A DNA stretch of 64,000 nucleotides, from NCBI GenBank assembly GCA_040901985.1, contig JBBDYC010000017.1, positions 64,001 to 128,000 on the forward strand, in the 5' to 3' direction. The stretch is from Gemmatimonadaceae bacterium. Lineage in GTDB: Bacteria > Gemmatimonadota > Gemmatimonadetes > Gemmatimonadales > Gemmatimonadaceae. The notes beneath the pieces are model-generated. The model made no database searches and was not told the origin of the DNA. It worked only from the letters and a program-made list of their open reading frames with translations. This document shows positions 1 through 64,000 of the stretch, piece after piece. Position 1 is the stretch's first letter, and each line of letters opens with the position of its first letter. The translations under genes and the position numbers were made by a program.

Positions 1-1721
1 GCTTCGTCTCCGCCGAGACGTACAACCAGCTCTTCACGATGCACGGCACGACGATGGTGTTCCTCGCCATCATGCCGCTCTCGGCCGCCTTCTTCAATTA
101 CCTGATTCCGCTCCAGATCGGCGCCCGCGACGTCGCGTTCCCGCGGCTCAATGCCTTCTCCTACTGGGTCTTCCTCTTCGGCGGCATCTTCATCACGCTG
201 CCGATCCTCTTCAAGGTCGCTCCCAACGCCGGCTGGTTCGGCTACGCGCCGCTGACCAGCAACCAGTTCTCGGCCGGCCCGAACATCGACTTCTGGGTGC
301 TCGGCCTGCAGATCCTCGGCATCTCGTCACTCGCCGCCGCGTTCAACTTCATCACCACGATCATCAACATGCGCGCCCCGGGCATGTCCCTGATGCGCAT
401 GCCGATGTTCACCTGGATGTCGTTCGTCGTCCAGTTCCTCGTCATCCTCGCCTTCCCGCCGATCACGATTGCGCTCTTCTTCCTGCTGATGGATCGCTTC
501 TTCGGCACGACGTTCTACGCGATCGCCGCCGGCGCCGACCCGCTCCTCTGGCAGCACCTCTTCTGGGTCTTCGGGCACCCCGAGGTCTACATCCTGATCC
601 TCCCCGCCTTCGGCCTCGTGTCGGAGGTGCTGCCGACCTTCTCCAAGAAGCCGCTCTTCGGCTACAACGTGATGGTCTATTCGGGGATCATGATCGGCTT
701 CCTCGGCTTCGGCGTCTGGGCCCACCATATGTTCGCGGTCGGGATGGGGGCCGTCGCCGACTCGATCTTCTCGATGATGACGATGCTCATCGCGATCCCG
801 ACCGGCGTGAAGATCTTCAACTGGATCGCCACGATGTGGAGCGGCGAGATCCGCTTCACCGTCCCGATGAAGTTCGCGATCGCGCTGATCGCGATGTTCA
901 CCATCGGCGGCATCTCCGGCGTGATGCACTCGTCGCCGCCGGCCGACCTCCAGCAGACCGACACCTATTTCGTCGTCGCGCACTTCCACTACGTGCTCTT
1001 CGGCGGCTCGATCATGGGCATCTTCGCCGGCATCTATCACTACTTCCCGAAGATGACCGGGCGGATGATGAGCGAGCGGATCGGCAACTGGCACTTCTGG
1101 CTCAACTTCATCGGCTTCAACCTGACCTTCTTCCCGATGCACTTGAGCGGGCTGCTCGGGATGCCGCGCCGCATCTACACGTACGACGCCGGTCAGGGGT
1201 GGGAGCTCTTCAACCTCCTCGCCACGCTCGGCACCTACCTGCTCGTGATCTCCACCGCGATCTTTGTCTGGAACTTCCTCCGCAGCCGGAAGCACGGCGC
1301 AGTCGCGGGCAACGATCCGTGGGGCGGAGCGACGCTCGAGTGGTCCATCCCCTCGCCGCCACCCGACTACAACTTCGCGCAGATCCCCGAGGTCGCGTCG
1401 CGCTACCCGCTCTGGGACCTCAAGGACCCACAGAAGACGGCAGGGATTGAGCACTCGCACGCCGACGCGATGACAATCACCGACGCGCACGCGGTGCCGG
1501 TGCACGAGGAGACCGTGCGCCACACGGCGAAGTCGCTCGGCATCCCAATGCCCTTCCCGACCGCCAAGCCGGCCGTTGCCGCCTTCGCGCTGATCATGAT
1601 GTTCAGCGGGCTGCTCTTCCTGCGCAACGACCTGTTCGCCGTCTTCCTGACCGTCACGCTCACCGGGGCGGCCCTGTTCGTCGGCGGGCTCTATAGCTGG
1701 CTCACCAGCCCGCTCGAGTAA
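1..1721 (+). CDS. ctaD: Cytochrome c oxidase subunit I (5' end outside window)
   Basis: GHPEVY, WAHHMF, VAHFHYV and GMPRR motifs; frame open from the window start (FVSAETYNQLFTMHG). Confidence 0.97.
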   Translation, partial: FVSAETYNQLFTMHGTTMVFLAIMPLSAAFFNYLIPLQIGARDVAFPRLNAFSYWVFLFGGIFITLPILFKVAPNAGWFGYAPLTSNQFSAGPNIDFWVLGLQILGISSLAAAFNFITTIINMRAPGMSLMRMPMFTWMSFVVQFLVILAFPPITIALFFLLMDRFFGTTFYAIAAGADPLLWQHLFWVFGHPEVYILILPAFGLVSEVLPTFSKKPLFGYNVMVYSGIMIGFLGFGVWAHHMFAVGMGAVADSIFSMMTMLIAIPTGVKIFNWIATMWSGEIRFTVPMKFAIALIAMFTIGGISGVMHSSPPADLQQTDTYFVVAHFHYVLFGGSIMGIFAGIYHYFPKMTGRMMSERIGNWHFWLNFIGFNLTFFPMHLSGLLGMPRRIYTYDAGQGWELFNLLATLGTYLLVISTAIFVWNFLRSRKHGAVAGNDPWGGATLEWSIPSPPPDYNFAQIPEVASRYPLWDLKDPQKTAGIEHSHADAMTITDAHAVPVHEETVRHTAKSLGIPMPFPTAKPAVAAFALIMMFSGLLFLRNDLFAVFLTVTLTGAALFVGGLYSWLTSPLE

Positions 1722-1737
1722 CCGGAGACCATCGCAC

Positions 1738-2406
1738 GTGTCCACCCACGCCGCCGCGCACCACCACTACACGACGACCGGACTCGACCACCGGAAGATC
1801 GCCATCTGGGCGTTCATCGGGTCCGAGTGCATGCTCTTCGCGTCGCTCATCTCGACCTACCTGATCTACAAGGGGCGGTCCATCACCGGCCCCTTCCCGC
1901 ACACCGAATGGGTCAACGAGGCAGGCCAGGTCTTCAAGCCGATCCTCGACATCCCGGTGACCTCGGCGTCCACCTTCGTGCTGCTGATGTCGTCGCTGGC
2001 GATGGTGCTCGCGCTGCAGGCGGTCCAGCTCAAGGGCGTGCCGCTTCCCGACGGCGCCGGATGGTGGACACGCGCCCAGCGCTCGTCGCAGCTCTGGCTC
2101 TTCATGACGGCGCTCCTCGGCGCCACCTTCCTCGGCTTCCAGGCGTACGAGTTCACCTCGTTCGTCCACGAGGGGCTGACCGTCAGGACGAACCTCTTCG
2201 GCTCGAGCTTCTTCACGCTCACCGGATTCCACGGCGCGCACGTGACCGCCGGCGTGCTCTGGCTCCTGACGCTCCTTTTCATTGATCGCAAGCGCGGGCT
2301 CGCCGGTCCGGCCGACGTGCTCAACGTGGACATCGCCGCGCTCTACTGGCACTTCGTTGACGTGGTCTGGATCGCGATCTTCACGCTTGTCTACCTCATC
2401 CAGTAG
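1738..2406 (+). CDS. ctaE: Cytochrome c oxidase subunit III
   Basis: FIGSECMLF, TGFHGAHV and YWHFVDVVW motifs; directly follows subunit I. Confidence 0.95.
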   Translation: MSTHAAAHHHYTTTGLDHRKIAIWAFIGSECMLFASLISTYLIYKGRSITGPFPHTEWVNEAGQVFKPILDIPVTSASTFVLLMSSLAMVLALQAVQLKGVPLPDGAGWWTRAQRSSQLWLFMTALLGATFLGFQAYEFTSFVHEGLTVRTNLFGSSFFTLTGFHGAHVTAGVLWLLTLLFIDRKRGLAGPADVLNVDIAALYWHFVDVVWIAIFTLVYLIQ

Positions 2407-2412
2407 GCCGCG

Positions 2413-2739
2413 ATGTCACACGACTCCCATTCCGTCAAGCCGGGCGAGCACGCGCACCCGGGCGGGTGGACCTACCTCAAGGTCGCCGCGATCCTCGCAA
2501 TCATCACCGTCGTCGAGGTCTGGGCCTACTACGTGCCAACGCTCGTCGCGTCACCGCTCTTCAATCCGGCGCTGATCGTCCTCTCGGCGGCGAAGTTCGC
2601 GATCGTGGTGCTGTTCTATATGCACCTCAAGTACGACCACCGCCTCTTCCGGGCGCTCTTCACCGGCCCGCTCATCATCGCGATGGCCACGATCGTCGCA
2701 CTGCTCTTCCTCTTTCATCAGTTGAGCATCAGGTTCTAG
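2413..2739 (+). CDS. ctaF: Cytochrome c oxidase subunit IV (caa3 type)
   Basis: Three TM helices, KFAIVVLFYMHLKYD motif, operon position. Confidence 0.9.
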   Translation: MSHDSHSVKPGEHAHPGGWTYLKVAAILAIITVVEVWAYYVPTLVASPLFNPALIVLSAAKFAIVVLFYMHLKYDHRLFRALFTGPLIIAMATIVALLFLFHQLSIRF

Positions 2740-2761
2740 TGCGGCGGATGGCGGAGGCGAG

Positions 2762-3256
2762 TCAGACCTGTCCCCCCAGGACCCGCGTCATCCGCTCCGC
2801 CAGCTCCGGATGCCGCTTCCACAGGTACCATCCCATCAGCCCGGCCGCGACGAGGTTCGCGGCGCCGACCTGGTACCACGCCAGCTCGCCGAGAAGTGCG
2901 CGCGCCGAGAGCAGCGCGGTGAGGCCGTAGAAGCCCGCCTCGAAAATCACGAAGAAGAGCAGCAGGCCGACCAACACCGGCGGCGTCCGCTGCGAGACCT
3001 CGACGATCCAGGCGACGATCGTGCCGATTACGACAAACGCCGCGACGTGGACGACGGTGTAGGCGAGGACGTAGCGCAGCGGCGACCAGTCAATCCCCTT
3101 GCCGAGCACGCTGAAGAGCGTGCGGCCGAGCAGTTCCGGAGTCGCGAACGCGCCGCCGCCGACCAGGTCCACGAGCAGGAACCAGAAGGCGACGCCGCCC
3201 GCGCCGAGCAACCCGGCCACCATCCCCTCCTTCCAGACCCGAGCATCCCGTGGCAT
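2762..3256 (-). CDS. Hypothetical integral membrane protein
   Basis: About 4 hydrophobic segments; probable ATG at 3256 (MPRDARVWKEG). Confidence 0.7.
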   Translation of the reverse strand: MPRDARVWKEGMVAGLLGAGGVAFWFLLVDLVGGGAFATPELLGRTLFSVLGKGIDWSPLRYVLAYTVVHVAAFVVIGTIVAWIVEVSQRTPPVLVGLLLFFVIFEAGFYGLTALLSARALLGELAWYQVGAANLVAAGLMGWYLWKRHPELAERMTRVLGGQV

Positions 3257-3344
3257 CGGCCCCTCCGAGGTTCGGCGTTCCGGCGGACTGCGTCCGTCGG
3301 GCACAGCCACTAACTTGGGCCGATATGTCAACGCTCGCCAGCGA

Positions 3345-4175
3345 ATGACCCCGGTCCTCTTCCTCCATCCAAACGTTGACCTCTCGCAGGGCGGCTTCAC
3401 CGTGCACTGGAGCACGGTGGCCGGCCTCGCCGCGCTCTGGGCCCTCTGGCTCGCCCGCGCCTGGACGCACGCGCGCCTCGCCGAGCGGCGGCCGACGACG
3501 CGTCAGGCGGCCGCGTTCGCCGGCGGCCTCCTCGTGATGTTCCTCGCGCTCAACGGCCCGCTCCACGACATCAGCGACTACTATCTCTTCTCCGGCCATA
3601 TGGTGCAGCACCTCGTGCTCACCATCGCCGTGCCGCCGCTGCTCCTGATCGGTACGCCCGGATGGATGCTCCGCCCCGCACTCGGCATCCCGGCGGTTGC
3701 CGCCGTTGCGCGCTTCGTCACCGCTCCCGCGGTGGCGTTCACGATCTTCAACCTCGTGCTCGCCGCCTGGCACCTGCCGCCGCTCTACAATTCGGCGATG
3801 TACTACCACAGCGTGCACATCGTGCAGCACCTGATGTTCCTCGTCGCCGCGGTGATCATGTGGTGGCCGTTGCTCAGCCCGCTTCCCGAGCTTCCGCGGC
3901 TCAGCTATCCCGGCCAGATGCTGTACAGCTTCCTGATGACGCTGCCGATGACCGTCATCTCGATCTACATCGTCTACGCCGACCACGTGCTGTTTCCGGC
4001 CTATGCGAGCGCGCCGCGGCTCTGGGGGCTTTCGCCACTCGAGGATCAGCGGCTCGGCGGGCTGATCATGTGGATCCCCGGCGGGCTTTTCTTCTACCTC
4101 CTGACCTCGGTCATCTTCTTCAAATGGTCCGCCTCCCAGCGCGACGACCGGGCCGGAGCGCAGGTCGGTGCTTGA
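3345..4175 (+). CDS. ctaG: Cytochrome c oxidase assembly factor, caa3 CtaG type
   Basis: FSGHMVQHL, WHLP, HIVQHL and DQRLGGLIMWIPG motifs. Confidence 0.9.
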   Translation: MTPVLFLHPNVDLSQGGFTVHWSTVAGLAALWALWLARAWTHARLAERRPTTRQAAAFAGGLLVMFLALNGPLHDISDYYLFSGHMVQHLVLTIAVPPLLLIGTPGWMLRPALGIPAVAAVARFVTAPAVAFTIFNLVLAAWHLPPLYNSAMYYHSVHIVQHLMFLVAAVIMWWPLLSPLPELPRLSYPGQMLYSFLMTLPMTVISIYIVYADHVLFPAYASAPRLWGLSPLEDQRLGGLIMWIPGGLFFYLLTSVIFFKWSASQRDDRAGAQVGA

Positions 4176-4205
4176 ACCCCCGTGCGCAGAGGCTAACATC
4201 CGAGG

Positions 4206-5752
4206 ATGGTGAGACCCCTGCTCCTGATCACGCTCGCGGCCTGCTGGGCCGCTGAGGGCGCTGGACAGGGCACCGGCTCCCCGACGCCGCCGACGGCGCG
4301 TCCGCCCACCGCCGCCGCCGCGGGGGGGGGGGCGCCCCCCCGGCGCCCCGCCGCCCACCGCTCGTGGCCACGCTGCCACAGGGACGCGCGGCGCTGGAAC
4401 ACGACCTCGAGACGCTCCTCGGCCGCTCCACGCGCAGCGGCCGCTGGGGCGTTATGGTCCTCTCGCTCGCCAGGGGCGACACCCTCTTCTCGCGCGACGC
4501 CGATGCGCAACTCCTCCCGGCGTCCACGATGAAGCTCTACACGGCGGCAATCGCCTTCGAGCGCTTCGGACCAGCGCACCAGTTCCGCACCGAGGTCCTC
4601 CGCAACGGCGAGCTGCTCGGCGACGGCACCGTGGACGGCGACCTCATCCTGCGAGGCGCCGGCGACCCGTCGCTGGCCCCGAAGTACGCCATCTGGAACG
4701 ACGGGCTGCGACCGATGGACGCGATCGCCGACCTCGTGGTGGCCGCCGGCGTCCGCCGCGTGCGGGGCGACATCGTCGGCGACGCCAGCGCGTTCGACGA
4801 CCGACGCGTCCCCGATGGCTGGCGCCGGCGCTACCTGCAGGCGGGGTATGCGGCGCGCGTCTCGGCGCTCTCGGTGAACGAGAACATCGCGCACGTCAGC
4901 GTGCGCGCCACTCCCCGCGGTGCCGCGGTGCAGTTCTCCGAGCCGCTGATGGGTATGCCTATCAGTTCCACGGTGACGGTGCGTCAGGGGAGCCGGAGCG
5001 CCTTCATCCGCGTCTGGCAGGACACGACGCGCGGCTACTTCCGTGTCCACGGCTGGATCGGCGCGCTCAGTCCCACGCGCACCTATCAGGTCGTGGTCGA
5101 GCAGCCGGAGCACTTTGCGGCGGCGGCGTTCCGGGGCGCGCTCGAACGGCGCGGCATCGTGGTGGACGGCGTCGTTCGCGCCGACCACGCCCCGCCGACC
5201 GCCCAGCGCGTCACGGCGTGGGGTTCGCCGCCGCTCGCCCAGCTCGTCGCGACGATGAACGGCGAGAGCAACAACCACTTTGCCGAACTGCTCTTCCGGA
5301 ACACCGCGCGCAGCACCGGGGGCGTGGGCTCGGCGGACGTCGCCAACGAGTCGCTGCAGGCGTTCATGGCTGACCGCGTCGGCGTCGAGCGCAACGCGGT
5401 CTTCGCCGCCGACGGCAGCGGGCTCTCCACGCTCGATCGCGTGACGCCCCGCTCGATGGTGATGCTGCTCGCCTACGCGGCAGCGGCGCCCTGGGGGCTC
5501 GTCTATCAGTCCACGCTCCCCGTCGCCGGGCGCTCCGAGACGCTGAAAGCCCGGATGCGCCACACGGCGGCGGCGGACAATCTGCGCGGAAAGACCGGCA
5601 CGACAAACGACGTCACCTCGTTGGGCGGCTACGTCACCGCGCGCAACGGGGAACTGCTCGCCTTCGCATTCATCTACAACGGACGTGAGCTTTCGCGGGC
5701 CCGGGCAACGATTGACGCGATGGGCGTGACGCTCGCCGGGTGGGCGCGCTGA
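4206..5752 (+). CDS. dacB: D-Ala-D-Ala carboxypeptidase/endopeptidase (PBP4, peptidase S13), apparently frameshifted near G11 at 4322-4332
   Basis: PASTMK, SNN and KTG motifs plus DGSGLS in ORF 4364-5752; the signal-peptide-like start at 4206 is in another frame. Confidence 0.88.
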
Positions 5753-5761
5753 CCCGCCGCC

Positions 5762-6016
5762 TCAGCTGACCAGCGGAGGCGGCGGCGCTTCGGGGTCGGT
5801 CGCGGCCGTCGCATCGAGCAGCCGCACGGCAGTATCCACATCACCTTGTCGCACCACGAGCCGTACCGGGTGCATCACGTCGAGAAACGGCAGCATGCCG
5901 CTGGCGTTGTCCTTGAGCAGCATGCTCGCGATGCCATTGGCATCGAGCACCGCCCGCGCGAACTCCGCTTCGACGCTGTTCGGGAAGGTACGGACGACGA
6001 ACGCATTCTCTGGCAT
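5762..6016 (-). CDS. Small DUF2007-like putative signal-transducing protein
   Basis: VRTFPNSVEAEFARAVLDANGI pattern; GGAGG upstream of the ATG at 6016. Confidence 0.7.
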   Translation of the reverse strand: MPENAFVVRTFPNSVEAEFARAVLDANGIASMLLKDNASGMLPFLDVMHPVRLVVRQGDVDTAVRLLDATAATDPEAPPPPLVS

Positions 6017-6072
6017 CGCTTCCTCCTTCCGTTGAGGTGTGTCGGGATGGTAGCGCAGCGTCCGGCGGTTGG

Positions 6073-7224
6073 CTACCCCGCCGACGTCTGCCTGATGAGT
6101 ACCCCGCGCCTGCCAAGCTCGGTCACATAGCGGTCGCCCGGCACGCACTCGTCCGGCGTGTGCACGCCGGCCGGCTTCACCACGCCCGCCGCCTGCAGCA
6201 GTCCGGTGATCGAGAGGGAATACCCCGTGCAACGCATCATGGCGCTGACGTCGTGCGCCGCATCGTGGCGGTCCACCAGCTCGAACCCGTGCGTCACCGT
6301 CTTGCCGCCCTTCCGTCCCTCGACCACCACGCGCAACGCGACGAGGTCCGGCGCGTTCCGGCGCGTGAGCCGCGGCTCCATCTGGGCGATCGCCACGTCG
6401 CGCGGCACCACCGTCGTGCCCTTCACCTCCACCGGCTCCAGGTCGAGCAGGCCGAGGTCGCGGATCGCCTCCATGATCCGTGCGTGCCCCGGGTATCGCA
6501 GCGTCTTGTACTCCATCGTCGGGATCTTGCCTTCGTAGCGGTGCGCCATCGTCGAGAGCCCGCCGGCCGTGTGAAACGCCTCGAGCTCGCCGAGCGCGTC
6601 GAAATGCACCGGCACGACCTCCGAGAGCGCCGCCATCTGCGCTCGCTTCCCGTCGCGCAACACCCACGACTCCGTCGTGTAGTAGTCGAGCACCCCCTCG
6701 ATCGAATAGACGATCTGATACTGCAGGGGTCCCTCGGGATGCTGCGGCAGCCCGCCGACGTAGATCCGCACGGCATCAACGCTGTCGCAGCGGTCAATCC
6801 CCATCTGGGCAAGGATGTTCACCATCCCCGGAGCGACGCCGCAGTCGGGAACGACAGTGACGCCGGCCTTCGCCGCCTTGGCATCCAGCGCCTTCTGTCG
6901 CTCGACGATCTCGGTGTTCCCTCCGAGGTCCGCGAAATGCGCACCGGCGGCGATTGCCGCCTCGGTCATCCCAAGATTGAGGTAGTACGGCAGCGCGCAC
7001 ATAACCGCCTTGACGCCCGACATCGCCTCCGTCACCGCCGCCGCATCACCGGCGTCCAGCGCAATCACCTTGAGCCGCTCGCCGCCGACATAGGGCTGGA
7101 GGAACGACGGCAGGTGGTCCACCGCGCGATCCGCCAACCGGACCTCGGTGACATTCATATCCTGCAGGAGGTCGTAGGCGCAGGCCGAACCCTGCAGCCC
7201 CGCACCGAGGACGAGCATCCGCAT
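6073..7224 (-). CDS. Saccharopine dehydrogenase / lysine 6-dehydrogenase family
   Basis: VLGAGLQG Rossmann start; DLGG, CGVAPG and EYKTLRYPGH motifs. Confidence 0.9.
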   Translation of the reverse strand: MRMLVLGAGLQGSACAYDLLQDMNVTEVRLADRAVDHLPSFLQPYVGGERLKVIALDAGDAAAVTEAMSGVKAVMCALPYYLNLGMTEAAIAAGAHFADLGGNTEIVERQKALDAKAAKAGVTVVPDCGVAPGMVNILAQMGIDRCDSVDAVRIYVGGLPQHPEGPLQYQIVYSIEGVLDYYTTESWVLRDGKRAQMAALSEVVPVHFDALGELEAFHTAGGLSTMAHRYEGKIPTMEYKTLRYPGHARIMEAIRDLGLLDLEPVEVKGTTVVPRDVAIAQMEPRLTRRNAPDLVALRVVVEGRKGGKTVTHGFELVDRHDAAHDVSAMMRCTGYSLSITGLLQAAGVVKPAGVHTPDECVPGDRYVTELGRRGVLIRQTSAG

Positions 7225-7305
7225 GAGCACTTCTCCGCACGTGGGGTAGATTTGCCGATAGCCCTGCAATTTAGCCCATTTCGGCCCCCTTTTCACCCCT
7301 CGGAC

Positions 7306-7746
7306 GTGTCAACTCGGCGCGGACACCTCCTCGAGACGGACGAAGAGATCGCGGCGCTCCTCGACCGGGTTGCCACGGTCGCCGTGCTCGGAATCAAGCC
7401 GGCCGAGACGGGCGCGCCCGCCTATTACGTGCCTGAGTATGCCCAGCGCGCCGGGCTCCGGATCATCCCCGTGCCCGTCTACTATCCCGAACTGCGCGAA
7501 CTGCTTGGCGAGCACGTGGTGCGCACCGTGAGCGAGATCGGCGAGCGGGTGGACCTCGTGAACGTGTTCCGGCGCCCGCAGGACATCCCCGCGCACGTCA
7601 ACGACCTACTGACGGCGCGCCCGCGGGCCATCTGGTTTCAGTCGGGGATCCGACACGACGCGGCCGCGGAGACGTTGGTCGCCGCGGGGATTGACGTGGT
7701 CCAGGACCGCTGCCTGCTCGTCGAGCTGCAACAGCGGGGGCGCTAG
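7306..7746 (+). CDS. CoA-binding protein (YccU-like)
   Basis: VDLVNVFRR, WFQSGI and VVQDRC motifs; GTG start inferred. Confidence 0.88.
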   Translation: MSTRRGHLLETDEEIAALLDRVATVAVLGIKPAETGAPAYYVPEYAQRAGLRIIPVPVYYPELRELLGEHVVRTVSEIGERVDLVNVFRRPQDIPAHVNDLLTARPRAIWFQSGIRHDAAAETLVAAGIDVVQDRCLLVELQQRGR

Positions 7747-7772
7747 CTGGCGGTTCCAACCCGTTTCCGGCG

Positions 7773-8561
7773 CTAGCGCAGGATGACCACCGTCGCGTTG
7801 GCGGCGTGCAACTGCCAGCGCGTGCCGCGCAGGAACTCGCGCGCCTCGCTTCCCTGCAATTGAAGGGGTGGCCGCCCCGGGAGCACCACCAACGAGAGCC
7901 CGGGGAATGTCAGCACGAACGGCAGTTGCTGCAGCGACCGCAACTCCGACGCCGAGCCCGGCGGTCGCCCGAGTGTCAGCGTCCCCGCGCGCTCGTCAAA
8001 GATCGGGTCCGACGTCCAGAGCACGTCGAGTCCGATGCGGATCTCCGTGTCCCGAAGCGCGCGATCAACGGTCGACCGGCCCACGGCCAGCCGGCGCGCG
8101 CCGACCCAGACCTCAGACACCCAGCCGCTCGCGACGATTCCCGTGACCTGCGGGTCGAGGACCGCCATCCGCTCGACATTTCCCGTCCGCACGGAAAAAG
8201 TCCCCAGGGTCTGGCCGTCCACGCTCGGCTCGAAGGGTACCTCGACCGCCGGGCCGCTCGCGCGGGTACGGTAGGGCGCCATCGCCGCAATGGCCCGCAG
8301 CACCGAACCGCTGTCGGCGCCGAACCGTCGCGCCTCCTCGAGGAGGACCTCGGCGATCCGGAAGCGTCCACGCGAGGCGAGATACAGGCCGAGCTCGCCG
8401 CGCGACTCCGGCGCGCGCGGGCGCGCGCGCACCGCTCCGTAGAGCGCATCCTCGGCGGCGGCAAGGCGCCCTGCCGCAAGCATCGAGTCGGCTCGCGAGG
8501 GCACCGCGGGCGGCGCCTGTGCGGCGAGCGGGGGTAGTGGGCAGAACGGGGAGAACACCAC
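7773..8561 (-). CDS. Hypothetical secreted protein with TPR-like N-terminus
   Basis: Signal-like end (LAAQ), helical TPR-like segment, beta-rich C-terminus; start uncertain. Confidence 0.55.
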   Translation of the reverse strand: MVFSPFCPLPPLAAQAPPAVPSRADSMLAAGRLAAAEDALYGAVRARPRAPESRGELGLYLASRGRFRIAEVLLEEARRFGADSGSVLRAIAAMAPYRTRASGPAVEVPFEPSVDGQTLGTFSVRTGNVERMAVLDPQVTGIVASGWVSEVWVGARRLAVGRSTVDRALRDTEIRIGLDVLWTSDPIFDERAGTLTLGRPPGSASELRSLQQLPFVLTFPGLSLVVLPGRPPLQLQGSEAREFLRGTRWQLHAANATVVILR

Positions 8562-8626
8562 CGCCGCCGCGACGAGCCGGCTCCACGCGAGCGCGCCGCG
8601 CGCCCGACACCCACGCGGCCGGTCGA

Positions 8627-9649
8627 TCAGCCCGCTGCCTCGCGCAGCGCCGCCGCGAACTCCGGCGCCGTTGCGTGGCGGTCGGCCGCGTCGCGCGCCA
8701 TTCCCTTCAGCAACACGGCGTCCACACCCTCGGGGATGTCGGCGCGACGCGTACGCGCCGGGATCGGATCGTTCCGCAACCGCGCGATCATCAGCTCCTG
8801 CTGGTTCCGGCCCTCGAACGGGAGCTTCGACGTGAGCATCTCGTACGTCATCAGCGACAGGGAATAGATGTCGGTCCGCGGGTCGAGCGGCTTGCCACGC
8901 AGCTGCTCCGGGCTCATGAACTCCGGCGTGCCGAGGATGATCCCGGTCGCGGTCAGCTTCTGCAGCTCGCCGCCCGCCTTGCGTTCCTTGGCAAGCCCGA
9001 AGTCCATCACCACTGCGTACTCGGTGCCGTCGGGCTTCTTGCAGATCATGATGTTCTCGGGCTTCAGGTCCCGGTGGATGATCTTGAGCCTGTGCGCGAC
9101 GTGCAGCCCGTCGGCGATCTCACCGACGAAACGCACCGCGTCGGCGAGCGTCGTCTGCCCCACCCGGTAGTTGCGGTCGCTGAGGATCTCGCCCTCGACG
9201 TACGGCATCACGACGTAGGCGAGCCCGTCCTCGGTCTCCCCCATCCGCACGATGTGGCAGACATTCGGATGCGCGAGGCGGATGCCAAGCGCCGCCTCGC
9301 GGCGCAGGCGCGCCATCGCATTCTCGTCCTTGGCCAGCGCCGGCGAGAGGATCTTGATTGCGTAGCGCTCCTGCGAGGCGACGTCGTGGGCGAGATAGAC
9401 ATACGACATCCCGCCTTCGCCAACCTTCTTCACGATGGCGTACCGACGGTCGAGGACCTGGCCGGCCATGTTCGCGTGGCTCGTCGCGCCCCTCTTGGCC
9501 GGCGCGGGCGACGTCGGATCGGGCGTCCGCGCCGACGTGGGGCGCGGCGCCGACGGCCCTTCCGACGCGACCAGCCGGCCGCCGTCCTTGGGGCAAAAGC
9601 GCGAATCGTCGCCGTATGTCGCCCCGCAGGTGGGGCAGCGCATCGCCAT
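8627..9649 (-). CDS. Hanks-type Ser/Thr protein kinase with N-terminal zinc ribbon
   Basis: GEGGMSYVY, AIK, HRDLKPEN, DFG and GTPEFMSPE motifs; CPTC...CPKDG. Confidence 0.95.
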   Translation of the reverse strand: MAMRCPTCGATYGDDSRFCPKDGGRLVASEGPSAPRPTSARTPDPTSPAPAKRGATSHANMAGQVLDRRYAIVKKVGEGGMSYVYLAHDVASQERYAIKILSPALAKDENAMARLRREAALGIRLAHPNVCHIVRMGETEDGLAYVVMPYVEGEILSDRNYRVGQTTLADAVRFVGEIADGLHVAHRLKIIHRDLKPENIMICKKPDGTEYAVVMDFGLAKERKAGGELQKLTATGIILGTPEFMSPEQLRGKPLDPRTDIYSLSLMTYEMLTSKLPFEGRNQQELMIARLRNDPIPARTRRADIPEGVDAVLLKGMARDAADRHATAPEFAAALREAAG

Positions 9650-9651
9650 CG

Positions 9652-10653
9652 TCAGGGCGCTCCCGTCGCGGCGTCGCCGAGCAGCGCGCGTACACCGTCA
9701 TACTCGATGTTGCCGCCGCTCAACACGGCAACCGTCGGGCCGACCGGCTTCACGATCCCCTCGAGCAGCGCGGCGAGGGTGATCGCCCCGCTCGGCTCGC
9801 AGACAAGCTTCAGCCGGTCGAGCGCAAACCGCATGGCCGACGGGAGCAGCCCGTCCGGCACCTGGACGACCGCATCGAGGTGCGCCGTAAGATGCGCGTA
9901 GTTGCGAGTCCCGATGCGCACCGCGAGGAGTCCGTCGGCGAGGCCATCCGGCTGCGCGGCGACCGTCACCGGCCCGCCGGCGGCGAGCGCGCGCGAGTAC
10001 TTGGGGGAGCCCTCAGGCTCGACCCCGACCATCCGGACACCGGGGACGAGCAGCTTGAGCGCGGTGGAGACGCCGCTGCTGAGACCACCGCCCCCAATCG
10101 GCACCAACACCGTCCCGACGGTCGGCAGGTCCTCGGCGATCTCGAGTCCGCAGGTTCCCTGACCGGCGATGATCGTGTTGTCGTCGAACGGCGGGACCAT
10201 CACCGAGCCCTCGGCGCGCTGGATCTCCTCGGCCTTCTCCATCCGCTCGGCGGTGGTGATGCCGTGATAGACGCAGTTGGCGCCCAATCGCGCCGCGCCG
10301 TCCCGTTTGGCTCGCGGCACGGTGGTTGGCATCACGATCGTCGCCGGGACGCCGAAGAGCTTTGCAGCGAGCGCGACCGCCTGTCCGTGGTTGCCCGAGC
10401 TGGCGGTGATCACGCCGCGCGCGCGCTGCTCCGGCGCCAGCCGCGCGACGAAGTTGTAGGCGCCGCGGAACTTGAACGCCCCGCCGCGCTGCAGCATCTC
10501 CGGCTTCACGAACGCGCGCGCGCCGATTGCCTCGCTCAGCGCGTCGGAGTGAAGGAGCGGCGTGCGCACCGCGACGCCGGCGAGCAGCGCGGCGGCCGAC
10601 CGCAGGTCCTCCAGCGTGACGAGTGCGGCCCCAGCGGCCACGGCAGTGGTCAT
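9652..10653 (-). CDS. Threonine/serine dehydratase (PLP, catabolic type)
   Basis: GAFKFRGA, ASSGNHG, GGGGL and LSGGN motifs; no ACT domain. Confidence 0.92.
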   Translation of the reverse strand: MTTAVAAGAALVTLEDLRSAAALLAGVAVRTPLLHSDALSEAIGARAFVKPEMLQRGGAFKFRGAYNFVARLAPEQRARGVITASSGNHGQAVALAAKLFGVPATIVMPTTVPRAKRDGAARLGANCVYHGITTAERMEKAEEIQRAEGSVMVPPFDDNTIIAGQGTCGLEIAEDLPTVGTVLVPIGGGGLSSGVSTALKLLVPGVRMVGVEPEGSPKYSRALAAGGPVTVAAQPDGLADGLLAVRIGTRNYAHLTAHLDAVVQVPDGLLPSAMRFALDRLKLVCEPSGAITLAALLEGIVKPVGPTVAVLSGGNIEYDGVRALLGDAATGAP

Positions 10654-10684
10654 CGGCGGTGTCCGGCGCGCGACGGCGGGGCCG

Positions 10685-11029
10685 TCAGCGGGAGCCGCCA
10701 TCCGAGGGCTGCGCGGACTGCCCGCGCGCCTGGAGGTTCGCTGAGGGTGGGGACGCCGGCACGATCGGTCGCGGATCCGTTGCGACCGGGGCCGGCTCGG
10801 TGGTCCCGGGGCGCCGTTCCTGGCAGAACGGCACTGCCGCGGGTCCGTCTGGTTCGAGGGCCGAGATGACGACGAAACAGGTGACGGGGGAGAGCGCTGC
10901 ATGCGTCGCGGTGGCGGCCATTCGCGCCTTCTCGCCCGTCAACGCCGGCGGCTGTGCCGGGGACGGGCTCGCGAGGAGCGCCAACCCGACGACAGCCGGA
11001 AGCAGATTGCGGGCAACGACAGACGCCAT
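10685..11029 (-). CDS. Hypothetical small secreted protein
   Basis: Signal peptide (LLPAVVGLALLASPSPAQ); low-complexity tail. Confidence 0.45.
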   Translation of the reverse strand: MASVVARNLLPAVVGLALLASPSPAQPPALTGEKARMAATATHAALSPVTCFVVISALEPDGPAAVPFCQERRPGTTEPAPVATDPRPIVPASPPSANLQARGQSAQPSDGGSR

Positions 11030-11109
11030 CGGCGCGGGTCTCCAAAGGGGCACGAACGGGGGTAATCTGCCGCCCTGCAGAGCCATCCGCAACGCTCGCG
11101 CCCTCCGAC

Positions 11110-11697
11110 CTACGGGCGTCCGGCGGGCGGCAGCATCGTCCCGCAAGGCTCTGTCTGCGGGGGATTCGGGGGTCCGTACCGCCCCTCGACGAGGCGGACC
11201 GCATTCCCGACGATCACGAGCGTGTAGAGGCCGTCATAGTGATGGTCGCAGAGGTTCGCCCGGGTCGGACCGCCGAGCGCAGACAGGTAGGGCATGATCG
11301 TGTTCGAATGCCCGACCACGACGATCGTCTTTCCCGGATGCCGCCGCACCGCCTCCGCGACGACCTGCGCGTGAACGGCCATCGGTCCGAGCGGCAGGAC
11401 CTCGGGCGTCAGCCCGAAGCGCTCGGCGACCGGTCGTGCCGTCTCGCGTGTGCGCGTGGTCGGGGTGTGCATCACTGCACCGACGCGCGCGTTCTTGAGC
11501 AGCTCGGCGAGTGCCTGGGCGCGCGCCGTCCCGATTTCGGTGAGCGGCGGGTCGTTGGCCGGTTCGGCCGCCTTCTCGGCGTGCCGGACGAGGATGACGA
11601 TGGTCGGGGCGCCGGGCGCCGCCTGCGCGACGACTGGCGACGGCGCGGCGGCGAGCAGTGCGGCGAGTAGGCCGAGCGCGAACGAACGGGGGAACAT
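11110..11697 (-). CDS. Secreted histidine phosphatase family protein
   Basis: Signal peptide; LVRHAEK and VVGHSNT motifs. Confidence 0.88.
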   Translation of the reverse strand: MFPRSFALGLLAALLAAAPSPVVAQAAPGAPTIVILVRHAEKAAEPANDPPLTEIGTARAQALAELLKNARVGAVMHTPTTRTRETARPVAERFGLTPEVLPLGPMAVHAQVVAEAVRRHPGKTIVVVGHSNTIMPYLSALGGPTRANLCDHHYDGLYTLVIVGNAVRLVEGRYGPPNPPQTEPCGTMLPPAGRP

Positions 11698-11723
11698 TAC
11701 GACTCCGGGACAATGGGGACCGC

Positions 11724-12080
11724 TCAGGCCGTCGTGATCTGGCCGCGGAAGACGAAGTACACTGCGCCGAGCAGGCAGAGCGCCGCCCAAAGGAAGTCCA
11801 GCTTGAGCGGCTGTTTCATATAGACGACGGCGAACGGGACGAATACGCTGATGGCGATGACCTCCTGCAGCATCTTGAGCTGGCCGAGCGAGAGCACGGT
11901 GTAGCCCATCCGGTTCGCCGGGACCTGCAGGAGGTACTCGAAGAGCGCAATCCCCCAGCTGACGAGGGCGGCGAGGTACCACGCGCGATGCTGCAGGTTC
12001 TTGAGGTGGGCGTACCACGCGAAGGTCATGAACGCGTTGGACGCCACGAGGAGGAGCGTCGTGCGAAGCACGATTGACAT
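11724..12080 (-). CDS. DMT family small membrane protein (DUF486-like)
   Basis: SNAFMTFAWYAHLK, SWGIALFEYLLQVPANR and QEVI motifs. Confidence 0.9.
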   Translation of the reverse strand: MSIVLRTTLLLVASNAFMTFAWYAHLKNLQHRAWYLAALVSWGIALFEYLLQVPANRMGYTVLSLGQLKMLQEVIAISVFVPFAVVYMKQPLKLDFLWAALCLLGAVYFVFRGQITTA

Positions 12081-12140
12081 AAGAGGGGTGCTGCAAGTGT
12101 TGGGGTGGAGGTGGCGCGCCGCCCTCGGCGTCCCGGGAGC

Positions 12141-12334
12141 TTAGGCCCGCCCCGGCCGCCCCGCCACCGTCCCGGCGGCCGTCGCCAGCGCGATCGCCCC
12201 GAAGAGCGTCGTCGCGCTCGTCCCGATCACCAGCGGAATCAGTGACGCAATCATGGTCAGCGTCACCATCATGATCATCCCCGAGCGGTCGAGCGCAGCC
12301 CGGAGCACCTGCGCGCCGCGCAGGCAGCTGGTCG
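12141..12334 (-). repeat. Duplicated 3' end of the RND permease gene (second copy at about 17307-17538)
   Basis: Near-identical DNA encoding LRGAQVLRAALDRSGMIMMVTLT...GTVAG, with a 14-codon internal deletion and a TAA stop. Confidence 0.92.
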
Positions 12335-12431
12335 CCGCAGCGCGGCGACAGAGGGACATCCGTGCTCCAGCGAGGAGAAGAAGCTCAGGTCCGTACGAGT
12401 GGTACGGGAACGAGGAAGTATACTCCGTCCG

Positions 12432-13136
12432 CTACCTGCCTCGAAATGCCAGCTGGTGGCTCAGCGCGAGCTGCCAAGCGGTCTCGCCGCGCGCTCTCCA
12501 GAAGGGAAAGGTCAGCTCGTCTGGGTCGGGAAACGGGACCTGTACGAGCGCCGCGATTGCAAATCCCTCGCCGAAAAGGATTTGAACGCCGGTGCCGATC
12601 TCGATGAAGGAACCGCGCCGACGCCGCGCGCGGTCCTCGAACGTCCAGCGCTCCGATGTCGTGATATGCCGGACGCCAAGAGAGGGGATGATGCGCACGC
12701 GGCCAGGGACGGCAATGGGCAGCGCGACGCCGAGTCCCACCGAAATGTCGGTCGCGTCCCGCGAGCCTCCCACGATCGCGAACCTGTCGGGGCCGAGGAC
12801 GAAATCAACCCGTAGCGCCGGACAGAACCAAAGTCCTTCCGCGGAATCGGCGGGCACGTCCGCCACCAAGCCCAGGCCGACGATCTTCATACTGGCGGCG
12901 AACTCGCGGTCGTAGAGGCTCTCGAGGCTCACCGATCCCACGAGCCGGCGGTGCGCGGCGGCGATTGCCGCGCCCTTTCGGCTGGCGTAGCGGTGTTCGC
13001 CGGTCCAGATCGAACCTCTCGCATATCCCCCGAACACCGGTCCACTGCCGACGCCAAGGCAGTGCTGCGCCGGCAGACTGCCTGCGAATCCCGACACTGC
13101 AAGGAGGACGAGCGCAGCGCGCGCGCAGGCGTTCAC
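12432..13136 (-). CDS. Hypothetical secreted protein, possibly an outer-membrane beta-barrel
   Basis: Signal peptide and alternating hydrophobic strands; overlaps the upstream stop. Confidence 0.6.
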   Translation of the reverse strand: MNACARAALVLLAVSGFAGSLPAQHCLGVGSGPVFGGYARGSIWTGEHRYASRKGAAIAAAHRRLVGSVSLESLYDREFAASMKIVGLGLVADVPADSAEGLWFCPALRVDFVLGPDRFAIVGGSRDATDISVGLGVALPIAVPGRVRIIPSLGVRHITTSERWTFEDRARRRRGSFIEIGTGVQILFGEGFAIAALVQVPFPDPDELTFPFWRARGETAWQLALSHQLAFRGR

Positions 13137-13858
13137 GACGGAGGGATTACATACGATCGGACGAGCACGCTCCCGCCGGGATTAAGGTAGCTAAGGGTTA
13201 CGGTGTCCCCGGGCGCGTACTGCACAACCCCATCGCCGACGACAGGGCTGCCCGGCTCCAGTGGAATCGCGGCCGCGAGTTCAGCCTGAACTGCATTCAG
13301 CCACTCAGGGCCGCACTCTACGCATCCGGGACCTTCGAGCCCTGCGTTCGAAACCTCGGCCCAGTCAAGCAACTGTTGTCGGCGCGCCATCAAGCCGCTC
13401 GGCGCGGGGAAGATGACCACAGCCCAATCCGGACTGAACTCACTGACATAGCTGAATCGGCCACCGATGTCGACAACCCGCGTCTCAAGTTCCGTCACGT
13501 TGACGCCTGGCCTCGTGACCAACACAAGCGAATGGCACGCGTAGAGCGGCAACGCGCGATGGGGCGGACACCACAGTCTGTAGAGCGCGACCGATTCGGA
13601 ATCGCCAGCCGATGTCGCAATCTTCATCCCTACGCGCCCGCGACGCGGAAGCCGAAAGCTCGGATCGGCCGGGCTCGCAGTGATTTCCACAACGCCTTGC
13701 GTTCTCGGCCAGAGAAAGGCGCGCGCGTCCGACAGTTCCGGATTCACGTTGCGGAGCGGCTCAAGCGAGTCGCACGCGCCGAGCAGAAGGGCAGTTGCGG
13801 CAATGCCAAACCAGCCAGCGCGCCGCCGGTCGCCCTCAGTCCGACCCAGGCCGCTCAT
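13133..13858 (-). CDS. Hypothetical lipoprotein with a possible subtilase-propeptide-like domain
   Basis: Lipobox LGAC; ATG starts 5 nt after the S8 stop. Confidence 0.65.
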   Translation of the reverse strand: MSGLGRTEGDRRRAGWFGIAATALLLGACDSLEPLRNVNPELSDARAFLWPRTQGVVEITASPADPSFRLPRRGRVGMKIATSAGDSESVALYRLWCPPHRALPLYACHSLVLVTRPGVNVTELETRVVDIGGRFSYVSEFSPDWAVVIFPAPSGLMARRQQLLDWAEVSNAGLEGPGCVECGPEWLNAVQAELAAAIPLEPGSPVVGDGVVQYAPGDTVTLSYLNPGGSVLVRSYVIPPS

Positions 13859-15602
13859 CGCTGTCACTTCGGCGTGCCCTCGTCCGGCGACCTCAAACAG
13901 ACGAGTGGAGCGCACGGGTTGCTTGTCTCGTTTATGACCTGAATCATATCGCCTCCGACAAGCGTCCCCGACGTCACTTCGAGTCGAAGCCAGAACGGCG
14001 ATGCCGTCCCCTCGTCCACCAGCATCTGTACGCTTGTGGCGCCCTTGAGCGACGTAAAGGGCCCCGTGCTCGCTAGCGCCCAACTCCACGCATACACGTA
14101 TCCGCCGGTACCCCCGGAGACGTTTGAGTTCCACGTGTAGTACCCCGGCGTGAAAATCACATCGGCACCCGTGATCGCGACAAAGACGGGAGGAGGGGGA
14201 GGGTATGCGGCCGCAGCGACGTCCACCCTACCCGCTCCGAACTGTTCCGCGCTTCCCAAGTTCACTGCGTATGTCTTCAGTTGGTCGCGCACCTGTGAGG
14301 CCGTGAGTGTTAGATGGCGCGACCAGACGAGTGCGGCCGCGCCGGATACGAAGGCAGCCGCCCCCGACGTTCCGCAGTCGCTACCGTATGTTCCGCCCGA
14401 AGTCAGGCTCGTCGCAAAGTGCGGTGCCGAAATTTCAATTTGCGGTCCGTACCGCGATCCCTTCGCGCAGTCGAGTTGTTCTTGCGGTGGACATTCGGGG
14501 GCGGGGATCTCCGTGTCGCACCCATCTGGGAGGGGCGGAGGGGATGAACCCCCGGTCACCGTCGGTGGCCAAGCGAACGCATCAGTTGCAGTTACTCCGG
14601 AGACAGCCATCACCTCCGGGTAGCGTGCTGGGTACTTAACATCCGTGGTTCCGAGGTTCCCAATCGATCCGCAGTCGTTGACGTTCGCCCACGCGTTCCC
14701 TGCGGCCGCGACGATGAGGATTCCCGTATTCGCAGCCGTTTGGAGTAAGCTACGGACATCTGAATAGTGCGAGCACCACCCTAAGCTGATGTTCACGACG
14801 TGTCTCGGGTGACCGAGCTGAATCGCCCAATCCAGCGCTGCCATCAGGGCCGAGGGTTTGCAGTCGTTTCCACTCCTGCAGATCTTAATCGAAGTGAAAC
14901 TCTGCAACGAATGCGCCACGCCAATGACGCCTTGGTCATTGTTTTCAGCGGCAATGATTCCCCCCATGAACGCGCCGTGATGCCCGTCGTTGGCGTAGCA
15001 GTGGGGCCCTTGGTCCGGATCGACCGACTGGATTGTATACAGGCAAGACCCGATTGGCACGGGACCATCACCATAGAGGAGGTGTACCGCGTCGAGACCA
15101 GAATCAATGATGGTTACGTGAACATTCTGGCCGCTGGTCGATGGCCCGAGTGAGCCGTTCCAGACATCCGGTGCCCGGATCTTGAACACGCCCCAAGCCG
15201 TGTCCTGCAAGGGAACGGTGGAGTGCAGTATCGAGGACTCGACGCTGCCAACGGCATCCGCCGCGACGTAGTCGACCACTGGCAGCGCCCGCAACATCCG
15301 AACCTGGCTTGCGGAAATCCGGGCCGCCACGCTGCTCGAGTAGCGGAAGCTCGCGTACGGCTCAATCCCTGCGGCCCGAAGTGCGTTCCTCGCGGCGAGC
15401 GCTTCCGCCCGGCTGATCGATGCACGCACGCGCGCGACGGACGAGCGCGGGGCGGTGGGGGATTTTAGACCAATCAAGACGAATCCCCCCGCGCGCTCCA
15501 CCTCGCGTTCCAATTCGTCGTCCGTGGGCTCACCGGCAGGGTCGTACTCGTCGAATCGGTACTCGGGAACTACGTCAATCAGCTCCGGGAACGCGGGTAG
15601 GG

Positions 15603-17009
15603 GGGTAAGTCCCAAATCTAGTTGAAAAAGCAGGTGGTGCCTCCATACTAGGGCGTGAATCCCGGCAAGGATTTCCGCACCCATACAGAGGACACCACCC
15701 ATGCGTAGAGTACGATCGCAGCCCGTCGCTCGCCAGTCGGCCCCAGTCCTGGATGCACCGAGTCCCGTGCCGCTCGATGACGGCAGCGTCACCGTGGCGA
15801 TGATCCAGGCGCTCATTCCCCTCGGCCTCCGCGCCGTGGAGGACGCGTTGCAGCAGGAGGTCCGCGCGTTGGCCGGCGCGCGGTACGCGCGCGACGACGG
15901 CCGCCCCGGCATCAGCCGCTGGGGCACGCAGCCGGGCTCGATCTTTCTCGCGGATCAGAAGCTCGCGCTCGAGGTGCCGCGGGTGCGCGACCGGATTGCG
16001 CGCCACGAGGTGCCGTTGCCGACCTACCAGCAGTTGCAGACACCCCGGGCGCAGGATGTCGGGCTCTTCCGTCGCGTGCTCGGCGGCCTCTCGTGTCGCG
16101 AGTACGAGGCCGCGGCGGAAGCGGTGCCGGAGGCGTTCGGGCTCGCGCGCTCGAGTGTGTCGCGCCGCTTCATCCGCGCGAGTGCGCACGAGTTGCGACG
16201 CCTCCAAGAGCGGCGACTCGACGATGCCGAGTGGCTCGTGCTGGTGCTCGACGGCAAGACGTTCGCGGGCGATCAGCTCGTCGTCGCGCTCGGCGTGACG
16301 ACGACGGGCGAGAAGAAGATCCTCGGGCTCGTCCAGACCGCGAGCGAGAACAAGCGCGTCCTCGCGGCGTTCCTCCGGGAGCTCGGCGAGCGCGGCTTCC
16401 CGCTCGACCGGCCGCTCTTGGTCGTGCTCGATGGGGCGAGGGGGCTGCGCGCGGCGGTGCGCGAGGTGTACGGCGAGGTCCCGGTGCAGCGCTGTCAGTG
16501 GCACAAGCGCGAGAATGTGGTGAGCTACCTCGCCAAGCAGGACCAGCCGACGTGGCGCCGCAAGCTCCAGGCGGCGTACGCGCACCCCACGTATGCGGAA
16601 GCCAAGCGCGCCCTGGACCGCCTCCACCGCGAGTTGCAACTGCGGAATGCATCCGCGGCGGCCAGCCTGGCGGAAGGACTGGAGGAGACGCTGACGCTGC
16701 ATCGGCTGGGCGTCTTTCCCGCGCTCGGCGTGAGCTTCAAGACGACGAACCTGATCGAGAGCGTGATGGCGCGCCTCGAGGCGAAGACCCGCCGGGTCAC
16801 GCGGTGGCGCACCAGCGACCAGAAGCTGCGCTGGTGCGCGTCGGCGCTCTGGGCAACGGAGCGGCAGTTTCGCCGTGTGAAAGGTCATCGCCAGCTGCCC
16901 TTGCTCAAGCAGGCCCTCCACGCCACACTCTCTCGCACGATCCCCGCAGCGGCGTAAGCCGCATCTCCGGCGGCATCATCTGCTTTTCAACTAGACCTGG
17001 GACAGACTC
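15603..17009 (+). mobile_element. IS256-family insertion sequence
   Basis: Imperfect ~39-bp inverted ends (GGGTAAGTCCCAAATCTAGTTGAAAAAGCAGG / GAGTCTGTCCCAGGTCTAGTTGAAAAGCAGA); 9-bp duplication CGGGTAGGG at 15594-15602 and 17010-17018. Confidence 0.95.
15701..16957 (+). CDS. IS256 (mutator-type) DDE transposase, intact
   Basis: LVLDG, VVLDG, QRCQWHK and TTNLIES motifs. Confidence 0.95.
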   Translation: MRRVRSQPVARQSAPVLDAPSPVPLDDGSVTVAMIQALIPLGLRAVEDALQQEVRALAGARYARDDGRPGISRWGTQPGSIFLADQKLALEVPRVRDRIARHEVPLPTYQQLQTPRAQDVGLFRRVLGGLSCREYEAAAEAVPEAFGLARSSVSRRFIRASAHELRRLQERRLDDAEWLVLVLDGKTFAGDQLVVALGVTTTGEKKILGLVQTASENKRVLAAFLRELGERGFPLDRPLLVVLDGARGLRAAVREVYGEVPVQRCQWHKRENVVSYLAKQDQPTWRRKLQAAYAHPTYAEAKRALDRLHRELQLRNASAAASLAEGLEETLTLHRLGVFPALGVSFKTTNLIESVMARLEAKTRRVTRWRTSDQKLRWCASALWATERQFRRVKGHRQLPLLKQALHATLSRTIPAAA

Positions 17010-17248
17010 CGGGTAGGGCGCCAGGGTTAGTGCTCCCAGTAGTCTCCACCGCTGCTCCCACTTGGCCAGGATTCGTGGGGACATCGTGGCACGCGAGTGC
17101 GAGAACTGCTAGGAGTACGAACGAGGCTCGCGAAGTAGCCGCAATCCGAAATGCGGGGGGGGGGCGGGACGCGGGGCAACATAAGTGGACTCTCCTCAAG
17201 CGGAGGGGGAAAATCAGATCAGTACGACAACGTCGCAAACTCGGCGCA

Positions 17249-20200
17249 TCATATAGTCTTTGCGACGCAGGAGACTGTCAATAGCGCATCGCTCCGCCCG
17301 ATTCCAGCCCGCCCCCGCCGCCCCGCCAGCATCGCCGGCAGGACCAGCATCGCCCCCACCGTCCCCGCCACGGTCCCGCCAGCCGTCGCCAGCGCAATCG
17401 CCCCAAAGAGCGTCGTCGCGCTCGTCCCGATCGCCAGCGGAATCAGTGACGCAATCGTGGTCAGCGTCACCATCATGATCATCCCCGAGCGGTCGAGCGC
17501 CGCCCGGAGCACCTGCGCGCCGCGCAGGCGGCCGGTCGGCGAGGCGCGACGCTTCTCCAGCGCCGCGTCCACCAGCAGGATCGCCTGGTTCACGGCCAGC
17601 CCCACGACGAGGATCACCCCGACCGCGGCCTCGCGCGTGAACGCCGCGTCGGCCCACCAGAACGCGGCCATCACCCCGGCCAGCGCCAGCGGCAGCGCGG
17701 CGAACACCATGGCCGCACCCCACATCGAGTCGAACACCATCGCCACCGCCAGGATCACCAGCGTGACGCCGATCGCGAAGACCAGCCAAAGCCCACGCTG
17801 GCTCGTGTCCTGCTCGCGCTGGAAGTCGCTTGCGTCCTGCACGGTGAATCCCGGCGGCACGGCGATGCTCTGCATGAACGCCTCGTGGGTCCGCGTCGCC
17901 AGTCGGTTCGGCCCGCGGAACTCGTACGCCACCACGCGCAGGTACTGCTGGTCCTCGCGCGTGATTGTCGCCAGCTGCTCGCGCTCGTCCACCCGCGAGA
18001 GGTCGGCAATCCGCACCGGCGTCCCGCGCGACGTCGGCACGAGCGCGTCGCGCAGCTCGTCGAGCGACCGTTCGCGGGCGCCCTGCGCCTTCACCGAGAT
18101 CGGGATCTCCTCGCCGCCGATCTCCAGTTGCTGGCCACCCACCGGGCCCCGCACCTCGCGCCCCACCGCCTGCGTGAACTGCAGCGCGGTCACGCCGTAG
18201 CGCGCCAGCGCGTCGCGGTCGGGGTCGAGTGTCACCGCGAACGCGCGGTCGCCGCCGAAGAAGCTCCCGCTCGTCACAATCGCATTCCGCACCCGGTTGA
18301 TCCGCTCCAGCCGCGACCGGATGTCCTCGGCGAGCGCCTCGACTGCCGAATAGGAGTAGCCGAGCACGCGGATGCGGAACGTGCTCATTGTGCCGATCCC
18401 GCCGCCGGAGCTGAAGGCCGGCCCCTGCCCGTAGACGCTGATCCCCGCGCCACCGATATAGACGGCGCGCGCGGTCAGCTCCTCCTGCAGTTGCAGCGGC
18501 AGTGCGCCGCCCTCGGCCTCCGGCCTGAACGAGACGCGCATCCCGGCGCCGAACACGCCGCGGCTCTGCGCAATCACCTCCTCCACCCCGGCGCGCCCGA
18601 CTGCGACGGCCTCCATCTCGCGCATCGCCGCGTCGAGACTCGCCGGGTCCGACCCGCGCGGAAAGTTGATGTTCACCGACACGGTGTTCCGCTGCACGCC
18701 GAATCCGCTGAACGAGAAGCGCGGCACTTTCTTCACGAATGCGTACGACAGGCCGCTCACCGCAGCGACGGCGAGGACGATTGTCGCCCACCGCCACCGT
18801 AGCGCCTTGGCGAGCACCCAGCCGTAACCGCGCTGCGCCCGAGGCCAATGCGTCTCCCGCAGGCCGTGGCCCGCCGCGAGCGCGGGTATCATCACCAACG
18901 CAGAGATTACCGAGCACCCGAGCGCGAGCGTGAACGCCGCCGCGAACGGGAAGAAGGCCGCCCGCGCATTCCCCTGGAGATACAGGAACGGGAAGAGCAC
19001 CACCGCCGTCGTCAGCGTCGCCCCGAGCACCGCCGGCGCCATCCGCTCCGCCACCTCGGCGCGCCCGACCGGCGTGTCCGCCGAGCCGCGCAGCCGCTCC
19101 ACGATCACCAGGCCGTTCTGCACCAGCACGCCAATCCCCATCCCGAGGCCGGCCAACGTCAGCATGTTCGCCGGGATCTCGAGCAGGAAGAGCCCAAGCG
19201 CCGTCCCGAAGATCGCCAGCGCCGCGCTCCCCATCACCAGCGCCACCGCGCGCCAGTTGCGAAGGGCGACCGCCAACACGAGCGACACGGCAAGGAAGGC
19301 GATCGCACCGCGAAGGAAGAGGTCGTTCAACTGCCGCTCGAGCTCGATTGACTCGTCGGCGGTGATCCGCCAACGCACGCCGGCCGGGAGTTCGTCGGCG
19401 AGGTCGGCGAGCGCCCCGCGCACCGCCTTGGCGGTCTTGATCGCATCGGAACCGGCCTCGCGCGCCACGGTCAGCGCCAACGCGGTGTTCCCGTTGACGC
19501 GGAAGAACATCCCGCGCGAGTCCTCCTCCGGCCGCACCTGCGCCAGTTCGCCGAGCCGGAAGACGCGGCCGCCGCGGCCGGCGATCGGCAGGTGCTCGAG
19601 TTCGACGAGCGCGCCCGGCTGATCGCGCAGCACGACCTCGCGCTTGCTCGCCCCGAGCCGCTCGGTGCCGAGCGACTGCACCACGCGCGCCTCGCGGATC
19701 GCGTTGGCCAGCGCCTGCGGCTCGACGCCGACCTGGCGGAGGAGCCGCGGATCGTACGACACGCTCGCGCCGAACTCGGTGCCGCCGCCGATCTGCACGC
19801 CCGACACGCCCGGCACGGCGCTCACGCGCGGCGTCAGGATGTCGTCGGCGATGCGCTGCAGGGCGCCCGGCGTGTATGGCCCATTGAGGAGGATCCGCAG
19901 CAGCGGCGGTTCCTCCAACTCGGCCGGCACGAGGTTTCCCACCTGCGGCGCCGTGGCGCCGATCGGGAACTCGGGACGCAGCAGCTCGAGCCGCTCGAGG
20001 ATCGCCAGTCGCGTGATCTGCACGTCCACGTTCGGGTCGAGCTCGATGGTCAGGCGCGCCGTGCCGTCGCGGGAGTCGCTGCTCGTCTTGCGCACGCCGC
20101 GCACTCCCTGCGCCGCCGCCTCGATCGGCGACGCGATGTACATCTCCACCAGCTCGGCCGACGCGCCGGCCCAGCCGGCCGTGACCTGCAGGCGCGGCAA

Positions 20201-20317
20201 CTCGACCGTCGTGCGTGTCGCCAGGGCGAGCCGCGTGAACGACACCGCGCCGCCGAGCACGAGGGCGACCGCGATCGCCCAGATCACCGCCGGCCGGCTC
20301 ACCGCCCAGCGGATCAC
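17249..20317 (-). CDS. RND efflux permease (AcrB/MdtB-like), second subunit
   Basis: 1022 aa with the 1+5+1+5 TM pattern; PIEAA and TLTTAVVLFP. Confidence 0.93.
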   Translation of the reverse strand: MIRWAVSRPAVIWAIAVALVLGGAVSFTRLALATRTTVELPRLQVTAGWAGASAELVEMYIASPIEAAAQGVRGVRKTSSDSRDGTARLTIELDPNVDVQITRLAILERLELLRPEFPIGATAPQVGNLVPAELEEPPLLRILLNGPYTPGALQRIADDILTPRVSAVPGVSGVQIGGGTEFGASVSYDPRLLRQVGVEPQALANAIREARVVQSLGTERLGASKREVVLRDQPGALVELEHLPIAGRGGRVFRLGELAQVRPEEDSRGMFFRVNGNTALALTVAREAGSDAIKTAKAVRGALADLADELPAGVRWRITADESIELERQLNDLFLRGAIAFLAVSLVLAVALRNWRAVALVMGSAALAIFGTALGLFLLEIPANMLTLAGLGMGIGVLVQNGLVIVERLRGSADTPVGRAEVAERMAPAVLGATLTTAVVLFPFLYLQGNARAAFFPFAAAFTLALGCSVISALVMIPALAAGHGLRETHWPRAQRGYGWVLAKALRWRWATIVLAVAAVSGLSYAFVKKVPRFSFSGFGVQRNTVSVNINFPRGSDPASLDAAMREMEAVAVGRAGVEEVIAQSRGVFGAGMRVSFRPEAEGGALPLQLQEELTARAVYIGGAGISVYGQGPAFSSGGGIGTMSTFRIRVLGYSYSAVEALAEDIRSRLERINRVRNAIVTSGSFFGGDRAFAVTLDPDRDALARYGVTALQFTQAVGREVRGPVGGQQLEIGGEEIPISVKAQGARERSLDELRDALVPTSRGTPVRIADLSRVDEREQLATITREDQQYLRVVAYEFRGPNRLATRTHEAFMQSIAVPPGFTVQDASDFQREQDTSQRGLWLVFAIGVTLVILAVAMVFDSMWGAAMVFAALPLALAGVMAAFWWADAAFTREAAVGVILVVGLAVNQAILLVDAALEKRRASPTGRLRGAQVLRAALDRSGMIMMVTLTTIASLIPLAIGTSATTLFGAIALATAGGTVAGTVGAMLVLPAMLAGRRGRAGIGRSDALLTVSCVAKTI

Positions 20318-23300
20318 GGGCGCCGCTCCTTCCAGCGCTCCATCACCGTGTACGCCACCGGGAGGAGAAAGAACGTCACGACCTGCGCCGAGATCGCGCC
20401 GCCGATCACCGCCGCCGCCAGCGGCTGGTAGAGCGCGCCGCCACTCCCGATCCCGAACACCAGCGGCAGCACGCCGAAAATCGTCGTCAGGCTCGTCATC
20501 GTGATTGCGCGGAGCCGCTGCCGGCCGCCAAGCAGCACCGCGTCGTGCAGCGAGTGGCCGAGCGCACGGAAGCGGCGGATCGCGTCGAGCTTCACGACCG
20601 CCTCGTTGTCCGCCATCCCGATCATCACGACGATGCCGATCAACGACACCGCGTTGATGCTCTGCCCGGTGATCCAGAGCAAGGCGAAGCCGCCCGCCGC
20701 GGCGAGCGGCACAGTGATCATCACGACAAGCGGGATGGTGAACGACGCGAACTCGCCGGCAAGCACAAGAAAGACGAGGGCCACCGAGAGGAGCGCCACC
20801 AGCGCCAGCTGCTCGGTCGTCCGCCGCTGCTCGACGTCGGCACCGGTGATCGCCCAGGTCAGCCCGGCCGGCGGCGACAGCTCCTCGAGCTGCCGCGCCA
20901 CGTCGGACGATGCGCGCGACGTGCCGCCGCGCTCGATCAACCCCTCGACGATGCTCACCGGCCGCTGGTTCACCCGCACGACCTCGATCGGCGCCCGCAC
21001 CTCGCGCCAGGTCACGAGCTGGCTCAGCGGCACGCCATTCACCGGCGTCGCCAGCGCCACCTGCAGGTCCTCGTTCGCGTTCCCCGCGAAGCGGACGCGG
21101 ATCGGCGTCCGACGGTCGGTCTCGCGCAGCTCGCTGGCGTCCACCCCACCGAGGCCGCCCTGCAGCGCACGCAGCACGGTCTGCACCGGAATCCCCCGCT
21201 CGGCGAGCCGCGACCGCTCGAGCGCGACCTCCACCTGCGGCTGCGTCGTGCTGTAGGCATCACGCACGTCGCTCAACGTCGTGAGCGTGGCCAGCCGACG
21301 CCGCACCGAGTCCGCCCACTGCTGGCTCTCGGCGAGCGTGCGCGCGCTCACCTCCACCCGCACCAGCCGCCCCTCGCGACCGATCAGCGAGCCGAACTCC
21401 GACTGGCCCGCGAGGTCGAGGGCGAGCATCCCGCCGTCCGCGAGGTCGCTGACGCCCGAGCGCAACGCATTCGCGAAGCGTGCCGCGTCCATCCCGTCGG
21501 GTACCGGGACCAGCAGCTGCGCGGTCGCCGACGTGCCCGGCTCGGCGCCGGAGAGCACTTCCTCGTCGGTGGCGATCCCCACGCGCGAGTAGACGCCGCG
21601 CGAACCGAGCGCGCGCGCCGCCGCCTCGACGCGCCCCACCTGCCGCGCCGTCTCCTCGATCGCCGTGCCCTCGGGGAGCTGCAGCGCCGCGACGACCATC
21701 CCCTCGTCCACCTGCGGGAGGATCTCCTTGGGCATCCTCCAGAGCGCGACGACCATCACCGCCACCATCGCGAGACCGACGCCGAGCATCGCCGGCGGCC
21801 GGAGCAGCGCCCACTCCATCCCGCGCTCATAGACGTCGGCGCAGCGTTCGCCGAACGCGATCAGCCGCGTTTCCGCCGGCCCCGGCACACGCGGCGGCGC
21901 CGGCGCGCGCGCGGCGAACTTCCGACGGCCGACGATCATCACCGGCATCAGCGTGAGCGCCAACACGAGCGACCCCGCCACCGAGAGCACGACCGCGAGC
22001 GACAGGTCGCGGAAGAGCGCCGCCGCAAGTCCCTTCACGAAGATGATTGGCCCGAAGACCAGCAGCGTGGTGAGCGTGCCCGCGAGCAGCGGACCGGCCA
22101 CCTCATCGGTCGCCTCGATGGCCGCGTCGGCGAGCGGCAACCCGCCCTCGACCACCCGTCGCTCGGTCGCGTCGGCGACGACGATCGCGTTGTCCACCAG
22201 AAGGCCGACGCCCAGCGCGAGCCCGCCCAGCGAAAGCACGTTGACCGTCACGTCGAAGAGTTGCAGGAAGACCAGCGCAATCATCACCGAGAGCGGCAGG
22301 ATCACCGCAATCGCGAGGGACGAGCGCCAGTTCCGCAGGAACACAAGAATCATCAGCAGCGAGAGCATCCCGCCAAGGAAGATCTCCTGGCCAAGATTCG
22401 AGAGGGCAGCGACCACGAAGTCGGCCTGCGCGGCGACCACGTGCATCCGGATGTCGGGGAACTCGGCCTGCAGGAGCGCCACCACCGCCTGCATCCGCTC
22501 CGTCACCGCCACCGTGTTGGAGCCAGCGTCCTTGTAGACGACGAGCCCGACCGCCGCGCCGCCGTCGAGCCGTGTCATCGTCTGCGGATCGGCGATCGTT
22601 GACGTGATCGTCGCGATGTCACGCAGCCGCAGGTTCGCACCCGTCGGGCCCACCGGCGTCTCGGCGATCTCGTCGAGCGCGCGGAACTCGGTCAGCGCGC
22701 GCACCGAGAAGCGGAACTGTCCGCGACGGATCGTCCCGCCGGCGCCGTTGGCGTTCGCGGCCTGCACCGCCGTCGCCACCTGGTCCGTCGAGAGCCCGAG
22801 CGCGCGCATCCGCTCGGGGTCCACCGCGATGCGGATCTCGTCCTCTGGCGCGCCGACGACCGCCACGCTGGCCACGCCGGCGATCTGCTCGAGCCGCCGT
22901 GCGTGTACATCGAGCGCGGTCCGGCCGAGCAAGCGATGGTCGTTCAGGCCGGTCAGGCCGATCACCGCGATCGGCCGTTCGCCGGGATCGCTCGTCAGCA
23001 ACGTCGGGCGCGCCGCGCCTTCCGGCAGCCGTGCCCGCGCCTGGTCGAGCCGCTCGCGCACCGTGAGGATCGTCGTCGGCATCTCCGTCCCCCACGAAAA
23101 CCGCAGGGTGGTGACGGCCTCCCCGTTCCGGCTCACCGAGCGGAGCTCGACGATGCCCGGCGTCGCCGCCACCGCCGCCTCGATCGGCTCGGCGACGAAC
23201 CGCGACACTTCCTCGGCGGCCGCCCCGGGATACGTCGTCCGGATCGTCAGCACCGGGAGCGTCACGTCCGGCAGCAGCGTCACCGGGAGCCGGGTGAGCG

Positions 23301-23382
23301 AGACGCTCCCGAGGAGGACGATAGCCAGGGTCGCCGCCACCGTCGTCACGGGACGACGGACGGCAAAGGCGGTGATGGACAC
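20314..23382 (-). CDS. RND efflux permease, first subunit
   Basis: FAVRRPVT, SLGGLALGVGLLVDNAIVV and RLRAITMTSLTT. Confidence 0.95.
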   Translation of the reverse strand: MSITAFAVRRPVTTVAATLAIVLLGSVSLTRLPVTLLPDVTLPVLTIRTTYPGAAAEEVSRFVAEPIEAAVAATPGIVELRSVSRNGEAVTTLRFSWGTEMPTTILTVRERLDQARARLPEGAARPTLLTSDPGERPIAVIGLTGLNDHRLLGRTALDVHARRLEQIAGVASVAVVGAPEDEIRIAVDPERMRALGLSTDQVATAVQAANANGAGGTIRRGQFRFSVRALTEFRALDEIAETPVGPTGANLRLRDIATITSTIADPQTMTRLDGGAAVGLVVYKDAGSNTVAVTERMQAVVALLQAEFPDIRMHVVAAQADFVVAALSNLGQEIFLGGMLSLLMILVFLRNWRSSLAIAVILPLSVMIALVFLQLFDVTVNVLSLGGLALGVGLLVDNAIVVADATERRVVEGGLPLADAAIEATDEVAGPLLAGTLTTLLVFGPIIFVKGLAAALFRDLSLAVVLSVAGSLVLALTLMPVMIVGRRKFAARAPAPPRVPGPAETRLIAFGERCADVYERGMEWALLRPPAMLGVGLAMVAVMVVALWRMPKEILPQVDEGMVVAALQLPEGTAIEETARQVGRVEAAARALGSRGVYSRVGIATDEEVLSGAEPGTSATAQLLVPVPDGMDAARFANALRSGVSDLADGGMLALDLAGQSEFGSLIGREGRLVRVEVSARTLAESQQWADSVRRRLATLTTLSDVRDAYSTTQPQVEVALERSRLAERGIPVQTVLRALQGGLGGVDASELRETDRRTPIRVRFAGNANEDLQVALATPVNGVPLSQLVTWREVRAPIEVVRVNQRPVSIVEGLIERGGTSRASSDVARQLEELSPPAGLTWAITGADVEQRRTTEQLALVALLSVALVFLVLAGEFASFTIPLVVMITVPLAAAGGFALLWITGQSINAVSLIGIVVMIGMADNEAVVKLDAIRRFRALGHSLHDAVLLGGRQRLRAITMTSLTTIFGVLPLVFGIGSGGALYQPLAAAVIGGAISAQVVTFFLLPVAYTVMERWKERRP

Positions 23383-23405
23383 GGGGCGGTCGGCGGCGGT
23401 GGGCG

Positions 23406-24551
23406 TCAGTCCGGCGCGCCGGGCGACTGCTCACGCGCCGCCACCATCCGCACCGGCGCGTCGTGGATCAGCGTCAGGTGCCCCTCGACGATCACGCGAT
23501 CGCCCGGCTGCACCGGAATCACGCCGGAGACCGAGTCGGGAAGGATCTCCGTCTCCCGGCCGTTCGAGCGGCCGGGGAGGACGTAGGTCCACTGCGCGCG
23601 CCCATCGCGCACGACGAAGACGAGCGGGCGGCCGTCGCGCTCGATGATCGCGCGGCTCGGCACCAGCCGACGGCCGCTGAGGCGCTGTGCCTCGAGCCGT
23701 ACGTCGGCATACATCCCCGGACGGAGCGCGCCGCCGCCGGTCGCGCGCACGAAAACCCGTCCGGCGCGCGTCGTGCTGTCCACCAGGGGGAGGATCGCCT
23801 CGACCCGGCCGGCAATTGCCTGCCCCGGGATCGCCGCGCTCGTGATCACCGCCTCGCCACCGATCCTGATCAGCGGCAGGTCGTGCTCCAGCACCGCCGC
23901 CTCGACCCGGATGTTCGCGAGGTCCACCAGCGTCGCAATCTCCTGGCCGGCGTTCAGCCGATCGCCGACGACCGTGTTGATCCGGTCAATCGTCCCCGCG
24001 AAGGGCGCGATGATTCCCGCGCGCTCGCGCGCGAGCTTTGCCCGGTCAAGGCGGACGCGCGCCGCGGCGAGCCCGGAGCGAATCACAAAGGCGTCGAGCC
24101 GCGTCTGCGACGGCATCTTCCCCGTCGCCGCGGAGTCGGGACGATACAGGTCCTCGTACTGTTGCTGCGCCACCTGCAGCGCGACCTGCGCCTCGGCGAG
24201 GTCGAGGTCCAGCGGGCGCGGGTCGAGCTCCACGATTGCCTGGCCGCTGCGGACCCGGTCGCCGGGCCGGACCATCACCCGCGCCACCGTGCCGGCGACT
24301 TCTGAGCGGATCCGACCTTCGGAAGCGGAGCGGACTTGGCCCGTCGTGTTGACCGACAGCACGAGGTCGCCATCGGTCACCTCGGCGGCGACGACCGGGA
24401 GACTGATGTTCGAGGCCGTCGAGCCGCCTTCGTCGGCGGCCGACGAATCGGCCGCCGCGGCCGCCGCGTCGGCCGATCCCCCGAGCTTGCCGCACGAGGC
24501 CAGCGTGACGATGGCGATGACCAACGCGACTTTACGGCGGAAGGCCGGCAT
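23406..24551 (-). CDS. RND periplasmic adaptor (membrane fusion lipoprotein)
   Basis: Lipobox LASC, lipoyl-like SEVAGTV, APFAG and LRPGMYA. Confidence 0.93.
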   Translation of the reverse strand: MPAFRRKVALVIAIVTLASCGKLGGSADAAAAAADSSAADEGGSTASNISLPVVAAEVTDGDLVLSVNTTGQVRSASEGRIRSEVAGTVARVMVRPGDRVRSGQAIVELDPRPLDLDLAEAQVALQVAQQQYEDLYRPDSAATGKMPSQTRLDAFVIRSGLAAARVRLDRAKLARERAGIIAPFAGTIDRINTVVGDRLNAGQEIATLVDLANIRVEAAVLEHDLPLIRIGGEAVITSAAIPGQAIAGRVEAILPLVDSTTRAGRVFVRATGGGALRPGMYADVRLEAQRLSGRRLVPSRAIIERDGRPLVFVVRDGRAQWTYVLPGRSNGRETEILPDSVSGVIPVQPGDRVIVEGHLTLIHDAPVRMVAAREQSPGAPD

Positions 24552-24671
24552 CAGCAGAGGGGCGAGAGTAGTGGGATCAGCGTCAAGCGAGCGACCGACG
24601 GCACGGTTGAAGCTGTGCCCAGTTCGACCCACCGCGCCAGCGGATGGTTGCACGACGCGTGGCGGGCGCCC

Positions 24672-25829
24672 TCACCGGATGACCCGGAAGCGGGTCAGAA
24701 GCTGGCCACCGCTCTCTGCGTCGTGCACCGGCACGAGGAGTTCACCGTTCGGGAGGAGCCCCACGGGAAGCGCCATTCCGCGCACGGTGCCGGCGTACGC
24801 GCCGTCCGAGGCGAAGACGTCGACGATCTGCGGCCGCTCGTCGCGCCCCGAGCGCCGGACCCACATGGTGCCGTCGGACAGCAACGCGAGGCCGAAGACA
24901 AATGGCATCGTCTCAGCCAGCCCAGCGGTCATGAGAACCTCAATCGGAAACCCGCAGGTCGGCCCACCGGGGATCGCCAGCTTGAGTCCATCGGGATACA
25001 GACGCCGGACATCGTCGTCGGTCGGGGCACGCGTGGGAATCTCTCGCCGGATGCTCGCGATGAGGCGTGGCCCTTCGTACAGGCGCAAGTCGTATTGCGG
25101 TCCCACCGTGGCCAGCAGCCGAGGTCCGGAGGCCGTCCACCGGAGTTCGGGGCCAAAGAACGGCGGAAGTGAAATGGCCATGTCGCAGGCCCGCAGGATG
25201 ACGCCGCGCGGCTTCGCGGCACTCAAGAGTTGAACGCCCCCGACGGTGTCCGACATCAGGACCGTTCGGCGTCCTTCGGGAGTGAAGCTCGAAGTCTCAA
25301 CCCACGCGCCGCCGCTGCGGAACGCGATGTCTTCAACGCCCGTCAGTGCGCCGCGCAGTCCGAGATCGTTCAGTGGCTCGAGCGTCGGGCCCCACCGCAC
25401 CAGCGCGTTGCGCTGGTGGTCCAGGACCGCCAACGAATCCCCCTGCACCATGAGCGCGCCCGGATACTCCATCTCGCCTGGCGCCCCGCCCTTCCGGCCG
25501 ATGCTCCGCAAGTAGGCGCCGTCGCGCCCGAACTGCAGGACCGCCGGGTCGCCAACCAGCACGTACACCCGGCCCAGCCGATCTGTCACCACCCGCCGCG
25601 TGGTGAGACCCTCAAAAATGAACGGATCCCCGACCGAGTCGCGCAGCACGCCGACCGTATCAAAGCGCCAAGCCAACGTCGTGTCGGCACCCGTGGACGT
25701 AATGACTCGCACGCCAGCGGAATCCGTACGGACCACGCTTGATGCCGTCGCGTCGCCCGAACCGCAGGCGGCCAGCGCCGCCGCCGCCGCGAGCGCCGCA
25801 ATCCGCGTGATGTGGCCGATCTTCGCCAT
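24672..25829 (-). CDS. 6-bladed beta-propeller-type lipoprotein
   Basis: Lipobox LAAC, VVRTDSAGVRVI, IGRKGGAPGEM and VDVFASDG. Confidence 0.8.
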   Translation of the reverse strand: MAKIGHITRIAALAAAAALAACGSGDATASSVVRTDSAGVRVITSTGADTTLAWRFDTVGVLRDSVGDPFIFEGLTTRRVVTDRLGRVYVLVGDPAVLQFGRDGAYLRSIGRKGGAPGEMEYPGALMVQGDSLAVLDHQRNALVRWGPTLEPLNDLGLRGALTGVEDIAFRSGGAWVETSSFTPEGRRTVLMSDTVGGVQLLSAAKPRGVILRACDMAISLPPFFGPELRWTASGPRLLATVGPQYDLRLYEGPRLIASIRREIPTRAPTDDDVRRLYPDGLKLAIPGGPTCGFPIEVLMTAGLAETMPFVFGLALLSDGTMWVRRSGRDERPQIVDVFASDGAYAGTVRGMALPVGLLPNGELLVPVHDAESGGQLLTRFRVIR

Positions 25830-25840
25830 GGCGACCTCCA

Positions 25841-26956
25841 TCACGGCGTCCGAATCCGATACACCACGACGTACGGCAGATCGTCCTCGTCGCGCACAAT
25901 GGTCACGAGTCGGCCGCGCACAATGCGATACAGCGGGTAGAACTCCCAACGCCCGGGCGCCGCCACCACCGCGATGCGCCGCCCCGACGCGTCCCACACG
26001 TCGAACGCCAGGGTGCGGTCGGGGAGCTCGCGGCGCACCCAGACCCGCCCTTCGTCGTCACCCTCGATCCAATTGAGGGCACCGCGATCTCGCGGGACGC
26101 TCCCTCTGTCCCACGGCTCAAGCGCGCCCCCGGTGCTGGCCAGAAAAGTGTCCACCTCCGCAATCGCCGCGTCGCGCTCGGCGCGCGTGATCGGCACGCG
26201 AGGCGCGTCAAGGGCAAGCTGGCGATCGTGCCGCGTCGCGCCAACGGGAAACCGCCGGGGCTTGTACTCGTCGGAATTTGCACACCACAGCGCGCCTTCA
26301 CGTGAAAGTGTCAACACCAGGCGCGCCGCAAACGGAAACGAAGTGAATCCGCGCCGCGACGCGACCGAGCTCCGCGGCGGCGGGAGATCGCTGCAGGTGG
26401 TCGGCAGATCCACCGTGTCGGCGCTCGACAGGTCGGGCGCGTAGCGCGTCATCACCCGCACGCGCGAGTCGCCCCGCGTCACCGAGATCATATCGAGGAT
26501 CCGTCCCTGGGCATCCACCGTGCCGTCCCAGCGATACCCATACCCGTGCGAGGGGACGAGATACTGGCGGTCGAACGTGCCGTCCGCGGCAAACACCGTG
26601 AGCCGCTGATTGCGGTGGTCGCGCACCCACATCCGCCCGTCCGGTCCGAGTCGAATGCCGTTGGCGTTGGCAATCTCACCCGGCCCCGCGCCGCGTCGCG
26701 CCACCTCCTTCAGCGGCGCGCCATCTGGCGCGAACAACCGAATGGACTGCGTCTGTCCGTCAAGCACCCAAATCCTGCCATCGTACCCGAGCTGCACATC
26801 CACAATCTGATTGAACGACGCCAGCCCCTCGTCCTCACCGCCGACCCGCACGACTTCTTCCAGCGCCCACCGCGCCTGCGCGCCGAGCGGCGCGGCCAGC
26901 GCCGCCGCCAACACGCCACCCAAGACCGAGAGCTGTTCGACGCGACAAGCCATCAT
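25841..26956 (-). CDS. 6-bladed beta-propeller-type secreted protein
   Basis: Signal peptide, ARRGAGPGEI, FDVWDASG and RDEDDLPYV. Confidence 0.82.
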   Translation of the reverse strand: MMACRVEQLSVLGGVLAAALAAPLGAQARWALEEVVRVGGEDEGLASFNQIVDVQLGYDGRIWVLDGQTQSIRLFAPDGAPLKEVARRGAGPGEIANANGIRLGPDGRMWVRDHRNQRLTVFAADGTFDRQYLVPSHGYGYRWDGTVDAQGRILDMISVTRGDSRVRVMTRYAPDLSSADTVDLPTTCSDLPPPRSSVASRRGFTSFPFAARLVLTLSREGALWCANSDEYKPRRFPVGATRHDRQLALDAPRVPITRAERDAAIAEVDTFLASTGGALEPWDRGSVPRDRGALNWIEGDDEGRVWVRRELPDRTLAFDVWDASGRRIAVVAAPGRWEFYPLYRIVRGRLVTIVRDEDDLPYVVVYRIRTP

Positions 26957-27006
26957 CCTAGATGTCCCGGTGCGCGGGAGGCGTCAAGCCACTCGCCTCT
27001 CAAACT

Positions 27007-27141
27007 TCCCATCGTTTGCTTCTGCTGTGAACGCTCCAATAAAAAGGGTTTGGCGTGGCGTCCGCAACCAGCCTAGGGCATCACGGACGCCCCGCCAAAC
27101 CCAATCCGCACCGCGTTCATCGGCAGCAAGCGTCGTTATGT
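27007..27141 (-). other. Degenerate integron attC-like site
   Basis: Minus strand reads ACATAAC-5nt-TTGCTGCCGATGAACGC ... GCGTTCACAGCAGAA-6nt-GATGGGA, with two unpaired bases and an inner 19-bp stem. Confidence 0.65.
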
Positions 27142-27187
27142 TGCGCCTCGGCTTGCGAGCGCCTTGCCCCACCGCGAAGATTGCGGA

Positions 27188-27940
27188 ATGCGAACCCGAA
27201 TGCTTCTCGTGAGCTGGCTGGCGTACGCGCTGGTTGCCACGGCGCATGCACAGTCCATCCCAACGTGGCGTCTCAGCGAGGCGCCGACATTGCGGCTGGA
27301 GGAGGATGGGACGCCCGAACGCGAGTTCACGCGCATCATCGGCGCGTACCTCGTCGGAGACGACCGCATTGCCGTCGCGGAGAACGCCTCGAGCGAGGTA
27401 CGCATCTTCGAGCGCGATGGCCGATGGACGGGGAGCGCCGGACGACAAGGGTCAGGCCCCGGGGAGTTTCAATTCTTGCTCGCGGCATTCCGAGCGGGAG
27501 ATACGCTCTTCGCGTTCGATCCAATGCTTAAGCGCATCACCACGATTGTTAGCGGAGCGGAGCCGCTTGTGGCGTACGGGCTTACGCTGAACGCGCGAGG
27601 CGGGCGCTCCTTCGAAGTACGCGGGCGAACCGCCGATGGTCGATGGGTCGCGCAGTACGACGACGCGGCGGGTTGGGACGCCCCGCCCGGCGTCCATCGG
27701 TCGCGCGGCGGCGTGGGAGTCGTGCCAGCTGACGGAGCGGGCAGCGTGCAATGGCTCGCGGCGCTTCCGGGCATAGCCTCGTTCGTGCATAATCCGACGG
27801 GGAACATTCGCGCGGCACGTAGAGGTCCGATCGCGTTCACGCCACGGCTATACGTGGCGGGCTCGGGGCGAGCGCTTTGGTTCGGGGAGTCGAGCACGGC
27901 GGAACTCGTACGGTACGACGCTCAGTCTGGAGCTCGGCGG
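27188..27940 (+). pseudogene. Truncated 6-bladed beta-propeller-type secreted protein
   Basis: Signal peptide (AHAQ) and AGRQGSGPGEF; homology stops at the IS-like end at 27941 and the family C-terminal motif is missing. Confidence 0.8.
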
Positions 27941-27990
27941 GGATGTTGCTCCACTTTCGTTGACACCCTGAGTTCGGCCGCGCGGCGTTC

Positions 27991-29238
27991 TGACCTCATC
28001 CCGAAAAAGTTGGGCAGGTTGAAACTGGAGGAGGCAGGAGGCGAAGTTCAGCGGTCCACGCCGCCCCCGAGGGCAAGGACGGACCATGAAGGGATCGAGA
28101 TTCTCGGAAGAGCAGATCGCGTACGCGTTGCGCCAAGCCGAGGGCGGGACCCCTGTGCCGGATGTGTGCCGGCCGTTGGGCGTGAGCGAGGCGACGTTCT
28201 ACGTGTGGAAGAAGAAGTACGCGCACCTGGGCGCGAGCGAGTTGCGCCGGATGCGGCAACTGGAGGACGAGAACACGCGACTCAGGCGCGTCGTGGCCGA
28301 CCTCACGCTCGACAAGCACATACTCGCCGAGGCACTTCAAAAAAGGCTGAGGCCAGCGCAGCGTCGGGAGCTCGCCGGGTAGTTCATCGCCACGTTCGCG
28401 GTGGCAGTCCGGCGGGCCTGTGCGCTGGCCCAGTTCAGTCGGGCGGCCTAATACAAGAAGAGCACGGCGAAGGACCAGACGGCGCTGCGGATGCGGATTC
28501 GCGATCTGGCGCACGCGCGGCCACGCTTTGGCTACAACCGGATCTGGGCGATGCTGCGGCGTGAGGGGTGGCTGGTCAACCGGAAGCGTGTGCGGCGTCT
28601 GTATCGGCTCGAGGGCCTGCAGGTGCGGATGCGCGTGCGGCGGCGCAAGCACATCGCGCTCCACCGCGGCCCGGCGCCGGTGCCGCTCGGCCCCCGCGAG
28701 CGGTGGAGCATGGATTTCGTGCACGATGCGTTGGTCGATGGCCGGCAGTTTCGGATCCTTACCGTCGTGGATCAGTGGAGTCGCCAGAGTCCGATGCTGG
28801 AGGTGGCGTCCAGTATGTCAGGCCACGGCGTTGCCGAGGCGCTCAATCGTGCGATCGCGCGATCGCCGTCGGCGCGCCACTGCGCTCCATCACGGTCGAC
28901 CACGGCACGGAGTTCATGAGCCGCGCGCTCAAAGACTGGGCGTGGCGGCGCGGCGTGCAGCTCGAGTTCATCCGGCCAGGCAAGCCGGTCGAGAACGCGT
29001 ACATTGACTCGTTCAACGGCAAGCTGCGGGACGAGTGCCTGAACGCCAATCAGTTCCGCTCGCTCGACGGTGCGAAGGAGAAGATCGAAGCGCGCCGACG
29101 CGACTACAACGAGCACCGACCGCACTGCTCCCTCGGGCACCTGACCCCGAAGGAATTCGCCGAAACACGTCAGGCAGCGAGAGCCGCTGACGCCGCCTGA
29201 TTCCGGTTTAGACCTGTCTCTAAACGGGACCAAGGTCA
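27991..29238 (+). mobile_element. Degenerate IS3-family element (IS407-like)
   Basis: TGACCT...AGGTCA imperfect inverted ends; orfA HTH (RFSEEQI) and rve core (WSMDF, DHGTEF, NAYIDSFNG). Confidence 0.92.
28086..29200 (+). pseudogene. IS3 transposase orfAB pseudogene
   Basis: In-frame TAG and TAA between orfA and 28491; a further frameshift near 28860-28880. Confidence 0.88.
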
Positions 29239-29296
29239 AGCTGCGCAGGGCAGGCTAACCACGGTGTCCACGAGAGTGGGTGAACTCCATTTCCCG

Positions 29297-30394
29297 CTAC
29301 CGTGAGAGCGTCCAGACGACGTAGCGTTGCCATCGCTGGTAGAACTGTCCGGAGGGTAAGCGCCGCCAGAAGACGCCACTTGCCGCGAGGAGAGGGCCGG
29401 GTCCGCCGTTCGCCGCCGGTGCGAAGACTACCTCGCCACCCGCCTCCTCTTTGCCTCTCGCTGGATTCCAGAAGAGCCATCGCGCCTCTAGCAGTGTGGC
29501 TGCGCCGTCCAGCCGGAGTGTGCCGTCGAGCCCCGAGGCCCGGCGATTTCGCGCACAGAAGCGAAGAACTGTTGCGCCAGAGGGGCTGCTCGTGAAACGG
29601 AAGGTGTGCTGCGTCGCAAAGAGCTCGTCAACGAAGTGCCCCGCCAGTTCCGCGTACAACGCTGGATACGCCCAGAGGCCGAAATCATCACGCTGATGTA
29701 TGTCTCGGAGCGGATATACGTAGCCGAGGCGCGAAATACCGCTTCGAGCTGTTGCCATTCCCGCCGCGGTATACTCGCGTGACCCGGTCCCCAGCCGGTC
29801 GCGCGCGAAATCGGCGACGCCCGCCGCTGAAACGGTACCCACCGCCTGCTCGAAACGACTATGTCGGCCCTCCAGCGACGGGGTGAGATACTGCCTACTG
29901 GCCTGGGCCCAGCGCTCCCTTGCCGCCGGATCGTCCTGCTGCGGACAGGCCTGCGACACCGCCGTTACGGTGACTTCCGGCAGTGGCGCGGACACCGGTT
30001 CGAGAGTGACCTCAGTGACCCGGGCTTCCGCGACCGCCACCCGCGCGGGCAAAAAGCCGATGTGTCGCACCAGTACGGCCACGGCGCCTTGTGCTTCCAT
30101 ATCTCCGAAGACAGCGGTACCGCGTTCGTCCGTCAGCCGAGAGGCTAACAATGTGGTAGCAGACCACAGGTCTGCGCGCGCGCCCGCGAGAGCCCGACCC
30201 CCGTTCTCGCGAACTGTCACGCTCAACTGCGCCTCCGTGGTCGCAGCAAATGCTACGACAAGCCCGGTGAAGCTGATGAGGCGGCTAGCATGCGGCGCCA
30301 GCAATGAGAAAAGCACGGACGAGCCTCCGGTTGCGCAAACGTGGCCTGCTACCACAGCTGCTAAAATAAACGGCGCGAGCGTAACTCGCACCAA
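29297..30394 (-). CDS. Secreted protein with carboxypeptidase-regulatory-like N-terminal domain
   Basis: VRENGGRALAGA, TDERG, VRHIGF and LPEVTVTA pattern; start uncertain. Confidence 0.72.
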   Translation of the reverse strand: MVRVTLAPFILAAVVAGHVCATGGSSVLFSLLAPHASRLISFTGLVVAFAATTEAQLSVTVRENGGRALAGARADLWSATTLLASRLTDERGTAVFGDMEAQGAVAVLVRHIGFLPARVAVAEARVTEVTLEPVSAPLPEVTVTAVSQACPQQDDPAARERWAQASRQYLTPSLEGRHSRFEQAVGTVSAAGVADFARDRLGTGSREYTAAGMATARSGISRLGYVYPLRDIHQRDDFGLWAYPALYAELAGHFVDELFATQHTFRFTSSPSGATVLRFCARNRRASGLDGTLRLDGAATLLEARWLFWNPARGKEEAGGEVVFAPAANGGPGPLLAASGVFWRRLPSGQFYQRWQRYVVWTLSR

Positions 30395-30754
30395 TCGATG
30401 CGCCTACCGGACGCAGCAGTGCGACCGCACAGGCCCCAGCTGGACGCGCTGGCGGAATGAAGGCCAGGACGCGGCAAACATCAATCTCGGCCAAATGACC
30501 TAGCACGAGATTGAGCGAAAGTCGGCGACCTGGGTCGCCGCGTCGTCTTGAAGCAGCCGAGTTGGTGCGGGACAGTCATGTACTTCTGTGAAACGCCCTG
30601 GGCCATTCTGCCTAGGGCATGATTGGCGCACTTGCACTCCTAGGTGACAACGTCCATGGTTCCGGCGCGCTGGCGGAAGTCCCGCTGCCACGCTCAATCC
30701 GTTCGCGGCCGTCGCTCGCTTGCCGGACTGTGAACATCACCTTCGGAGGGCACC

Positions 30755-30982
30755 GTGAGACGCGTACTCCTGCGGTTGACGTGCATCACCATCCTTGGAA
30801 TTGGCGCGCAGTTTGCGAGCCCCGGAACTGCCCTCGCAGATCCGGCAAGCTGCCCGGAGGATCCTTCCACACTGTGCAGCCCTCCGCCGAATTACGGAAC
30901 CTGTAGCGCAACCTGCACGACAACGTCAACCGGTATCGTCTACGAGTGCGTCTATCGTCCGTTCGAGTGCATGGACGAGTAG
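30755..30982 (+). CDS. Small secreted six-cysteine peptide
   Basis: GGAGG before GTG; signal peptide ending ALA; 47-aa mature part with 6 Cys; 3' hairpin. Confidence 0.78.
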   Translation: MRRVLLRLTCITILGIGAQFASPGTALADPASCPEDPSTLCSPPPNYGTCSATCTTTSTGIVYECVYRPFECMDE

Positions 30983-30992
30983 GACCTCGCGT

Positions 30993-31031
30993 GGTCTGCC
31001 CGGTCAAGCACGAGTCTTGACCGGGCACACC
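30993..31031 (+). terminator. Strong stem-loop after the peptide gene (no U-tract; stabiliser or partial terminator)
   Basis: TGCCCGGTCAAG-7nt-CTTGACCGGGCA, a perfect 12-bp stem. Confidence 0.6.
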
Positions 31032-31114
31032 GCTTGACTCCGAACAATCCTCTAGGCTACCGCGCGTAGCCGCTCTCGGCGACGAGCTCCTCCGCGTTTC
31101 TACCACTCATTACT

Positions 31115-31768
31115 TTGACTTCGAAACTCTCAGACTTCGTGCTGGTCGTGTGCGCGCTGGTGATGGTTGCGCTGGTCGCGCGAAATCAATCCAGGGGTGG
31201 CACTGCTTCTGAATCCGAGACACCAACCGACAGCGTAGTTTCTGATGCCGACTACTATCGCGATCTGAGTCGCAGGTCCGGTAGCGAGGATGTCCAAGCT
31301 GAGATCGTGGTGTTTACGGACTACCAGTGCCCGTTCTGCAAGAGGCTCTGGCATGCGCTCGATTCCTTGCGTGCCGAGTCACCCGACGCCGTTGCGTTGA
31401 CGGTGCGACACTTCCCGCTCGCTGGCATTCATCCTCAAGCGCGGGCGGCAAGCGCCTTCGTCGAGTGCGCACGCCGAGAGAACAAGTTTCGAGAGGCTGA
31501 CTCGATTCTCTTTGCCTGGCCGGACTCTGTCGAACGCGGCGCTTGGACATCGATCGCATCGCTAATTGGAATGGAGTCTCCGGCTTCCGTCAACAAATGC
31601 ATGGCGTCGAACGGGATTACGGAGTTGATCGACGCGGACATCGCCGCGGCACGGCGTCTCGGTGCGACAGGTACGCCGATGATGCTTGTCAACACTGTTC
31701 GGGTGCGCGGTGCGAGGTCGGTTGAGCAGATCCGACGCATCATTGCAGAGTCCCACGGATCCGACTAG
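31115..31768 (+). CDS. DsbA-family thiol-disulfide oxidoreductase, membrane anchored
   Basis: FTDYQCPFC, RHFPL and GTP cis-Pro loop; N-terminal TM. Confidence 0.92.
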   Translation: MTSKLSDFVLVVCALVMVALVARNQSRGGTASESETPTDSVVSDADYYRDLSRRSGSEDVQAEIVVFTDYQCPFCKRLWHALDSLRAESPDAVALTVRHFPLAGIHPQARAASAFVECARRENKFREADSILFAWPDSVERGAWTSIASLIGMESPASVNKCMASNGITELIDADIAAARRLGATGTPMMLVNTVRVRGARSVEQIRRIIAESHGSD

Positions 31769-31769
31769 C

Positions 31770-32972
31770 ATGCTCACACGCTCGATCGGAATGCTGGGCT
31801 TAGGAGACTCCTCGTGGCCTGCCGCCTTTGTGACCACTCACACCGCTTTCAGGCTGAACCCCGTATTCGCGGCCGCGCTACTGATACTCGTTCCTGCATC
31901 AGTCGCAGCTCAGGTGCGAGAGCTGAAGCTCCCTCCGCCAAGCGACTCCTTGTCGCACGGGTTCACCAGAATCACTGCCGTCCGCGAGCTAGCGGACGGA
32001 CGGGTTCTCGTGCTCGATGCACGCGATCGCGCACTCTTCCTTGCGGATCTTTCGGCTGACGCGGTGCAAACCGTCGGCCGCACGGGAAGCGGTCCGGCTG
32101 AGTACAGGAGGCCGTTGCGCCTTGTGCCGCTGGCTGGTGACAGCACGCTGCTCGTCGATGAGGGAAATCAGCGGTGGCTGATGCTCGCGGGCCCTCACAT
32201 CGCGGTCACAGTTCCTCCGAGCGATTCTGTTCTCGCTCTCACTGGACTCAGAGTATTCGCCGTCGGTCACCCCGACCAGTTTCTTGGCGTTGTCCTAGTC
32301 GACCGTGAACGGCTGACCGGCGATCGCCAGCGCAACAGGCTGGCTGTCGTGCGGGTTCAGAGGCGCGCCTTGTCAGTTGACACCGTCGCGGCGCTCAAAG
32401 GTGTGGAGGTACACGTGCGTACAGAGGGCACTGCTCAGGCTCGTGGCATTCACGTGCTCGAGGTAATGTACTCGGTCGCTGAGCAGGCGCTGCTGTTCGC
32501 TGACGGATGGATCGCCCTGGCGCGGCAGAATCCCTATCGCGTCGACTGGCTGACCCCGGACGGAGGATTGTTGCGAGGCCCGAACCTCCCGTGGTCCAGT
32601 CCTACGATTGGCGCAAGCGAAATCGAGTGGTTCAGAAAACGGATGGAGCGTCGCCTTGGTCGCCCTATCCCGGCGCCACTTGAGGGTCTGGCGTTCGCCA
32701 CAGTTGTTCCTCCGTTTCGAGAGAACGGTTTGAATGCGCTTCCCAGCGGTCACTTGCTCATCGCTCGTTCGGAGTGGTCCGGATTACGCGGGACCGAGTA
32801 TGACGTCGTTAATCGTCGAGGGCGGCTCGTCGCGCGGATGAGCTTGCCGAGTAACGTGCGAATCGTCGACGTCGGCGCACAACACGTTTTCAGTGTTGCC
32901 GTCGACGATGACGGTATCGAGACGCTTCGACGGCACCGCTGGCATTGGAGTGCCACCGGCAACGAAATGTGA
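31770..32972 (+). CDS. 6-bladed beta-propeller-type secreted protein
   Basis: VRELADGRVLVLDARD, VGRTGSGPAEY, YDVVNRRG and VDDDG; start uncertain. Confidence 0.8.
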   Translation: MLTRSIGMLGLGDSSWPAAFVTTHTAFRLNPVFAAALLILVPASVAAQVRELKLPPPSDSLSHGFTRITAVRELADGRVLVLDARDRALFLADLSADAVQTVGRTGSGPAEYRRPLRLVPLAGDSTLLVDEGNQRWLMLAGPHIAVTVPPSDSVLALTGLRVFAVGHPDQFLGVVLVDRERLTGDRQRNRLAVVRVQRRALSVDTVAALKGVEVHVRTEGTAQARGIHVLEVMYSVAEQALLFADGWIALARQNPYRVDWLTPDGGLLRGPNLPWSSPTIGASEIEWFRKRMERRLGRPIPAPLEGLAFATVVPPFRENGLNALPSGHLLIARSEWSGLRGTEYDVVNRRGRLVARMSLPSNVRIVDVGAQHVFSVAVDDDGIETLRRHRWHWSATGNEM

Positions 32973-33217
32973 GAAGAATTGGCTGCTGGAATAGTCGCTT
33001 GCAGGGCTATTCCTCGGCGATTTGCGGTCGTTGGGCTCTTCAGCGGGTAGAGCCCGAGGTGCTTAGAACGGCCACGCGCATTCGCGTGCGCCTGCGTGGG
33101 ATGCGGGGAAGGTGAGCCCCATGGCGGCCCTCAGTATCGGGGTGACGCGCGAGCTTGGTTGCTCGCGCCAGGTTACCCTGGAACGCATCCTGGCCGGCCT
33201 CGCTCGTCCGCTGCCTA

Positions 33218-34082
33218 GAACCTATCTCGTAAACGAGTAATGCCCGGGTGAGGTCATTCGTCTATGGAGGACGCGCGTGGTGCGTGTCCCCTTCGGAGTT
33301 GACGAATGGACCGCACCGATGCCCAGTGGTGCCGCCTCGAACCACTCGTCCCGCGACCGCGGGTGCGCCCCGATGGGAAGGGCCGGCCGTGGCGCGATCC
33401 GCGCGATGTGCTGCATGGCGTGCTGTGGGTGATGCGCACCGGCGCACCGTGGCACGACCTCCCGGATCGCTACCCGCCCTATAAAACGTGGCATCGGCGG
33501 TTCCAGCTCTGGGCGCGGAATGGCACGCTGTACCGGGTGCTCGCCCTGCTGGCGCGGGAACTCGCCGCGGCGGGTGGCTACGATTTCACCGAGGCCTTCA
33601 TCGATGCGACCTTCGCGGGCGCGAAAAAAGGGGCGGCGCCGTCGGACTCACCCGCAAAGGCAAAGGCACCAAGATCATGGCAATCACAGACGGTGCTGGT
33701 CTTCCTCTCGCCGTTACTGTCGCAAGTGCGAATCCCGGGGACATCTCCCTCGTCGAGGACACGCTGAAGGCGCGCTTTCTCCGGCCGCTGCCGAAGCGAA
33801 TTATCGGCGACCGCGGCTACGACAGTGACGCCGTGGATGCCCGGATGGCCAAGCGCGGGATAGCGTTCCTCGCGCCGCACCGCTCCACCCGGAGATACAT
33901 GACCCAGGACGGCCGGCAACTCCGGCGCTACTGCCGCCGCTGGAAGATCGAGCGCTTCTTCGCGTCGTTGCAGTACTTCCGCCGCCTGGTGACCCGCTAC
34001 GAATGCCATGCGGAGAACTTCCTCGCGTTCGTGCAGTTGGCTTGCATCATTATCCTCTCCCGGCAGTTTACGAGATAGGTTC
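33218..34082 (+). mobile_element. IS5-family element (IS427-like)
   Basis: Perfect inverted ends GAACCTATCTCGTAAAC; TA duplication within a CTAG site. Confidence 0.93.
33306..34078 (+). CDS. IS5 transposase, two ORFs joined by a probable -1 frameshift at AAAAAAG (33624-33630)
   Basis: RTGAPWHDLP, FIDAT, GDRGYDS and RWKIERFF...RRLVTRYE. Confidence 0.9.
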
Positions 34083-34320
34083 TAGGGCGAAACACACCGT
34101 CACATGCTGGGGGCAGTCAGCCGGCAAGAGCGACTCTGGACTAGACTCGCAGAAGCTGAGATTCTCGGCGCGGCGGTATCGGCCTAGGGGGCGCGCGCGG
34201 ACCGGAATGCGGCGTCAGAACTGATGTCGCCGCAAATTTCCGGGTGACGATGGATAAGCAGCGATGTCATTGGCCGAGCCACTTCGCCGCGAAGTCCGTA
34301 TAACTCCCATCTTAGTCTGA

Positions 34321-35562
34321 CTATCCCCGCAACGCCTGCTCCGGCACCGCGTGCCGCTGCAGGTACACGAGATCGTCCTCGTCGAGCGTCGTCGTGTAGA
34401 TCGTGCCGTTCCCGAATCCGACCAGCGTGAGTCCCTCGCCCAACCGCACCTGATGCGTCACGACACCCTGTCGGTTGATCACGTCGTAGAGCGTCCCCTT
34501 CGCGCCGGCGGGCTCCGTCCGCCGCACCCAGAGCTCGCCATTCGGGCGCGCCCAGACGCTCGCCATGCCGGGACGGAAGGGTGGCTTGACGTCCGGCCAG
34601 TCGGTGAGTGGCGGAGGAGGAGGCGCGTTCGCGCCGGGGCCCACGGACGCCGAGCGCCGCGTCCCGCCCGGTCCGGCATCCATCGACACCGTCATCTGAT
34701 TCGCCCTTGCGCGTAGCCGAAGCGCCTCCTCCTCCCGCTTGTCGGCGTCGGTGATCCGGATGGGCGTGTAGCGGATCGGCCCCGACGACTGGCGCGTGCC
34801 GTTCGGCTGGATCCAGTCCACTCGATAGCCGTCCGCGCGCACCACCGCCACGCGTCCGTCGGGGAAGACCGCCCACTCGTCGCGCGGCGTCAGCGGATTG
34901 GAACCGCCGATCATCATCCGCATGTTCCCCTGCCCGCCACTCACCTCCACGTTTTGTTTCTGAAGCTTCACCCAGGTGAGCGTGTCCGTCCGCTTGGTGA
35001 CGCGGTCCCAGCGAATCAACGCCGACGAGTCGGCCGACTGCGGCCGCCCGTCCGGACCCATAGAGAATCCCGGCGTCTCGGCGTACAACCGGCCGTCGCC
35101 ATCGCTGCCGCGCGCGAAGATCATCCCGCGCATCCGAACCCCGCCGCCACTGCTCGACTCCTCTTCGACCCGGAAGGTCGTCACCGGCTTTCCGTCTGGC
35201 CCGATCACCAGGTAACGTGTATTCAGCGGGTCGAACAGGAAGGTCGTGTCGTTTGCCGCCGGGAAGAGCCGCATCGGCATCCCGAACTCGCCTGGACCGC
35301 TCCCCTCGCGACCGATCGCCGTGGCGCTTCCGGTCCGGAAGTCAATCAACTGCACGACCTTGTCGCGTGCGTCTGCGACGATCAGGCGACCGTCCCGAAG
35401 CTCCCGGATGGTCCCCGGGGCGATGGAGCTGAACGGCTCCTCGAACGTGGCGTCGGGAGCTGGCAACGAGCGCGCAGGCTGCACCGGCGGCTGGGCAACC
35501 AGCGGCGCCGCCGCGGCGCAGAGCGCGACGGCGAGCGGGACAAGGCGTGGTGACGGGAGCAT
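34321..35562 (-). CDS. 6-bladed beta-propeller-type secreted protein
   Basis: Signal peptide, IRELRDGRLIVADARD, IGREGSGPGEF, YDVINRQG and LDEDDL. Confidence 0.83.
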   Translation of the reverse strand: MLPSPRLVPLAVALCAAAAPLVAQPPVQPARSLPAPDATFEEPFSSIAPGTIRELRDGRLIVADARDKVVQLIDFRTGSATAIGREGSGPGEFGMPMRLFPAANDTTFLFDPLNTRYLVIGPDGKPVTTFRVEEESSSGGGVRMRGMIFARGSDGDGRLYAETPGFSMGPDGRPQSADSSALIRWDRVTKRTDTLTWVKLQKQNVEVSGGQGNMRMMIGGSNPLTPRDEWAVFPDGRVAVVRADGYRVDWIQPNGTRQSSGPIRYTPIRITDADKREEEALRLRARANQMTVSMDAGPGGTRRSASVGPGANAPPPPPLTDWPDVKPPFRPGMASVWARPNGELWVRRTEPAGAKGTLYDVINRQGVVTHQVRLGEGLTLVGFGNGTIYTTTLDEDDLVYLQRHAVPEQALRG

Positions 35563-35599
35563 CGGGAAACTCAGCGATGAGGTTGGAGACGCCGCAGCG

Positions 35600-35652
35600 C
35601 ACCGGCGGCCGGCAGATGACTCGATGGGTGAGTCACCGGCCGGCCGCCAGTG
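35600..35652. repeat. Intergenic imperfect palindrome
   Basis: GGCGGCCGGC/GCCGGCCGCC outer stem and TGACTC/GAGTCA inner stem. Confidence 0.6.
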
Positions 35653-35676
35653 GTTGCCTCCGGACCCGCAGTTGCC

Positions 35677-37044
35677 CTACCGGCGGTCCTTGTGCGTCTC
35701 GTAAAGGACGGTGTGACGCGTGTCGAGCGGCACCAGCCGCCCGTCAATGAACAGGTGCTTCACCAACGTCCGCGCCTCCAGCAGGTCGCCGTCCGTCACC
35801 ACCACATTCGCCACCTTCCCTGCCTCAAGCGTGCCGAACCGGTCGGCCAGCCCGAAGATCTGGGCTGGCCAGAGCGTCACGCTGCGCAGTGCGTCGTCGC
35901 GACTCAGGCCGAACGCCGCCGCCATCCCGGCCATCGAAGGCAGGTCGCGGACCTGCGCCCCGTTGTTCCCCGTCGAGATCGCGAACCGTACGCCGGCCGC
36001 GGCGAGCTGCCCAGGCATACTGAAATAGACGTCGTACGGATCGTCCTCACGCGGCGGCATCTGGCGCAGCCGCGTGAAGATCACCGGCACGTCCTTCTCC
36101 TTGAGGAGATCGGCCACGGTGAGCGCGTCACGCCCGCCGAGGATGATTGCCTTGAGTCCCTCCGTCCCGGCAAACTCCACCGCCGTGCGGATGTCCGCCG
36201 CCAGGTCGGCCTCGAAGATCACCGGGAGCTCGCCCTTCACGTACGGGACCAGCGCGGCCAGTCTCACGTCCGGCGTAGGCCGCGGGAGCGCCCGATCGCG
36301 CGAGGCGGCGTTCATCGCCTGGTCGTACGCCTTGGCGTCGGCGAGCATCGCGCGCAGCGAATCAAGCTGCGCCTCGCGCTGGCGCTGCGCGGCCGCCGCA
36401 TTGGGGCCGCCCCCGCCGCCGCCGAACTGCGCGGCGAACCCGAACCCACCCCCGCCGGCACGCGGCAGCGACACGATCAGCGCCGCCTTCTGGCGGATCG
36501 TCATCGCTGCCGGCGTCCACCCGGCGAGGTTGGCCAGCGTCCCCTGCCCCGCAATCACGCCGCTCGACGGCCGCGAGAGCACGTGCGTCACGCCCACCAC
36601 CCGCGTCACCCCAACGTGCGAGTTGTGCGGGTTCATCGCGTAATAGGCGATGGCGTTCGGGTTGAAGCTTCCGACCTCAGTATTGTCCATCGTCGGCGTC
36701 GCACCTTGCGTGATCTCGGCAAGCCCCATCTGGGTCGCGGCGTCCATCATCCCGGGATAGACCGAGAGCCCGGTGCCGTCAATCACGTGTGCATCAGGCG
36801 GCACGGCCACGTTCGCCCCGACGGCGGCAATCCGACCGCCGCTGATCACCAACGTGCCGCCGGCAATCTCGGGGCCGGAGACCGGCACGATCCGCGCATT
36901 GCGGATCGCGAACGTCCCCTGCGCACCGGGCAGTGGGTTCGGCGAGCCAAGCTGCGCCGCGGCGTCAGCGGGCGGGAGGATCGCGGCGCCGGACAGGCCA
37001 AGCGCGGCGATGATCGAGTGAAGAAACTTGGGTTGGCGCGACAT
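35677..37044 (-). CDS. Secreted amidohydrolase-family protein lacking the HxH motif
   Basis: VYPGMMDAATQMG and GTLEAGKVANVVV. Confidence 0.85.
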   Translation of the reverse strand: MSRQPKFLHSIIAALGLSGAAILPPADAAAQLGSPNPLPGAQGTFAIRNARIVPVSGPEIAGGTLVISGGRIAAVGANVAVPPDAHVIDGTGLSVYPGMMDAATQMGLAEITQGATPTMDNTEVGSFNPNAIAYYAMNPHNSHVGVTRVVGVTHVLSRPSSGVIAGQGTLANLAGWTPAAMTIRQKAALIVSLPRAGGGGFGFAAQFGGGGGGPNAAAAQRQREAQLDSLRAMLADAKAYDQAMNAASRDRALPRPTPDVRLAALVPYVKGELPVIFEADLAADIRTAVEFAGTEGLKAIILGGRDALTVADLLKEKDVPVIFTRLRQMPPREDDPYDVYFSMPGQLAAAGVRFAISTGNNGAQVRDLPSMAGMAAAFGLSRDDALRSVTLWPAQIFGLADRFGTLEAGKVANVVVTDGDLLEARTLVKHLFIDGRLVPLDTRHTVLYETHKDRR

Positions 37045-38447
37045 CAGCGGTTCCCTCCAATGGATGCGCCCGGACGGCCGCCAGGTCCGCCGCGTGGTGC
37101 CGGCGCCTGGTTCGGTTCGGCACGTTCGAGCTCGGCACGCTCGGTGGCCATCGCAGCGCGGGCCGCCGCATCCTGCGCCCGGTCGAAGTACGTCTCGCCA
37201 TCAATGATTGTCCGCTCGACGCGGCTGTAGACGCTGAACGGATGCCCGTTCCAGATCCCGATGTCGGCATCCTTCCCGACCTCGATGGACCCGGTGCGCG
37301 CCTCGAGTCCGACCTGCCACGCGCCGTTGATCGTGATCGTCGCCAGCGCTTCGTCCTCGGTCAGGCCGCCGTACCGCATCATCTTCGCGGCATCAATGTT
37401 GAGTCGCCGGATCCGCTCGTCCGAGTCAGAGTTGATCGTCGAGACCACGCCGTTCCGCACCGTGATCGCCACGTTGTGGGGAATCGCGTCGAACGCCTCG
37501 ATCTTGTACGACCAGCTGTCGGCAAAGGTGGACATCCCCGCCCCGGCCTCACGGATCTCCGGAGCGATCTTGTACGCCTCCAGCGCGTGCTGCAGCGTCC
37601 GCACCTTGAACCCGAACTCGGCGGCGAGCTCCAGCAGCATCAACGTCTCGTCGGCGCGGTAGGTGTGGGCGTGGATGAAGCGGCGCCCATCGAGAATCTC
37701 GACCAGCGGCTCGAGCTCGAGGTCTCGACGCGGCGCGATCGCGGCCGGGGCGTTCCGTCCGGACGGCTGCGCGCGGTACGCATCCCACTCCGCCTTGTAC
37801 GCACGGGCGCGCGTGAAGGCGTCGCGGATGATTTCCTCCTGTCCCATCCGGCTCGTCGGGTAGCGCGGTGGCGGCGCACCGGGGAAGTTCGCCCGGTTCT
37901 TCCGCGTCACGTTCTCGCCCAGCGCGAACTTGATCCCCGGCGGCGCGTTCGGCACCAGCATTTCCGCCGTCGAGCGCCCGACTTTCAGCTTCACCGTCGC
38001 GCTCTGGCCGCCGATCGTGTTGGCCGATCCGTGCAGGAGATTCACCATCGTCACGCCACCGGCGACCGCCCGATAGATGTTCGGCGCCGTCGGGTTGAGC
38101 ACGTCGTGCACCCGCGTCATTGACGTCACCGAGAGCGAGCCCTCGTTGATGCCATCCATCATCATGTGCGAGTGCGGGTCAATGATCCCGGGCATCACGT
38201 ACTTGCCCGTCGCATCATAGACCTCGACGCCCGCCGGAGCCGAGAGGTTCTGGCCAATCCGGGCGATCTTCCCGTTCTCGACCAACACGTCGGTGTTCTG
38301 CAGCGTGCCGCGGGTGACGGTGAGCACCGTGCCGTTGCGGATCAGGATCGAGGCGCGGCGGGCCCCCTGCGCCGCCAGCATGGACGCGGCCGCGGCGACC
38401 AGGAGCGCCGCGCCAAGCGCCCGCGTGGTGTGCGAATGAATGGACAT
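37044..38447 (-). CDS. Secreted metal-dependent amidohydrolase
   Basis: MPGIIDPHSH, KFALGEN, HAHTYR, INSD and GSIEVGKDAD. Confidence 0.92.
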   Translation of the reverse strand: MSIHSHTTRALGAALLVAAAASMLAAQGARRASILIRNGTVLTVTRGTLQNTDVLVENGKIARIGQNLSAPAGVEVYDATGKYVMPGIIDPHSHMMMDGINEGSLSVTSMTRVHDVLNPTAPNIYRAVAGGVTMVNLLHGSANTIGGQSATVKLKVGRSTAEMLVPNAPPGIKFALGENVTRKNRANFPGAPPPRYPTSRMGQEEIIRDAFTRARAYKAEWDAYRAQPSGRNAPAAIAPRRDLELEPLVEILDGRRFIHAHTYRADETLMLLELAAEFGFKVRTLQHALEAYKIAPEIREAGAGMSTFADSWSYKIEAFDAIPHNVAITVRNGVVSTINSDSDERIRRLNIDAAKMMRYGGLTEDEALATITINGAWQVGLEARTGSIEVGKDADIGIWNGHPFSVYSRVERTIIDGETYFDRAQDAAARAAMATERAELERAEPNQAPAPRGGPGGRPGASIGGNR

Positions 38448-40186
38448 CAGCGCTCCTCGTGGTTGGTGGTGATCGCGCGCAACCCGGCGAAGCGGCCAGC
38501 GTCGTGACCGACGATCTCAATACGGCCGGCAAAGACCCCGGCCTCGAGCTTGCCGCGGAACCGCGCCTCCTCGGTCCCCTCGGGGAGCGTCACGCTCGCG
38601 CTGAAGGCGATCGTGCCGTCGGGCTCGACCTCGACCGCGGTGATCTCCGACGCGCCGAGGTCCCCTTCGAGCGTCCCACGCAGTCGGTCATCCTCACCGC
38701 GCAGGTGCAGTGTGACGAACTGTTCGCCGCCGTCGAGCGCGATCTGCAGCGCCCACGCGCCTTCGAGCCCCGGCCGCGCCGCTGGTCGTCCACCCGGCCC
38801 ACCGGCGGTCGTCGGCGCCGGAATGGCGTGCGGCCGACCGTCCACGTAGACCGTGGCCACCCGCGCGTCAGCGGCAAGAATGTCGCCGCGGACAACGGTG
38901 AGATTCGCGATCTTCCCCACCTCGAGCGAGCCCAGCCGATCCGCCGCGCCGAGCAACTCTGCCGCGCCGAGGGTGACCGCGCGCACCGCCTGATCCGCCG
39001 GCAACCCGCCATCCACGGCGCGCCGCAGGTTGGGAAGGAACTCAGTGTAGTTCGCCCCGCCCGAGTGGAACGCAAACCGCACCCCGGCGCGCGCCAGCTC
39101 GCCCGGCGTCTTCGGCGCCTGCACTCGGTCGCGCAACACGCGGAGCGGCTCCGGTTCGGCGGTTGCCGCCCCCGCCGCCCCCGCCGCCCCCGCCGCCCCC
39201 GCCGCCCCCGCCGCCGCCGGCGCGGCGGTGCGACGCGGGAAGTTCAGCGACAGCAGCACCGGGACGTTGTCCGCCCTCAGGCGGCCCGCCACGCGGTACG
39301 CCTCGCTCCCGCCGCCGATCATCGCCTTCAGGCCGAACTCCTTCGCGAGGTCCAACGCGCGCTCAATCTCGCGCTGGCTCGTCGCCCGAAATACCACCGG
39401 CATCGTGCCCGCCAGGACGGGCTGCAGCGCCTCCAGCGACGGATCGAACGCCGGACGCCGCATCCCGCGCGAATTCCGTGCGTACGCCGCCTGCACCTCG
39501 CGGTACCGCTGGGCGTCGAGCAGCGACTGCCGCAGCGCCGCCATCACGCCGAGCAGCGAGCCCGGATACTGGCCGCCGCCGATGCCCTGGAAGCCGACGT
39601 GCAACGCCACCGTCGGACGGACCACCATTGTGCTGAAGTCGGCACCGTCGAGTGTGATCAATGCGCTCTGCCCTTCATACGTGCGTCCGCTCGGCGCCGT
39701 CAGTGCCGCGGTCACGCCAGCGGCGTGCGCCGCCGAGAAATCGGGGTTCTCCACCAACTGGTCCACCGCCCGCACCTCGGGCTGGAGACCGACAGGCATC
39801 GTGGAGTTCGGGGAGCCGGCCGGACGCGCAGGCGCCGCGCCACCACCGAACCCGCCTCCGCCGAAGCCACCCCCGCCGCCTGTGGGTGCCGCGCGGAGGC
39901 CGAGCGACGAATAGGCGTCAATCAGCCCCGGATAGACCGTGAGACCGGTGCCGTCCACCACGCGGGCGTCCGCCGGCGCGGTGACATTGGCGCCGATTGC
40001 GACGATGACGCCGTCGCGGATGACGATTGTGCCGCGTGCAATTGGCGCCGACGAGACGGGCACCAGGCGCGCGTTGGTGATGGCGTACGTGCCTGGGGTG
40101 GCGCGCTGCGCCGAAATCGGCGGCGCGAGGGTGGCGACGAGTGCTACGGTCGCCAGCGTCTGGGCGGCGCGGGAGCGAAGGGGCAT
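38447..40186 (-). CDS. Secreted amidohydrolase-family protein lacking HxH, with an extra C-terminal beta domain
   Basis: VYPGLIDAYSSLG and GSLEVGKIAN. Confidence 0.85.
   Translation of the reverse strand: MPLRSRAAQTLATVALVATLAPPISAQRATPGTYAITNARLVPVSSAPIARGTIVIRDGVIVAIGANVTAPADARVVDGTGLTVYPGLIDAYSSLGLRAAPTGGGGGFGGGGFGGGAAPARPAGSPNSTMPVGLQPEVRAVDQLVENPDFSAAHAAGVTAALTAPSGRTYEGQSALITLDGADFSTMVVRPTVALHVGFQGIGGGQYPGSLLGVMAALRQSLLDAQRYREVQAAYARNSRGMRRPAFDPSLEALQPVLAGTMPVVFRATSQREIERALDLAKEFGLKAMIGGGSEAYRVAGRLRADNVPVLLSLNFPRRTAAPAAAGAAGAAGAAGAAGAATAEPEPLRVLRDRVQAPKTPGELARAGVRFAFHSGGANYTEFLPNLRRAVDGGLPADQAVRAVTLGAAELLGAADRLGSLEVGKIANLTVVRGDILAADARVATVYVDGRPHAIPAPTTAGGPGGRPAARPGLEGAWALQIALDGGEQFVTLHLRGEDDRLRGTLEGDLGASEITAVEVEPDGTIAFSASVTLPEGTEEARFRGKLEAGVFAGRIEIVGHDAGRFAGLRAITTNHEER
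39165..39209. repeat. In-frame tandem repeat (GCCGCCCCC)x5 encoding Gly-Ala-Ala
   Basis: Five perfect 9-bp units. Confidence 0.9.
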
Positions 40187-40295
40187 GTTCGACTTTCCTC
40201 GTTGAAGGAGGGACGCCGAACATACGCGGTCGGGCGGCGGAGCGCTGGCGGCGGCCCGTGGGCGCGCCCCCGCCGTCCCCGCCGCCCCCGGGACA

Positions 40296-42839
40296 TCACT
40301 CCCCCGTGCTCAGCTCAATCTGCTCGTCCGGCCCGCCGTCGCCGCCATTCTCGCCGTTCTCGCCGTTCTCCCCTACGCCCGCCTCGTCCTTGTCGTCCGA
40401 GACCACCCGCGCGATCGCCGCCACCACGTCGCCGAGCTCGAGGTCCTTCAGCTTCACGCCCTGCGCCACCCGGCCCGTCTCGCGGATGTCCTTCACCGCA
40501 CAGCGCAGCGACTGGCCTCCGCGGGTGATCAGCATCAGCCCGTCCTCCGGGAGCACCTCGAGCAGCCCGACGACGTCCCCGGTCCGGTCGGTCCGCTTTA
40601 CCGTCAGGATTCCCTTCCCGCCGCGGCCCTGGACGCGATACTCGTCCACATTGGTGAGCTTGCCGAGCGCGAGCTCGGTGACGACGAGCAGTGCCGCGTC
40701 GCGCTTCACGACGACCATCCCGACCACCCGGTCGGAGGCGGCAAGACTGATCCCCCGCACCCCGGTCGTGTCGCGCCCCATCGCACGCGCATCCTGCTCG
40801 TGAAAGCGGATGCTCAGTCCGTGTCGCGTGACGAGGACGACGTCGTTGGTCCCCGTCGTGATCTGCACGTCCACCAGCTCGTCCCCTTCCTCGAGCTTGA
40901 TCCCCTTGATGCCCGTCGAGCGCACGTTGGAGTAGTCGGAGAGCGCGGTCTTCTTCACCGTGCCGTTGCGCGTGCAGAACATCAGGAACTCGGAGTCCGT
41001 GAACTGCTTCACCGGCACGATCGCCTTCACCGTCGTGTCCGGCGAGACGTTGATCAGGTTGACGATCGGCTTCCCCTTCGTCGCCCGCCCTGCCTCGGGG
41101 ATCTCGTGCACCTTGAGCCAGAAACAGCGGCCATCGTGGGTGAACACGAGGAGATAGTCGTGCGTCTGCGCGACGAAGAGATGCTCGACGAAGTCGTCGG
41201 TGCGCAGCTCCGTCCCCTTCGTCCCCACGCCCCCGCGGCGCTGTTTGCGATAGGTCGAGATGTTGGTGCGCTTGATGTAGCCGGCGTGCGAGATGGTCAC
41301 CACCATCTCCTCGTTCGCAATCAGGTCCTCGATCGAGAACTCGCCCTCGTTGCTCACGATCTCGGTCCGCCGCTCGTCGCCGTACGCGTCCACGAGGCTC
41401 GCCAGCTCTTCCTTCATCGCCTTCATCCGCTTCGGCTTCGACGCCAGCAACGCATCGAGTTCCTTGATCGTCCCGCGGACCTCGCCAAGCTCTTCCTCCA
41501 ACTTCTCGATCTCGAGTCCGGTCAGCTTGGCGAGGCGCATGTTGAGGATCGCCTCGGCCTGCCGCTCCGAGAGTTTGAACCGCGACTGCAGCTGCGTGCT
41601 CGCCGCCGGCGAGTCCTCGGCCGCCCGGATGACCTTGATCACCTCGTCGATGTTGTCAACGGCAATCTTCAGGCCCTCGAGGATGTGCTCGCGCTCCTTC
41701 GCCTTGTCGAGGTCGAACTGCGTCCGGCGGACGATCACCTCGTGCCGGTGGGCGATGTAGTGCTGCAGCACCTCGCGCATCGCCATCACCTTCGGGACGA
41801 GCCGCTTGCTCGTCGGGTCCGGCACCAGCGCCAGCATGATCACGCCGAAGGTGCTCTGCATTGACGTGTGCTTGTAGAGCTGGTTGAGCACCACCCGCGG
41901 GATGGCGTCGCGCTTGAGCTCGATCACGATCCGCGTCTGCGCGTCCGACTCGTCGCGCAGGTCGGAGACCCCCTCGACCTTCTTGTCACGCACCAGATCG
42001 GCGATGCTCGTGACGAGCGTCGCCCGGTTCACCTGGTAGGGGAGCTCGGTGACGACGATCTGCGACTTGTTGGAGGACTCCTTCTCCTCGATCACCGCGC
42101 GGGCGCGCATCACTACCTTGCCGCGTCCCGTCTCGATGTAGTCCTTGATCCCCGCACGGCCATAGATGAACGCGCCGGTCGGGAAGTCGGGACCCTTGAT
42201 GAGGGCGTGGATCTGTTCGGGCGTGAGGTCGGCGTTGTCAATCATCGCCGTCACCGCCGCCGCCACCTCGCGGAGATTGTGCGGTGGGATGTTCGTCGCC
42301 ATTCCCACCGCGATCCCCGACGACCCGTTCACCAGCAGGTTCGGGAACGACGACGGAAGGACCGTCGGCTCCTCGAGCCGGTCGTCGAAGTTCGGCGCGA
42401 AATCGACGGTGTTCTTGTCGATGTCGGTCAGCATCTCCACCGCGATCCGCGTCAGCCGCGACTCGGTGTAGCGGTACGCCGCCGCCGGGTCGCCGTCCAC
42501 CGACCCGAAGTTCCCCTGCCCGTCCACCAGCGGATAGCGCAGCGAGAAGTCCTGCACCATCCGCACGAGCGCGTCGTACACCGACTGGTCGCCGTGGGGA
42601 TGGTACTTGCCGAGCACGTCGCCGACCACCGTTGCCGACTTCTTGTACGGCCGCCCCGGGACCAACCCGAGCTCGTTCATCGCATAGAGGACGCGCCGGT
42701 GCACCGGCTTCAGTCCGTCGCGCACATCAGGCAGCGCGCGCGAGACGATGACACTCATCGAGTAGTTGATGAACGATTCCCGCACCTCGTCCTGGATCAG
42801 CCGGGGGAGGATCCGCTCACGGTTGTTCGGTGCGGTCAT
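40296..42839 (-). CDS. gyrA: DNA gyrase subunit A
   Basis: [22 protein letters not shown], GyrA-box QRRGGVG and acidic tail. Confidence 0.98.
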
Positions 42840-42936
42840 GGGAGGGGCAGGGGGGTGTGGAATTGCGCGCCGCGCAGACCCCGAAATCTAGCCCATTGCC
42901 GGGCGTCCAACAACGCATTTTCCGCTCTGCCGAACG

Positions 42937-43629
42937 TCAGGTCTGGTCCCGATTCTCCCGCGCGACCGCTTCCCGCTCGGACGTCCACCGGTCGTACCAT
43001 CGGCGCGTGACCTCGCCGGCCAACTCGCGGTTGCCGAGCCCGAACGAGAGCGCCAGCGCCAGCGCGACCGCGCCGAAGATGATCGCGAACGCCGTCGTCA
43101 CGATCCCCGTCGCCACCCCCAGTTCCTGGAGCGCCATGAAGACCGCGAGCACCACCACGCCCGCCTTGCCGAGCCGTGCCAGCGTCGCGCCGCCATAGAG
43201 CGCGCCGGTGGACGCCGCCACGAGCGCCGCCACCAGGTCGCCCAGCACGAGGCCGAGGATCACGATCACCACCGCGGCAATCACGCTCGGCACGTAGCTC
43301 AGCAGCTCCGAGAACGCCCGCCCGAGGTAGTCGATCCCGAGCGTGTCCGCCGCGACCAGCATCGCCGTGAAGAGGATGAACCAGAACACCACGTTCGCGA
43401 TCACGCGCGTCGGATTCAGCGGCGTGCCGTGCGCACCGAGCGGCGGCCGCACCCCGCCCTTCTCCAGCGCTTCGTCGAGGTGGACGCGTTGCAGCAGCCG
43501 CTGCACCGTCCGCTGCCCGAGTCGGGCGAGGAAGAAACCCACCGTGAGCACCACCGCCGCACCGAACAGCGACGGCGCGAACTCCCAGAGACGATAGAGA
43601 CTCTCCCGCAGGCGATCGAAGAACGTCAT
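42937..43629 (-). CDS. Small-conductance mechanosensitive-channel-associated TM-helix protein (CmpX-like)
   Basis: YVPSVIAAVVI and ALSFGLGNRELA. Confidence 0.8.
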   Translation of the reverse strand: MTFFDRLRESLYRLWEFAPSLFGAAVVLTVGFFLARLGQRTVQRLLQRVHLDEALEKGGVRPPLGAHGTPLNPTRVIANVVFWFILFTAMLVAADTLGIDYLGRAFSELLSYVPSVIAAVVIVILGLVLGDLVAALVAASTGALYGGATLARLGKAGVVVLAVFMALQELGVATGIVTTAFAIIFGAVALALALSFGLGNRELAGEVTRRWYDRWTSEREAVARENRDQT

Positions 43630-43658
43630 CGGGTCAATGGCCCTCGGCAGGCCGGAGG

Positions 43659-44816
43659 CTAGAAGGTGAACCGCACGATCGAATGTGCGCCGGGGGCGCG
43701 CGCCGCCACCGCGGCCGCCCCCAGCGGGTTGAACTCGACGCGCCCGAGCAGGTACTGCCGCCCCTCGTCACGCCGCGGGGCCACGTACCGCTCGGTGAGG
43801 ATGACGCCTCCGAGTCCGCCCAGCGACGCGAGGGCGAGGGTCAGCGACGCGCCTCGCTCCGCCTCCCCGGCGATCAAGACGCCCACGCCGATGCCCATCA
43901 GGCCACCCGCCAAGCTGCCGAGCGACACCAGCGTCCCATCGGCCGTCGTGTGATCGTATTGGCGGACGAGCCAGCGGTCGGCCGCCCAGATCCCGCCGAG
44001 CCCGCCGACGAGAATCGTCGCCGCCACCGCCTGCCGGCTCGGTTCCGCCTCGGCGATGATTGCCCAGACCGTCGTCGTGCCGAGCGAGGCGCCCACCCAG
44101 AGCAGCATCGCGTCGCCCGGAGTCACTTCGTAGAACGCAGTCGCCGCGTAGCGGTTGCCCAACGCGTATCCAACCCAGCCGAGCGCCGTGGAGGCCAACC
44201 GACGCGTCTGTCGGCTGATGCCGCGGCCATCATAGTCTGTCGGGTCGATGATGTAGCCAATCAGCAGCGCCGAAACATAGGCGACGTCGTGACCGACGAC
44301 CATCGAGACCGCCTCTCCCTCCGTGCGGCCGCGACCGAGCACCAGCCCCGTCGCCGTCCCGCCAACGCCGCCGAGCAGCGTCAACGCCGCGGCCGGTCGC
44401 CGGTCCAGGTCGAGCACACTGGCAAGCTCGAGGCCGTTGAGCGTGCCGCGCCAGGCCATCCGCGACGAGAGGAACTGGCGCGACGGCGTGATCACCGCCC
44501 GCCGCGCAATCTCGTTCGCCGCAAAGAACGACCCGCCCGCCAGCACGAAGTACGCCGCGGTCGCGGTCACCGCATCGTCCGCCACCATCGCCGAGAATGC
44601 CGGCCCGTACACCGTGAGGCCCAAGATGGTCTGGGACCGCACGAACGCCGTCCGCAGCTCGCGGGAGGTCACGGTCGCGGTGTCGCGCGGCGCCTGGCGT
44701 TCGACGCTGTCGGTGCCGAAATCGAGCCGGCGCGGCGGCTCCTCCTGCGCCATCGCCGCCGGGGCGATGCAGAAGAGGACCGCGAGCGCGCGGAGGAGTG
44801 GTCGCATGTTCCTCAT
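43659..44816 (-). CDS. Hypothetical Gly-rich membrane or secreted protein
   Basis: Signal peptide followed by repeated Gly-rich hydrophobic helices. Confidence 0.65.
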   Translation of the reverse strand: MRNMRPLLRALAVLFCIAPAAMAQEEPPRRLDFGTDSVERQAPRDTATVTSRELRTAFVRSQTILGLTVYGPAFSAMVADDAVTATAAYFVLAGGSFFAANEIARRAVITPSRQFLSSRMAWRGTLNGLELASVLDLDRRPAAALTLLGGVGGTATGLVLGRGRTEGEAVSMVVGHDVAYVSALLIGYIIDPTDYDGRGISRQTRRLASTALGWVGYALGNRYAATAFYEVTPGDAMLLWVGASLGTTTVWAIIAEAEPSRQAVAATILVGGLGGIWAADRWLVRQYDHTTADGTLVSLGSLAGGLMGIGVGVLIAGEAERGASLTLALASLGGLGGVILTERYVAPRRDEGRQYLLGRVEFNPLGAAAVAARAPGAHSIVRFTF

Positions 44817-44833
44817 AATGTACTTGGGCCCCT

Positions 44834-45058
44834 TCAGTTCCGCGTGCCGCGCTTCAGGTCGAACAGCACGCTCCGCCGGCAGGTCGGGCAGAGGAGCCAT
44901 TCGCGCTTGCGCGCGTAGCCGAGCCCGAAGCTCCCGCCGCCGATCGCGCGCTCGTGCATCCGCACCGCGCAGCGCGGGCACTCCGCGTGCCCGTCGCGCG
45001 CGTACGCCTCGCGCACCGCGCGTTCCTCGTCGGCGTCGAACCGGGCGCGCTCAGTCAT
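44834..45058 (-). CDS. Small zinc-ribbon protein
   Basis: CPRC...CPTC; start overlaps the upstream stop. Confidence 0.7.
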   Translation of the reverse strand: MTERARFDADEERAVREAYARDGHAECPRCAVRMHERAIGGGSFGLGYARKREWLLCPTCRRSVLFDLKRGTRN

Positions 45059-46094
45059 CGCCAACCGCCAGCACAAGCTTGCCGAACTGCTCGCCCCCCG
45101 CCAGTCGCTCGAACGCCGCGCGTCCCTCGGCGAGTGGCCGCACTGAATCCACCGGCGGGAACAGGCGCCCCGCCGAGAGCTCGGCGACGATCGCGTCGAA
45201 CTCGGCGTCGTTCCCCATCGTCGAGCCGAGAATGGACCATTGGTTCCAGAACAGGCGTCGGACATCCATCTCCAGCGTCGTCCCCGACGTGCCGCCGCAC
45301 GTCACCAGCCGGCCGCCGCGCGCCAGCGCGTGCAGCGACTGCCCCCAGGTGCGTTCGCCCACCGAGTCGAGCACCACGTCCACCCCGCGCTTGCCGGTGC
45401 GCTCGCGCACCGCGCGCCCGACATCGAGCGCGCCGTGGTCGAGCAACTCGTCGGCGCCGAGCGCGTGCGCCCGCTCGAGCTTCTCGGCGCTCGACGATGT
45501 CACCCAGACGCGCGCGCCGCGCGCCTTGCAGATCTGCAACGCCGCCTGCGCCACCCCGCCGCCGATCCCCCAGATCAACACCTCGTCTCCGGCACGGACC
45601 TTGGCGCGCGTCACGCACATCCGCCACGCGGTGAGCGTCACCAGCGTGAACGCCGCCGCCACCGCGTCCGGCACGTCGGCGGGAATCCGGCGCACATTCG
45701 CCGCTGGTACCACCACGAACTCGGCGAAGGTGCCCGCTCGGTGCTCGCCGAGGAGCAGGTAGCGGATGCAGAGCGAGTGCTCGCCGGCGCGACAGAACTC
45801 GCAGGCCCGGCAGGAGATCCCGCCGTTGATCACCACCCGGTCGCCGACGGCGACGCCCGTGACGCCCGTCGCGACCGCCTCGACCTCGCCGGTACCGTCG
45901 GCGCCGAGAATCCAAGGCGGTGTGATCGTGATGCCTGGCAGGCCGCCGACCGTCCAGAGGTCGAGTCGGTTGAGCGCCACCGCCCGCAGCCGGACCCGCA
46001 CGTCATCCGGCGCGCGCAATGCGGGGACCGGAACGTCCTCTCGATATCGCACCTGCTCCGGCCCGCCGTGCGCTTCAATGGTCAACGCTCGCAC
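45051..46094 (-). CDS. Zinc-binding dehydrogenase / quinone oxidoreductase (MDR family)
   Basis: ALNRLD, structural Zn CRACEFC...C, GIGGGVA and QFGKLVL. Confidence 0.92.
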
Positions 46095-46122
46095 CGCTAC
46101 CTCCTCCCGCTATATTTGCAGC

Positions 46123-47355
46123 ATGATCGAGATCAAGGTGCCGCCACTCGGGGAATCGATCACCGAAGCGACCGTGTCCCGCTGGCTCAAGCAGGAGGGC
46201 GAGGCCGTCGCCGTCGGCGATACCCTCGTCGAGCTGGAGACCGATAAGATCACCGTTGAGGTGCCCGCGCTCAATGCCGGCGTGCTCGTGAAGCGCCTGA
46301 AGGCCGAGGGGGACGTCGTGCATCTGGCCGAGCCCCTTGCCCAACTCGATGATACTGCCGGCGCGACCGCAACGGTGAAGCCGGTTGCAGCACCAGCGCC
46401 CGCCGCACCAACGCCCGCCGCACCAGCGCCCGCCGCACCAGCGCCCGCCGCGTCGGCGCCGAGCACCGACGTCCGTGCCGCGCCTTCCGCGACCAAGCTG
46501 GCCGCCGAGCAAGGCGTGAACGTCGAGCAGGTCGCCGGCACCGGCCGCGGGGGCGTGGTCAGCAAGCCCGACGTGATTGCCGCGATGGACGCGCGCCGAG
46601 CCGCGCCCGCCGCCCCGCCACCCGCCGCCCCCGCCGCACCGCCGCGGCCCGCCGGTGAGCGCGAGACACGCGAGAAGATGACGACGCGCCGCAAGCGCAT
46701 CGCCGAGAATCTTCTGCAATCGCAGCACGCCACCGCGCGCCTGACGACCTTCAATGAGATTGATATGTCGGCGGTCTCGGGCCTCCGTGACCGGATGAAG
46801 GAGAAGGTGGAGAAGGAGCACGGCGTGAAGCTCAGCTACATGCCCTTCTTCGCCAAGGCGACCTGCATCGCGCTCAAGGCCTTCCCGGTGATCAACGCGC
46901 AGGTGGATGGCGAGGAGATCCTTTACAAGCACTACGTCAATCTCGGGATTGCCGTCGCCAGCGAGGCCGGCCTCGTCGTCCCGAACATCAAGGACGCCGA
47001 TCGCCTTGGGATGATCGGCTTCAGTCGCGCCATCAGCGCCGTCGCCAAGCGCGCCCGCGACGGCAAGCTGACGATGGACGACCTTACCGGCGGCTCGTTC
47101 ACGATCACCAACGGCGGCGTCTTCGGCTCGCTCCTGTCAACGCCGATCATCAACTATCCGCAGGTCGCGATCCTCGGGCTCCACAAGATCCAGGACCGCC
47201 CGATCGCGCTCGACGGACAGGTTGCGGTCCGGCCGATGATGTACGTCGCGCTCAGCTACGACCATCGAATCATTGACGGCCAGCAAGCGGTCCTCTTCCT
47301 CGTCCGCCTCAAGGAGCTGATGGAAGACCCCGCGACGATGCTGATCGACGACTGA
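46123..47355 (+). CDS. sucB: Dihydrolipoamide succinyltransferase (E2)
   Basis: Lipoyl ETDKI, E3-binding [16 protein letters not shown] and DHRIIDG. Confidence 0.95.
46390..46449 (+). repeat. 15-bp x4 repeat encoding the Ala/Pro linker
   Basis: GCACCA(G/A)CGCCCGCC units. Confidence 0.85.
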
Positions 47356-47356
47356 G

Positions 47357-48772
47357 ATGACCGCCACCCCGCTGACCCCCGACGTCGTCGTCATCGGCGG
47401 CGGTCCGGGCGGCTACGTCGCCTCGATCCGCGCCGCGCAGCTCGGCCTCTCCGTCGTCTGCGTCGAGTTCGAGCGGACCCTCGGCGGCACCTGCGTGAAT
47501 GTCGGGTGCATCCCGTCAAAGGCGCTGCTCGGCTCCTCCGAACATTACGAGTGGGCGCAGAAGCACGCCGGCGCGCACGGCGTCAAGCTCGAGGGCATCG
47601 GCCTCGACCTCGCGCAGATGATGAAGCGCAAGGACGATGTCGTCGCGCAGAACACCCGCGGCGTCGAATTCCTCTTCAAGAAGAACAAGGTCACCTGGGC
47701 GAAGGGAGTCGGCACCTTGCGGCCGGGGAACGTCGTCGAGGTGAAGGCGATGGACGGCACGCTGACGACCTACCGGCCGCGACACGTCATCATCGCCACC
47801 GGATCGGTGCCGGTCACGCTCCCCTTCTTCCCGTTCGACGAGGAGCGGGTCCTCTCGAACGTCGGCGCCCTGCGAATCCCCGAGGTGCCCCAGCACCTCG
47901 TCGTGATCGGCGGCGGCGTGATCGGCCTCGAGCTCGGCTCGGTCTGGCGACGGCTCGGCACCCAGGTCACCGTCGTCGAGTTCATGCCGACGATCCTGCC
48001 GGGGAACGACGACGACATCATCAAGGAGGCGGCGAAGGTCTTCGCCCGGCAAGGCCTCGAGCTGCACACGGCGACCAAGGTCGTGGACGGACGCCGGGAC
48101 GGCAGGCGCGTCATCGTCGAGACCGAGCGGTTGGCGGACGGCGGAAGGCAGACCTTCGAGGCCGACTACCTGCTGGTCTCGATCGGTCGCCAACCGGCGC
48201 TGACCGGCGTGGATGCCGCCGCACTTGGGCTCGCGCTCGGCCGCCGCGGCGAGATCGTCGTGGACGACCAGATGCGGACCAACCTGCCGAACGTCTTCGC
48301 CATCGGCGATGCCGTCGGCGGAAAGCTCCTCGCGCACAAGGCGGAGGAAGAGGGCGTGATCGCCGCCGAGGTGATTGCCGGCCGGGCCGCGCATATGCAC
48401 TACCACAACATGCCGGCGGTGGTCTACACCTGGCCCGAGATCGCGACCGCCGGCATAACCGAGGCCGAGGCAAAGGCCGCCGGCCGCGCCGTGAAGATTG
48501 GCAAGTTCCCCTTCTCGGCCAACGGCCGCGCGCGCACGATGGCGAACACCGACGGCTTCGTGAAGTTCGTGACCGATGCGCGCACCGACGAGATCCTCGG
48601 CTGCCATATGATCGGTCCCAACGTCAGCGACCTACTGGCCGCGGTCGTGCTGGCGATGGAGTACCGCGGCACCGCCGACGACATCGGCGAGACGGTCCAC
48701 TCCCACCCGACGTTGGGCGAAGCGGTGAAGGAAGCCGCGCTCGGCGCGCTCGGCCGCGCGATACACCTCTAG
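47357..48772 (+). CDS. lpdA: Dihydrolipoamide dehydrogenase (E3)
   Basis: GGGPGGY, CVNVGCIPSK, LAHKA and HPT. Confidence 0.97.
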   Translation: MTATPLTPDVVVIGGGPGGYVASIRAAQLGLSVVCVEFERTLGGTCVNVGCIPSKALLGSSEHYEWAQKHAGAHGVKLEGIGLDLAQMMKRKDDVVAQNTRGVEFLFKKNKVTWAKGVGTLRPGNVVEVKAMDGTLTTYRPRHVIIATGSVPVTLPFFPFDEERVLSNVGALRIPEVPQHLVVIGGGVIGLELGSVWRRLGTQVTVVEFMPTILPGNDDDIIKEAAKVFARQGLELHTATKVVDGRRDGRRVIVETERLADGGRQTFEADYLLVSIGRQPALTGVDAAALGLALGRRGEIVVDDQMRTNLPNVFAIGDAVGGKLLAHKAEEEGVIAAEVIAGRAAHMHYHNMPAVVYTWPEIATAGITEAEAKAAGRAVKIGKFPFSANGRARTMANTDGFVKFVTDARTDEILGCHMIGPNVSDLLAAVVLAMEYRGTADDIGETVHSHPTLGEAVKEAALGALGRAIHL

Positions 48773-48777
48773 GAACG

Positions 48778-49302
48778 TCAGAGGTAGCGTTCCTGGATGA
48801 TCCCGAGATGGTGAAGCAGGTGGCCCGCACTGATCCAGGCGAGCGCGCGCACGCTGACCTCGGCGCCACTCGCGGTGCCGCGCCGCGTCCACGCCCCGGC
48901 CGGCAGGCCGCTGAAGAGCGTCACGGTGGACTCGCGGACGGACTCAAACTCGTCGAGGATGGATTCGAGCGGCCGCACCGCGGCGCCGCTCATCGGCGCG
49001 TAGGCATTCTCGTCCCAGCCGGGCAGCGGCGTCGCGTCGCCGCGCCCGATCCGCAGCGCGCGGTAGGCGAAGATTCGCTCGGCGTCGGCGCAATGGAGGA
49101 CAACCTCCTTGAGCGTCCACTTGCCCGGCGCGTAGGCCCGCCCGGCGACGCTCTCGCTGAGGTCGCTGAGCAGCGCCGCCGCGATCTCGGCTCCACCGAT
49201 CAGCGCCTCGACGACGTCCCCGTCCGGCACTTGCGCGATGTAGCCGGCATAGAACGGCGCGAACTCGTCGGCGCTGGGACGGATCCTGCGGTGGGCGCTC
49301 AC
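48778..49302 (-). CDS. DinB family protein
   Basis: YAPGKWTLKEVVLH and AGHLLHH. Confidence 0.9.
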   Translation of the reverse strand: MSAHRRIRPSADEFAPFYAGYIAQVPDGDVVEALIGGAEIAAALLSDLSESVAGRAYAPGKWTLKEVVLHCADAERIFAYRALRIGRGDATPLPGWDENAYAPMSGAAVRPLESILDEFESVRESTVTLFSGLPAGAWTRRGTASGAEVSVRALAWISAGHLLHHLGIIQERYL

Positions 49303-49367
49303 GGGCGGGGCTCAGGGAGGGGAGGTGCCCGAAGAATCTATCCTCCCGGCCGGCGACCCGCCCAACG

Positions 49368-49399
49368 AAAAAGGCCGACCCCCGCCTGGGGGCCGGCCT
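49368..49399 (-). terminator. Intrinsic terminator of the sigma/anti-sigma operon
   Basis: GGCCG-CCCCC/GGGGG-CGGCC stem followed by T5 on the minus strand. Confidence 0.7.
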
Positions 49400-49416
49400 C
49401 GGCGCGGTCGCGGCGG

Positions 49417-49716
49417 TCAGTCGTCGGCCAGCTTCGCCAGGATCTGCCTGGTCACGTGCGCCGGTGTCACCATCTTCCGGCGCTTCCCGGCCTCGGCGCT
49501 GATCCGCTTCCAGAGCTCGAGTTCGCGCTCGGCACCCGAAAGGGCCGAGTCCGACACCTGATCTCCGTCGAGGTACGCGTGCACGGCCGTCGAGAGCTCG
49601 CTCGCCGGGAGCGGCACCTCGCGGTCCGCAGCCGACGGCTCGGCTGGCGCCGGGGGGCGCGTCTCGGCCGCGCGCTCGGGAGCCGCGTCACGCGGGTCTT
49701 GGGGATCAAGCTTCAC
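49417..49716 (-). CDS. Small protein coupled to the ECF sigma; possible anti-sigma
   Basis: 4-nt overlap with the sigma stop; VHAYLDG helix. Confidence 0.6.
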   Translation of the reverse strand: MKLDPQDPRDAAPERAAETRPPAPAEPSAADREVPLPASELSTAVHAYLDGDQVSDSALSGAERELELWKRISAEAGKRRKMVTPAHVTRQILAKLADD

Positions 49717-50285
49717 GAGTACCGTTCCTCCAGGAGCTTTTGCAGCGCCTCACGGGCGCGGTGGACACGCATCTTCAGGGCACCGACTGTCGCGTCGAGC
49801 AACACGGCCATCTCTTCGTACGACCGTCCCTCGACGTGCTTCATCACAAACGCTTCCCGCAATGAATCCGGCAGGGCCAACAGCGCCGCGTCCAGATCGT
49901 CCCGCAACTCCCCCCGGTCCAACTCCTCATCCGGCGTCTCGAGCGCCGAGGGCTGATCGTCCTCTTCGTAGCTCAAGTGCGTGCGCCGGATGTTCTTGAG
50001 CCAGTCCTTGCACCCATTCGCCACGATCCGGAACACCCACGCATCGAACCGGCCGCGCACCTCGGCGAGGTGATGGAACGCCTTGATGAACGACACCTGC
50101 AGGATGTCCTCCGCGACATCCGCGCTGCCGGTCATCCCGAGGGCGTGGCGGTACAGCGGGTCGCTGTAGCGCTCGATCAAGAGACTGAAGGCGTTGCGGT
50201 CCCCGGCGAGCACGCGGTCAATGACCGCCTGATCGGCATCGAGAAGGTCGTCCTGCGGCGCTGGCTCGGTCGATTTCAGGGGCAC
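49713..50285 (-). CDS. ECF RNA polymerase sigma factor
   Basis: AEDILQVSF, FDAWVFRI, SYEEMA and KMRVHRAR; start inferred. Confidence 0.93.
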   Translation of the reverse strand: MPLKSTEPAPQDDLLDADQAVIDRVLAGDRNAFSLLIERYSDPLYRHALGMTGSADVAEDILQVSFIKAFHHLAEVRGRFDAWVFRIVANGCKDWLKNIRRTHLSYEEDDQPSALETPDEELDRGELRDDLDAALLALPDSLREAFVMKHVEGRSYEEMAVLLDATVGALKMRVHRAREALQKLLEERYS

Positions 50286-50394
50286 GTCGCTAGTGTAATC
50301 CAACACTCGCGTCGCGGACAGGGCTGAAGCACTGCAGCACGCCCGGCTCGAACCCGGGTCGTCGCATATGAGGGACGAGTAAAAGCGAGCGCCG

Positions 50395-51513
50395 TCACGT
50401 TGCGGCCGCGGCCCCGTTGCCGTCCGACCGAAGGAATGCCACCCAGCCGTCGGCGCGCACCGCGGCGCCGTGCGCATCAAGCCGCGGCGGAGGCCGTCGC
50501 ACGGTGCCCGGCGCCTGGGGCGCGACCCCGGTGAGCGCCGACGCGCCGACCGCCTCCAACGCCTCGAGCACCGGCTTCACCACGCCGCACGGAACGCCCA
50601 CCGCGTCCAGGCGTTCCACCCACTCCGCCGCCGGCCGTGCGGCCACGGCATCGGCGATCGCCGAGACCACCGACTCACGCGCCGCGAGGCGACCGGCGTT
50701 CGTCGCCAGCGCCGGATCCGCCGCCAGCGCCGCGAGGCCCAATGCACGCGCACACGCCGTCCACTGTCCGTCGCTCCCCACCGCGATCACGAGGGGACGG
50801 TCGGCCGCCGCGAAGAGCTGGTACGGCACGAGACTCGGATGCGCGTTCCCCCAGCGTCGGGCGTCGCGCCCGGTGACGAGCGCATTCTGCGCGACATTCG
50901 TGAGTGCCGCCGTCGCCCCGTGGAGCAGCGAGACCACCAAGTGCCGATTCCCGACCCGACCGCCCGCGAGCGCGGCAAGGATGGCGATTGCGGCGTCCTT
51001 GCCGGCAAGCACATCCACCAGTGCGACCCCCGACTTCATCGGCGGGCCCGCCGCTTCGCCCGTGATTGCCATCCATCCGCTCTCGGCCTGCACCACGACG
51101 TCGTAGCCCGGCCGGTTGGACGAAAGGCCGAAGCCAGTGATCGTGCACCAGAGGAGCCGCGGGTGTCGGCCGAGCAACTCGCGGGGGTCGAGACCGTGCC
51201 GTTTGAGCACTCCGGGGCGGAAGTTGTCAATGACCACGTCCGCCTCGCCGATCAACTGCGCCACGAGCGCGCGGTCGGGTGCGTCCCCGAGGTCGGCCGC
51301 GACGCTCAACTTGTTGCGATTCGAAGCCAGGAAGTACGCGCTCTCGCCGCGCGCGTCGAAGGGCGGACCCCAGCCGCGGGTCTCGTCGCCGGTGCCCGGG
51401 CGCTCGATCTTGATGACATCGGCACCCAGATCGCCAAGAATCATCCCAGCGAGCGGCCCGGCGAGAACTCGGGAAAGATCCACTATTCGTACGCCTTGCA
51501 GCGGTAATGGCAT
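50395..51513 (-). CDS. CoA transferase family III (CaiB/BaiF)
   Basis: SRVLAGP, DLGADVIKIE, NRNK and GYD. Confidence 0.93.
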   Translation of the reverse strand: MPLPLQGVRIVDLSRVLAGPLAGMILGDLGADVIKIERPGTGDETRGWGPPFDARGESAYFLASNRNKLSVAADLGDAPDRALVAQLIGEADVVIDNFRPGVLKRHGLDPRELLGRHPRLLWCTITGFGLSSNRPGYDVVVQAESGWMAITGEAAGPPMKSGVALVDVLAGKDAAIAILAALAGGRVGNRHLVVSLLHGATAALTNVAQNALVTGRDARRWGNAHPSLVPYQLFAAADRPLVIAVGSDGQWTACARALGLAALAADPALATNAGRLAARESVVSAIADAVAARPAAEWVERLDAVGVPCGVVKPVLEALEAVGASALTGVAPQAPGTVRRPPPRLDAHGAAVRADGWVAFLRSDGNGAAAAT

Positions 51514-51601
51514 TATGGTCGCTCGATAGTGTCTTTATGTTGTTCTAACAACGCCGAACGAAAAACCCGAAAAATGGGCTAAATTCCTATCGTTCAGTCA
51601 C

Positions 51602-51629
51602 TTGCGTAGCTCACAAAAAATCATATACT
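51602..51629 (+). promoter_or_regulatory. Putative sigma70 promoter
   Basis: TTGCGT-16nt-TATACT in an AT-rich divergent intergenic region. Confidence 0.5.
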
Positions 51630-51677
51630 TGCGCCCGTTCATCTCGCGCAGCACCTCGCAACAGGACAGCCCTACTA

Positions 51678-52166
51678 ATGCCAACCACCGCGAAGCCGGC
51701 TGAAGCCGCCGCTGAGAAGCCCCCCGTCGTCCCCCCCAAGCGCAGCCCCGGGCACCGCGGCGCCGACGTCCGCGACACCGTCGCCGAGATGGCGGCCAAG
51801 GCGCACGAGATCTCGCTCGAGGCCGGTAGCAAGATGGCAGCCGCGATGAAGGAAGTCATCGGCGCCGCCGCCGGTCTCTCCGCCTTTGCCATCGAGAGTG
51901 CGCGTGACCTCGTCCAGTACATGGTGCGCCGCGGACAGATGACGCAGGACGAGGCGGACAAGCTGATCCGCGAGGCGGAAGAGGCGTGGAGCAGGAAGCA
52001 CAAGGGCAGGTCGCCGACCGCGAAGTCCGGCGCCACCAAGGGCGCCAAGCCGGCGTCGCGTGCCGCGGCGGCCAAGAAACCGGCGGCCAAGAAGAAGCCT
52101 GCCGCCAGGAAGCCGGCGGTCAAGAAGAAGAAGCCCGCCGCCAAGAAGCCAGCGCCGAAGAAGTGA
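51678..52166 (+). CDS. Phasin-like protein with histone-H1-like AAKKP tail
   Basis: DLVQYMVRRGQMTQDEA helix and Lys/Ala/Pro C-terminal repeats. Confidence 0.7.
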   Translation: MPTTAKPAEAAAEKPPVVPPKRSPGHRGADVRDTVAEMAAKAHEISLEAGSKMAAAMKEVIGAAAGLSAFAIESARDLVQYMVRRGQMTQDEADKLIREAEEAWSRKHKGRSPTAKSGATKGAKPASRAAAAKKPAAKKKPAARKPAVKKKKPAAKKPAPKK

Positions 52167-52181
52167 CGTCCGGGGGCTCCC

Positions 52182-53369
52182 GTGCGGCGTGAAGCGAGCG
52201 CACCGCGCGGCGATGCCCTCGCGCTGACGCGCGCGCTCGTCGCCATCGACTCCCGGAACCCCGCCCTCGCCGACGACGGGCCGGGGGAGCGCGCCGCGGC
52301 CGAGCATCTTGCCGAGGTGCTCACAGCGTGGGGCTTTGCCGTGGATCTCCTCGAGGCGCTCCCCGGACGTCCCTGCGTCGTCGCCCGCATCGGCGGCGGC
52401 CACGGCGGCCGCTCCCTCCTGCTCAATGGCCACCTCGACACGGTCGGCGTCGAGGGGATGACGCATCCGCCCTTCACCCCCGCCGAGCGCGACGGACGGC
52501 TCTACGGTCGCGGGTCGGCGGACATGAAGGGCGGCATCGCCGCGATGTGCGCCGCCGCCGCCCGCGCCGCCGACCACGACCTCGGCGGCGAGGTCGTCCT
52601 CGCCATCGTCGTGGACGAGGAATGGGCCAGCGCCGGCACCAAGTTCCTCCTCGAGGCCGGCATCACCGCCCACGCCGCGATCGTCACCGAGCCGACGCGG
52701 CTCGCAATCTGTCCCGCCCACCGCGGATTCGCCTGGGCCGACGTCACGGTCCACGGGCGCGCCGCCCACGGCTCGCGCTACGACATCGGCGTGGACGCCA
52801 TCACCCACGCGGCGCACCTGATTGCCGAACTCGACGCCTTCCAGGCGAGGACGCTCGCCGCCCGGACGCATCCGCTCCTCGGCCACGCCTCACTCCACGT
52901 CGGCACGATCCAGGGCGGGAGCGGGATCAGCACCTACCCCGAGCGCTGCACCTTCAGCGTCGAGCGCCGCACCCTCCCCGGCGAGCGCGGCGCCGACTTC
53001 TTCGGCGAGCTCGACGCCGCCATCCAACGGGTCGGCGCGCGCGTCCCCGCGTTCCGCGCCGACGTCACGCCGCAACTCGTGCAGGAGCCAAACGACGTGC
53101 CACCCGACCATCCCCTCATCGCCGCGCTCTCCGACGCGTCGGCGAAGCACGGCGGGCGGGCGCCGATCGAAGGCCTCTCCTGCTGGACCGACGCCGCCCT
53201 CCTCAGCGCTGCCGGAATCCCGGCGCTCTGCTACGGACCCGGCGACATCGCGCTCGCCCACGCCGCCGAGGAGTGGGTTCCGGTCGCCGAGATTGTGCGG
53301 GCAACCGACGTGCTGACCGAGACGATCATCGCCTGGTGCGGGCCGAAGGGGGTCGCGTGGGGCAGTTGA
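52182..53369 (+). CDS. ArgE/DapE family M20 deacylase
   Basis: NGHLDTV, GRGSADMKG, DEE and AHAAEE. Confidence 0.92.
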   Translation: MRREASAPRGDALALTRALVAIDSRNPALADDGPGERAAAEHLAEVLTAWGFAVDLLEALPGRPCVVARIGGGHGGRSLLLNGHLDTVGVEGMTHPPFTPAERDGRLYGRGSADMKGGIAAMCAAAARAADHDLGGEVVLAIVVDEEWASAGTKFLLEAGITAHAAIVTEPTRLAICPAHRGFAWADVTVHGRAAHGSRYDIGVDAITHAAHLIAELDAFQARTLAARTHPLLGHASLHVGTIQGGSGISTYPERCTFSVERRTLPGERGADFFGELDAAIQRVGARVPAFRADVTPQLVQEPNDVPPDHPLIAALSDASAKHGGRAPIEGLSCWTDAALLSAAGIPALCYGPGDIALAHAAEEWVPVAEIVRATDVLTETIIAWCGPKGVAWGS

Positions 53370-53575
53370 CGGTGGCCGAGTACGACGCCCTCGAGCGCGC
53401 CATCACCGACGGCGCGCGAATCCTCGTCCAGCGGCGCGGGACGGACTTCCTCGTCATCCCGCAGAAGCTCGCCGTGATCAAGGGCCGCGAGGCAATCCAC
53501 GCGCGGCATCCCTCCACCGGCGCCGCGCTGGTGCTGTACCTGGACGAGGCCGACCGCGTGACGGTCGTGCGATGA
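53357..53575 (+). CDS. Hypothetical small protein
   Basis: Fills the operon gap and overlaps both neighbours; GTG start. Confidence 0.6.
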   Translation: MGQLTVAEYDALERAITDGARILVQRRGTDFLVIPQKLAVIKGREAIHARHPSTGAALVLYLDEADRVTVVR

Positions 53576-54189
53576 GCGACGACTGGCCGCTGGTCGCGAT
53601 CTTCGCCGATGAGTCGTGCCTCGGCAACGGCCGCGAGGGCGACAATCCCGGCGGCGCAGGGGTCCTCCTCGAGTACCGGCACGCCGATGGCCGGATCACC
53701 CGCCGCGACCTCTGGATCAGCGAGCCCGCGACGACGAACAACCGGATGGCGTTGCGATCGGTGACCGAGGCGTTTCGCGCGCTCGGCGGCAAGGACGGGC
53801 GCTTTCGTGCCGTCTTCACCAGCGACTCGCGCTACATCGTGGACGGGATGACCAACTGGGTGCACGGGTGGGCCCGCGCCGGCTGGAAGCGGCGGACCGG
53901 CCCGATCGAGAACCTCGCGCTCTGGCACGACGCGCTGCGCGCCGCCGGCCCGCACGAGATTGCCTGGCGGTGGGTGAAGGGTCACGCCGGCCACCCGCAG
54001 AACGAGTATGCCAACGACCTCGCGACGCGCGCCGCCGCCGATCAGACGGCGTCCGACGGCGCCGTCCCGTCCGGCTTCGACGCGTGGCTCGCCGCGCGGC
54101 GCGCCAAGGGCCGCATTCGTGACGTGGTCGCCGCCTTCCCCGATGGCGAGGCGTTCCGCGCGTCCGCATCTTTGCCACGAGTGGAGTGA
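53572..54189 (+). CDS. rnhA: Ribonuclease HI
   Basis: ADESCLGN, TTNNRM, DSRY and WVKGHAGHPQNE. Confidence 0.92.
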   Translation: MSDDWPLVAIFADESCLGNGREGDNPGGAGVLLEYRHADGRITRRDLWISEPATTNNRMALRSVTEAFRALGGKDGRFRAVFTSDSRYIVDGMTNWVHGWARAGWKRRTGPIENLALWHDALRAAGPHEIAWRWVKGHAGHPQNEYANDLATRAAADQTASDGAVPSGFDAWLAARRAKGRIRDVVAAFPDGEAFRASASLPRVE

Positions 54190-54195
54190 ATCATC

Positions 54196-54870
54196 GTGGA
54201 TGCGCTTGATCTCCTGTTCCGTCGCGTTGTCCTCGCGGCCCGCGCGGCCGACGCCTTGGCGCGCCCGCTCGACGTCGGCGAGGTGCTGGAGAAGCTCGTC
54301 CCCTATCGCGCCGCGCGCCGCGACGGACTCCTCGAGACCAACGACGACTACCTCCACGCGCTGATGCGGCTCTTCTCCGGCGAACGCGACCTCATCTACG
54401 CCGACGAGTTGCTGCAGGACGACTTCAAGGCCGAGCTCGCCTCGCCGAATCCCGACCTCGGTCTCCTGCGCACCTACGTCAACGCGAGTCTCCGGCTCTC
54501 GACGACGGCGGTGCAGAAGGTCCTCGCCGGCGACACCGAGATTGACCTCCGCCCACCGACGCCGATCGCCACCGCGGCCGCCGTGCGCGCCGCCGCCGCG
54601 GCGACGGCCGAACCGCCGGCGTCGGAGCGGGTACCGTCATCCCAGCTCTTCGACGCGGTCGCCGCCCAAGCGCCCAAGGCCGCGCCGCCGCCCGCTGTCA
54701 CCGGCGAGGGCGGATGCCCGTACTGTGCCCAGCCGCTCCCCGGCGACCGCACCGTGAAGTATTGCCCCAGCTGTGGCCTCAACCTGCTCATCCGACGCTG
54801 CGCCGGATGCAGCGCGGAGATCGAATCCGGATGGAAATTCTGCGTCACCTGCGGCCGTTCTTCCTCGTAG
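54196..54870 (+). CDS. Protein with C-terminal double zinc ribbon
   Basis: CPYC, CPSC, CAGC and CVTC. Confidence 0.8.
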   Translation: MDALDLLFRRVVLAARAADALARPLDVGEVLEKLVPYRAARRDGLLETNDDYLHALMRLFSGERDLIYADELLQDDFKAELASPNPDLGLLRTYVNASLRLSTTAVQKVLAGDTEIDLRPPTPIATAAAVRAAAAATAEPPASERVPSSQLFDAVAAQAPKAAPPPAVTGEGGCPYCAQPLPGDRTVKYCPSCGLNLLIRRCAGCSAEIESGWKFCVTCGRSSS

Positions 54871-55925
54871 TCGCCGCCGCGGCGCTCGCGCTCCCCGTCG
54901 AGGCCCAGCGACGCGCTCCGGACCGGCCGGCCGCCCAGCCGGCCGCGCACTGGCCGGTGAAGACGCGCGAGCACGTGGACCTCTGGCTCCACGGCTTCGC
55001 GCTGATCCAGCCGGACACCGCCACCGTGCCGCTCTTCGACCGCGGCTACCGCGAGCGGATCACGATCCTCAAGAACTCGCGTGCCCTCGTCACCGAGTTC
55101 GACACGGCCAGCGTCGCGCTCGCCACGCTGGCCGCCGCGCGCCCCGATCTGGTCAACGCCCATTTCCTCGCCCTCTACTTCGGCTCGTGGGAGGAGCTCG
55201 TCCAGGCGTTCGACTACTTCTTCCGCGCCGACGGCGACCCGCGTCGCACCAACAACCGCGAGGTGCAGGGGATCGTCGCCTTCCTCGCCCAGTATTTTCC
55301 CCGTCCCGCCGATCGCGACTTCGCCCGTCGCTTTGTCGCCGGCCTCGCGCGCGAGCGCGCGCAGTTCCATCACGAGTGGTGGCTGGCCGAGCGGCGCGCC
55401 CGCGATGCCGGCCTCGCCGCCGCCGATTCGCTCTGGCAACACCGCTGGCGGCCGGCCCTGCAGCGCTACCTCAACCACACGCAACAGCCGAGCGGCGACC
55501 TGATCCTGACGCTCACCCTCGGCGGCGAGGGGCGCGCGCTCCCGGTGGGGAAGAGCACCAATCAGTACGCCGTCGCCTGGCCCGCCACCGCCGACTCCGC
55601 CGAAATTGTGCTGTTCACCTTCGCGCACGAGGCGATCGGCAGCGTCGCGCAGGTCGCGGTGGACGACCACCTGACGCCGGCGCAGAAGCGACTCGGCGCC
55701 GGCGCCACTTACGGGAGCGCCGGACTCGTCCGCGGCGGCGCCCTGCTCGTCGAGCGCGTCGAACCGGGGATGGGCGAGCGCTACGCCCGATGGTATCTCG
55801 CGCAGATGGGACGCCCGGTACCCGTGGGCGGCGCCCTCGCCGCGCTCTGCGAGGCCTTCCCGATGCCCGACGAGATGATTGCGTCAATGCAGCGCCAGAT
55901 TGACATCTCGTTCGGCGGAATCTGA
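54831..55925 (+). CDS. Hypothetical secreted protein
   Basis: Signal peptide ending VEAQ; typical codon style. Confidence 0.7.
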   Translation: MEILRHLRPFFLVVAAAALALPVEAQRRAPDRPAAQPAAHWPVKTREHVDLWLHGFALIQPDTATVPLFDRGYRERITILKNSRALVTEFDTASVALATLAAARPDLVNAHFLALYFGSWEELVQAFDYFFRADGDPRRTNNREVQGIVAFLAQYFPRPADRDFARRFVAGLARERAQFHHEWWLAERRARDAGLAAADSLWQHRWRPALQRYLNHTQQPSGDLILTLTLGGEGRALPVGKSTNQYAVAWPATADSAEIVLFTFAHEAIGSVAQVAVDDHLTPAQKRLGAGATYGSAGLVRGGALLVERVEPGMGERYARWYLAQMGRPVPVGGALAALCEAFPMPDEMIASMQRQIDISFGGI

Positions 55926-55927
55926 CC

Positions 55928-56701
55928 GTGACCGACGTCCCGCCGCCCGTCCTCCACCGCGCCGCGCTCGAGCGCGTGCTGCTCCGCGCCGCCGAGTTGC
56001 AGGCCGCCAGCGCCGACGTGCCGGAGACGCTGACCGAGGCCGAGCTTTCCGAGCTCGCCGCCGAGGTCGGGATCACCCCCCTCGCGCTCCGGCAGGCGCT
56101 TCTCGAGGAGCGGATGCGCGTCGTCCTGCCCGAGGAGAGCGGGGCGCTCGCATCGCTCGCCGGCCCGGCGACCTTCGTGGCCAATCGCGTGCTGACCGGG
56201 ACGCCGAAGGAAATCCTCGCCCGGATGGACAGCGACCTGCTGCGGGAGGAGAACCTCAAGGAGCGTCGGCGATTTCCCGATCGCGTGGTCTGGGGGCCGC
56301 GCGGCGGTTTCGCCGGCGCAATCCGCGAGCTGACGCGGCTCGACGGGCGCGGCTTCCCGCTCGCCCGCGCCGATGAGGTCAGCGCGGTCGTCGTGGCCGC
56401 GGAAGGCGGCCGCGCGTATGTGCGGGTCGAGGCCACCCTCCACGGCCGTCGCGTCGGGGCCGCGCAGTCCGCCGCCGCCGGAATCGTCAGCGGTGCCCTG
56501 CTCGCCGCCGTCGCCATCGCGCTCTCGGTGATGACGCCCTTGGCCGTCGCCGGGGGTGCGGGAATCGCCGCCCTCGCCATCTGGACGTCCCGCCGCAACT
56601 ACCGGCGCGACGCCCGCTTCGCCCAGCTCGCGATCGAACAGACCCTTGACCGGATCGAGTTCGGCGAACCCAAACGACGAACGCTATTTTCCGGGCTATG
56701 A
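55928..56701 (+). CDS. Hypothetical membrane protein
   Basis: LSELAAEVGI N-terminal helix and two C-terminal TMs. Confidence 0.7.
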   Translation: MTDVPPPVLHRAALERVLLRAAELQAASADVPETLTEAELSELAAEVGITPLALRQALLEERMRVVLPEESGALASLAGPATFVANRVLTGTPKEILARMDSDLLREENLKERRRFPDRVVWGPRGGFAGAIRELTRLDGRGFPLARADEVSAVVVAAEGGRAYVRVEATLHGRRVGAAQSAAAGIVSGALLAAVAIALSVMTPLAVAGGAGIAALAIWTSRRNYRRDARFAQLAIEQTLDRIEFGEPKRRTLFSGL

Positions 56702-57774
56702 CCAGCGCCCCGGCCCTCGCGACATCGGCGGATTCCGCCACCCGCATCCGCGAGGCCGAGCGCTTTGGACACGAGATCCTCCCCGACGTCTCGCGCACGT
56801 TCGCGATCAGCATCCGCTTCCTTCCCGGTACGTTGGGCCGGGCGGTCCGCACGGCGTACCTCCTCTGCCGGATCGCCGACACGATCGAGGACGACGGCGC
56901 CACGCCACCGACGCGACGCGCCGAGCTGCTCGACGAGTTCCTGCGGACGCTGGCCGACCGAGACGCCGCCGATCGCTTCCCCGCACTCGCCGCGTCGCTC
57001 CACGGCGACGCCGCGCACCTCGCGCTCGTTGCGCGGACCGACCTCGTCCTCGTGACCTTCCGCACCCTCCCGCCGCGCACGCGAGAGCGCGTCGCCCACT
57101 GGGTGCGCGAGATGGGACGCGGGATGGCGAAATTCGTCCGCACCTACCCGGCCGGCATCCGCATCCAGACGCTGGCCGAGTACAAGGAGTACTGCTACTA
57201 CGTCGCCGGCACCGTCGGCTGCCTGCTCACCGAACTCTGGCACGAGCACGCCAGCGCGATCGGGACGCGTGAGTTCGACCGGCTCTGGGTGAAGTGCCAG
57301 GCGTTCGGCGAGGCGCTGCAGACGGTGAACATCCTGAAGGACATCGCCTGGGACGCCCAGCACGAGAACGCCATCTACATCCCAGCGAGCGACCTCGCCG
57401 CGGAAGGCAGCGGGCACGACACCCTCCTCTCACCGGCGCACGTCGAGCACAATCGGAAGGCGGTCGCGCACTTCATCGAGCTCGCCCAGACCGATCTCGA
57501 CGACGCACTGGAGTACCTCCTGATGATTCCGCGGCGCGCGCTGGCGGTCCGCGCCTTCTGCGTCCTCCCCCTCCTCTTCGCCTTCGCCACGCTGCGCGAC
57601 CTTTCCGGCTCGCGGGCGATGCTCACCGTCGGCGGCACGGTGAAGATCTCGCGGCACGAGGTGAAGGCGTTGATGGTCGCCGGCCTGCTGGCGCTCGTCA
57701 GCAATACCGCGCTCCGTCGGCTCGTCCGCCGCGTGAAGGCCCGACCCTTCACGCTCGTCCCCGTCGGCACCTGA
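56698..57774 (+). CDS. Squalene/phytoene synthase family (squalene-synthase-like)
   Basis: VSRTF, YLLCRIADTIED, YCYYVAGTVG and LQTVNILKD. Confidence 0.9.
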   Translation: MTSAPALATSADSATRIREAERFGHEILPDVSRTFAISIRFLPGTLGRAVRTAYLLCRIADTIEDDGATPPTRRAELLDEFLRTLADRDAADRFPALAASLHGDAAHLALVARTDLVLVTFRTLPPRTRERVAHWVREMGRGMAKFVRTYPAGIRIQTLAEYKEYCYYVAGTVGCLLTELWHEHASAIGTREFDRLWVKCQAFGEALQTVNILKDIAWDAQHENAIYIPASDLAAEGSGHDTLLSPAHVEHNRKAVAHFIELAQTDLDDALEYLLMIPRRALAVRAFCVLPLLFAFATLRDLSGSRAMLTVGGTVKISRHEVKALMVAGLLALVSNTALRRLVRRVKARPFTLVPVGT

Positions 57775-57788
57775 GCGCGCGCGTCCCG

Positions 57789-59435
57789 GTGAGCGCCGGC
57801 CTCTCCGTTCCGCACCGATTCCGGGGCGACTTCCGCACCGACGACGTGGCGCGGGCCGTCTACAGCGAGGCCGCCGGCGTCGGGCGGATCATCCCCGCCG
57901 CCGTTGCCGTCCCCGCGACCGTGGACGACCTCGTGACGCTGGTGGGCTGGGCCACCGCGTCCGGCCACTCCCTCGTGATGCGCGGGTCCGGAAGCTCGAT
58001 GGCCGGCGGCGCGATCGGCCCCGGCGTGATCGTGGACCTCGGTCGCCTCGACGCGTTCGGCCCCGTGCGCGCCGACGAGCGGCGGATCACCGTCGGTCCG
58101 GCGGTCACGCGTGACCGTGTGGAGGCCGAGGCGGCCCAGCACGACCTCATCTTTCCGGTGGACCCGTCGAGCGGTGCCTTCGCGACAATTGGCGGGATGT
58201 GCGCGACCAACGCCGGCGGCGTGCGCACCGTCCGTTACGGCCCGATGCGGCGCTGGGTGGCCGGCCTCGAGTGCGTCTTCGCCGACGGCTCACGCGGCTG
58301 GCTCAGGCGAGGCGCCGAGGCGCACGACCTCGCGCCGGTAAAGCGGTTCCTGAACGACGTCGCGCCGGGAGTGCGCCGCGCCGGTGCCGACGCCCTTCGC
58401 CACACCGACGTCCGCAAGGAGTCCTCCGGCTACGGCCTCGCCGACTGGCTCGAGAGCGGCGATGCGCTCGACCTGGTCATCGGCAGCGAAGGCACGCTGG
58501 CGTGCATCGTCGGCGTGGAACTGATGCTCGCCCCGTTGCCGATCGCCACCGCGTCGCTCGTCGCCGGGTTTCCCGACCTCGAGGGCGCGGCGGCGGCGGC
58601 GGGGAGGCTCGCCGCCGCCGGCGCCAGCGCGGTCGAGCTGCTCGATCGGAGCTTTCTCGAGATCGCCGCCAGCGCCGGCGAGCCGCTTCCCGTCGCGCTT
58701 CCTGCCGGTCTTGAAGGGGTCCTGGTGGTCGAGGTCGAGGCGACCACCGCCGCCCTCGCCGCGAGTGCCCTCTCCGAGCTTGCCGGCTGGTGCGACGCCG
58801 GCGGCGCGACCTTCATCACGCGAGCCGTCGAGCCGCACGAGGAGACGTTGCTCTGGACATTGCGCCACGCGGCGAGCCCGATCCTGACCCGACTCGCGCC
58901 GCGACTCCAGAGCCTGCAGCTTGTCGAGGATGGCTGCGTTCCGCCGGCGCGATTCGCCGAGTATGTGCGCGGCGTGCGGAGCGCGCTCGCCGACGCGCAA
59001 TTCCGCGGCGTGATATTCGGCCACGCGGGCGACGGCCACGCGCACGTGAATGTCCTCCTGGACGTGCACGAACCCGACTGGCGCGTGCGAATCGAGCGGC
59101 TCCTCCTCGACGTCACCGTGCTCGTCGCGCGACTGGGGGGCACCCTCGCCGGCGAGCACGGCGACGGCCGCCTGCGCGCGCCCCTTCTGCCGCGCGTCTG
59201 GCCCGCCGAGGCGGTGGCGCTCTTTGCCGCGACCAAGCGCGCCTTCGACCCCGCGGGAATCCTCAATCCCGGCGTGATCGTCGCTGCGGCCGGCGCCGTG
59301 CCGATTGACCACGTGAAGTACGACCCCGCGCTCCCCGCGCTCCCCGCCGCCGCGCGCGCCGCCCTCGACCTCGTCGTGCGGGAAAAGGCGTGGGCCCGCC
59401 ACCGCCTCGACCTCCTGCCTCCGTCATCGCAGTAG
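57789..59435 (+). CDS. FAD-linked oxidase (GlcD / D-lactate dehydrogenase-like)
   Basis: RGSGSS, DPSS, GSEGTL, GHAGDG, GEHGDG and DPAGILNPG. Confidence 0.9.
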   Translation: MSAGLSVPHRFRGDFRTDDVARAVYSEAAGVGRIIPAAVAVPATVDDLVTLVGWATASGHSLVMRGSGSSMAGGAIGPGVIVDLGRLDAFGPVRADERRITVGPAVTRDRVEAEAAQHDLIFPVDPSSGAFATIGGMCATNAGGVRTVRYGPMRRWVAGLECVFADGSRGWLRRGAEAHDLAPVKRFLNDVAPGVRRAGADALRHTDVRKESSGYGLADWLESGDALDLVIGSEGTLACIVGVELMLAPLPIATASLVAGFPDLEGAAAAAGRLAAAGASAVELLDRSFLEIAASAGEPLPVALPAGLEGVLVVEVEATTAALAASALSELAGWCDAGGATFITRAVEPHEETLLWTLRHAASPILTRLAPRLQSLQLVEDGCVPPARFAEYVRGVRSALADAQFRGVIFGHAGDGHAHVNVLLDVHEPDWRVRIERLLLDVTVLVARLGGTLAGEHGDGRLRAPLLPRVWPAEAVALFAATKRAFDPAGILNPGVIVAAAGAVPIDHVKYDPALPALPAAARAALDLVVREKAWARHRLDLLPPSSQ

Positions 59436-59494
59436 TTTTGTCGCACCTCTCCCATCTCACCTCTCACAGCTCACGTCTCCCATCTCCCCCCAAG

Positions 59495-61339
59495 ATGCCC
59501 GAGTTTTTCTCCGAGCCCCGAATCACCGTCCTCTCGCGTCCGGCCTTTGCCGAACCCAGCCACCTCCCCGTGAACTGGCTGGGCCCGAGCACCGACGGCG
59601 AGCGGCTTGCCGAGTTCGCCGGCCGGCTCTGCTATATGAGCCAGAAGAATCCTGCCAGCCGCGAAACGCGGGAGTATCTCGAGAACATCAAAAAGCAGGG
59701 GCACGGCTCGGTGCTGGAGCACGCCAACTACTCACTGCTGCTTGAAGGCGTCTCACGGTCGCTCACGCACGAGTTGGTGCGGCACCGGGCGGGATTCGCC
59801 TACTGCTTGGACGGCGACACGTTGATTTACAGCGAACGGAAGGCATCAGGGCGGCGCAATGGCCCGACCAAGCGTCGCCTCAAGGATCTCTTCGCGATGA
59901 CGCTGAGTCCGCACGGACGTTCACGCCTCAAGCTCCTGCGACTGCGGTGTCTTGATGAAGCGACCGGGACGTTCACGACGGGGAAGGTGAAGGCGGTCAT
60001 CCGGTCGGGAATGAAGCCCGTCTTCACGGTGACACTCGAGGACGGCAAGACGATCACCTGCACGAAGGACCATCGTTTCCTGACGCCTGAGGGATGGCAG
60101 CGGCTCGAGGACGCGGTCGGCGGTCTTCGGATGAGCGCCGGCGGACTCGCAGTGGCTGGCCGGCTCGGGGGCGAACTGCTCGTCAACGGGGAGCTTGCGT
60201 ATCGCGACCGCGCCTGGCTGGAGGAGCAGTACGTCGCGCGTGCGTTCAGTCAGGAGAGCATCGCCCAGATGGCGGGCGTTTCAGCGCATACGGTCCGCGC
60301 GTGGATCAGGAAGCACGGACTGCAGAAGCCGCCGGGCTCGTGGTCGCGCGGACGGCGCCCGTGGAACGCGGGTATTCGGTATGTAGCCGGCTGGCGGCAC
60401 TTGTCGGTCACGAAGGCACTGCTCGCTGCCGCCAAGCGAGGCGAGAACAATCCGCAGTGGAGGGGCGGGATCACCCGGCACGCGGTGCAGCTTCGACAGG
60501 CGACGAACAGCCTCCGTGCCGAGGTGTTTGCGCGCGACGCGCACGCCTGCCGGCTTTGCGGTGTACGCGGTGGCCGCCTGACCCTGCACCACATCCTTCC
60601 ACTCTGGTCACGTCCCGACCTCGCAGCCGACGCGGCCAACCTCGCGACCGTGTGCAGCCGTTGCCATTCGGGCCGGGTGAACGGGCACGAGCTGGAGTTT
60701 GTCGAACGGCTCGGCCGTTCCCTCTCGGAGCTTGCTGCCCTGGGCGCCCGGGCGCGCGGTGGCGGACGCGTCCTCGTCCCGCGGCGACGGCGGATCGTAT
60801 CCGTGGAATACGCCGGCGAGCGCGACACCTATGACATCGAGATGGATGGGTCAAACCACAATTTCGTGGCGAATGGAATCGTCACCCACAACTCCCAGCT
60901 GAGCCAACGCTACGTGGACGAGTCCCACGCCGCGTTCGTGATTCCGCCGGCCATCCTCGGCGACGACGCCCTCGTCGCCGCGTGGACCGCGCAGATCGAG
61001 GCGGCGCAGGCGACGTATGTGGCGCTCGTCGAGAAGCTGATGGACCGCTACAAGTGGGTGGACGACAAGGTCCACCGGCGGAAGATGGCGCGCGAGGCGG
61101 CGCGCGGCGTGCTGCCGAACTCGACCGAGACGAAGATCGTCGTGACCGGGAACGCGCGCGCCTGGCGCACGATGCTCGAACTCCGGTCGAGCGAGGGAGC
61201 CGAGTTCGAGATCCGACGGATGGCGATTGCGGTGCTGCGGGTCCTGCAGGCGGAGGCGCCCGGATTCTTCAGCGACTTCGAGTTCTATATGGCCGCCGAC
61301 CGCGCAGAAGCCGCGCGGATCGCGTACCACAAGGTGTGA
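59495..61339 (+). CDS. thyX: Flavin-dependent thymidylate synthase precursor containing an intein
   Basis: GHGSVLEH, ELVRHR...SQLSQRY split by an insertion, REAARGVLP and NARAW. Confidence 0.95.
   Translation: MPEFFSEPRITVLSRPAFAEPSHLPVNWLGPSTDGERLAEFAGRLCYMSQKNPASRETREYLENIKKQGHGSVLEHANYSLLLEGVSRSLTHELVRHRAGFAYCLDGDTLIYSERKASGRRNGPTKRRLKDLFAMTLSPHGRSRLKLLRLRCLDEATGTFTTGKVKAVIRSGMKPVFTVTLEDGKTITCTKDHRFLTPEGWQRLEDAVGGLRMSAGGLAVAGRLGGELLVNGELAYRDRAWLEEQYVARAFSQESIAQMAGVSAHTVRAWIRKHGLQKPPGSWSRGRRPWNAGIRYVAGWRHLSVTKALLAAAKRGENNPQWRGGITRHAVQLRQATNSLRAEVFARDAHACRLCGVRGGRLTLHHILPLWSRPDLAADAANLATVCSRCHSGRVNGHELEFVERLGRSLSELAALGARARGGGRVLVPRRRRIVSVEYAGERDTYDIEMDGSNHNFVANGIVTHNSQLSQRYVDESHAAFVIPPAILGDDALVAAWTAQIEAAQATYVALVEKLMDRYKWVDDKVHRRKMAREAARGVLPNSTETKIVVTGNARAWRTMLELRSSEGAEFEIRRMAIAVLRVLQAEAPGFFSDFEFYMAADRAEAARIAYHKV
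59804..60892 (+). mobile_element. Intein (363 aa) with HNH homing endonuclease
   Basis: Block A CLDGDT, block B TKDHRF, blocks F/G TYDIEM...NFVANGIVTHN followed by Ser+1; CRLCG...HHI...N...CSRCH. Confidence 0.95.
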
Positions 61340-61370
61340 GGTCACGCGGCGGCAAGCCGTCCTGACCCGT

Positions 61371-63458
61371 CTACTCCGCCCCCAGCTCCTTCGTCACCTT
61401 CGCCACCACCTCCGCCGGCGCCTGCTCGAATCCGTGCATCCGGTAGCGCACCGTCCCGTACCCGTGCGTGAGGCTCTGCAGGCGCGTCGCGTAGAGATGC
61501 AGCTCGGCCATCGGGACCACCGCCTTGACCACCGCGCCCGACGTTTCCTCCGCCGGCTCGGTCCCGATGATGTGTCCGCGGCGGCCGGAGAGATCCCCCA
61601 TCACGTCGCCGAGGTAGGCGTCGGGCGTGAACACCTCCACCGTCATCAGCGGCTCCAGCAGCACCGGCCGGGCCTTCGGCGCCAGCGTCTTGAAGGCGAG
61701 GATTCCCGCCATCCTGAACGACGCCTCGTTCGAGTCCACCGAGTGGTATGAACCGTCGAAGCATTCGACCTCGAAGTCCACCATCGGGTAGCCGGCGAGC
61801 ACCCCGCGTTCGGCCGCCTCCTGCACGCCCTTGTCCACCGCCGGGACGTACTGCCGCGGGATGACGCCGCCGGTGATCTTGTCCACGAACCGGTACCCGG
61901 TACCGCGCGCAGCGGGGCGAATGCGGATCCAGCAGTCCCCGAATTGCCCCTTGCCGCCGGTCTGCTTCTTGTGCCGCCCCTGTCCCTCGGCCGCACCGAG
62001 GAGTGTCTCGCGATACGGCACGCGCGGCGCCCGGAGCGCGGCCTTCACGCCGAACTGCCGTTCGAGCCGCGCCAACGCCACCTCGAGATGTCGCTCCCCC
62101 ATCCCCTCGATGATTGTCTCGTGGGTCTCGGCCTCGAAGTGGGTCTGGATCGTCGGGTCCTCGTCGTGCAGGCGATGCAGCCCGGCCTGGAGCTTCTCCT
62201 CGTCGGCCCGCGCGGTGGCCTCGATCGCGAACGATACCAGGGGATCGGGGAACGGGACCGGCGCCATCCGCACCGGATGCTCCTTGGTCGAGAGCGTGTC
62301 GTTGGTGTGCGTATTGCGCAGCTTCGCCACGCAGCCGATGTCGCCCGGATGCAGGCACGACACCTCGATCCGCTCCTTCCCCTGCGTCACCGCAAGGTGC
62401 GACAGCTTCTCCGGCGTCGAGCGGGTGGCGTTGAAGACCTCCTGGCCGTTGTTGACGGTTCCGCTGAACGTCCGGAAGTACGACACCTCGCCGACGTGCG
62501 GCTCGTTGGTCGTCTTGAAGACCAGCGCCGTGAAGGGCGCGTCGGGGCGCGGGTGCACCTCGACGAACTGGTCGCCCTCGGCGCCGCGGAGTCCCTGCTG
62601 CTCCTCCATCTCGTAGGCGTTCGGCATCAGCTGCACGAGCATATCGAGCACCGCCCGTACGCCGTACGTGAGCTGCGACGAGCAGCACATCAGCGGGAAG
62701 AGCTCGGCCCGCTTCATCGCCTCCTTCATTGCCTGCATCTCGTCATCGCCGGCAATCTCCTCGCCGGCAAAGAAGCGCTCGAGCAACTTGTCGTCCGTGG
62801 CCGCGACCGCCTCGACCAGTTCGGCGTGGTAGCGCTCGAAGCGCTCCTGCTCGGCCGCCGGGATCGGCACCTCGTCGTATTCGCCCGCTTTCGTCCCCGG
62901 CCGGAAAAGGTGCGCCTTCTTGGTGAAGAGGTTGATGATCCCGTTGAAGTTGGAGCCGGAGCCGATGGGGATCTCCACCGGCACCACGTTGGGCGTCAGC
63001 CGCTCCTTGATCGAGGCGTATGCCTTGTCGAAGTCGGCGTACTCCTTGTCCATCATCGCGACGACGAAGAGCACGGGGTCCTTCCGCTTGATGGCCTCGC
63101 GGAACATCCGTTCGGTACCGACCTCCACCCCGCCGGTCGCGCCGACCGTGACCAAGGCCCCGTCGGCCGCGACGAGGCCGGCAATCGCGTCGCCCGCGAA
63201 GTCGGCGTACCCAGGGGTGTCGATGAGATTGATCTTGGAGTCGCCCCACTCGGCAAAGGCGCAACCGACGGCGATTGAGTACCCGCGGGCGATCTCCTCG
63301 GCGGAGGTGTCGGTGAGGGTGGTCCCGTCCTTCACCGTGCCGTGTCGTCGCGAAGACCCCGAAACAAAAGCGAGCGCGTCGACCAGTGTGGTCTTCCCGC
63401 TCGCTCCGTGACCGACGACCGCGACGTTCCGGATCTCGGCGCTCTTATACTCCCGCAT
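61371..63458 (-). CDS. Elongation factor G paralogue (EF-G2-like)
   Basis: GHGASGKTT, DTPG, GMGERHL, KKQTGGKGQF and DGSYHSVDS; not next to rpsL/rpsG. Confidence 0.92.
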   Translation of the reverse strand: MREYKSAEIRNVAVVGHGASGKTTLVDALAFVSGSSRRHGTVKDGTTLTDTSAEEIARGYSIAVGCAFAEWGDSKINLIDTPGYADFAGDAIAGLVAADGALVTVGATGGVEVGTERMFREAIKRKDPVLFVVAMMDKEYADFDKAYASIKERLTPNVVPVEIPIGSGSNFNGIINLFTKKAHLFRPGTKAGEYDEVPIPAAEQERFERYHAELVEAVAATDDKLLERFFAGEEIAGDDEMQAMKEAMKRAELFPLMCCSSQLTYGVRAVLDMLVQLMPNAYEMEEQQGLRGAEGDQFVEVHPRPDAPFTALVFKTTNEPHVGEVSYFRTFSGTVNNGQEVFNATRSTPEKLSHLAVTQGKERIEVSCLHPGDIGCVAKLRNTHTNDTLSTKEHPVRMAPVPFPDPLVSFAIEATARADEEKLQAGLHRLHDEDPTIQTHFEAETHETIIEGMGERHLEVALARLERQFGVKAALRAPRVPYRETLLGAAEGQGRHKKQTGGKGQFGDCWIRIRPAARGTGYRFVDKITGGVIPRQYVPAVDKGVQEAAERGVLAGYPMVDFEVECFDGSYHSVDSNEASFRMAGILAFKTLAPKARPVLLEPLMTVEVFTPDAYLGDVMGDLSGRRGHIIGTEPAEETSGAVVKAVVPMAELHLYATRLQSLTHGYGTVRYRMHGFEQAPAEVVAKVTKELGAE

Positions 63459-63577
63459 GGGACACCCTCCTCCCGCCAGCTGACGGGCGTATCAGGGGCA
63501 TCCACCATGCCACCCGGAACGGGGAGCGTCATGTCAGGGCCGGCTGCCGTCCGGAGCCGGCTCCGGGTCCGAGCCCC

Positions 63578-63608
63578 GGCCGACGTTCGGCCGACGTTCG
63601 GCCGACGT
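63578..63608. repeat. 11-bp tandem repeat GGCCGACGTTC, about 2.8 copies
   Basis: Read directly from the sequence; intergenic. Confidence 0.7.
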
Positions 63609-63610
63609 GC

Positions 63611-64000
63611 CTAGGCCTCGTCGGAGAAGTTGTCGGCGTCGGCCTCGCGGAGCATCGCCAGCATATCGGACGTCCGCGTTGCCACGGCGCAGGCGAGCTG
63701 GAAGGTCAGCGCCCGGCGGGTCCCCTCGGGCCAGTCCGGCATCAGGAGGCCGGCGAGCAGCCGCCGGATTCCCTGGCCTCCCTCGGTCAGGAGGTCGGCG
63801 GCGGTCTCGCGCAGCACCGTGAAGGGGATCGAGAGCTCGCGGCGGATCAGCTCCCCGGTGTCCCGGTCGCGCCACGCCGTGTCGCCCACCGCTCCAGTCG
63901 CCTCGGACACCGTCAGCTCACGCGACGCGCTGGCGACTCCGGCGGCCACCTTGCGGGCCTCGAGCGCGGCCGCCAGCGCGAGGGCGAGCGACTCCGGCGT
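63611..64000 (-). CDS. Hypothetical protein, 5' end outside window
   Basis: Frame open to the window edge. Confidence 0.55.
   Translation of the reverse strand, partial: TPESLALALAAALEARKVAAGVASASRELTVSEATGAVGDTAWRDRDTGELIRRELSIPFTVLRETAADLLTEGGQGIRRLLAGLLMPDWPEGTRRALTFQLACAVATRTSDMLAMLREADADNFSDEA

Follow-up and report, generated by a model that had tools for sequence, protein, structure and literature searches.

A recurrent mini-protein, DsbA and propeller cassette beside an RND pump operon in Gemmatimonadota: a candidate strain-specific secreted effector system

Within a 64,000-nucleotide stretch of DNA from a Gemmatimonadaceae bacterium (the window), a gene for a putatively secreted six-Cys mini-protein is followed on the same strand by genes for a DsbA-like oxidoreductase and a six-bladed propeller protein. 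This trio recurs across Gemmatimonadota with peptides unrelated to one another and with DsbA proteins of a separate lineage, and it is very probably a functional unit; the neighbourhood of the RND pump found beside it here is rich in propeller genes. The reading that we tentatively favour is that the peptide is a secreted, polymorphic effector specific to the strain, which has an oxidase of its own and a cognate propeller serving as its escort or immunity protein; if the peptide is indeed released, an effector role would be the somewhat likelier outcome. The features concerned are:

17249..20317, minus strand: RND permease 1 (alignment to MdtB 9lyq)
20314..23382, minus strand: RND permease 2 (PF00873, E 3e-202)
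23406..24551, minus strand: RND periplasmic adaptor, lipoprotein (TIGR01730 above cut-off)
24672..25829, minus strand: propeller P1, lipoprotein with lipobox LAAC, directly upstream of the adaptor
25841..26956, minus strand: propeller P2 (PF17170, E 1e-4)
27018..27140, no strand: repeated element of about 125 bp with a 19-bp inverted repeat, between P2 and P3
27188..27990, plus strand: propeller P3, IS-truncated (PF17170, E 5e-5; the frame runs into the IS end)
27991..29238, plus strand: insertion sequence with an internal stop, which we take from its transposase sequence to be IS3-like
29297..30316, minus strand: putative secreted protein with a CarboxypepD_reg-like N-terminal domain (PF13620, E 2e-4, below cut-off)
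30755..30982, plus strand: putative secreted six-Cys mini-protein, 75 aa, no Pfam or NCBIfam family
31115..31768, plus strand: cassette-type DsbA-like thiol-disulfide oxidoreductase (PF01323, E 5e-19; PF13462, E 6e-15)
31770..32972, plus strand: six-bladed propeller P4 (structure model, fold matches, complex model)
33214..34086, plus strand: insertion sequence, presumably IS5-like, with 21-nt perfect terminal inverted repeats
34321..35562, minus strand: propeller P5 (56-78% identical orthologues upstream of P1)

Every gene named in a first-pass annotation of the 17249..35562 region was found where it had been placed: the peptide, DsbA and propeller genes in succession on one strand, the CarboxypepD_reg-like gene (divergent from the peptide gene), the adaptor and both permeases. 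The five propellers are likewise present as paralogues (a profile search of the genome gave eight matches, five within the locus), but P3 is cut by an IS and no C-terminal remnant of it was found in 27100-30000, which leaves four intact. The start codon of P4 is uncertain, between 31770 and about 31830. Contigs of run X1, which may be the sample of origin, span 24000-37000 as two overlapping pieces, with zero differences.

What did not stand is the proposal that the 18-kb stretch forms one system; there are two layers, an inserted cassette and a resident P5-P1-adaptor-RND2-RND1 operon. The peptide-DsbA-P4 cassette (plus strand) is of low GC, is flanked by IS elements, lies antisense to the pump operon and to P5, P2 and P1 (all minus strand), and is contained in an 8.5-kb IS-bearing insert that is absent from the closest relative. 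P2, though co-oriented with the pump operon, is part of this variable insert, with no counterpart at the site in the closest relative; P5 and P1 are resident genes, and P5 is conserved in the genus. All 14 scored close relatives (14/14) keep the pump operon with P5 and P1 and have no peptide or DsbA upstream. Most cassettes elsewhere lie far from the pump with no exporter nearby, and one genome of 98% completeness (G034) carries a cassette and gives no RND1 match at E<=1e-100.

The peptide ORF has a GTG start with GGAGG 5 nt upstream, and encodes a 28-aa Sec-type leader (basic N-region, hydrophobic core, ALA cleavage) and a small 47-aa mature part with six Cys, an even number, spaced 7-8-3-10-6; signal peptides were called by a crude hydrophobicity rule, without SignalP. 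The mature part is acidic (net charge about -5), lacks Trp, and is modelled from its single sequence as a short helix with a beta-hairpin (mean pLDDT 77). Judged by eye, none of the other crude candidates, 35 in all across the 2.64-Mb genome, makes a convincing small Cys-rich ORF with a signal peptide. The peptide, its homologue and 11 other cassette peptides gave no Pfam family, PF14055 included, and the peptide no NCBIfam match. This want of a Pfam family, and an Atlas recognition of 2236 with a best score of 0.83 (both uninformative), would be compatible with an ORF that arose by chance in an island of low GC; we consider that highly improbable, given the Shine-Dalgarno site and signal-type leader, a database protein (P0121) with 80% identity in which all six Cys are retained, and the similar small ORFs that occupy this position in 21 other cassettes.

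The peptide-DsbA-propeller linkage, which the first-pass annotation proposed to search for in related genomes, does recur in many Gemmatimonadota. Among 80 DsbA loci, all six with Gemmatimonadota titles have a secreted Cys peptide upstream and four of the six a propeller match, and the other 74 include a propeller only in L007, which is near-identical to L006. The cassette protein itself has an N-terminal membrane anchor, a CPFC active site and the GTP motif of a cis-Pro loop, in keeping with a CXXC thioredoxin fold (PF01323 above cut-off), and is by sequence a DsbA-like oxidoreductase of predicted activity. In a quick tree of 78 DsbA-like proteins from 41 genomes, with SH-aLRT support only and long branches, it falls outside a 52-row conserved clade; a peptide or propeller lies near none of those 52 (0/52), and of the 26 outside that clade 22 are accompanied within 2.5 kb by a secreted Cys-rich peptide (placed upstream in 20 and downstream in 2) and 17 have a propeller nearby. 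Up to seven cassettes occur per genome (G035). Two independent DsbA-propeller fusions are known (L006/L007 and L138), two to three peptides are arrayed per propeller in L210 and L230, and several cassettes (L001, L144, L147, L164, L166) lack a propeller but encode some other partner, such as one of CarboxypepD_reg type. CarboxypepD_reg-type proteins are a frequent alternative partner in other cassettes, and the one encoded here falls with Atlas clusters from Gemmatimonadota (score 0.98).

Fifty cassette peptides were collected by script, two of them with the look of antisense artefacts. The number of Cys is even in 47 and the net charge negative in 41, and 48 different Cys spacings are seen, the peptides being mutually unrelated with no conserved residue beyond Cys. 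Being Cys-rich and acidic, they might be periplasmic metal or redox buffers, with the pump removing metal-loaded peptide. We hold this very unlikely: even Cys counts, together with an enzyme of DsbA type, indicate disulfides; a peptide with a chemical function would keep its sequence and Cys spacing, which these peptides do not; the permeases score far below the CusA/CzcA cut-off; and a Pfam search of the insert found no modifying enzyme.

The P4 model (pLDDT 94.8) is a six-bladed propeller with a protruding variable beta-hairpin. Its top fold matches are 1q7f (Z 15.9, rmsd 4.0, 260 aligned) and the DUF4221 structure 3s9j (Z 15.9, rmsd 4.3, 302 aligned); NHL propellers are among the matches, and PAL, lactonases and Vgb lyase among the tied ones. 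PF17170 scores P3 at 23.2 bits (cut-off 22.9), P2 at 22.0 and P1 and P4 at about 13, with no match to P5. In Bacteroidota, NVEALA (PF14055) small proteins are encoded beside DUF5128/DUF4221 propellers, and the likeness to such loci lies in the propeller superfamily (the weak PF17170 matches and 3s9j); the peptide differs in having neither the NVEALA motif nor a PF14055 match. A genome-wide PF14055 search was uninformative, since it gave no match in any control genome, and the term NVEALA was not found in the literature searched. NVEALA-type loci are themselves uncharacterised.

Complex modelling covered one peptide-propeller pair, the peptide with P4. The co-folding that the first-pass annotation had suggested gave a score of 0.76 for this pair and 0.00 for the best of three controls; the runs share at least 94% of contacts, with a partner pLDDT of at least 82. 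The mark used for such models is reached by 51/78 solved complexes and 2/108 mismatched pairs, and 7/44 blind neighbour pairs passed the same test. The C-terminal strand of the peptide is predicted to pair with the variable P4 hairpin by beta-strand addition, and cognate binding of peptide and propeller is, on these models, probable. In P4, the 19 columns at the interface are variable, with a mean majority frequency of 0.26 vs 0.50 overall (118 sequences), and hydrophobic residues are commoner beside the last Cys (position -2, 26/50 vs 63/260 at other Cys). The peptide that follows the closest genome orthologue of P4 (54%, L082) is an unrelated one with seven Cys. For many propellers of the P4/P5 family, the 1.5-kb flanks that were fetched contain no peptide.

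A confident two-chain model by strand addition would also suit a mini-protein that never leaves the cell: a permanent, disulfide-locked propeller subunit which supplies the remaining part of a variable surface for binding or catalysis, in the periplasm or at the cell surface, as in methylamine dehydrogenase, where the partner subunit MauB has a propeller fold. The fusions and the lack of an exporter near most cassettes fit this too. In the available part of one preprint (bioRxiv 10.64898/2026.03.05.709764), the mau cluster (MauA, MauB, MauD, MauE) combines a disulfide-rich small subunit and a dedicated CXXC thioredoxin-fold protein, MauD, which offers a precedent. MauA is, in that account, conserved, with its TTQ made by MauG, whereas the peptides here are hypervariable and the insert has no MauG or MauE gene. 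The lack of Trp in our peptide argues against TTQ-type chemistry; only Cys is conserved among the peptides, several cassettes have no propeller and others have two to three peptides for one, and we regard a permanent subunit as rather unlikely. A mau cluster as such, whose small subunit has two Trp that form TTQ, was rejected, the peptide having no Trp and the insert proteins no Mau family match at E<=0.05.

The hypervariability of the cognate pairs, and the acidic, non-lytic character of the peptides, could instead reflect a kin-specific signal, with the propeller as periplasmic receptor and an adjacent regulator for read-out; an ECF sigma factor adjoins the peptide in L207, and regulator-like ORFs (judged by eye) lie near L131, L142 and L127. 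No regulator or sensor kinase was found in the insert, however, nor a membrane signalling domain in the P4 model, and we think such a signal improbable.

The permeases are of the AcrB family (best solved match MdtB 9lyq, E 3e-46), and they neither reach the cut-offs nor carry the canonical Asp-Asp-Lys relay of the named MdtBC, AcrB and CusA families; RND permease 2 passes none of the named NCBIfam cut-offs. In a motif tally of 53 rows, RND permease 2 retains a single Asp in TM4 (VDN), and DN[E/D] takes the usual place of the TM10 Lys; RND permease 1 has neither the Asp pair in TM4 (it reads VQN) nor the Lys in TM10 (VNQ; alignment to MdtB 9lyq and tally, 56 rows), and is likely the non-energising subunit of a heteromer. 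MdtABC-type heteromeric RND pumps show a division of labour between permeases and likewise have one adaptor and two permeases, one without proton-relay residues; the present pair differs in scoring far below the MdtB and MdtC cut-offs, in lacking the TM10 Lys in both subunits and in being tied to propeller genes.

A propeller lies near the adaptor, on its upstream side, in 37/49 genome loci vs 5/40 control windows, and a peptide upstream of the pump in 9/49 vs 1/40 (Fisher p 0.02, kin not being independent). At metagenome pump loci a peptide is found upstream in 2/23 and downstream in 1/26, so that pooled upstream counts are 11/72 vs 1/40 (p 0.053); none occurs at the pump in the 14 scored close relatives or at nine distant pump loci. 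The RND linkage that had been predicted elsewhere is seen as complete co-directional peptide-(DsbA)-propeller-adaptor-RND-RND runs in L216, L230 and L313. The upstream side of the pump is thus strongly propeller-rich and, more weakly, peptide-rich, which makes RND export of the peptide plausible as a candidate, at not quite an even chance.

There is also a substantial chance, short of one half, that the RND operon has another substrate, and that cassettes gather beside it because its propeller genes offer recombination homology at a site that tolerates insertions. Where a propeller is present, the frequency of peptides at the pump (9/37) does not exceed that in controls (1/5), so they may simply follow propeller arrays; the cassette is opposed to the pump here and in L207, L209, L210 and L287; the pump is conserved without a cassette in the close relatives; and other cargo comes and goes at the site, namely amidohydrolases and a MacB-like pair (same site in G016 and G022). 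Against this, co-directional, operon-like runs into pump genes occur in unrelated genera (L216, L228, L230, L236, L313, and also L335), RND1 is present in 10/11 cassette genomes vs 14/30 others, each of the 24 genomes that carry RND1 has propeller matches, and RND1 is missing from all 11 genomes without a P4 match.

Under the strain-specific effector reading, the small acidic six-Cys protein would be exported by Sec and its leader cleaved, its three disulfides would likely be made by the cassette's own membrane-anchored DsbA, and that enzyme would be recharged by VKOR, a gene for which is present in the genome. P4 is predicted to grip the peptide by strand addition, and could act as folding escort and self-protection in the producer periplasm; in the DsbA-propeller fusions the propeller would be tethered to the inner membrane. 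Release might proceed via the heteromeric RND pair and an unlinked TolC-type channel, much as STII leaves via MacAB-TolC; no outer-membrane channel gene lies within the locus, and five OEP-family genes (10 domain matches) are found elsewhere in the genome. Because these peptides are acidic they would act by binding a protein target rather than by membrane lysis, as strain-specific effectors against or between bacteria; it speaks against this reading that acidic peptides are atypical for bacteriocins. In its fullest form the proposal is of a polymorphic secretion system in Gemmatimonadota, in which unrelated disulfide-locked mini-proteins, each with its own DsbA and each bound, by beta-strand addition, to a six-bladed propeller cognate to it, leave the periplasm in folded form through a heteromeric RND pump that is dedicated to them and whose energising motif is non-canonical, as a strain's conotoxin-like arsenal or identity code; so complete a scheme we consider unlikely.

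By analogy, each biogenesis step has precedent. The E. coli heat-stable enterotoxin STII passes through Sec, then DsbA, then MacAB-TolC (PMC5985334, in the part available), and shares with our candidate a small signal-peptide protein, periplasmic DsbA disulfides and tripartite-pump release. Compared with STII as described there, the oxidase here is specific to the cassette and anchored in the membrane, and the candidate pump is an RND system with two permeases; there is also a gene for a propeller partner, and the peptides are acidic and mutually unrelated. The combination of these steps with a cognate propeller was not found in the literature searched. Sublancin, with BdbA/BdbB, is another Cys-containing peptide with its own thiol oxidoreductase. 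Clusters for bacteroidetocin (a class IIf bacteriocin) are, in the accessible part of their description (PMC6671954), also compact and patchily distributed, with a Cys peptide and its own thiol oxidoreductase; their leader is of the double-glycine type and is removed by a peptidase-ABC transporter encoded in the cluster, whereas here the leader is Sec-type and a propeller is present. Of the marks of bacteroidetocin or class IIa clusters, the adjoining thiol oxidoreductase is thus present and the other two are not, no peptidase-ABC transporter being found among the insert ORFs. NHLRC2 and SOQ1 join a thioredoxin-like domain to a six-bladed NHL propeller, as do the fused L006 and L138, and are, in the portion of the source available (PMC6107167), eukaryotic, single-copy and without a linked variable peptide.

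If the favoured reading is right, an abundant, little-studied soil and sediment phylum would hold a large hidden pool of natural disulfide-rich mini-proteins missed by annotation, each matched by a protein that binds it and an enzyme that folds it, and so a set of testable ligand-binder pairs and possibly new narrow-spectrum antibacterials or signals. It would also assign a function to the six-bladed propellers, a very large family without annotation, and provide a candidate for an RND pump with a folded protein as cargo.

The repeated element at 27018..27140 matches no Rfam family and has a 93% copy on contig C7 and a 74% copy on C8; the IS5-like element has a 78% copy on C7.

The six-cysteine peptide gene, together with the membrane-anchored DsbA-like gene and the propeller gene that follow it, makes up a genuine mini-protein cassette of a polymorphic kind for which the literature searched held no description. 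Its propeller is predicted to be cognate to the peptide, and it sits inserted at a resident propeller-RND operon that is a candidate exporter. The genes listed in the first-pass annotation are indeed present at the locus, with corrections:

34321-35562, (-): propeller P5
between P5 and P2, (-): CarboxypepD_reg-like gene
between P5 and P2, all (+): peptide (30755-30982), DsbA (31115-31768) and propeller P4 (31770-32972)
between P5 and P2, (+): propeller P3, interrupted by an IS at 27991
between P5 and P2: a second IS
26956 down to 17249, (-): P2, P1, adaptor and two AcrB-family permeases (RND2 and RND1), in that order after P5

From the CarboxypepD_reg-like gene to P4 the GC content is 0.62, compared with 0.69-0.71 in the flanking DNA. 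Over 17307-25736 and 34323-42000 the window is colinear with G019, the closest relative, where P5 stands immediately ahead of P1; approximately 25.8-34.3 kb is therefore an insert in the source genome (2.64 Mb, 99.97% complete). The 14 scored relatives, which belong to the genus or the order of the source genome, share one arrangement with some variation, namely gyrA, optional genes, P5, P1, adaptor, RND2, RND1; propellers are found at this site in all 14, and DsbA or peptide in none. No credible contig junction bypassing the insert was found, the candidates having sides of about 20-34 nt at 85% identity. Given the genes on two strands, and the absence of the insert from G019, we reject a single 18-kb operon. 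The first-pass interpretation, of peptide, DsbA, five propellers and a two-permease RND exporter as one 18-kb system, is partly supported: its peptide-DsbA-propeller trio recurs, but the two strands and the insert-free relative speak against a single unit.

An Rfam scan of 26900-34400 gave nothing credible, and a repeat scan of the insert found IS ends and one hairpin, and nothing else; the search for P3 remnants, which met none of its C-terminal part in 27100-30000, was partly circular, as its profile included a read-through of P3 itself. At 27018-27140 there is an element of approximately 125 bp with a 19-bp inverted repeat and no Rfam match, with copies on contigs C7 (93%) and C8 (74%); this could be either MITE-like or a structured RNA. 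A second low-GC patch (12432-16957), just downstream of RND1, encodes an IS256-like transposase, two uncharacterised exported proteins and a subtilase (PF00082, E 1e-33) that bears a Cys/Pro-rich insert; it separates RND1 from DMT/SixA-like genes, which directly follow RND1 in relatives. Three tandem secreted amidohydrolase-family genes (35677-40186) occupy the gyrA to P5 interval; these are also found in G019, G004, G020 and G005, and are missing from other relatives.

The linkage of peptide, DsbA and propeller, which the first-pass annotation had proposed looking for in other genomes, does recur. In a DsbA search taking one genome per species (80 loci kept), a secreted Cys-rich ORF lies upstream of DsbA in 6/6 Gemmatimonadota-titled loci, with a propeller match in 4/6; of the other 74, L007 alone has a propeller, and it is near-identical to L006. 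We then collected all DsbA matches with E<=1e-8 from 41 genomes, which with the two of the source genome make 78 rows, and built a quick tree with SH-aLRT support. This split off a conserved clade of 52 rows (SH-aLRT 97) with no upstream peptides and no nearby propellers. The remaining 26 long-branch rows have a peptide upstream in 20 and downstream in 2 (22/26 in all), and a propeller in 17; of the four without a peptide, one is poorly aligned, one has no peptide, and two lie on contigs of <4 kb. Single genomes may carry several cassettes (7 in G035, 5 in G016). A CarboxypepD_reg-type or uncharacterised partner takes the place of the propeller in some cassettes. DsbA and propeller share a single reading frame in L006/L007 and in L138; the near-identical peptide and fusion of L006/L007, which come from a Longimicrobiales genome and a 5-kb contig labelled Bryobacterales, reflect either mis-binning or transfer. 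Propeller homologues with taxon names are from Gemmatimonadota. At L001:3020-12078 the cassette is of a type that uses another partner: two paralogous 8-Cys peptides each precede a 680-aa secreted protein (no Pfam match, no propeller match), alongside one DsbA. At a Phycisphaerales locus, an 8-Cys small ORF with a twin-arginine-like leader (L046:7075-7314) lies just upstream of a DsbA-like gene, so that related cassettes may exist beyond Gemmatimonadota.

A Shine-Dalgarno site precedes the peptide ORF, which encodes a signal-type leader and six Cys, all of them retained in a database homologue of 80% identity; we reject a chance ORF. No RNA data set was listed for 29300-35500, which weighs neither way on expression. 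For both this homologue and a 74% P4 homologue the longest contig is 8,865 bases, a hint, short of proof, that the two travel together. The 50 peptides gathered by one rule (2 of which resemble antisense artefacts) have 4 (12 peptides), 6 (21), 8 (13), 10 (1) or an odd number (3) of cysteines, in 48 distinct spacings; 41/50 carry a net negative charge (median -4). BLAST relates just six pairs among them, five being tandem paralogues, and none of 13 tested peptides matches Pfam. Rather than a conserved family, they make up a polymorphic library. A search for NVEALA (PF14055) was uninformative, giving no match even in control genomes. A fold search against the PDB found no match at E<=0.001, the 47-residue model being too small to imply a new fold, and an Atlas search returned weak leads alone (0.79-0.83, in Acidobacteriota clusters).

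P4 is modelled as a six-bladed propeller with a long protruding hairpin (pLDDT 94.8, 118 sequences). In fold comparisons it falls next to NHL propellers and the DUF4221 of Bacteroides. Co-folding of the mature peptide with P4, a check suggested earlier, gave 0.76 in three runs, with the best of three controls at 0.00; at least 94% of contacts are common to the runs, and partner pLDDT is at least 82. In benchmarking, this mark was reached by 51/78 solved complexes, 2/108 mismatched pairs and 7/44 blind neighbours. In the model, the C-terminal strand of the peptide (residues 31-42) pairs with a strand of the P4 hairpin (182-193), and a helix (252-267) lies alongside. Across the family the alignment columns of the P4 interface vary (mean majority frequency 0.26 versus 0.50 overall), as expected for cognate recognition, and also for any surface insert. 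The modelling supports, without showing, binding of the peptide to P4.

The most economical reading, which beyond the gene facts and the complex model we infer, is a route from Sec through DsbA, propeller and RND pump to a target protein. The peptide would be exported by Sec and oxidised by the cassette DsbA, with VKOR, for which the source genome has a gene, as the likely recharger; the cognate propeller would capture it, for both escort and self-protection; and the RND pair would release it to act on other cells through binding a protein. Work on the E. coli heat-stable enterotoxin STII (PMC5985334) gives a precedent for a Sec, DsbA and pump-export path. A main rival is that the peptide is a permanent small subunit staying with the propeller, as in the mau cluster; methylamine dehydrogenase is set apart from our system by its defining test, and we reject a TTQ enzyme. 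The peptide may also be a kin signal, another main rival. By their defining test (PMC6671954), bacteroidetocin-type clusters likewise differ from the system here, and a double-glycine bacteriocin was rejected. Homologues of mauD/mauE have been noted in candidate Streptomyces peptide clusters, without a propeller (PMC7794033). The full-text literature searched, whose coverage excludes most subscription journals, held no description of this system.

Whether the cassette is tied to the pump was assessed with a peptide rule, with a relaxed overlap condition, applied alike to all locus sets. We left out L125 and L239 (<3 kb upstream), L213, L215, L220 and L233 (stretch without adaptor), as well as the first-batch rows L113, L120, L128, L129 and L130, whose stretch did not contain both an adaptor and the DNA upstream of it. 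Propellers occur in 21, and peptides in 9, of 26 further close-orthologue pump loci; in 2 and 0 of 9 distant pump loci; and in 5 and 1 of 40 control windows, each of 20 kb, drawn from 20 of these genomes. The peptide genes are co-directional with adaptor and permeases in L216, L228, L230, L236 and L313, and opposite to the pump in L207, L209, L210, L287 and the window. An independent metagenome set, with 3 kb upstream in just 23/70 loci and 3 kb downstream in 26/70, was weaker (peptides in 2/23 upstream and 1/26 downstream); pooled, upstream peptides occur at 11/72 pump loci versus 1/40 controls (p 0.053). These counts, the co-directional runs and the weaker replicate make the propeller-pump link firm and the peptide-pump link suggestive. 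The remaining main rival is that cassettes hitch-hike at a propeller-rich hotspot: among propeller-bearing loci, peptides are no commoner at the pump than in controls. RND1 is present in 10/11 cassette genomes versus 14/30 others, these genomes being kin; G034 has a cassette and no RND1. Arrays of 5-7 propellers lie upstream of the adaptor in L212:1227-11416, L214:645-11452 and L232:3782-11343; two of the three also carry a gene for a redoxin or a DsbA-like protein, and the peptide rule found no peptides there. In G016 (L112:12304-14736) and G022 (L121:8177-10717), the variable site upstream of P5 is taken up by a MacB-like permease and an adaptor, among propeller genes.

Of 201 genomes of the phylum, 77 have an RND1 match at E<=1e-130. 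RND1 has neither the TM4 Asp pair nor the TM10 Lys, with LVQNGL in 37/56 rows; RND2 retains VDN, with DN(E/D) in TM10. In MdtBC-type pumps, which are heteromers, one subunit energises. The residues of RND1 and RND2 fit a heteromer with one energising subunit and a non-standard relay. By their defining test the named RND families differ from this pump. The OEP gene lies within the operon in some families (L117) and is unlinked in the source genome. The two RND permease genes of G087 are separated by a propeller gene (L244:8502-10478), and a 3-Cys secreted ORF is found upstream of the adaptor.
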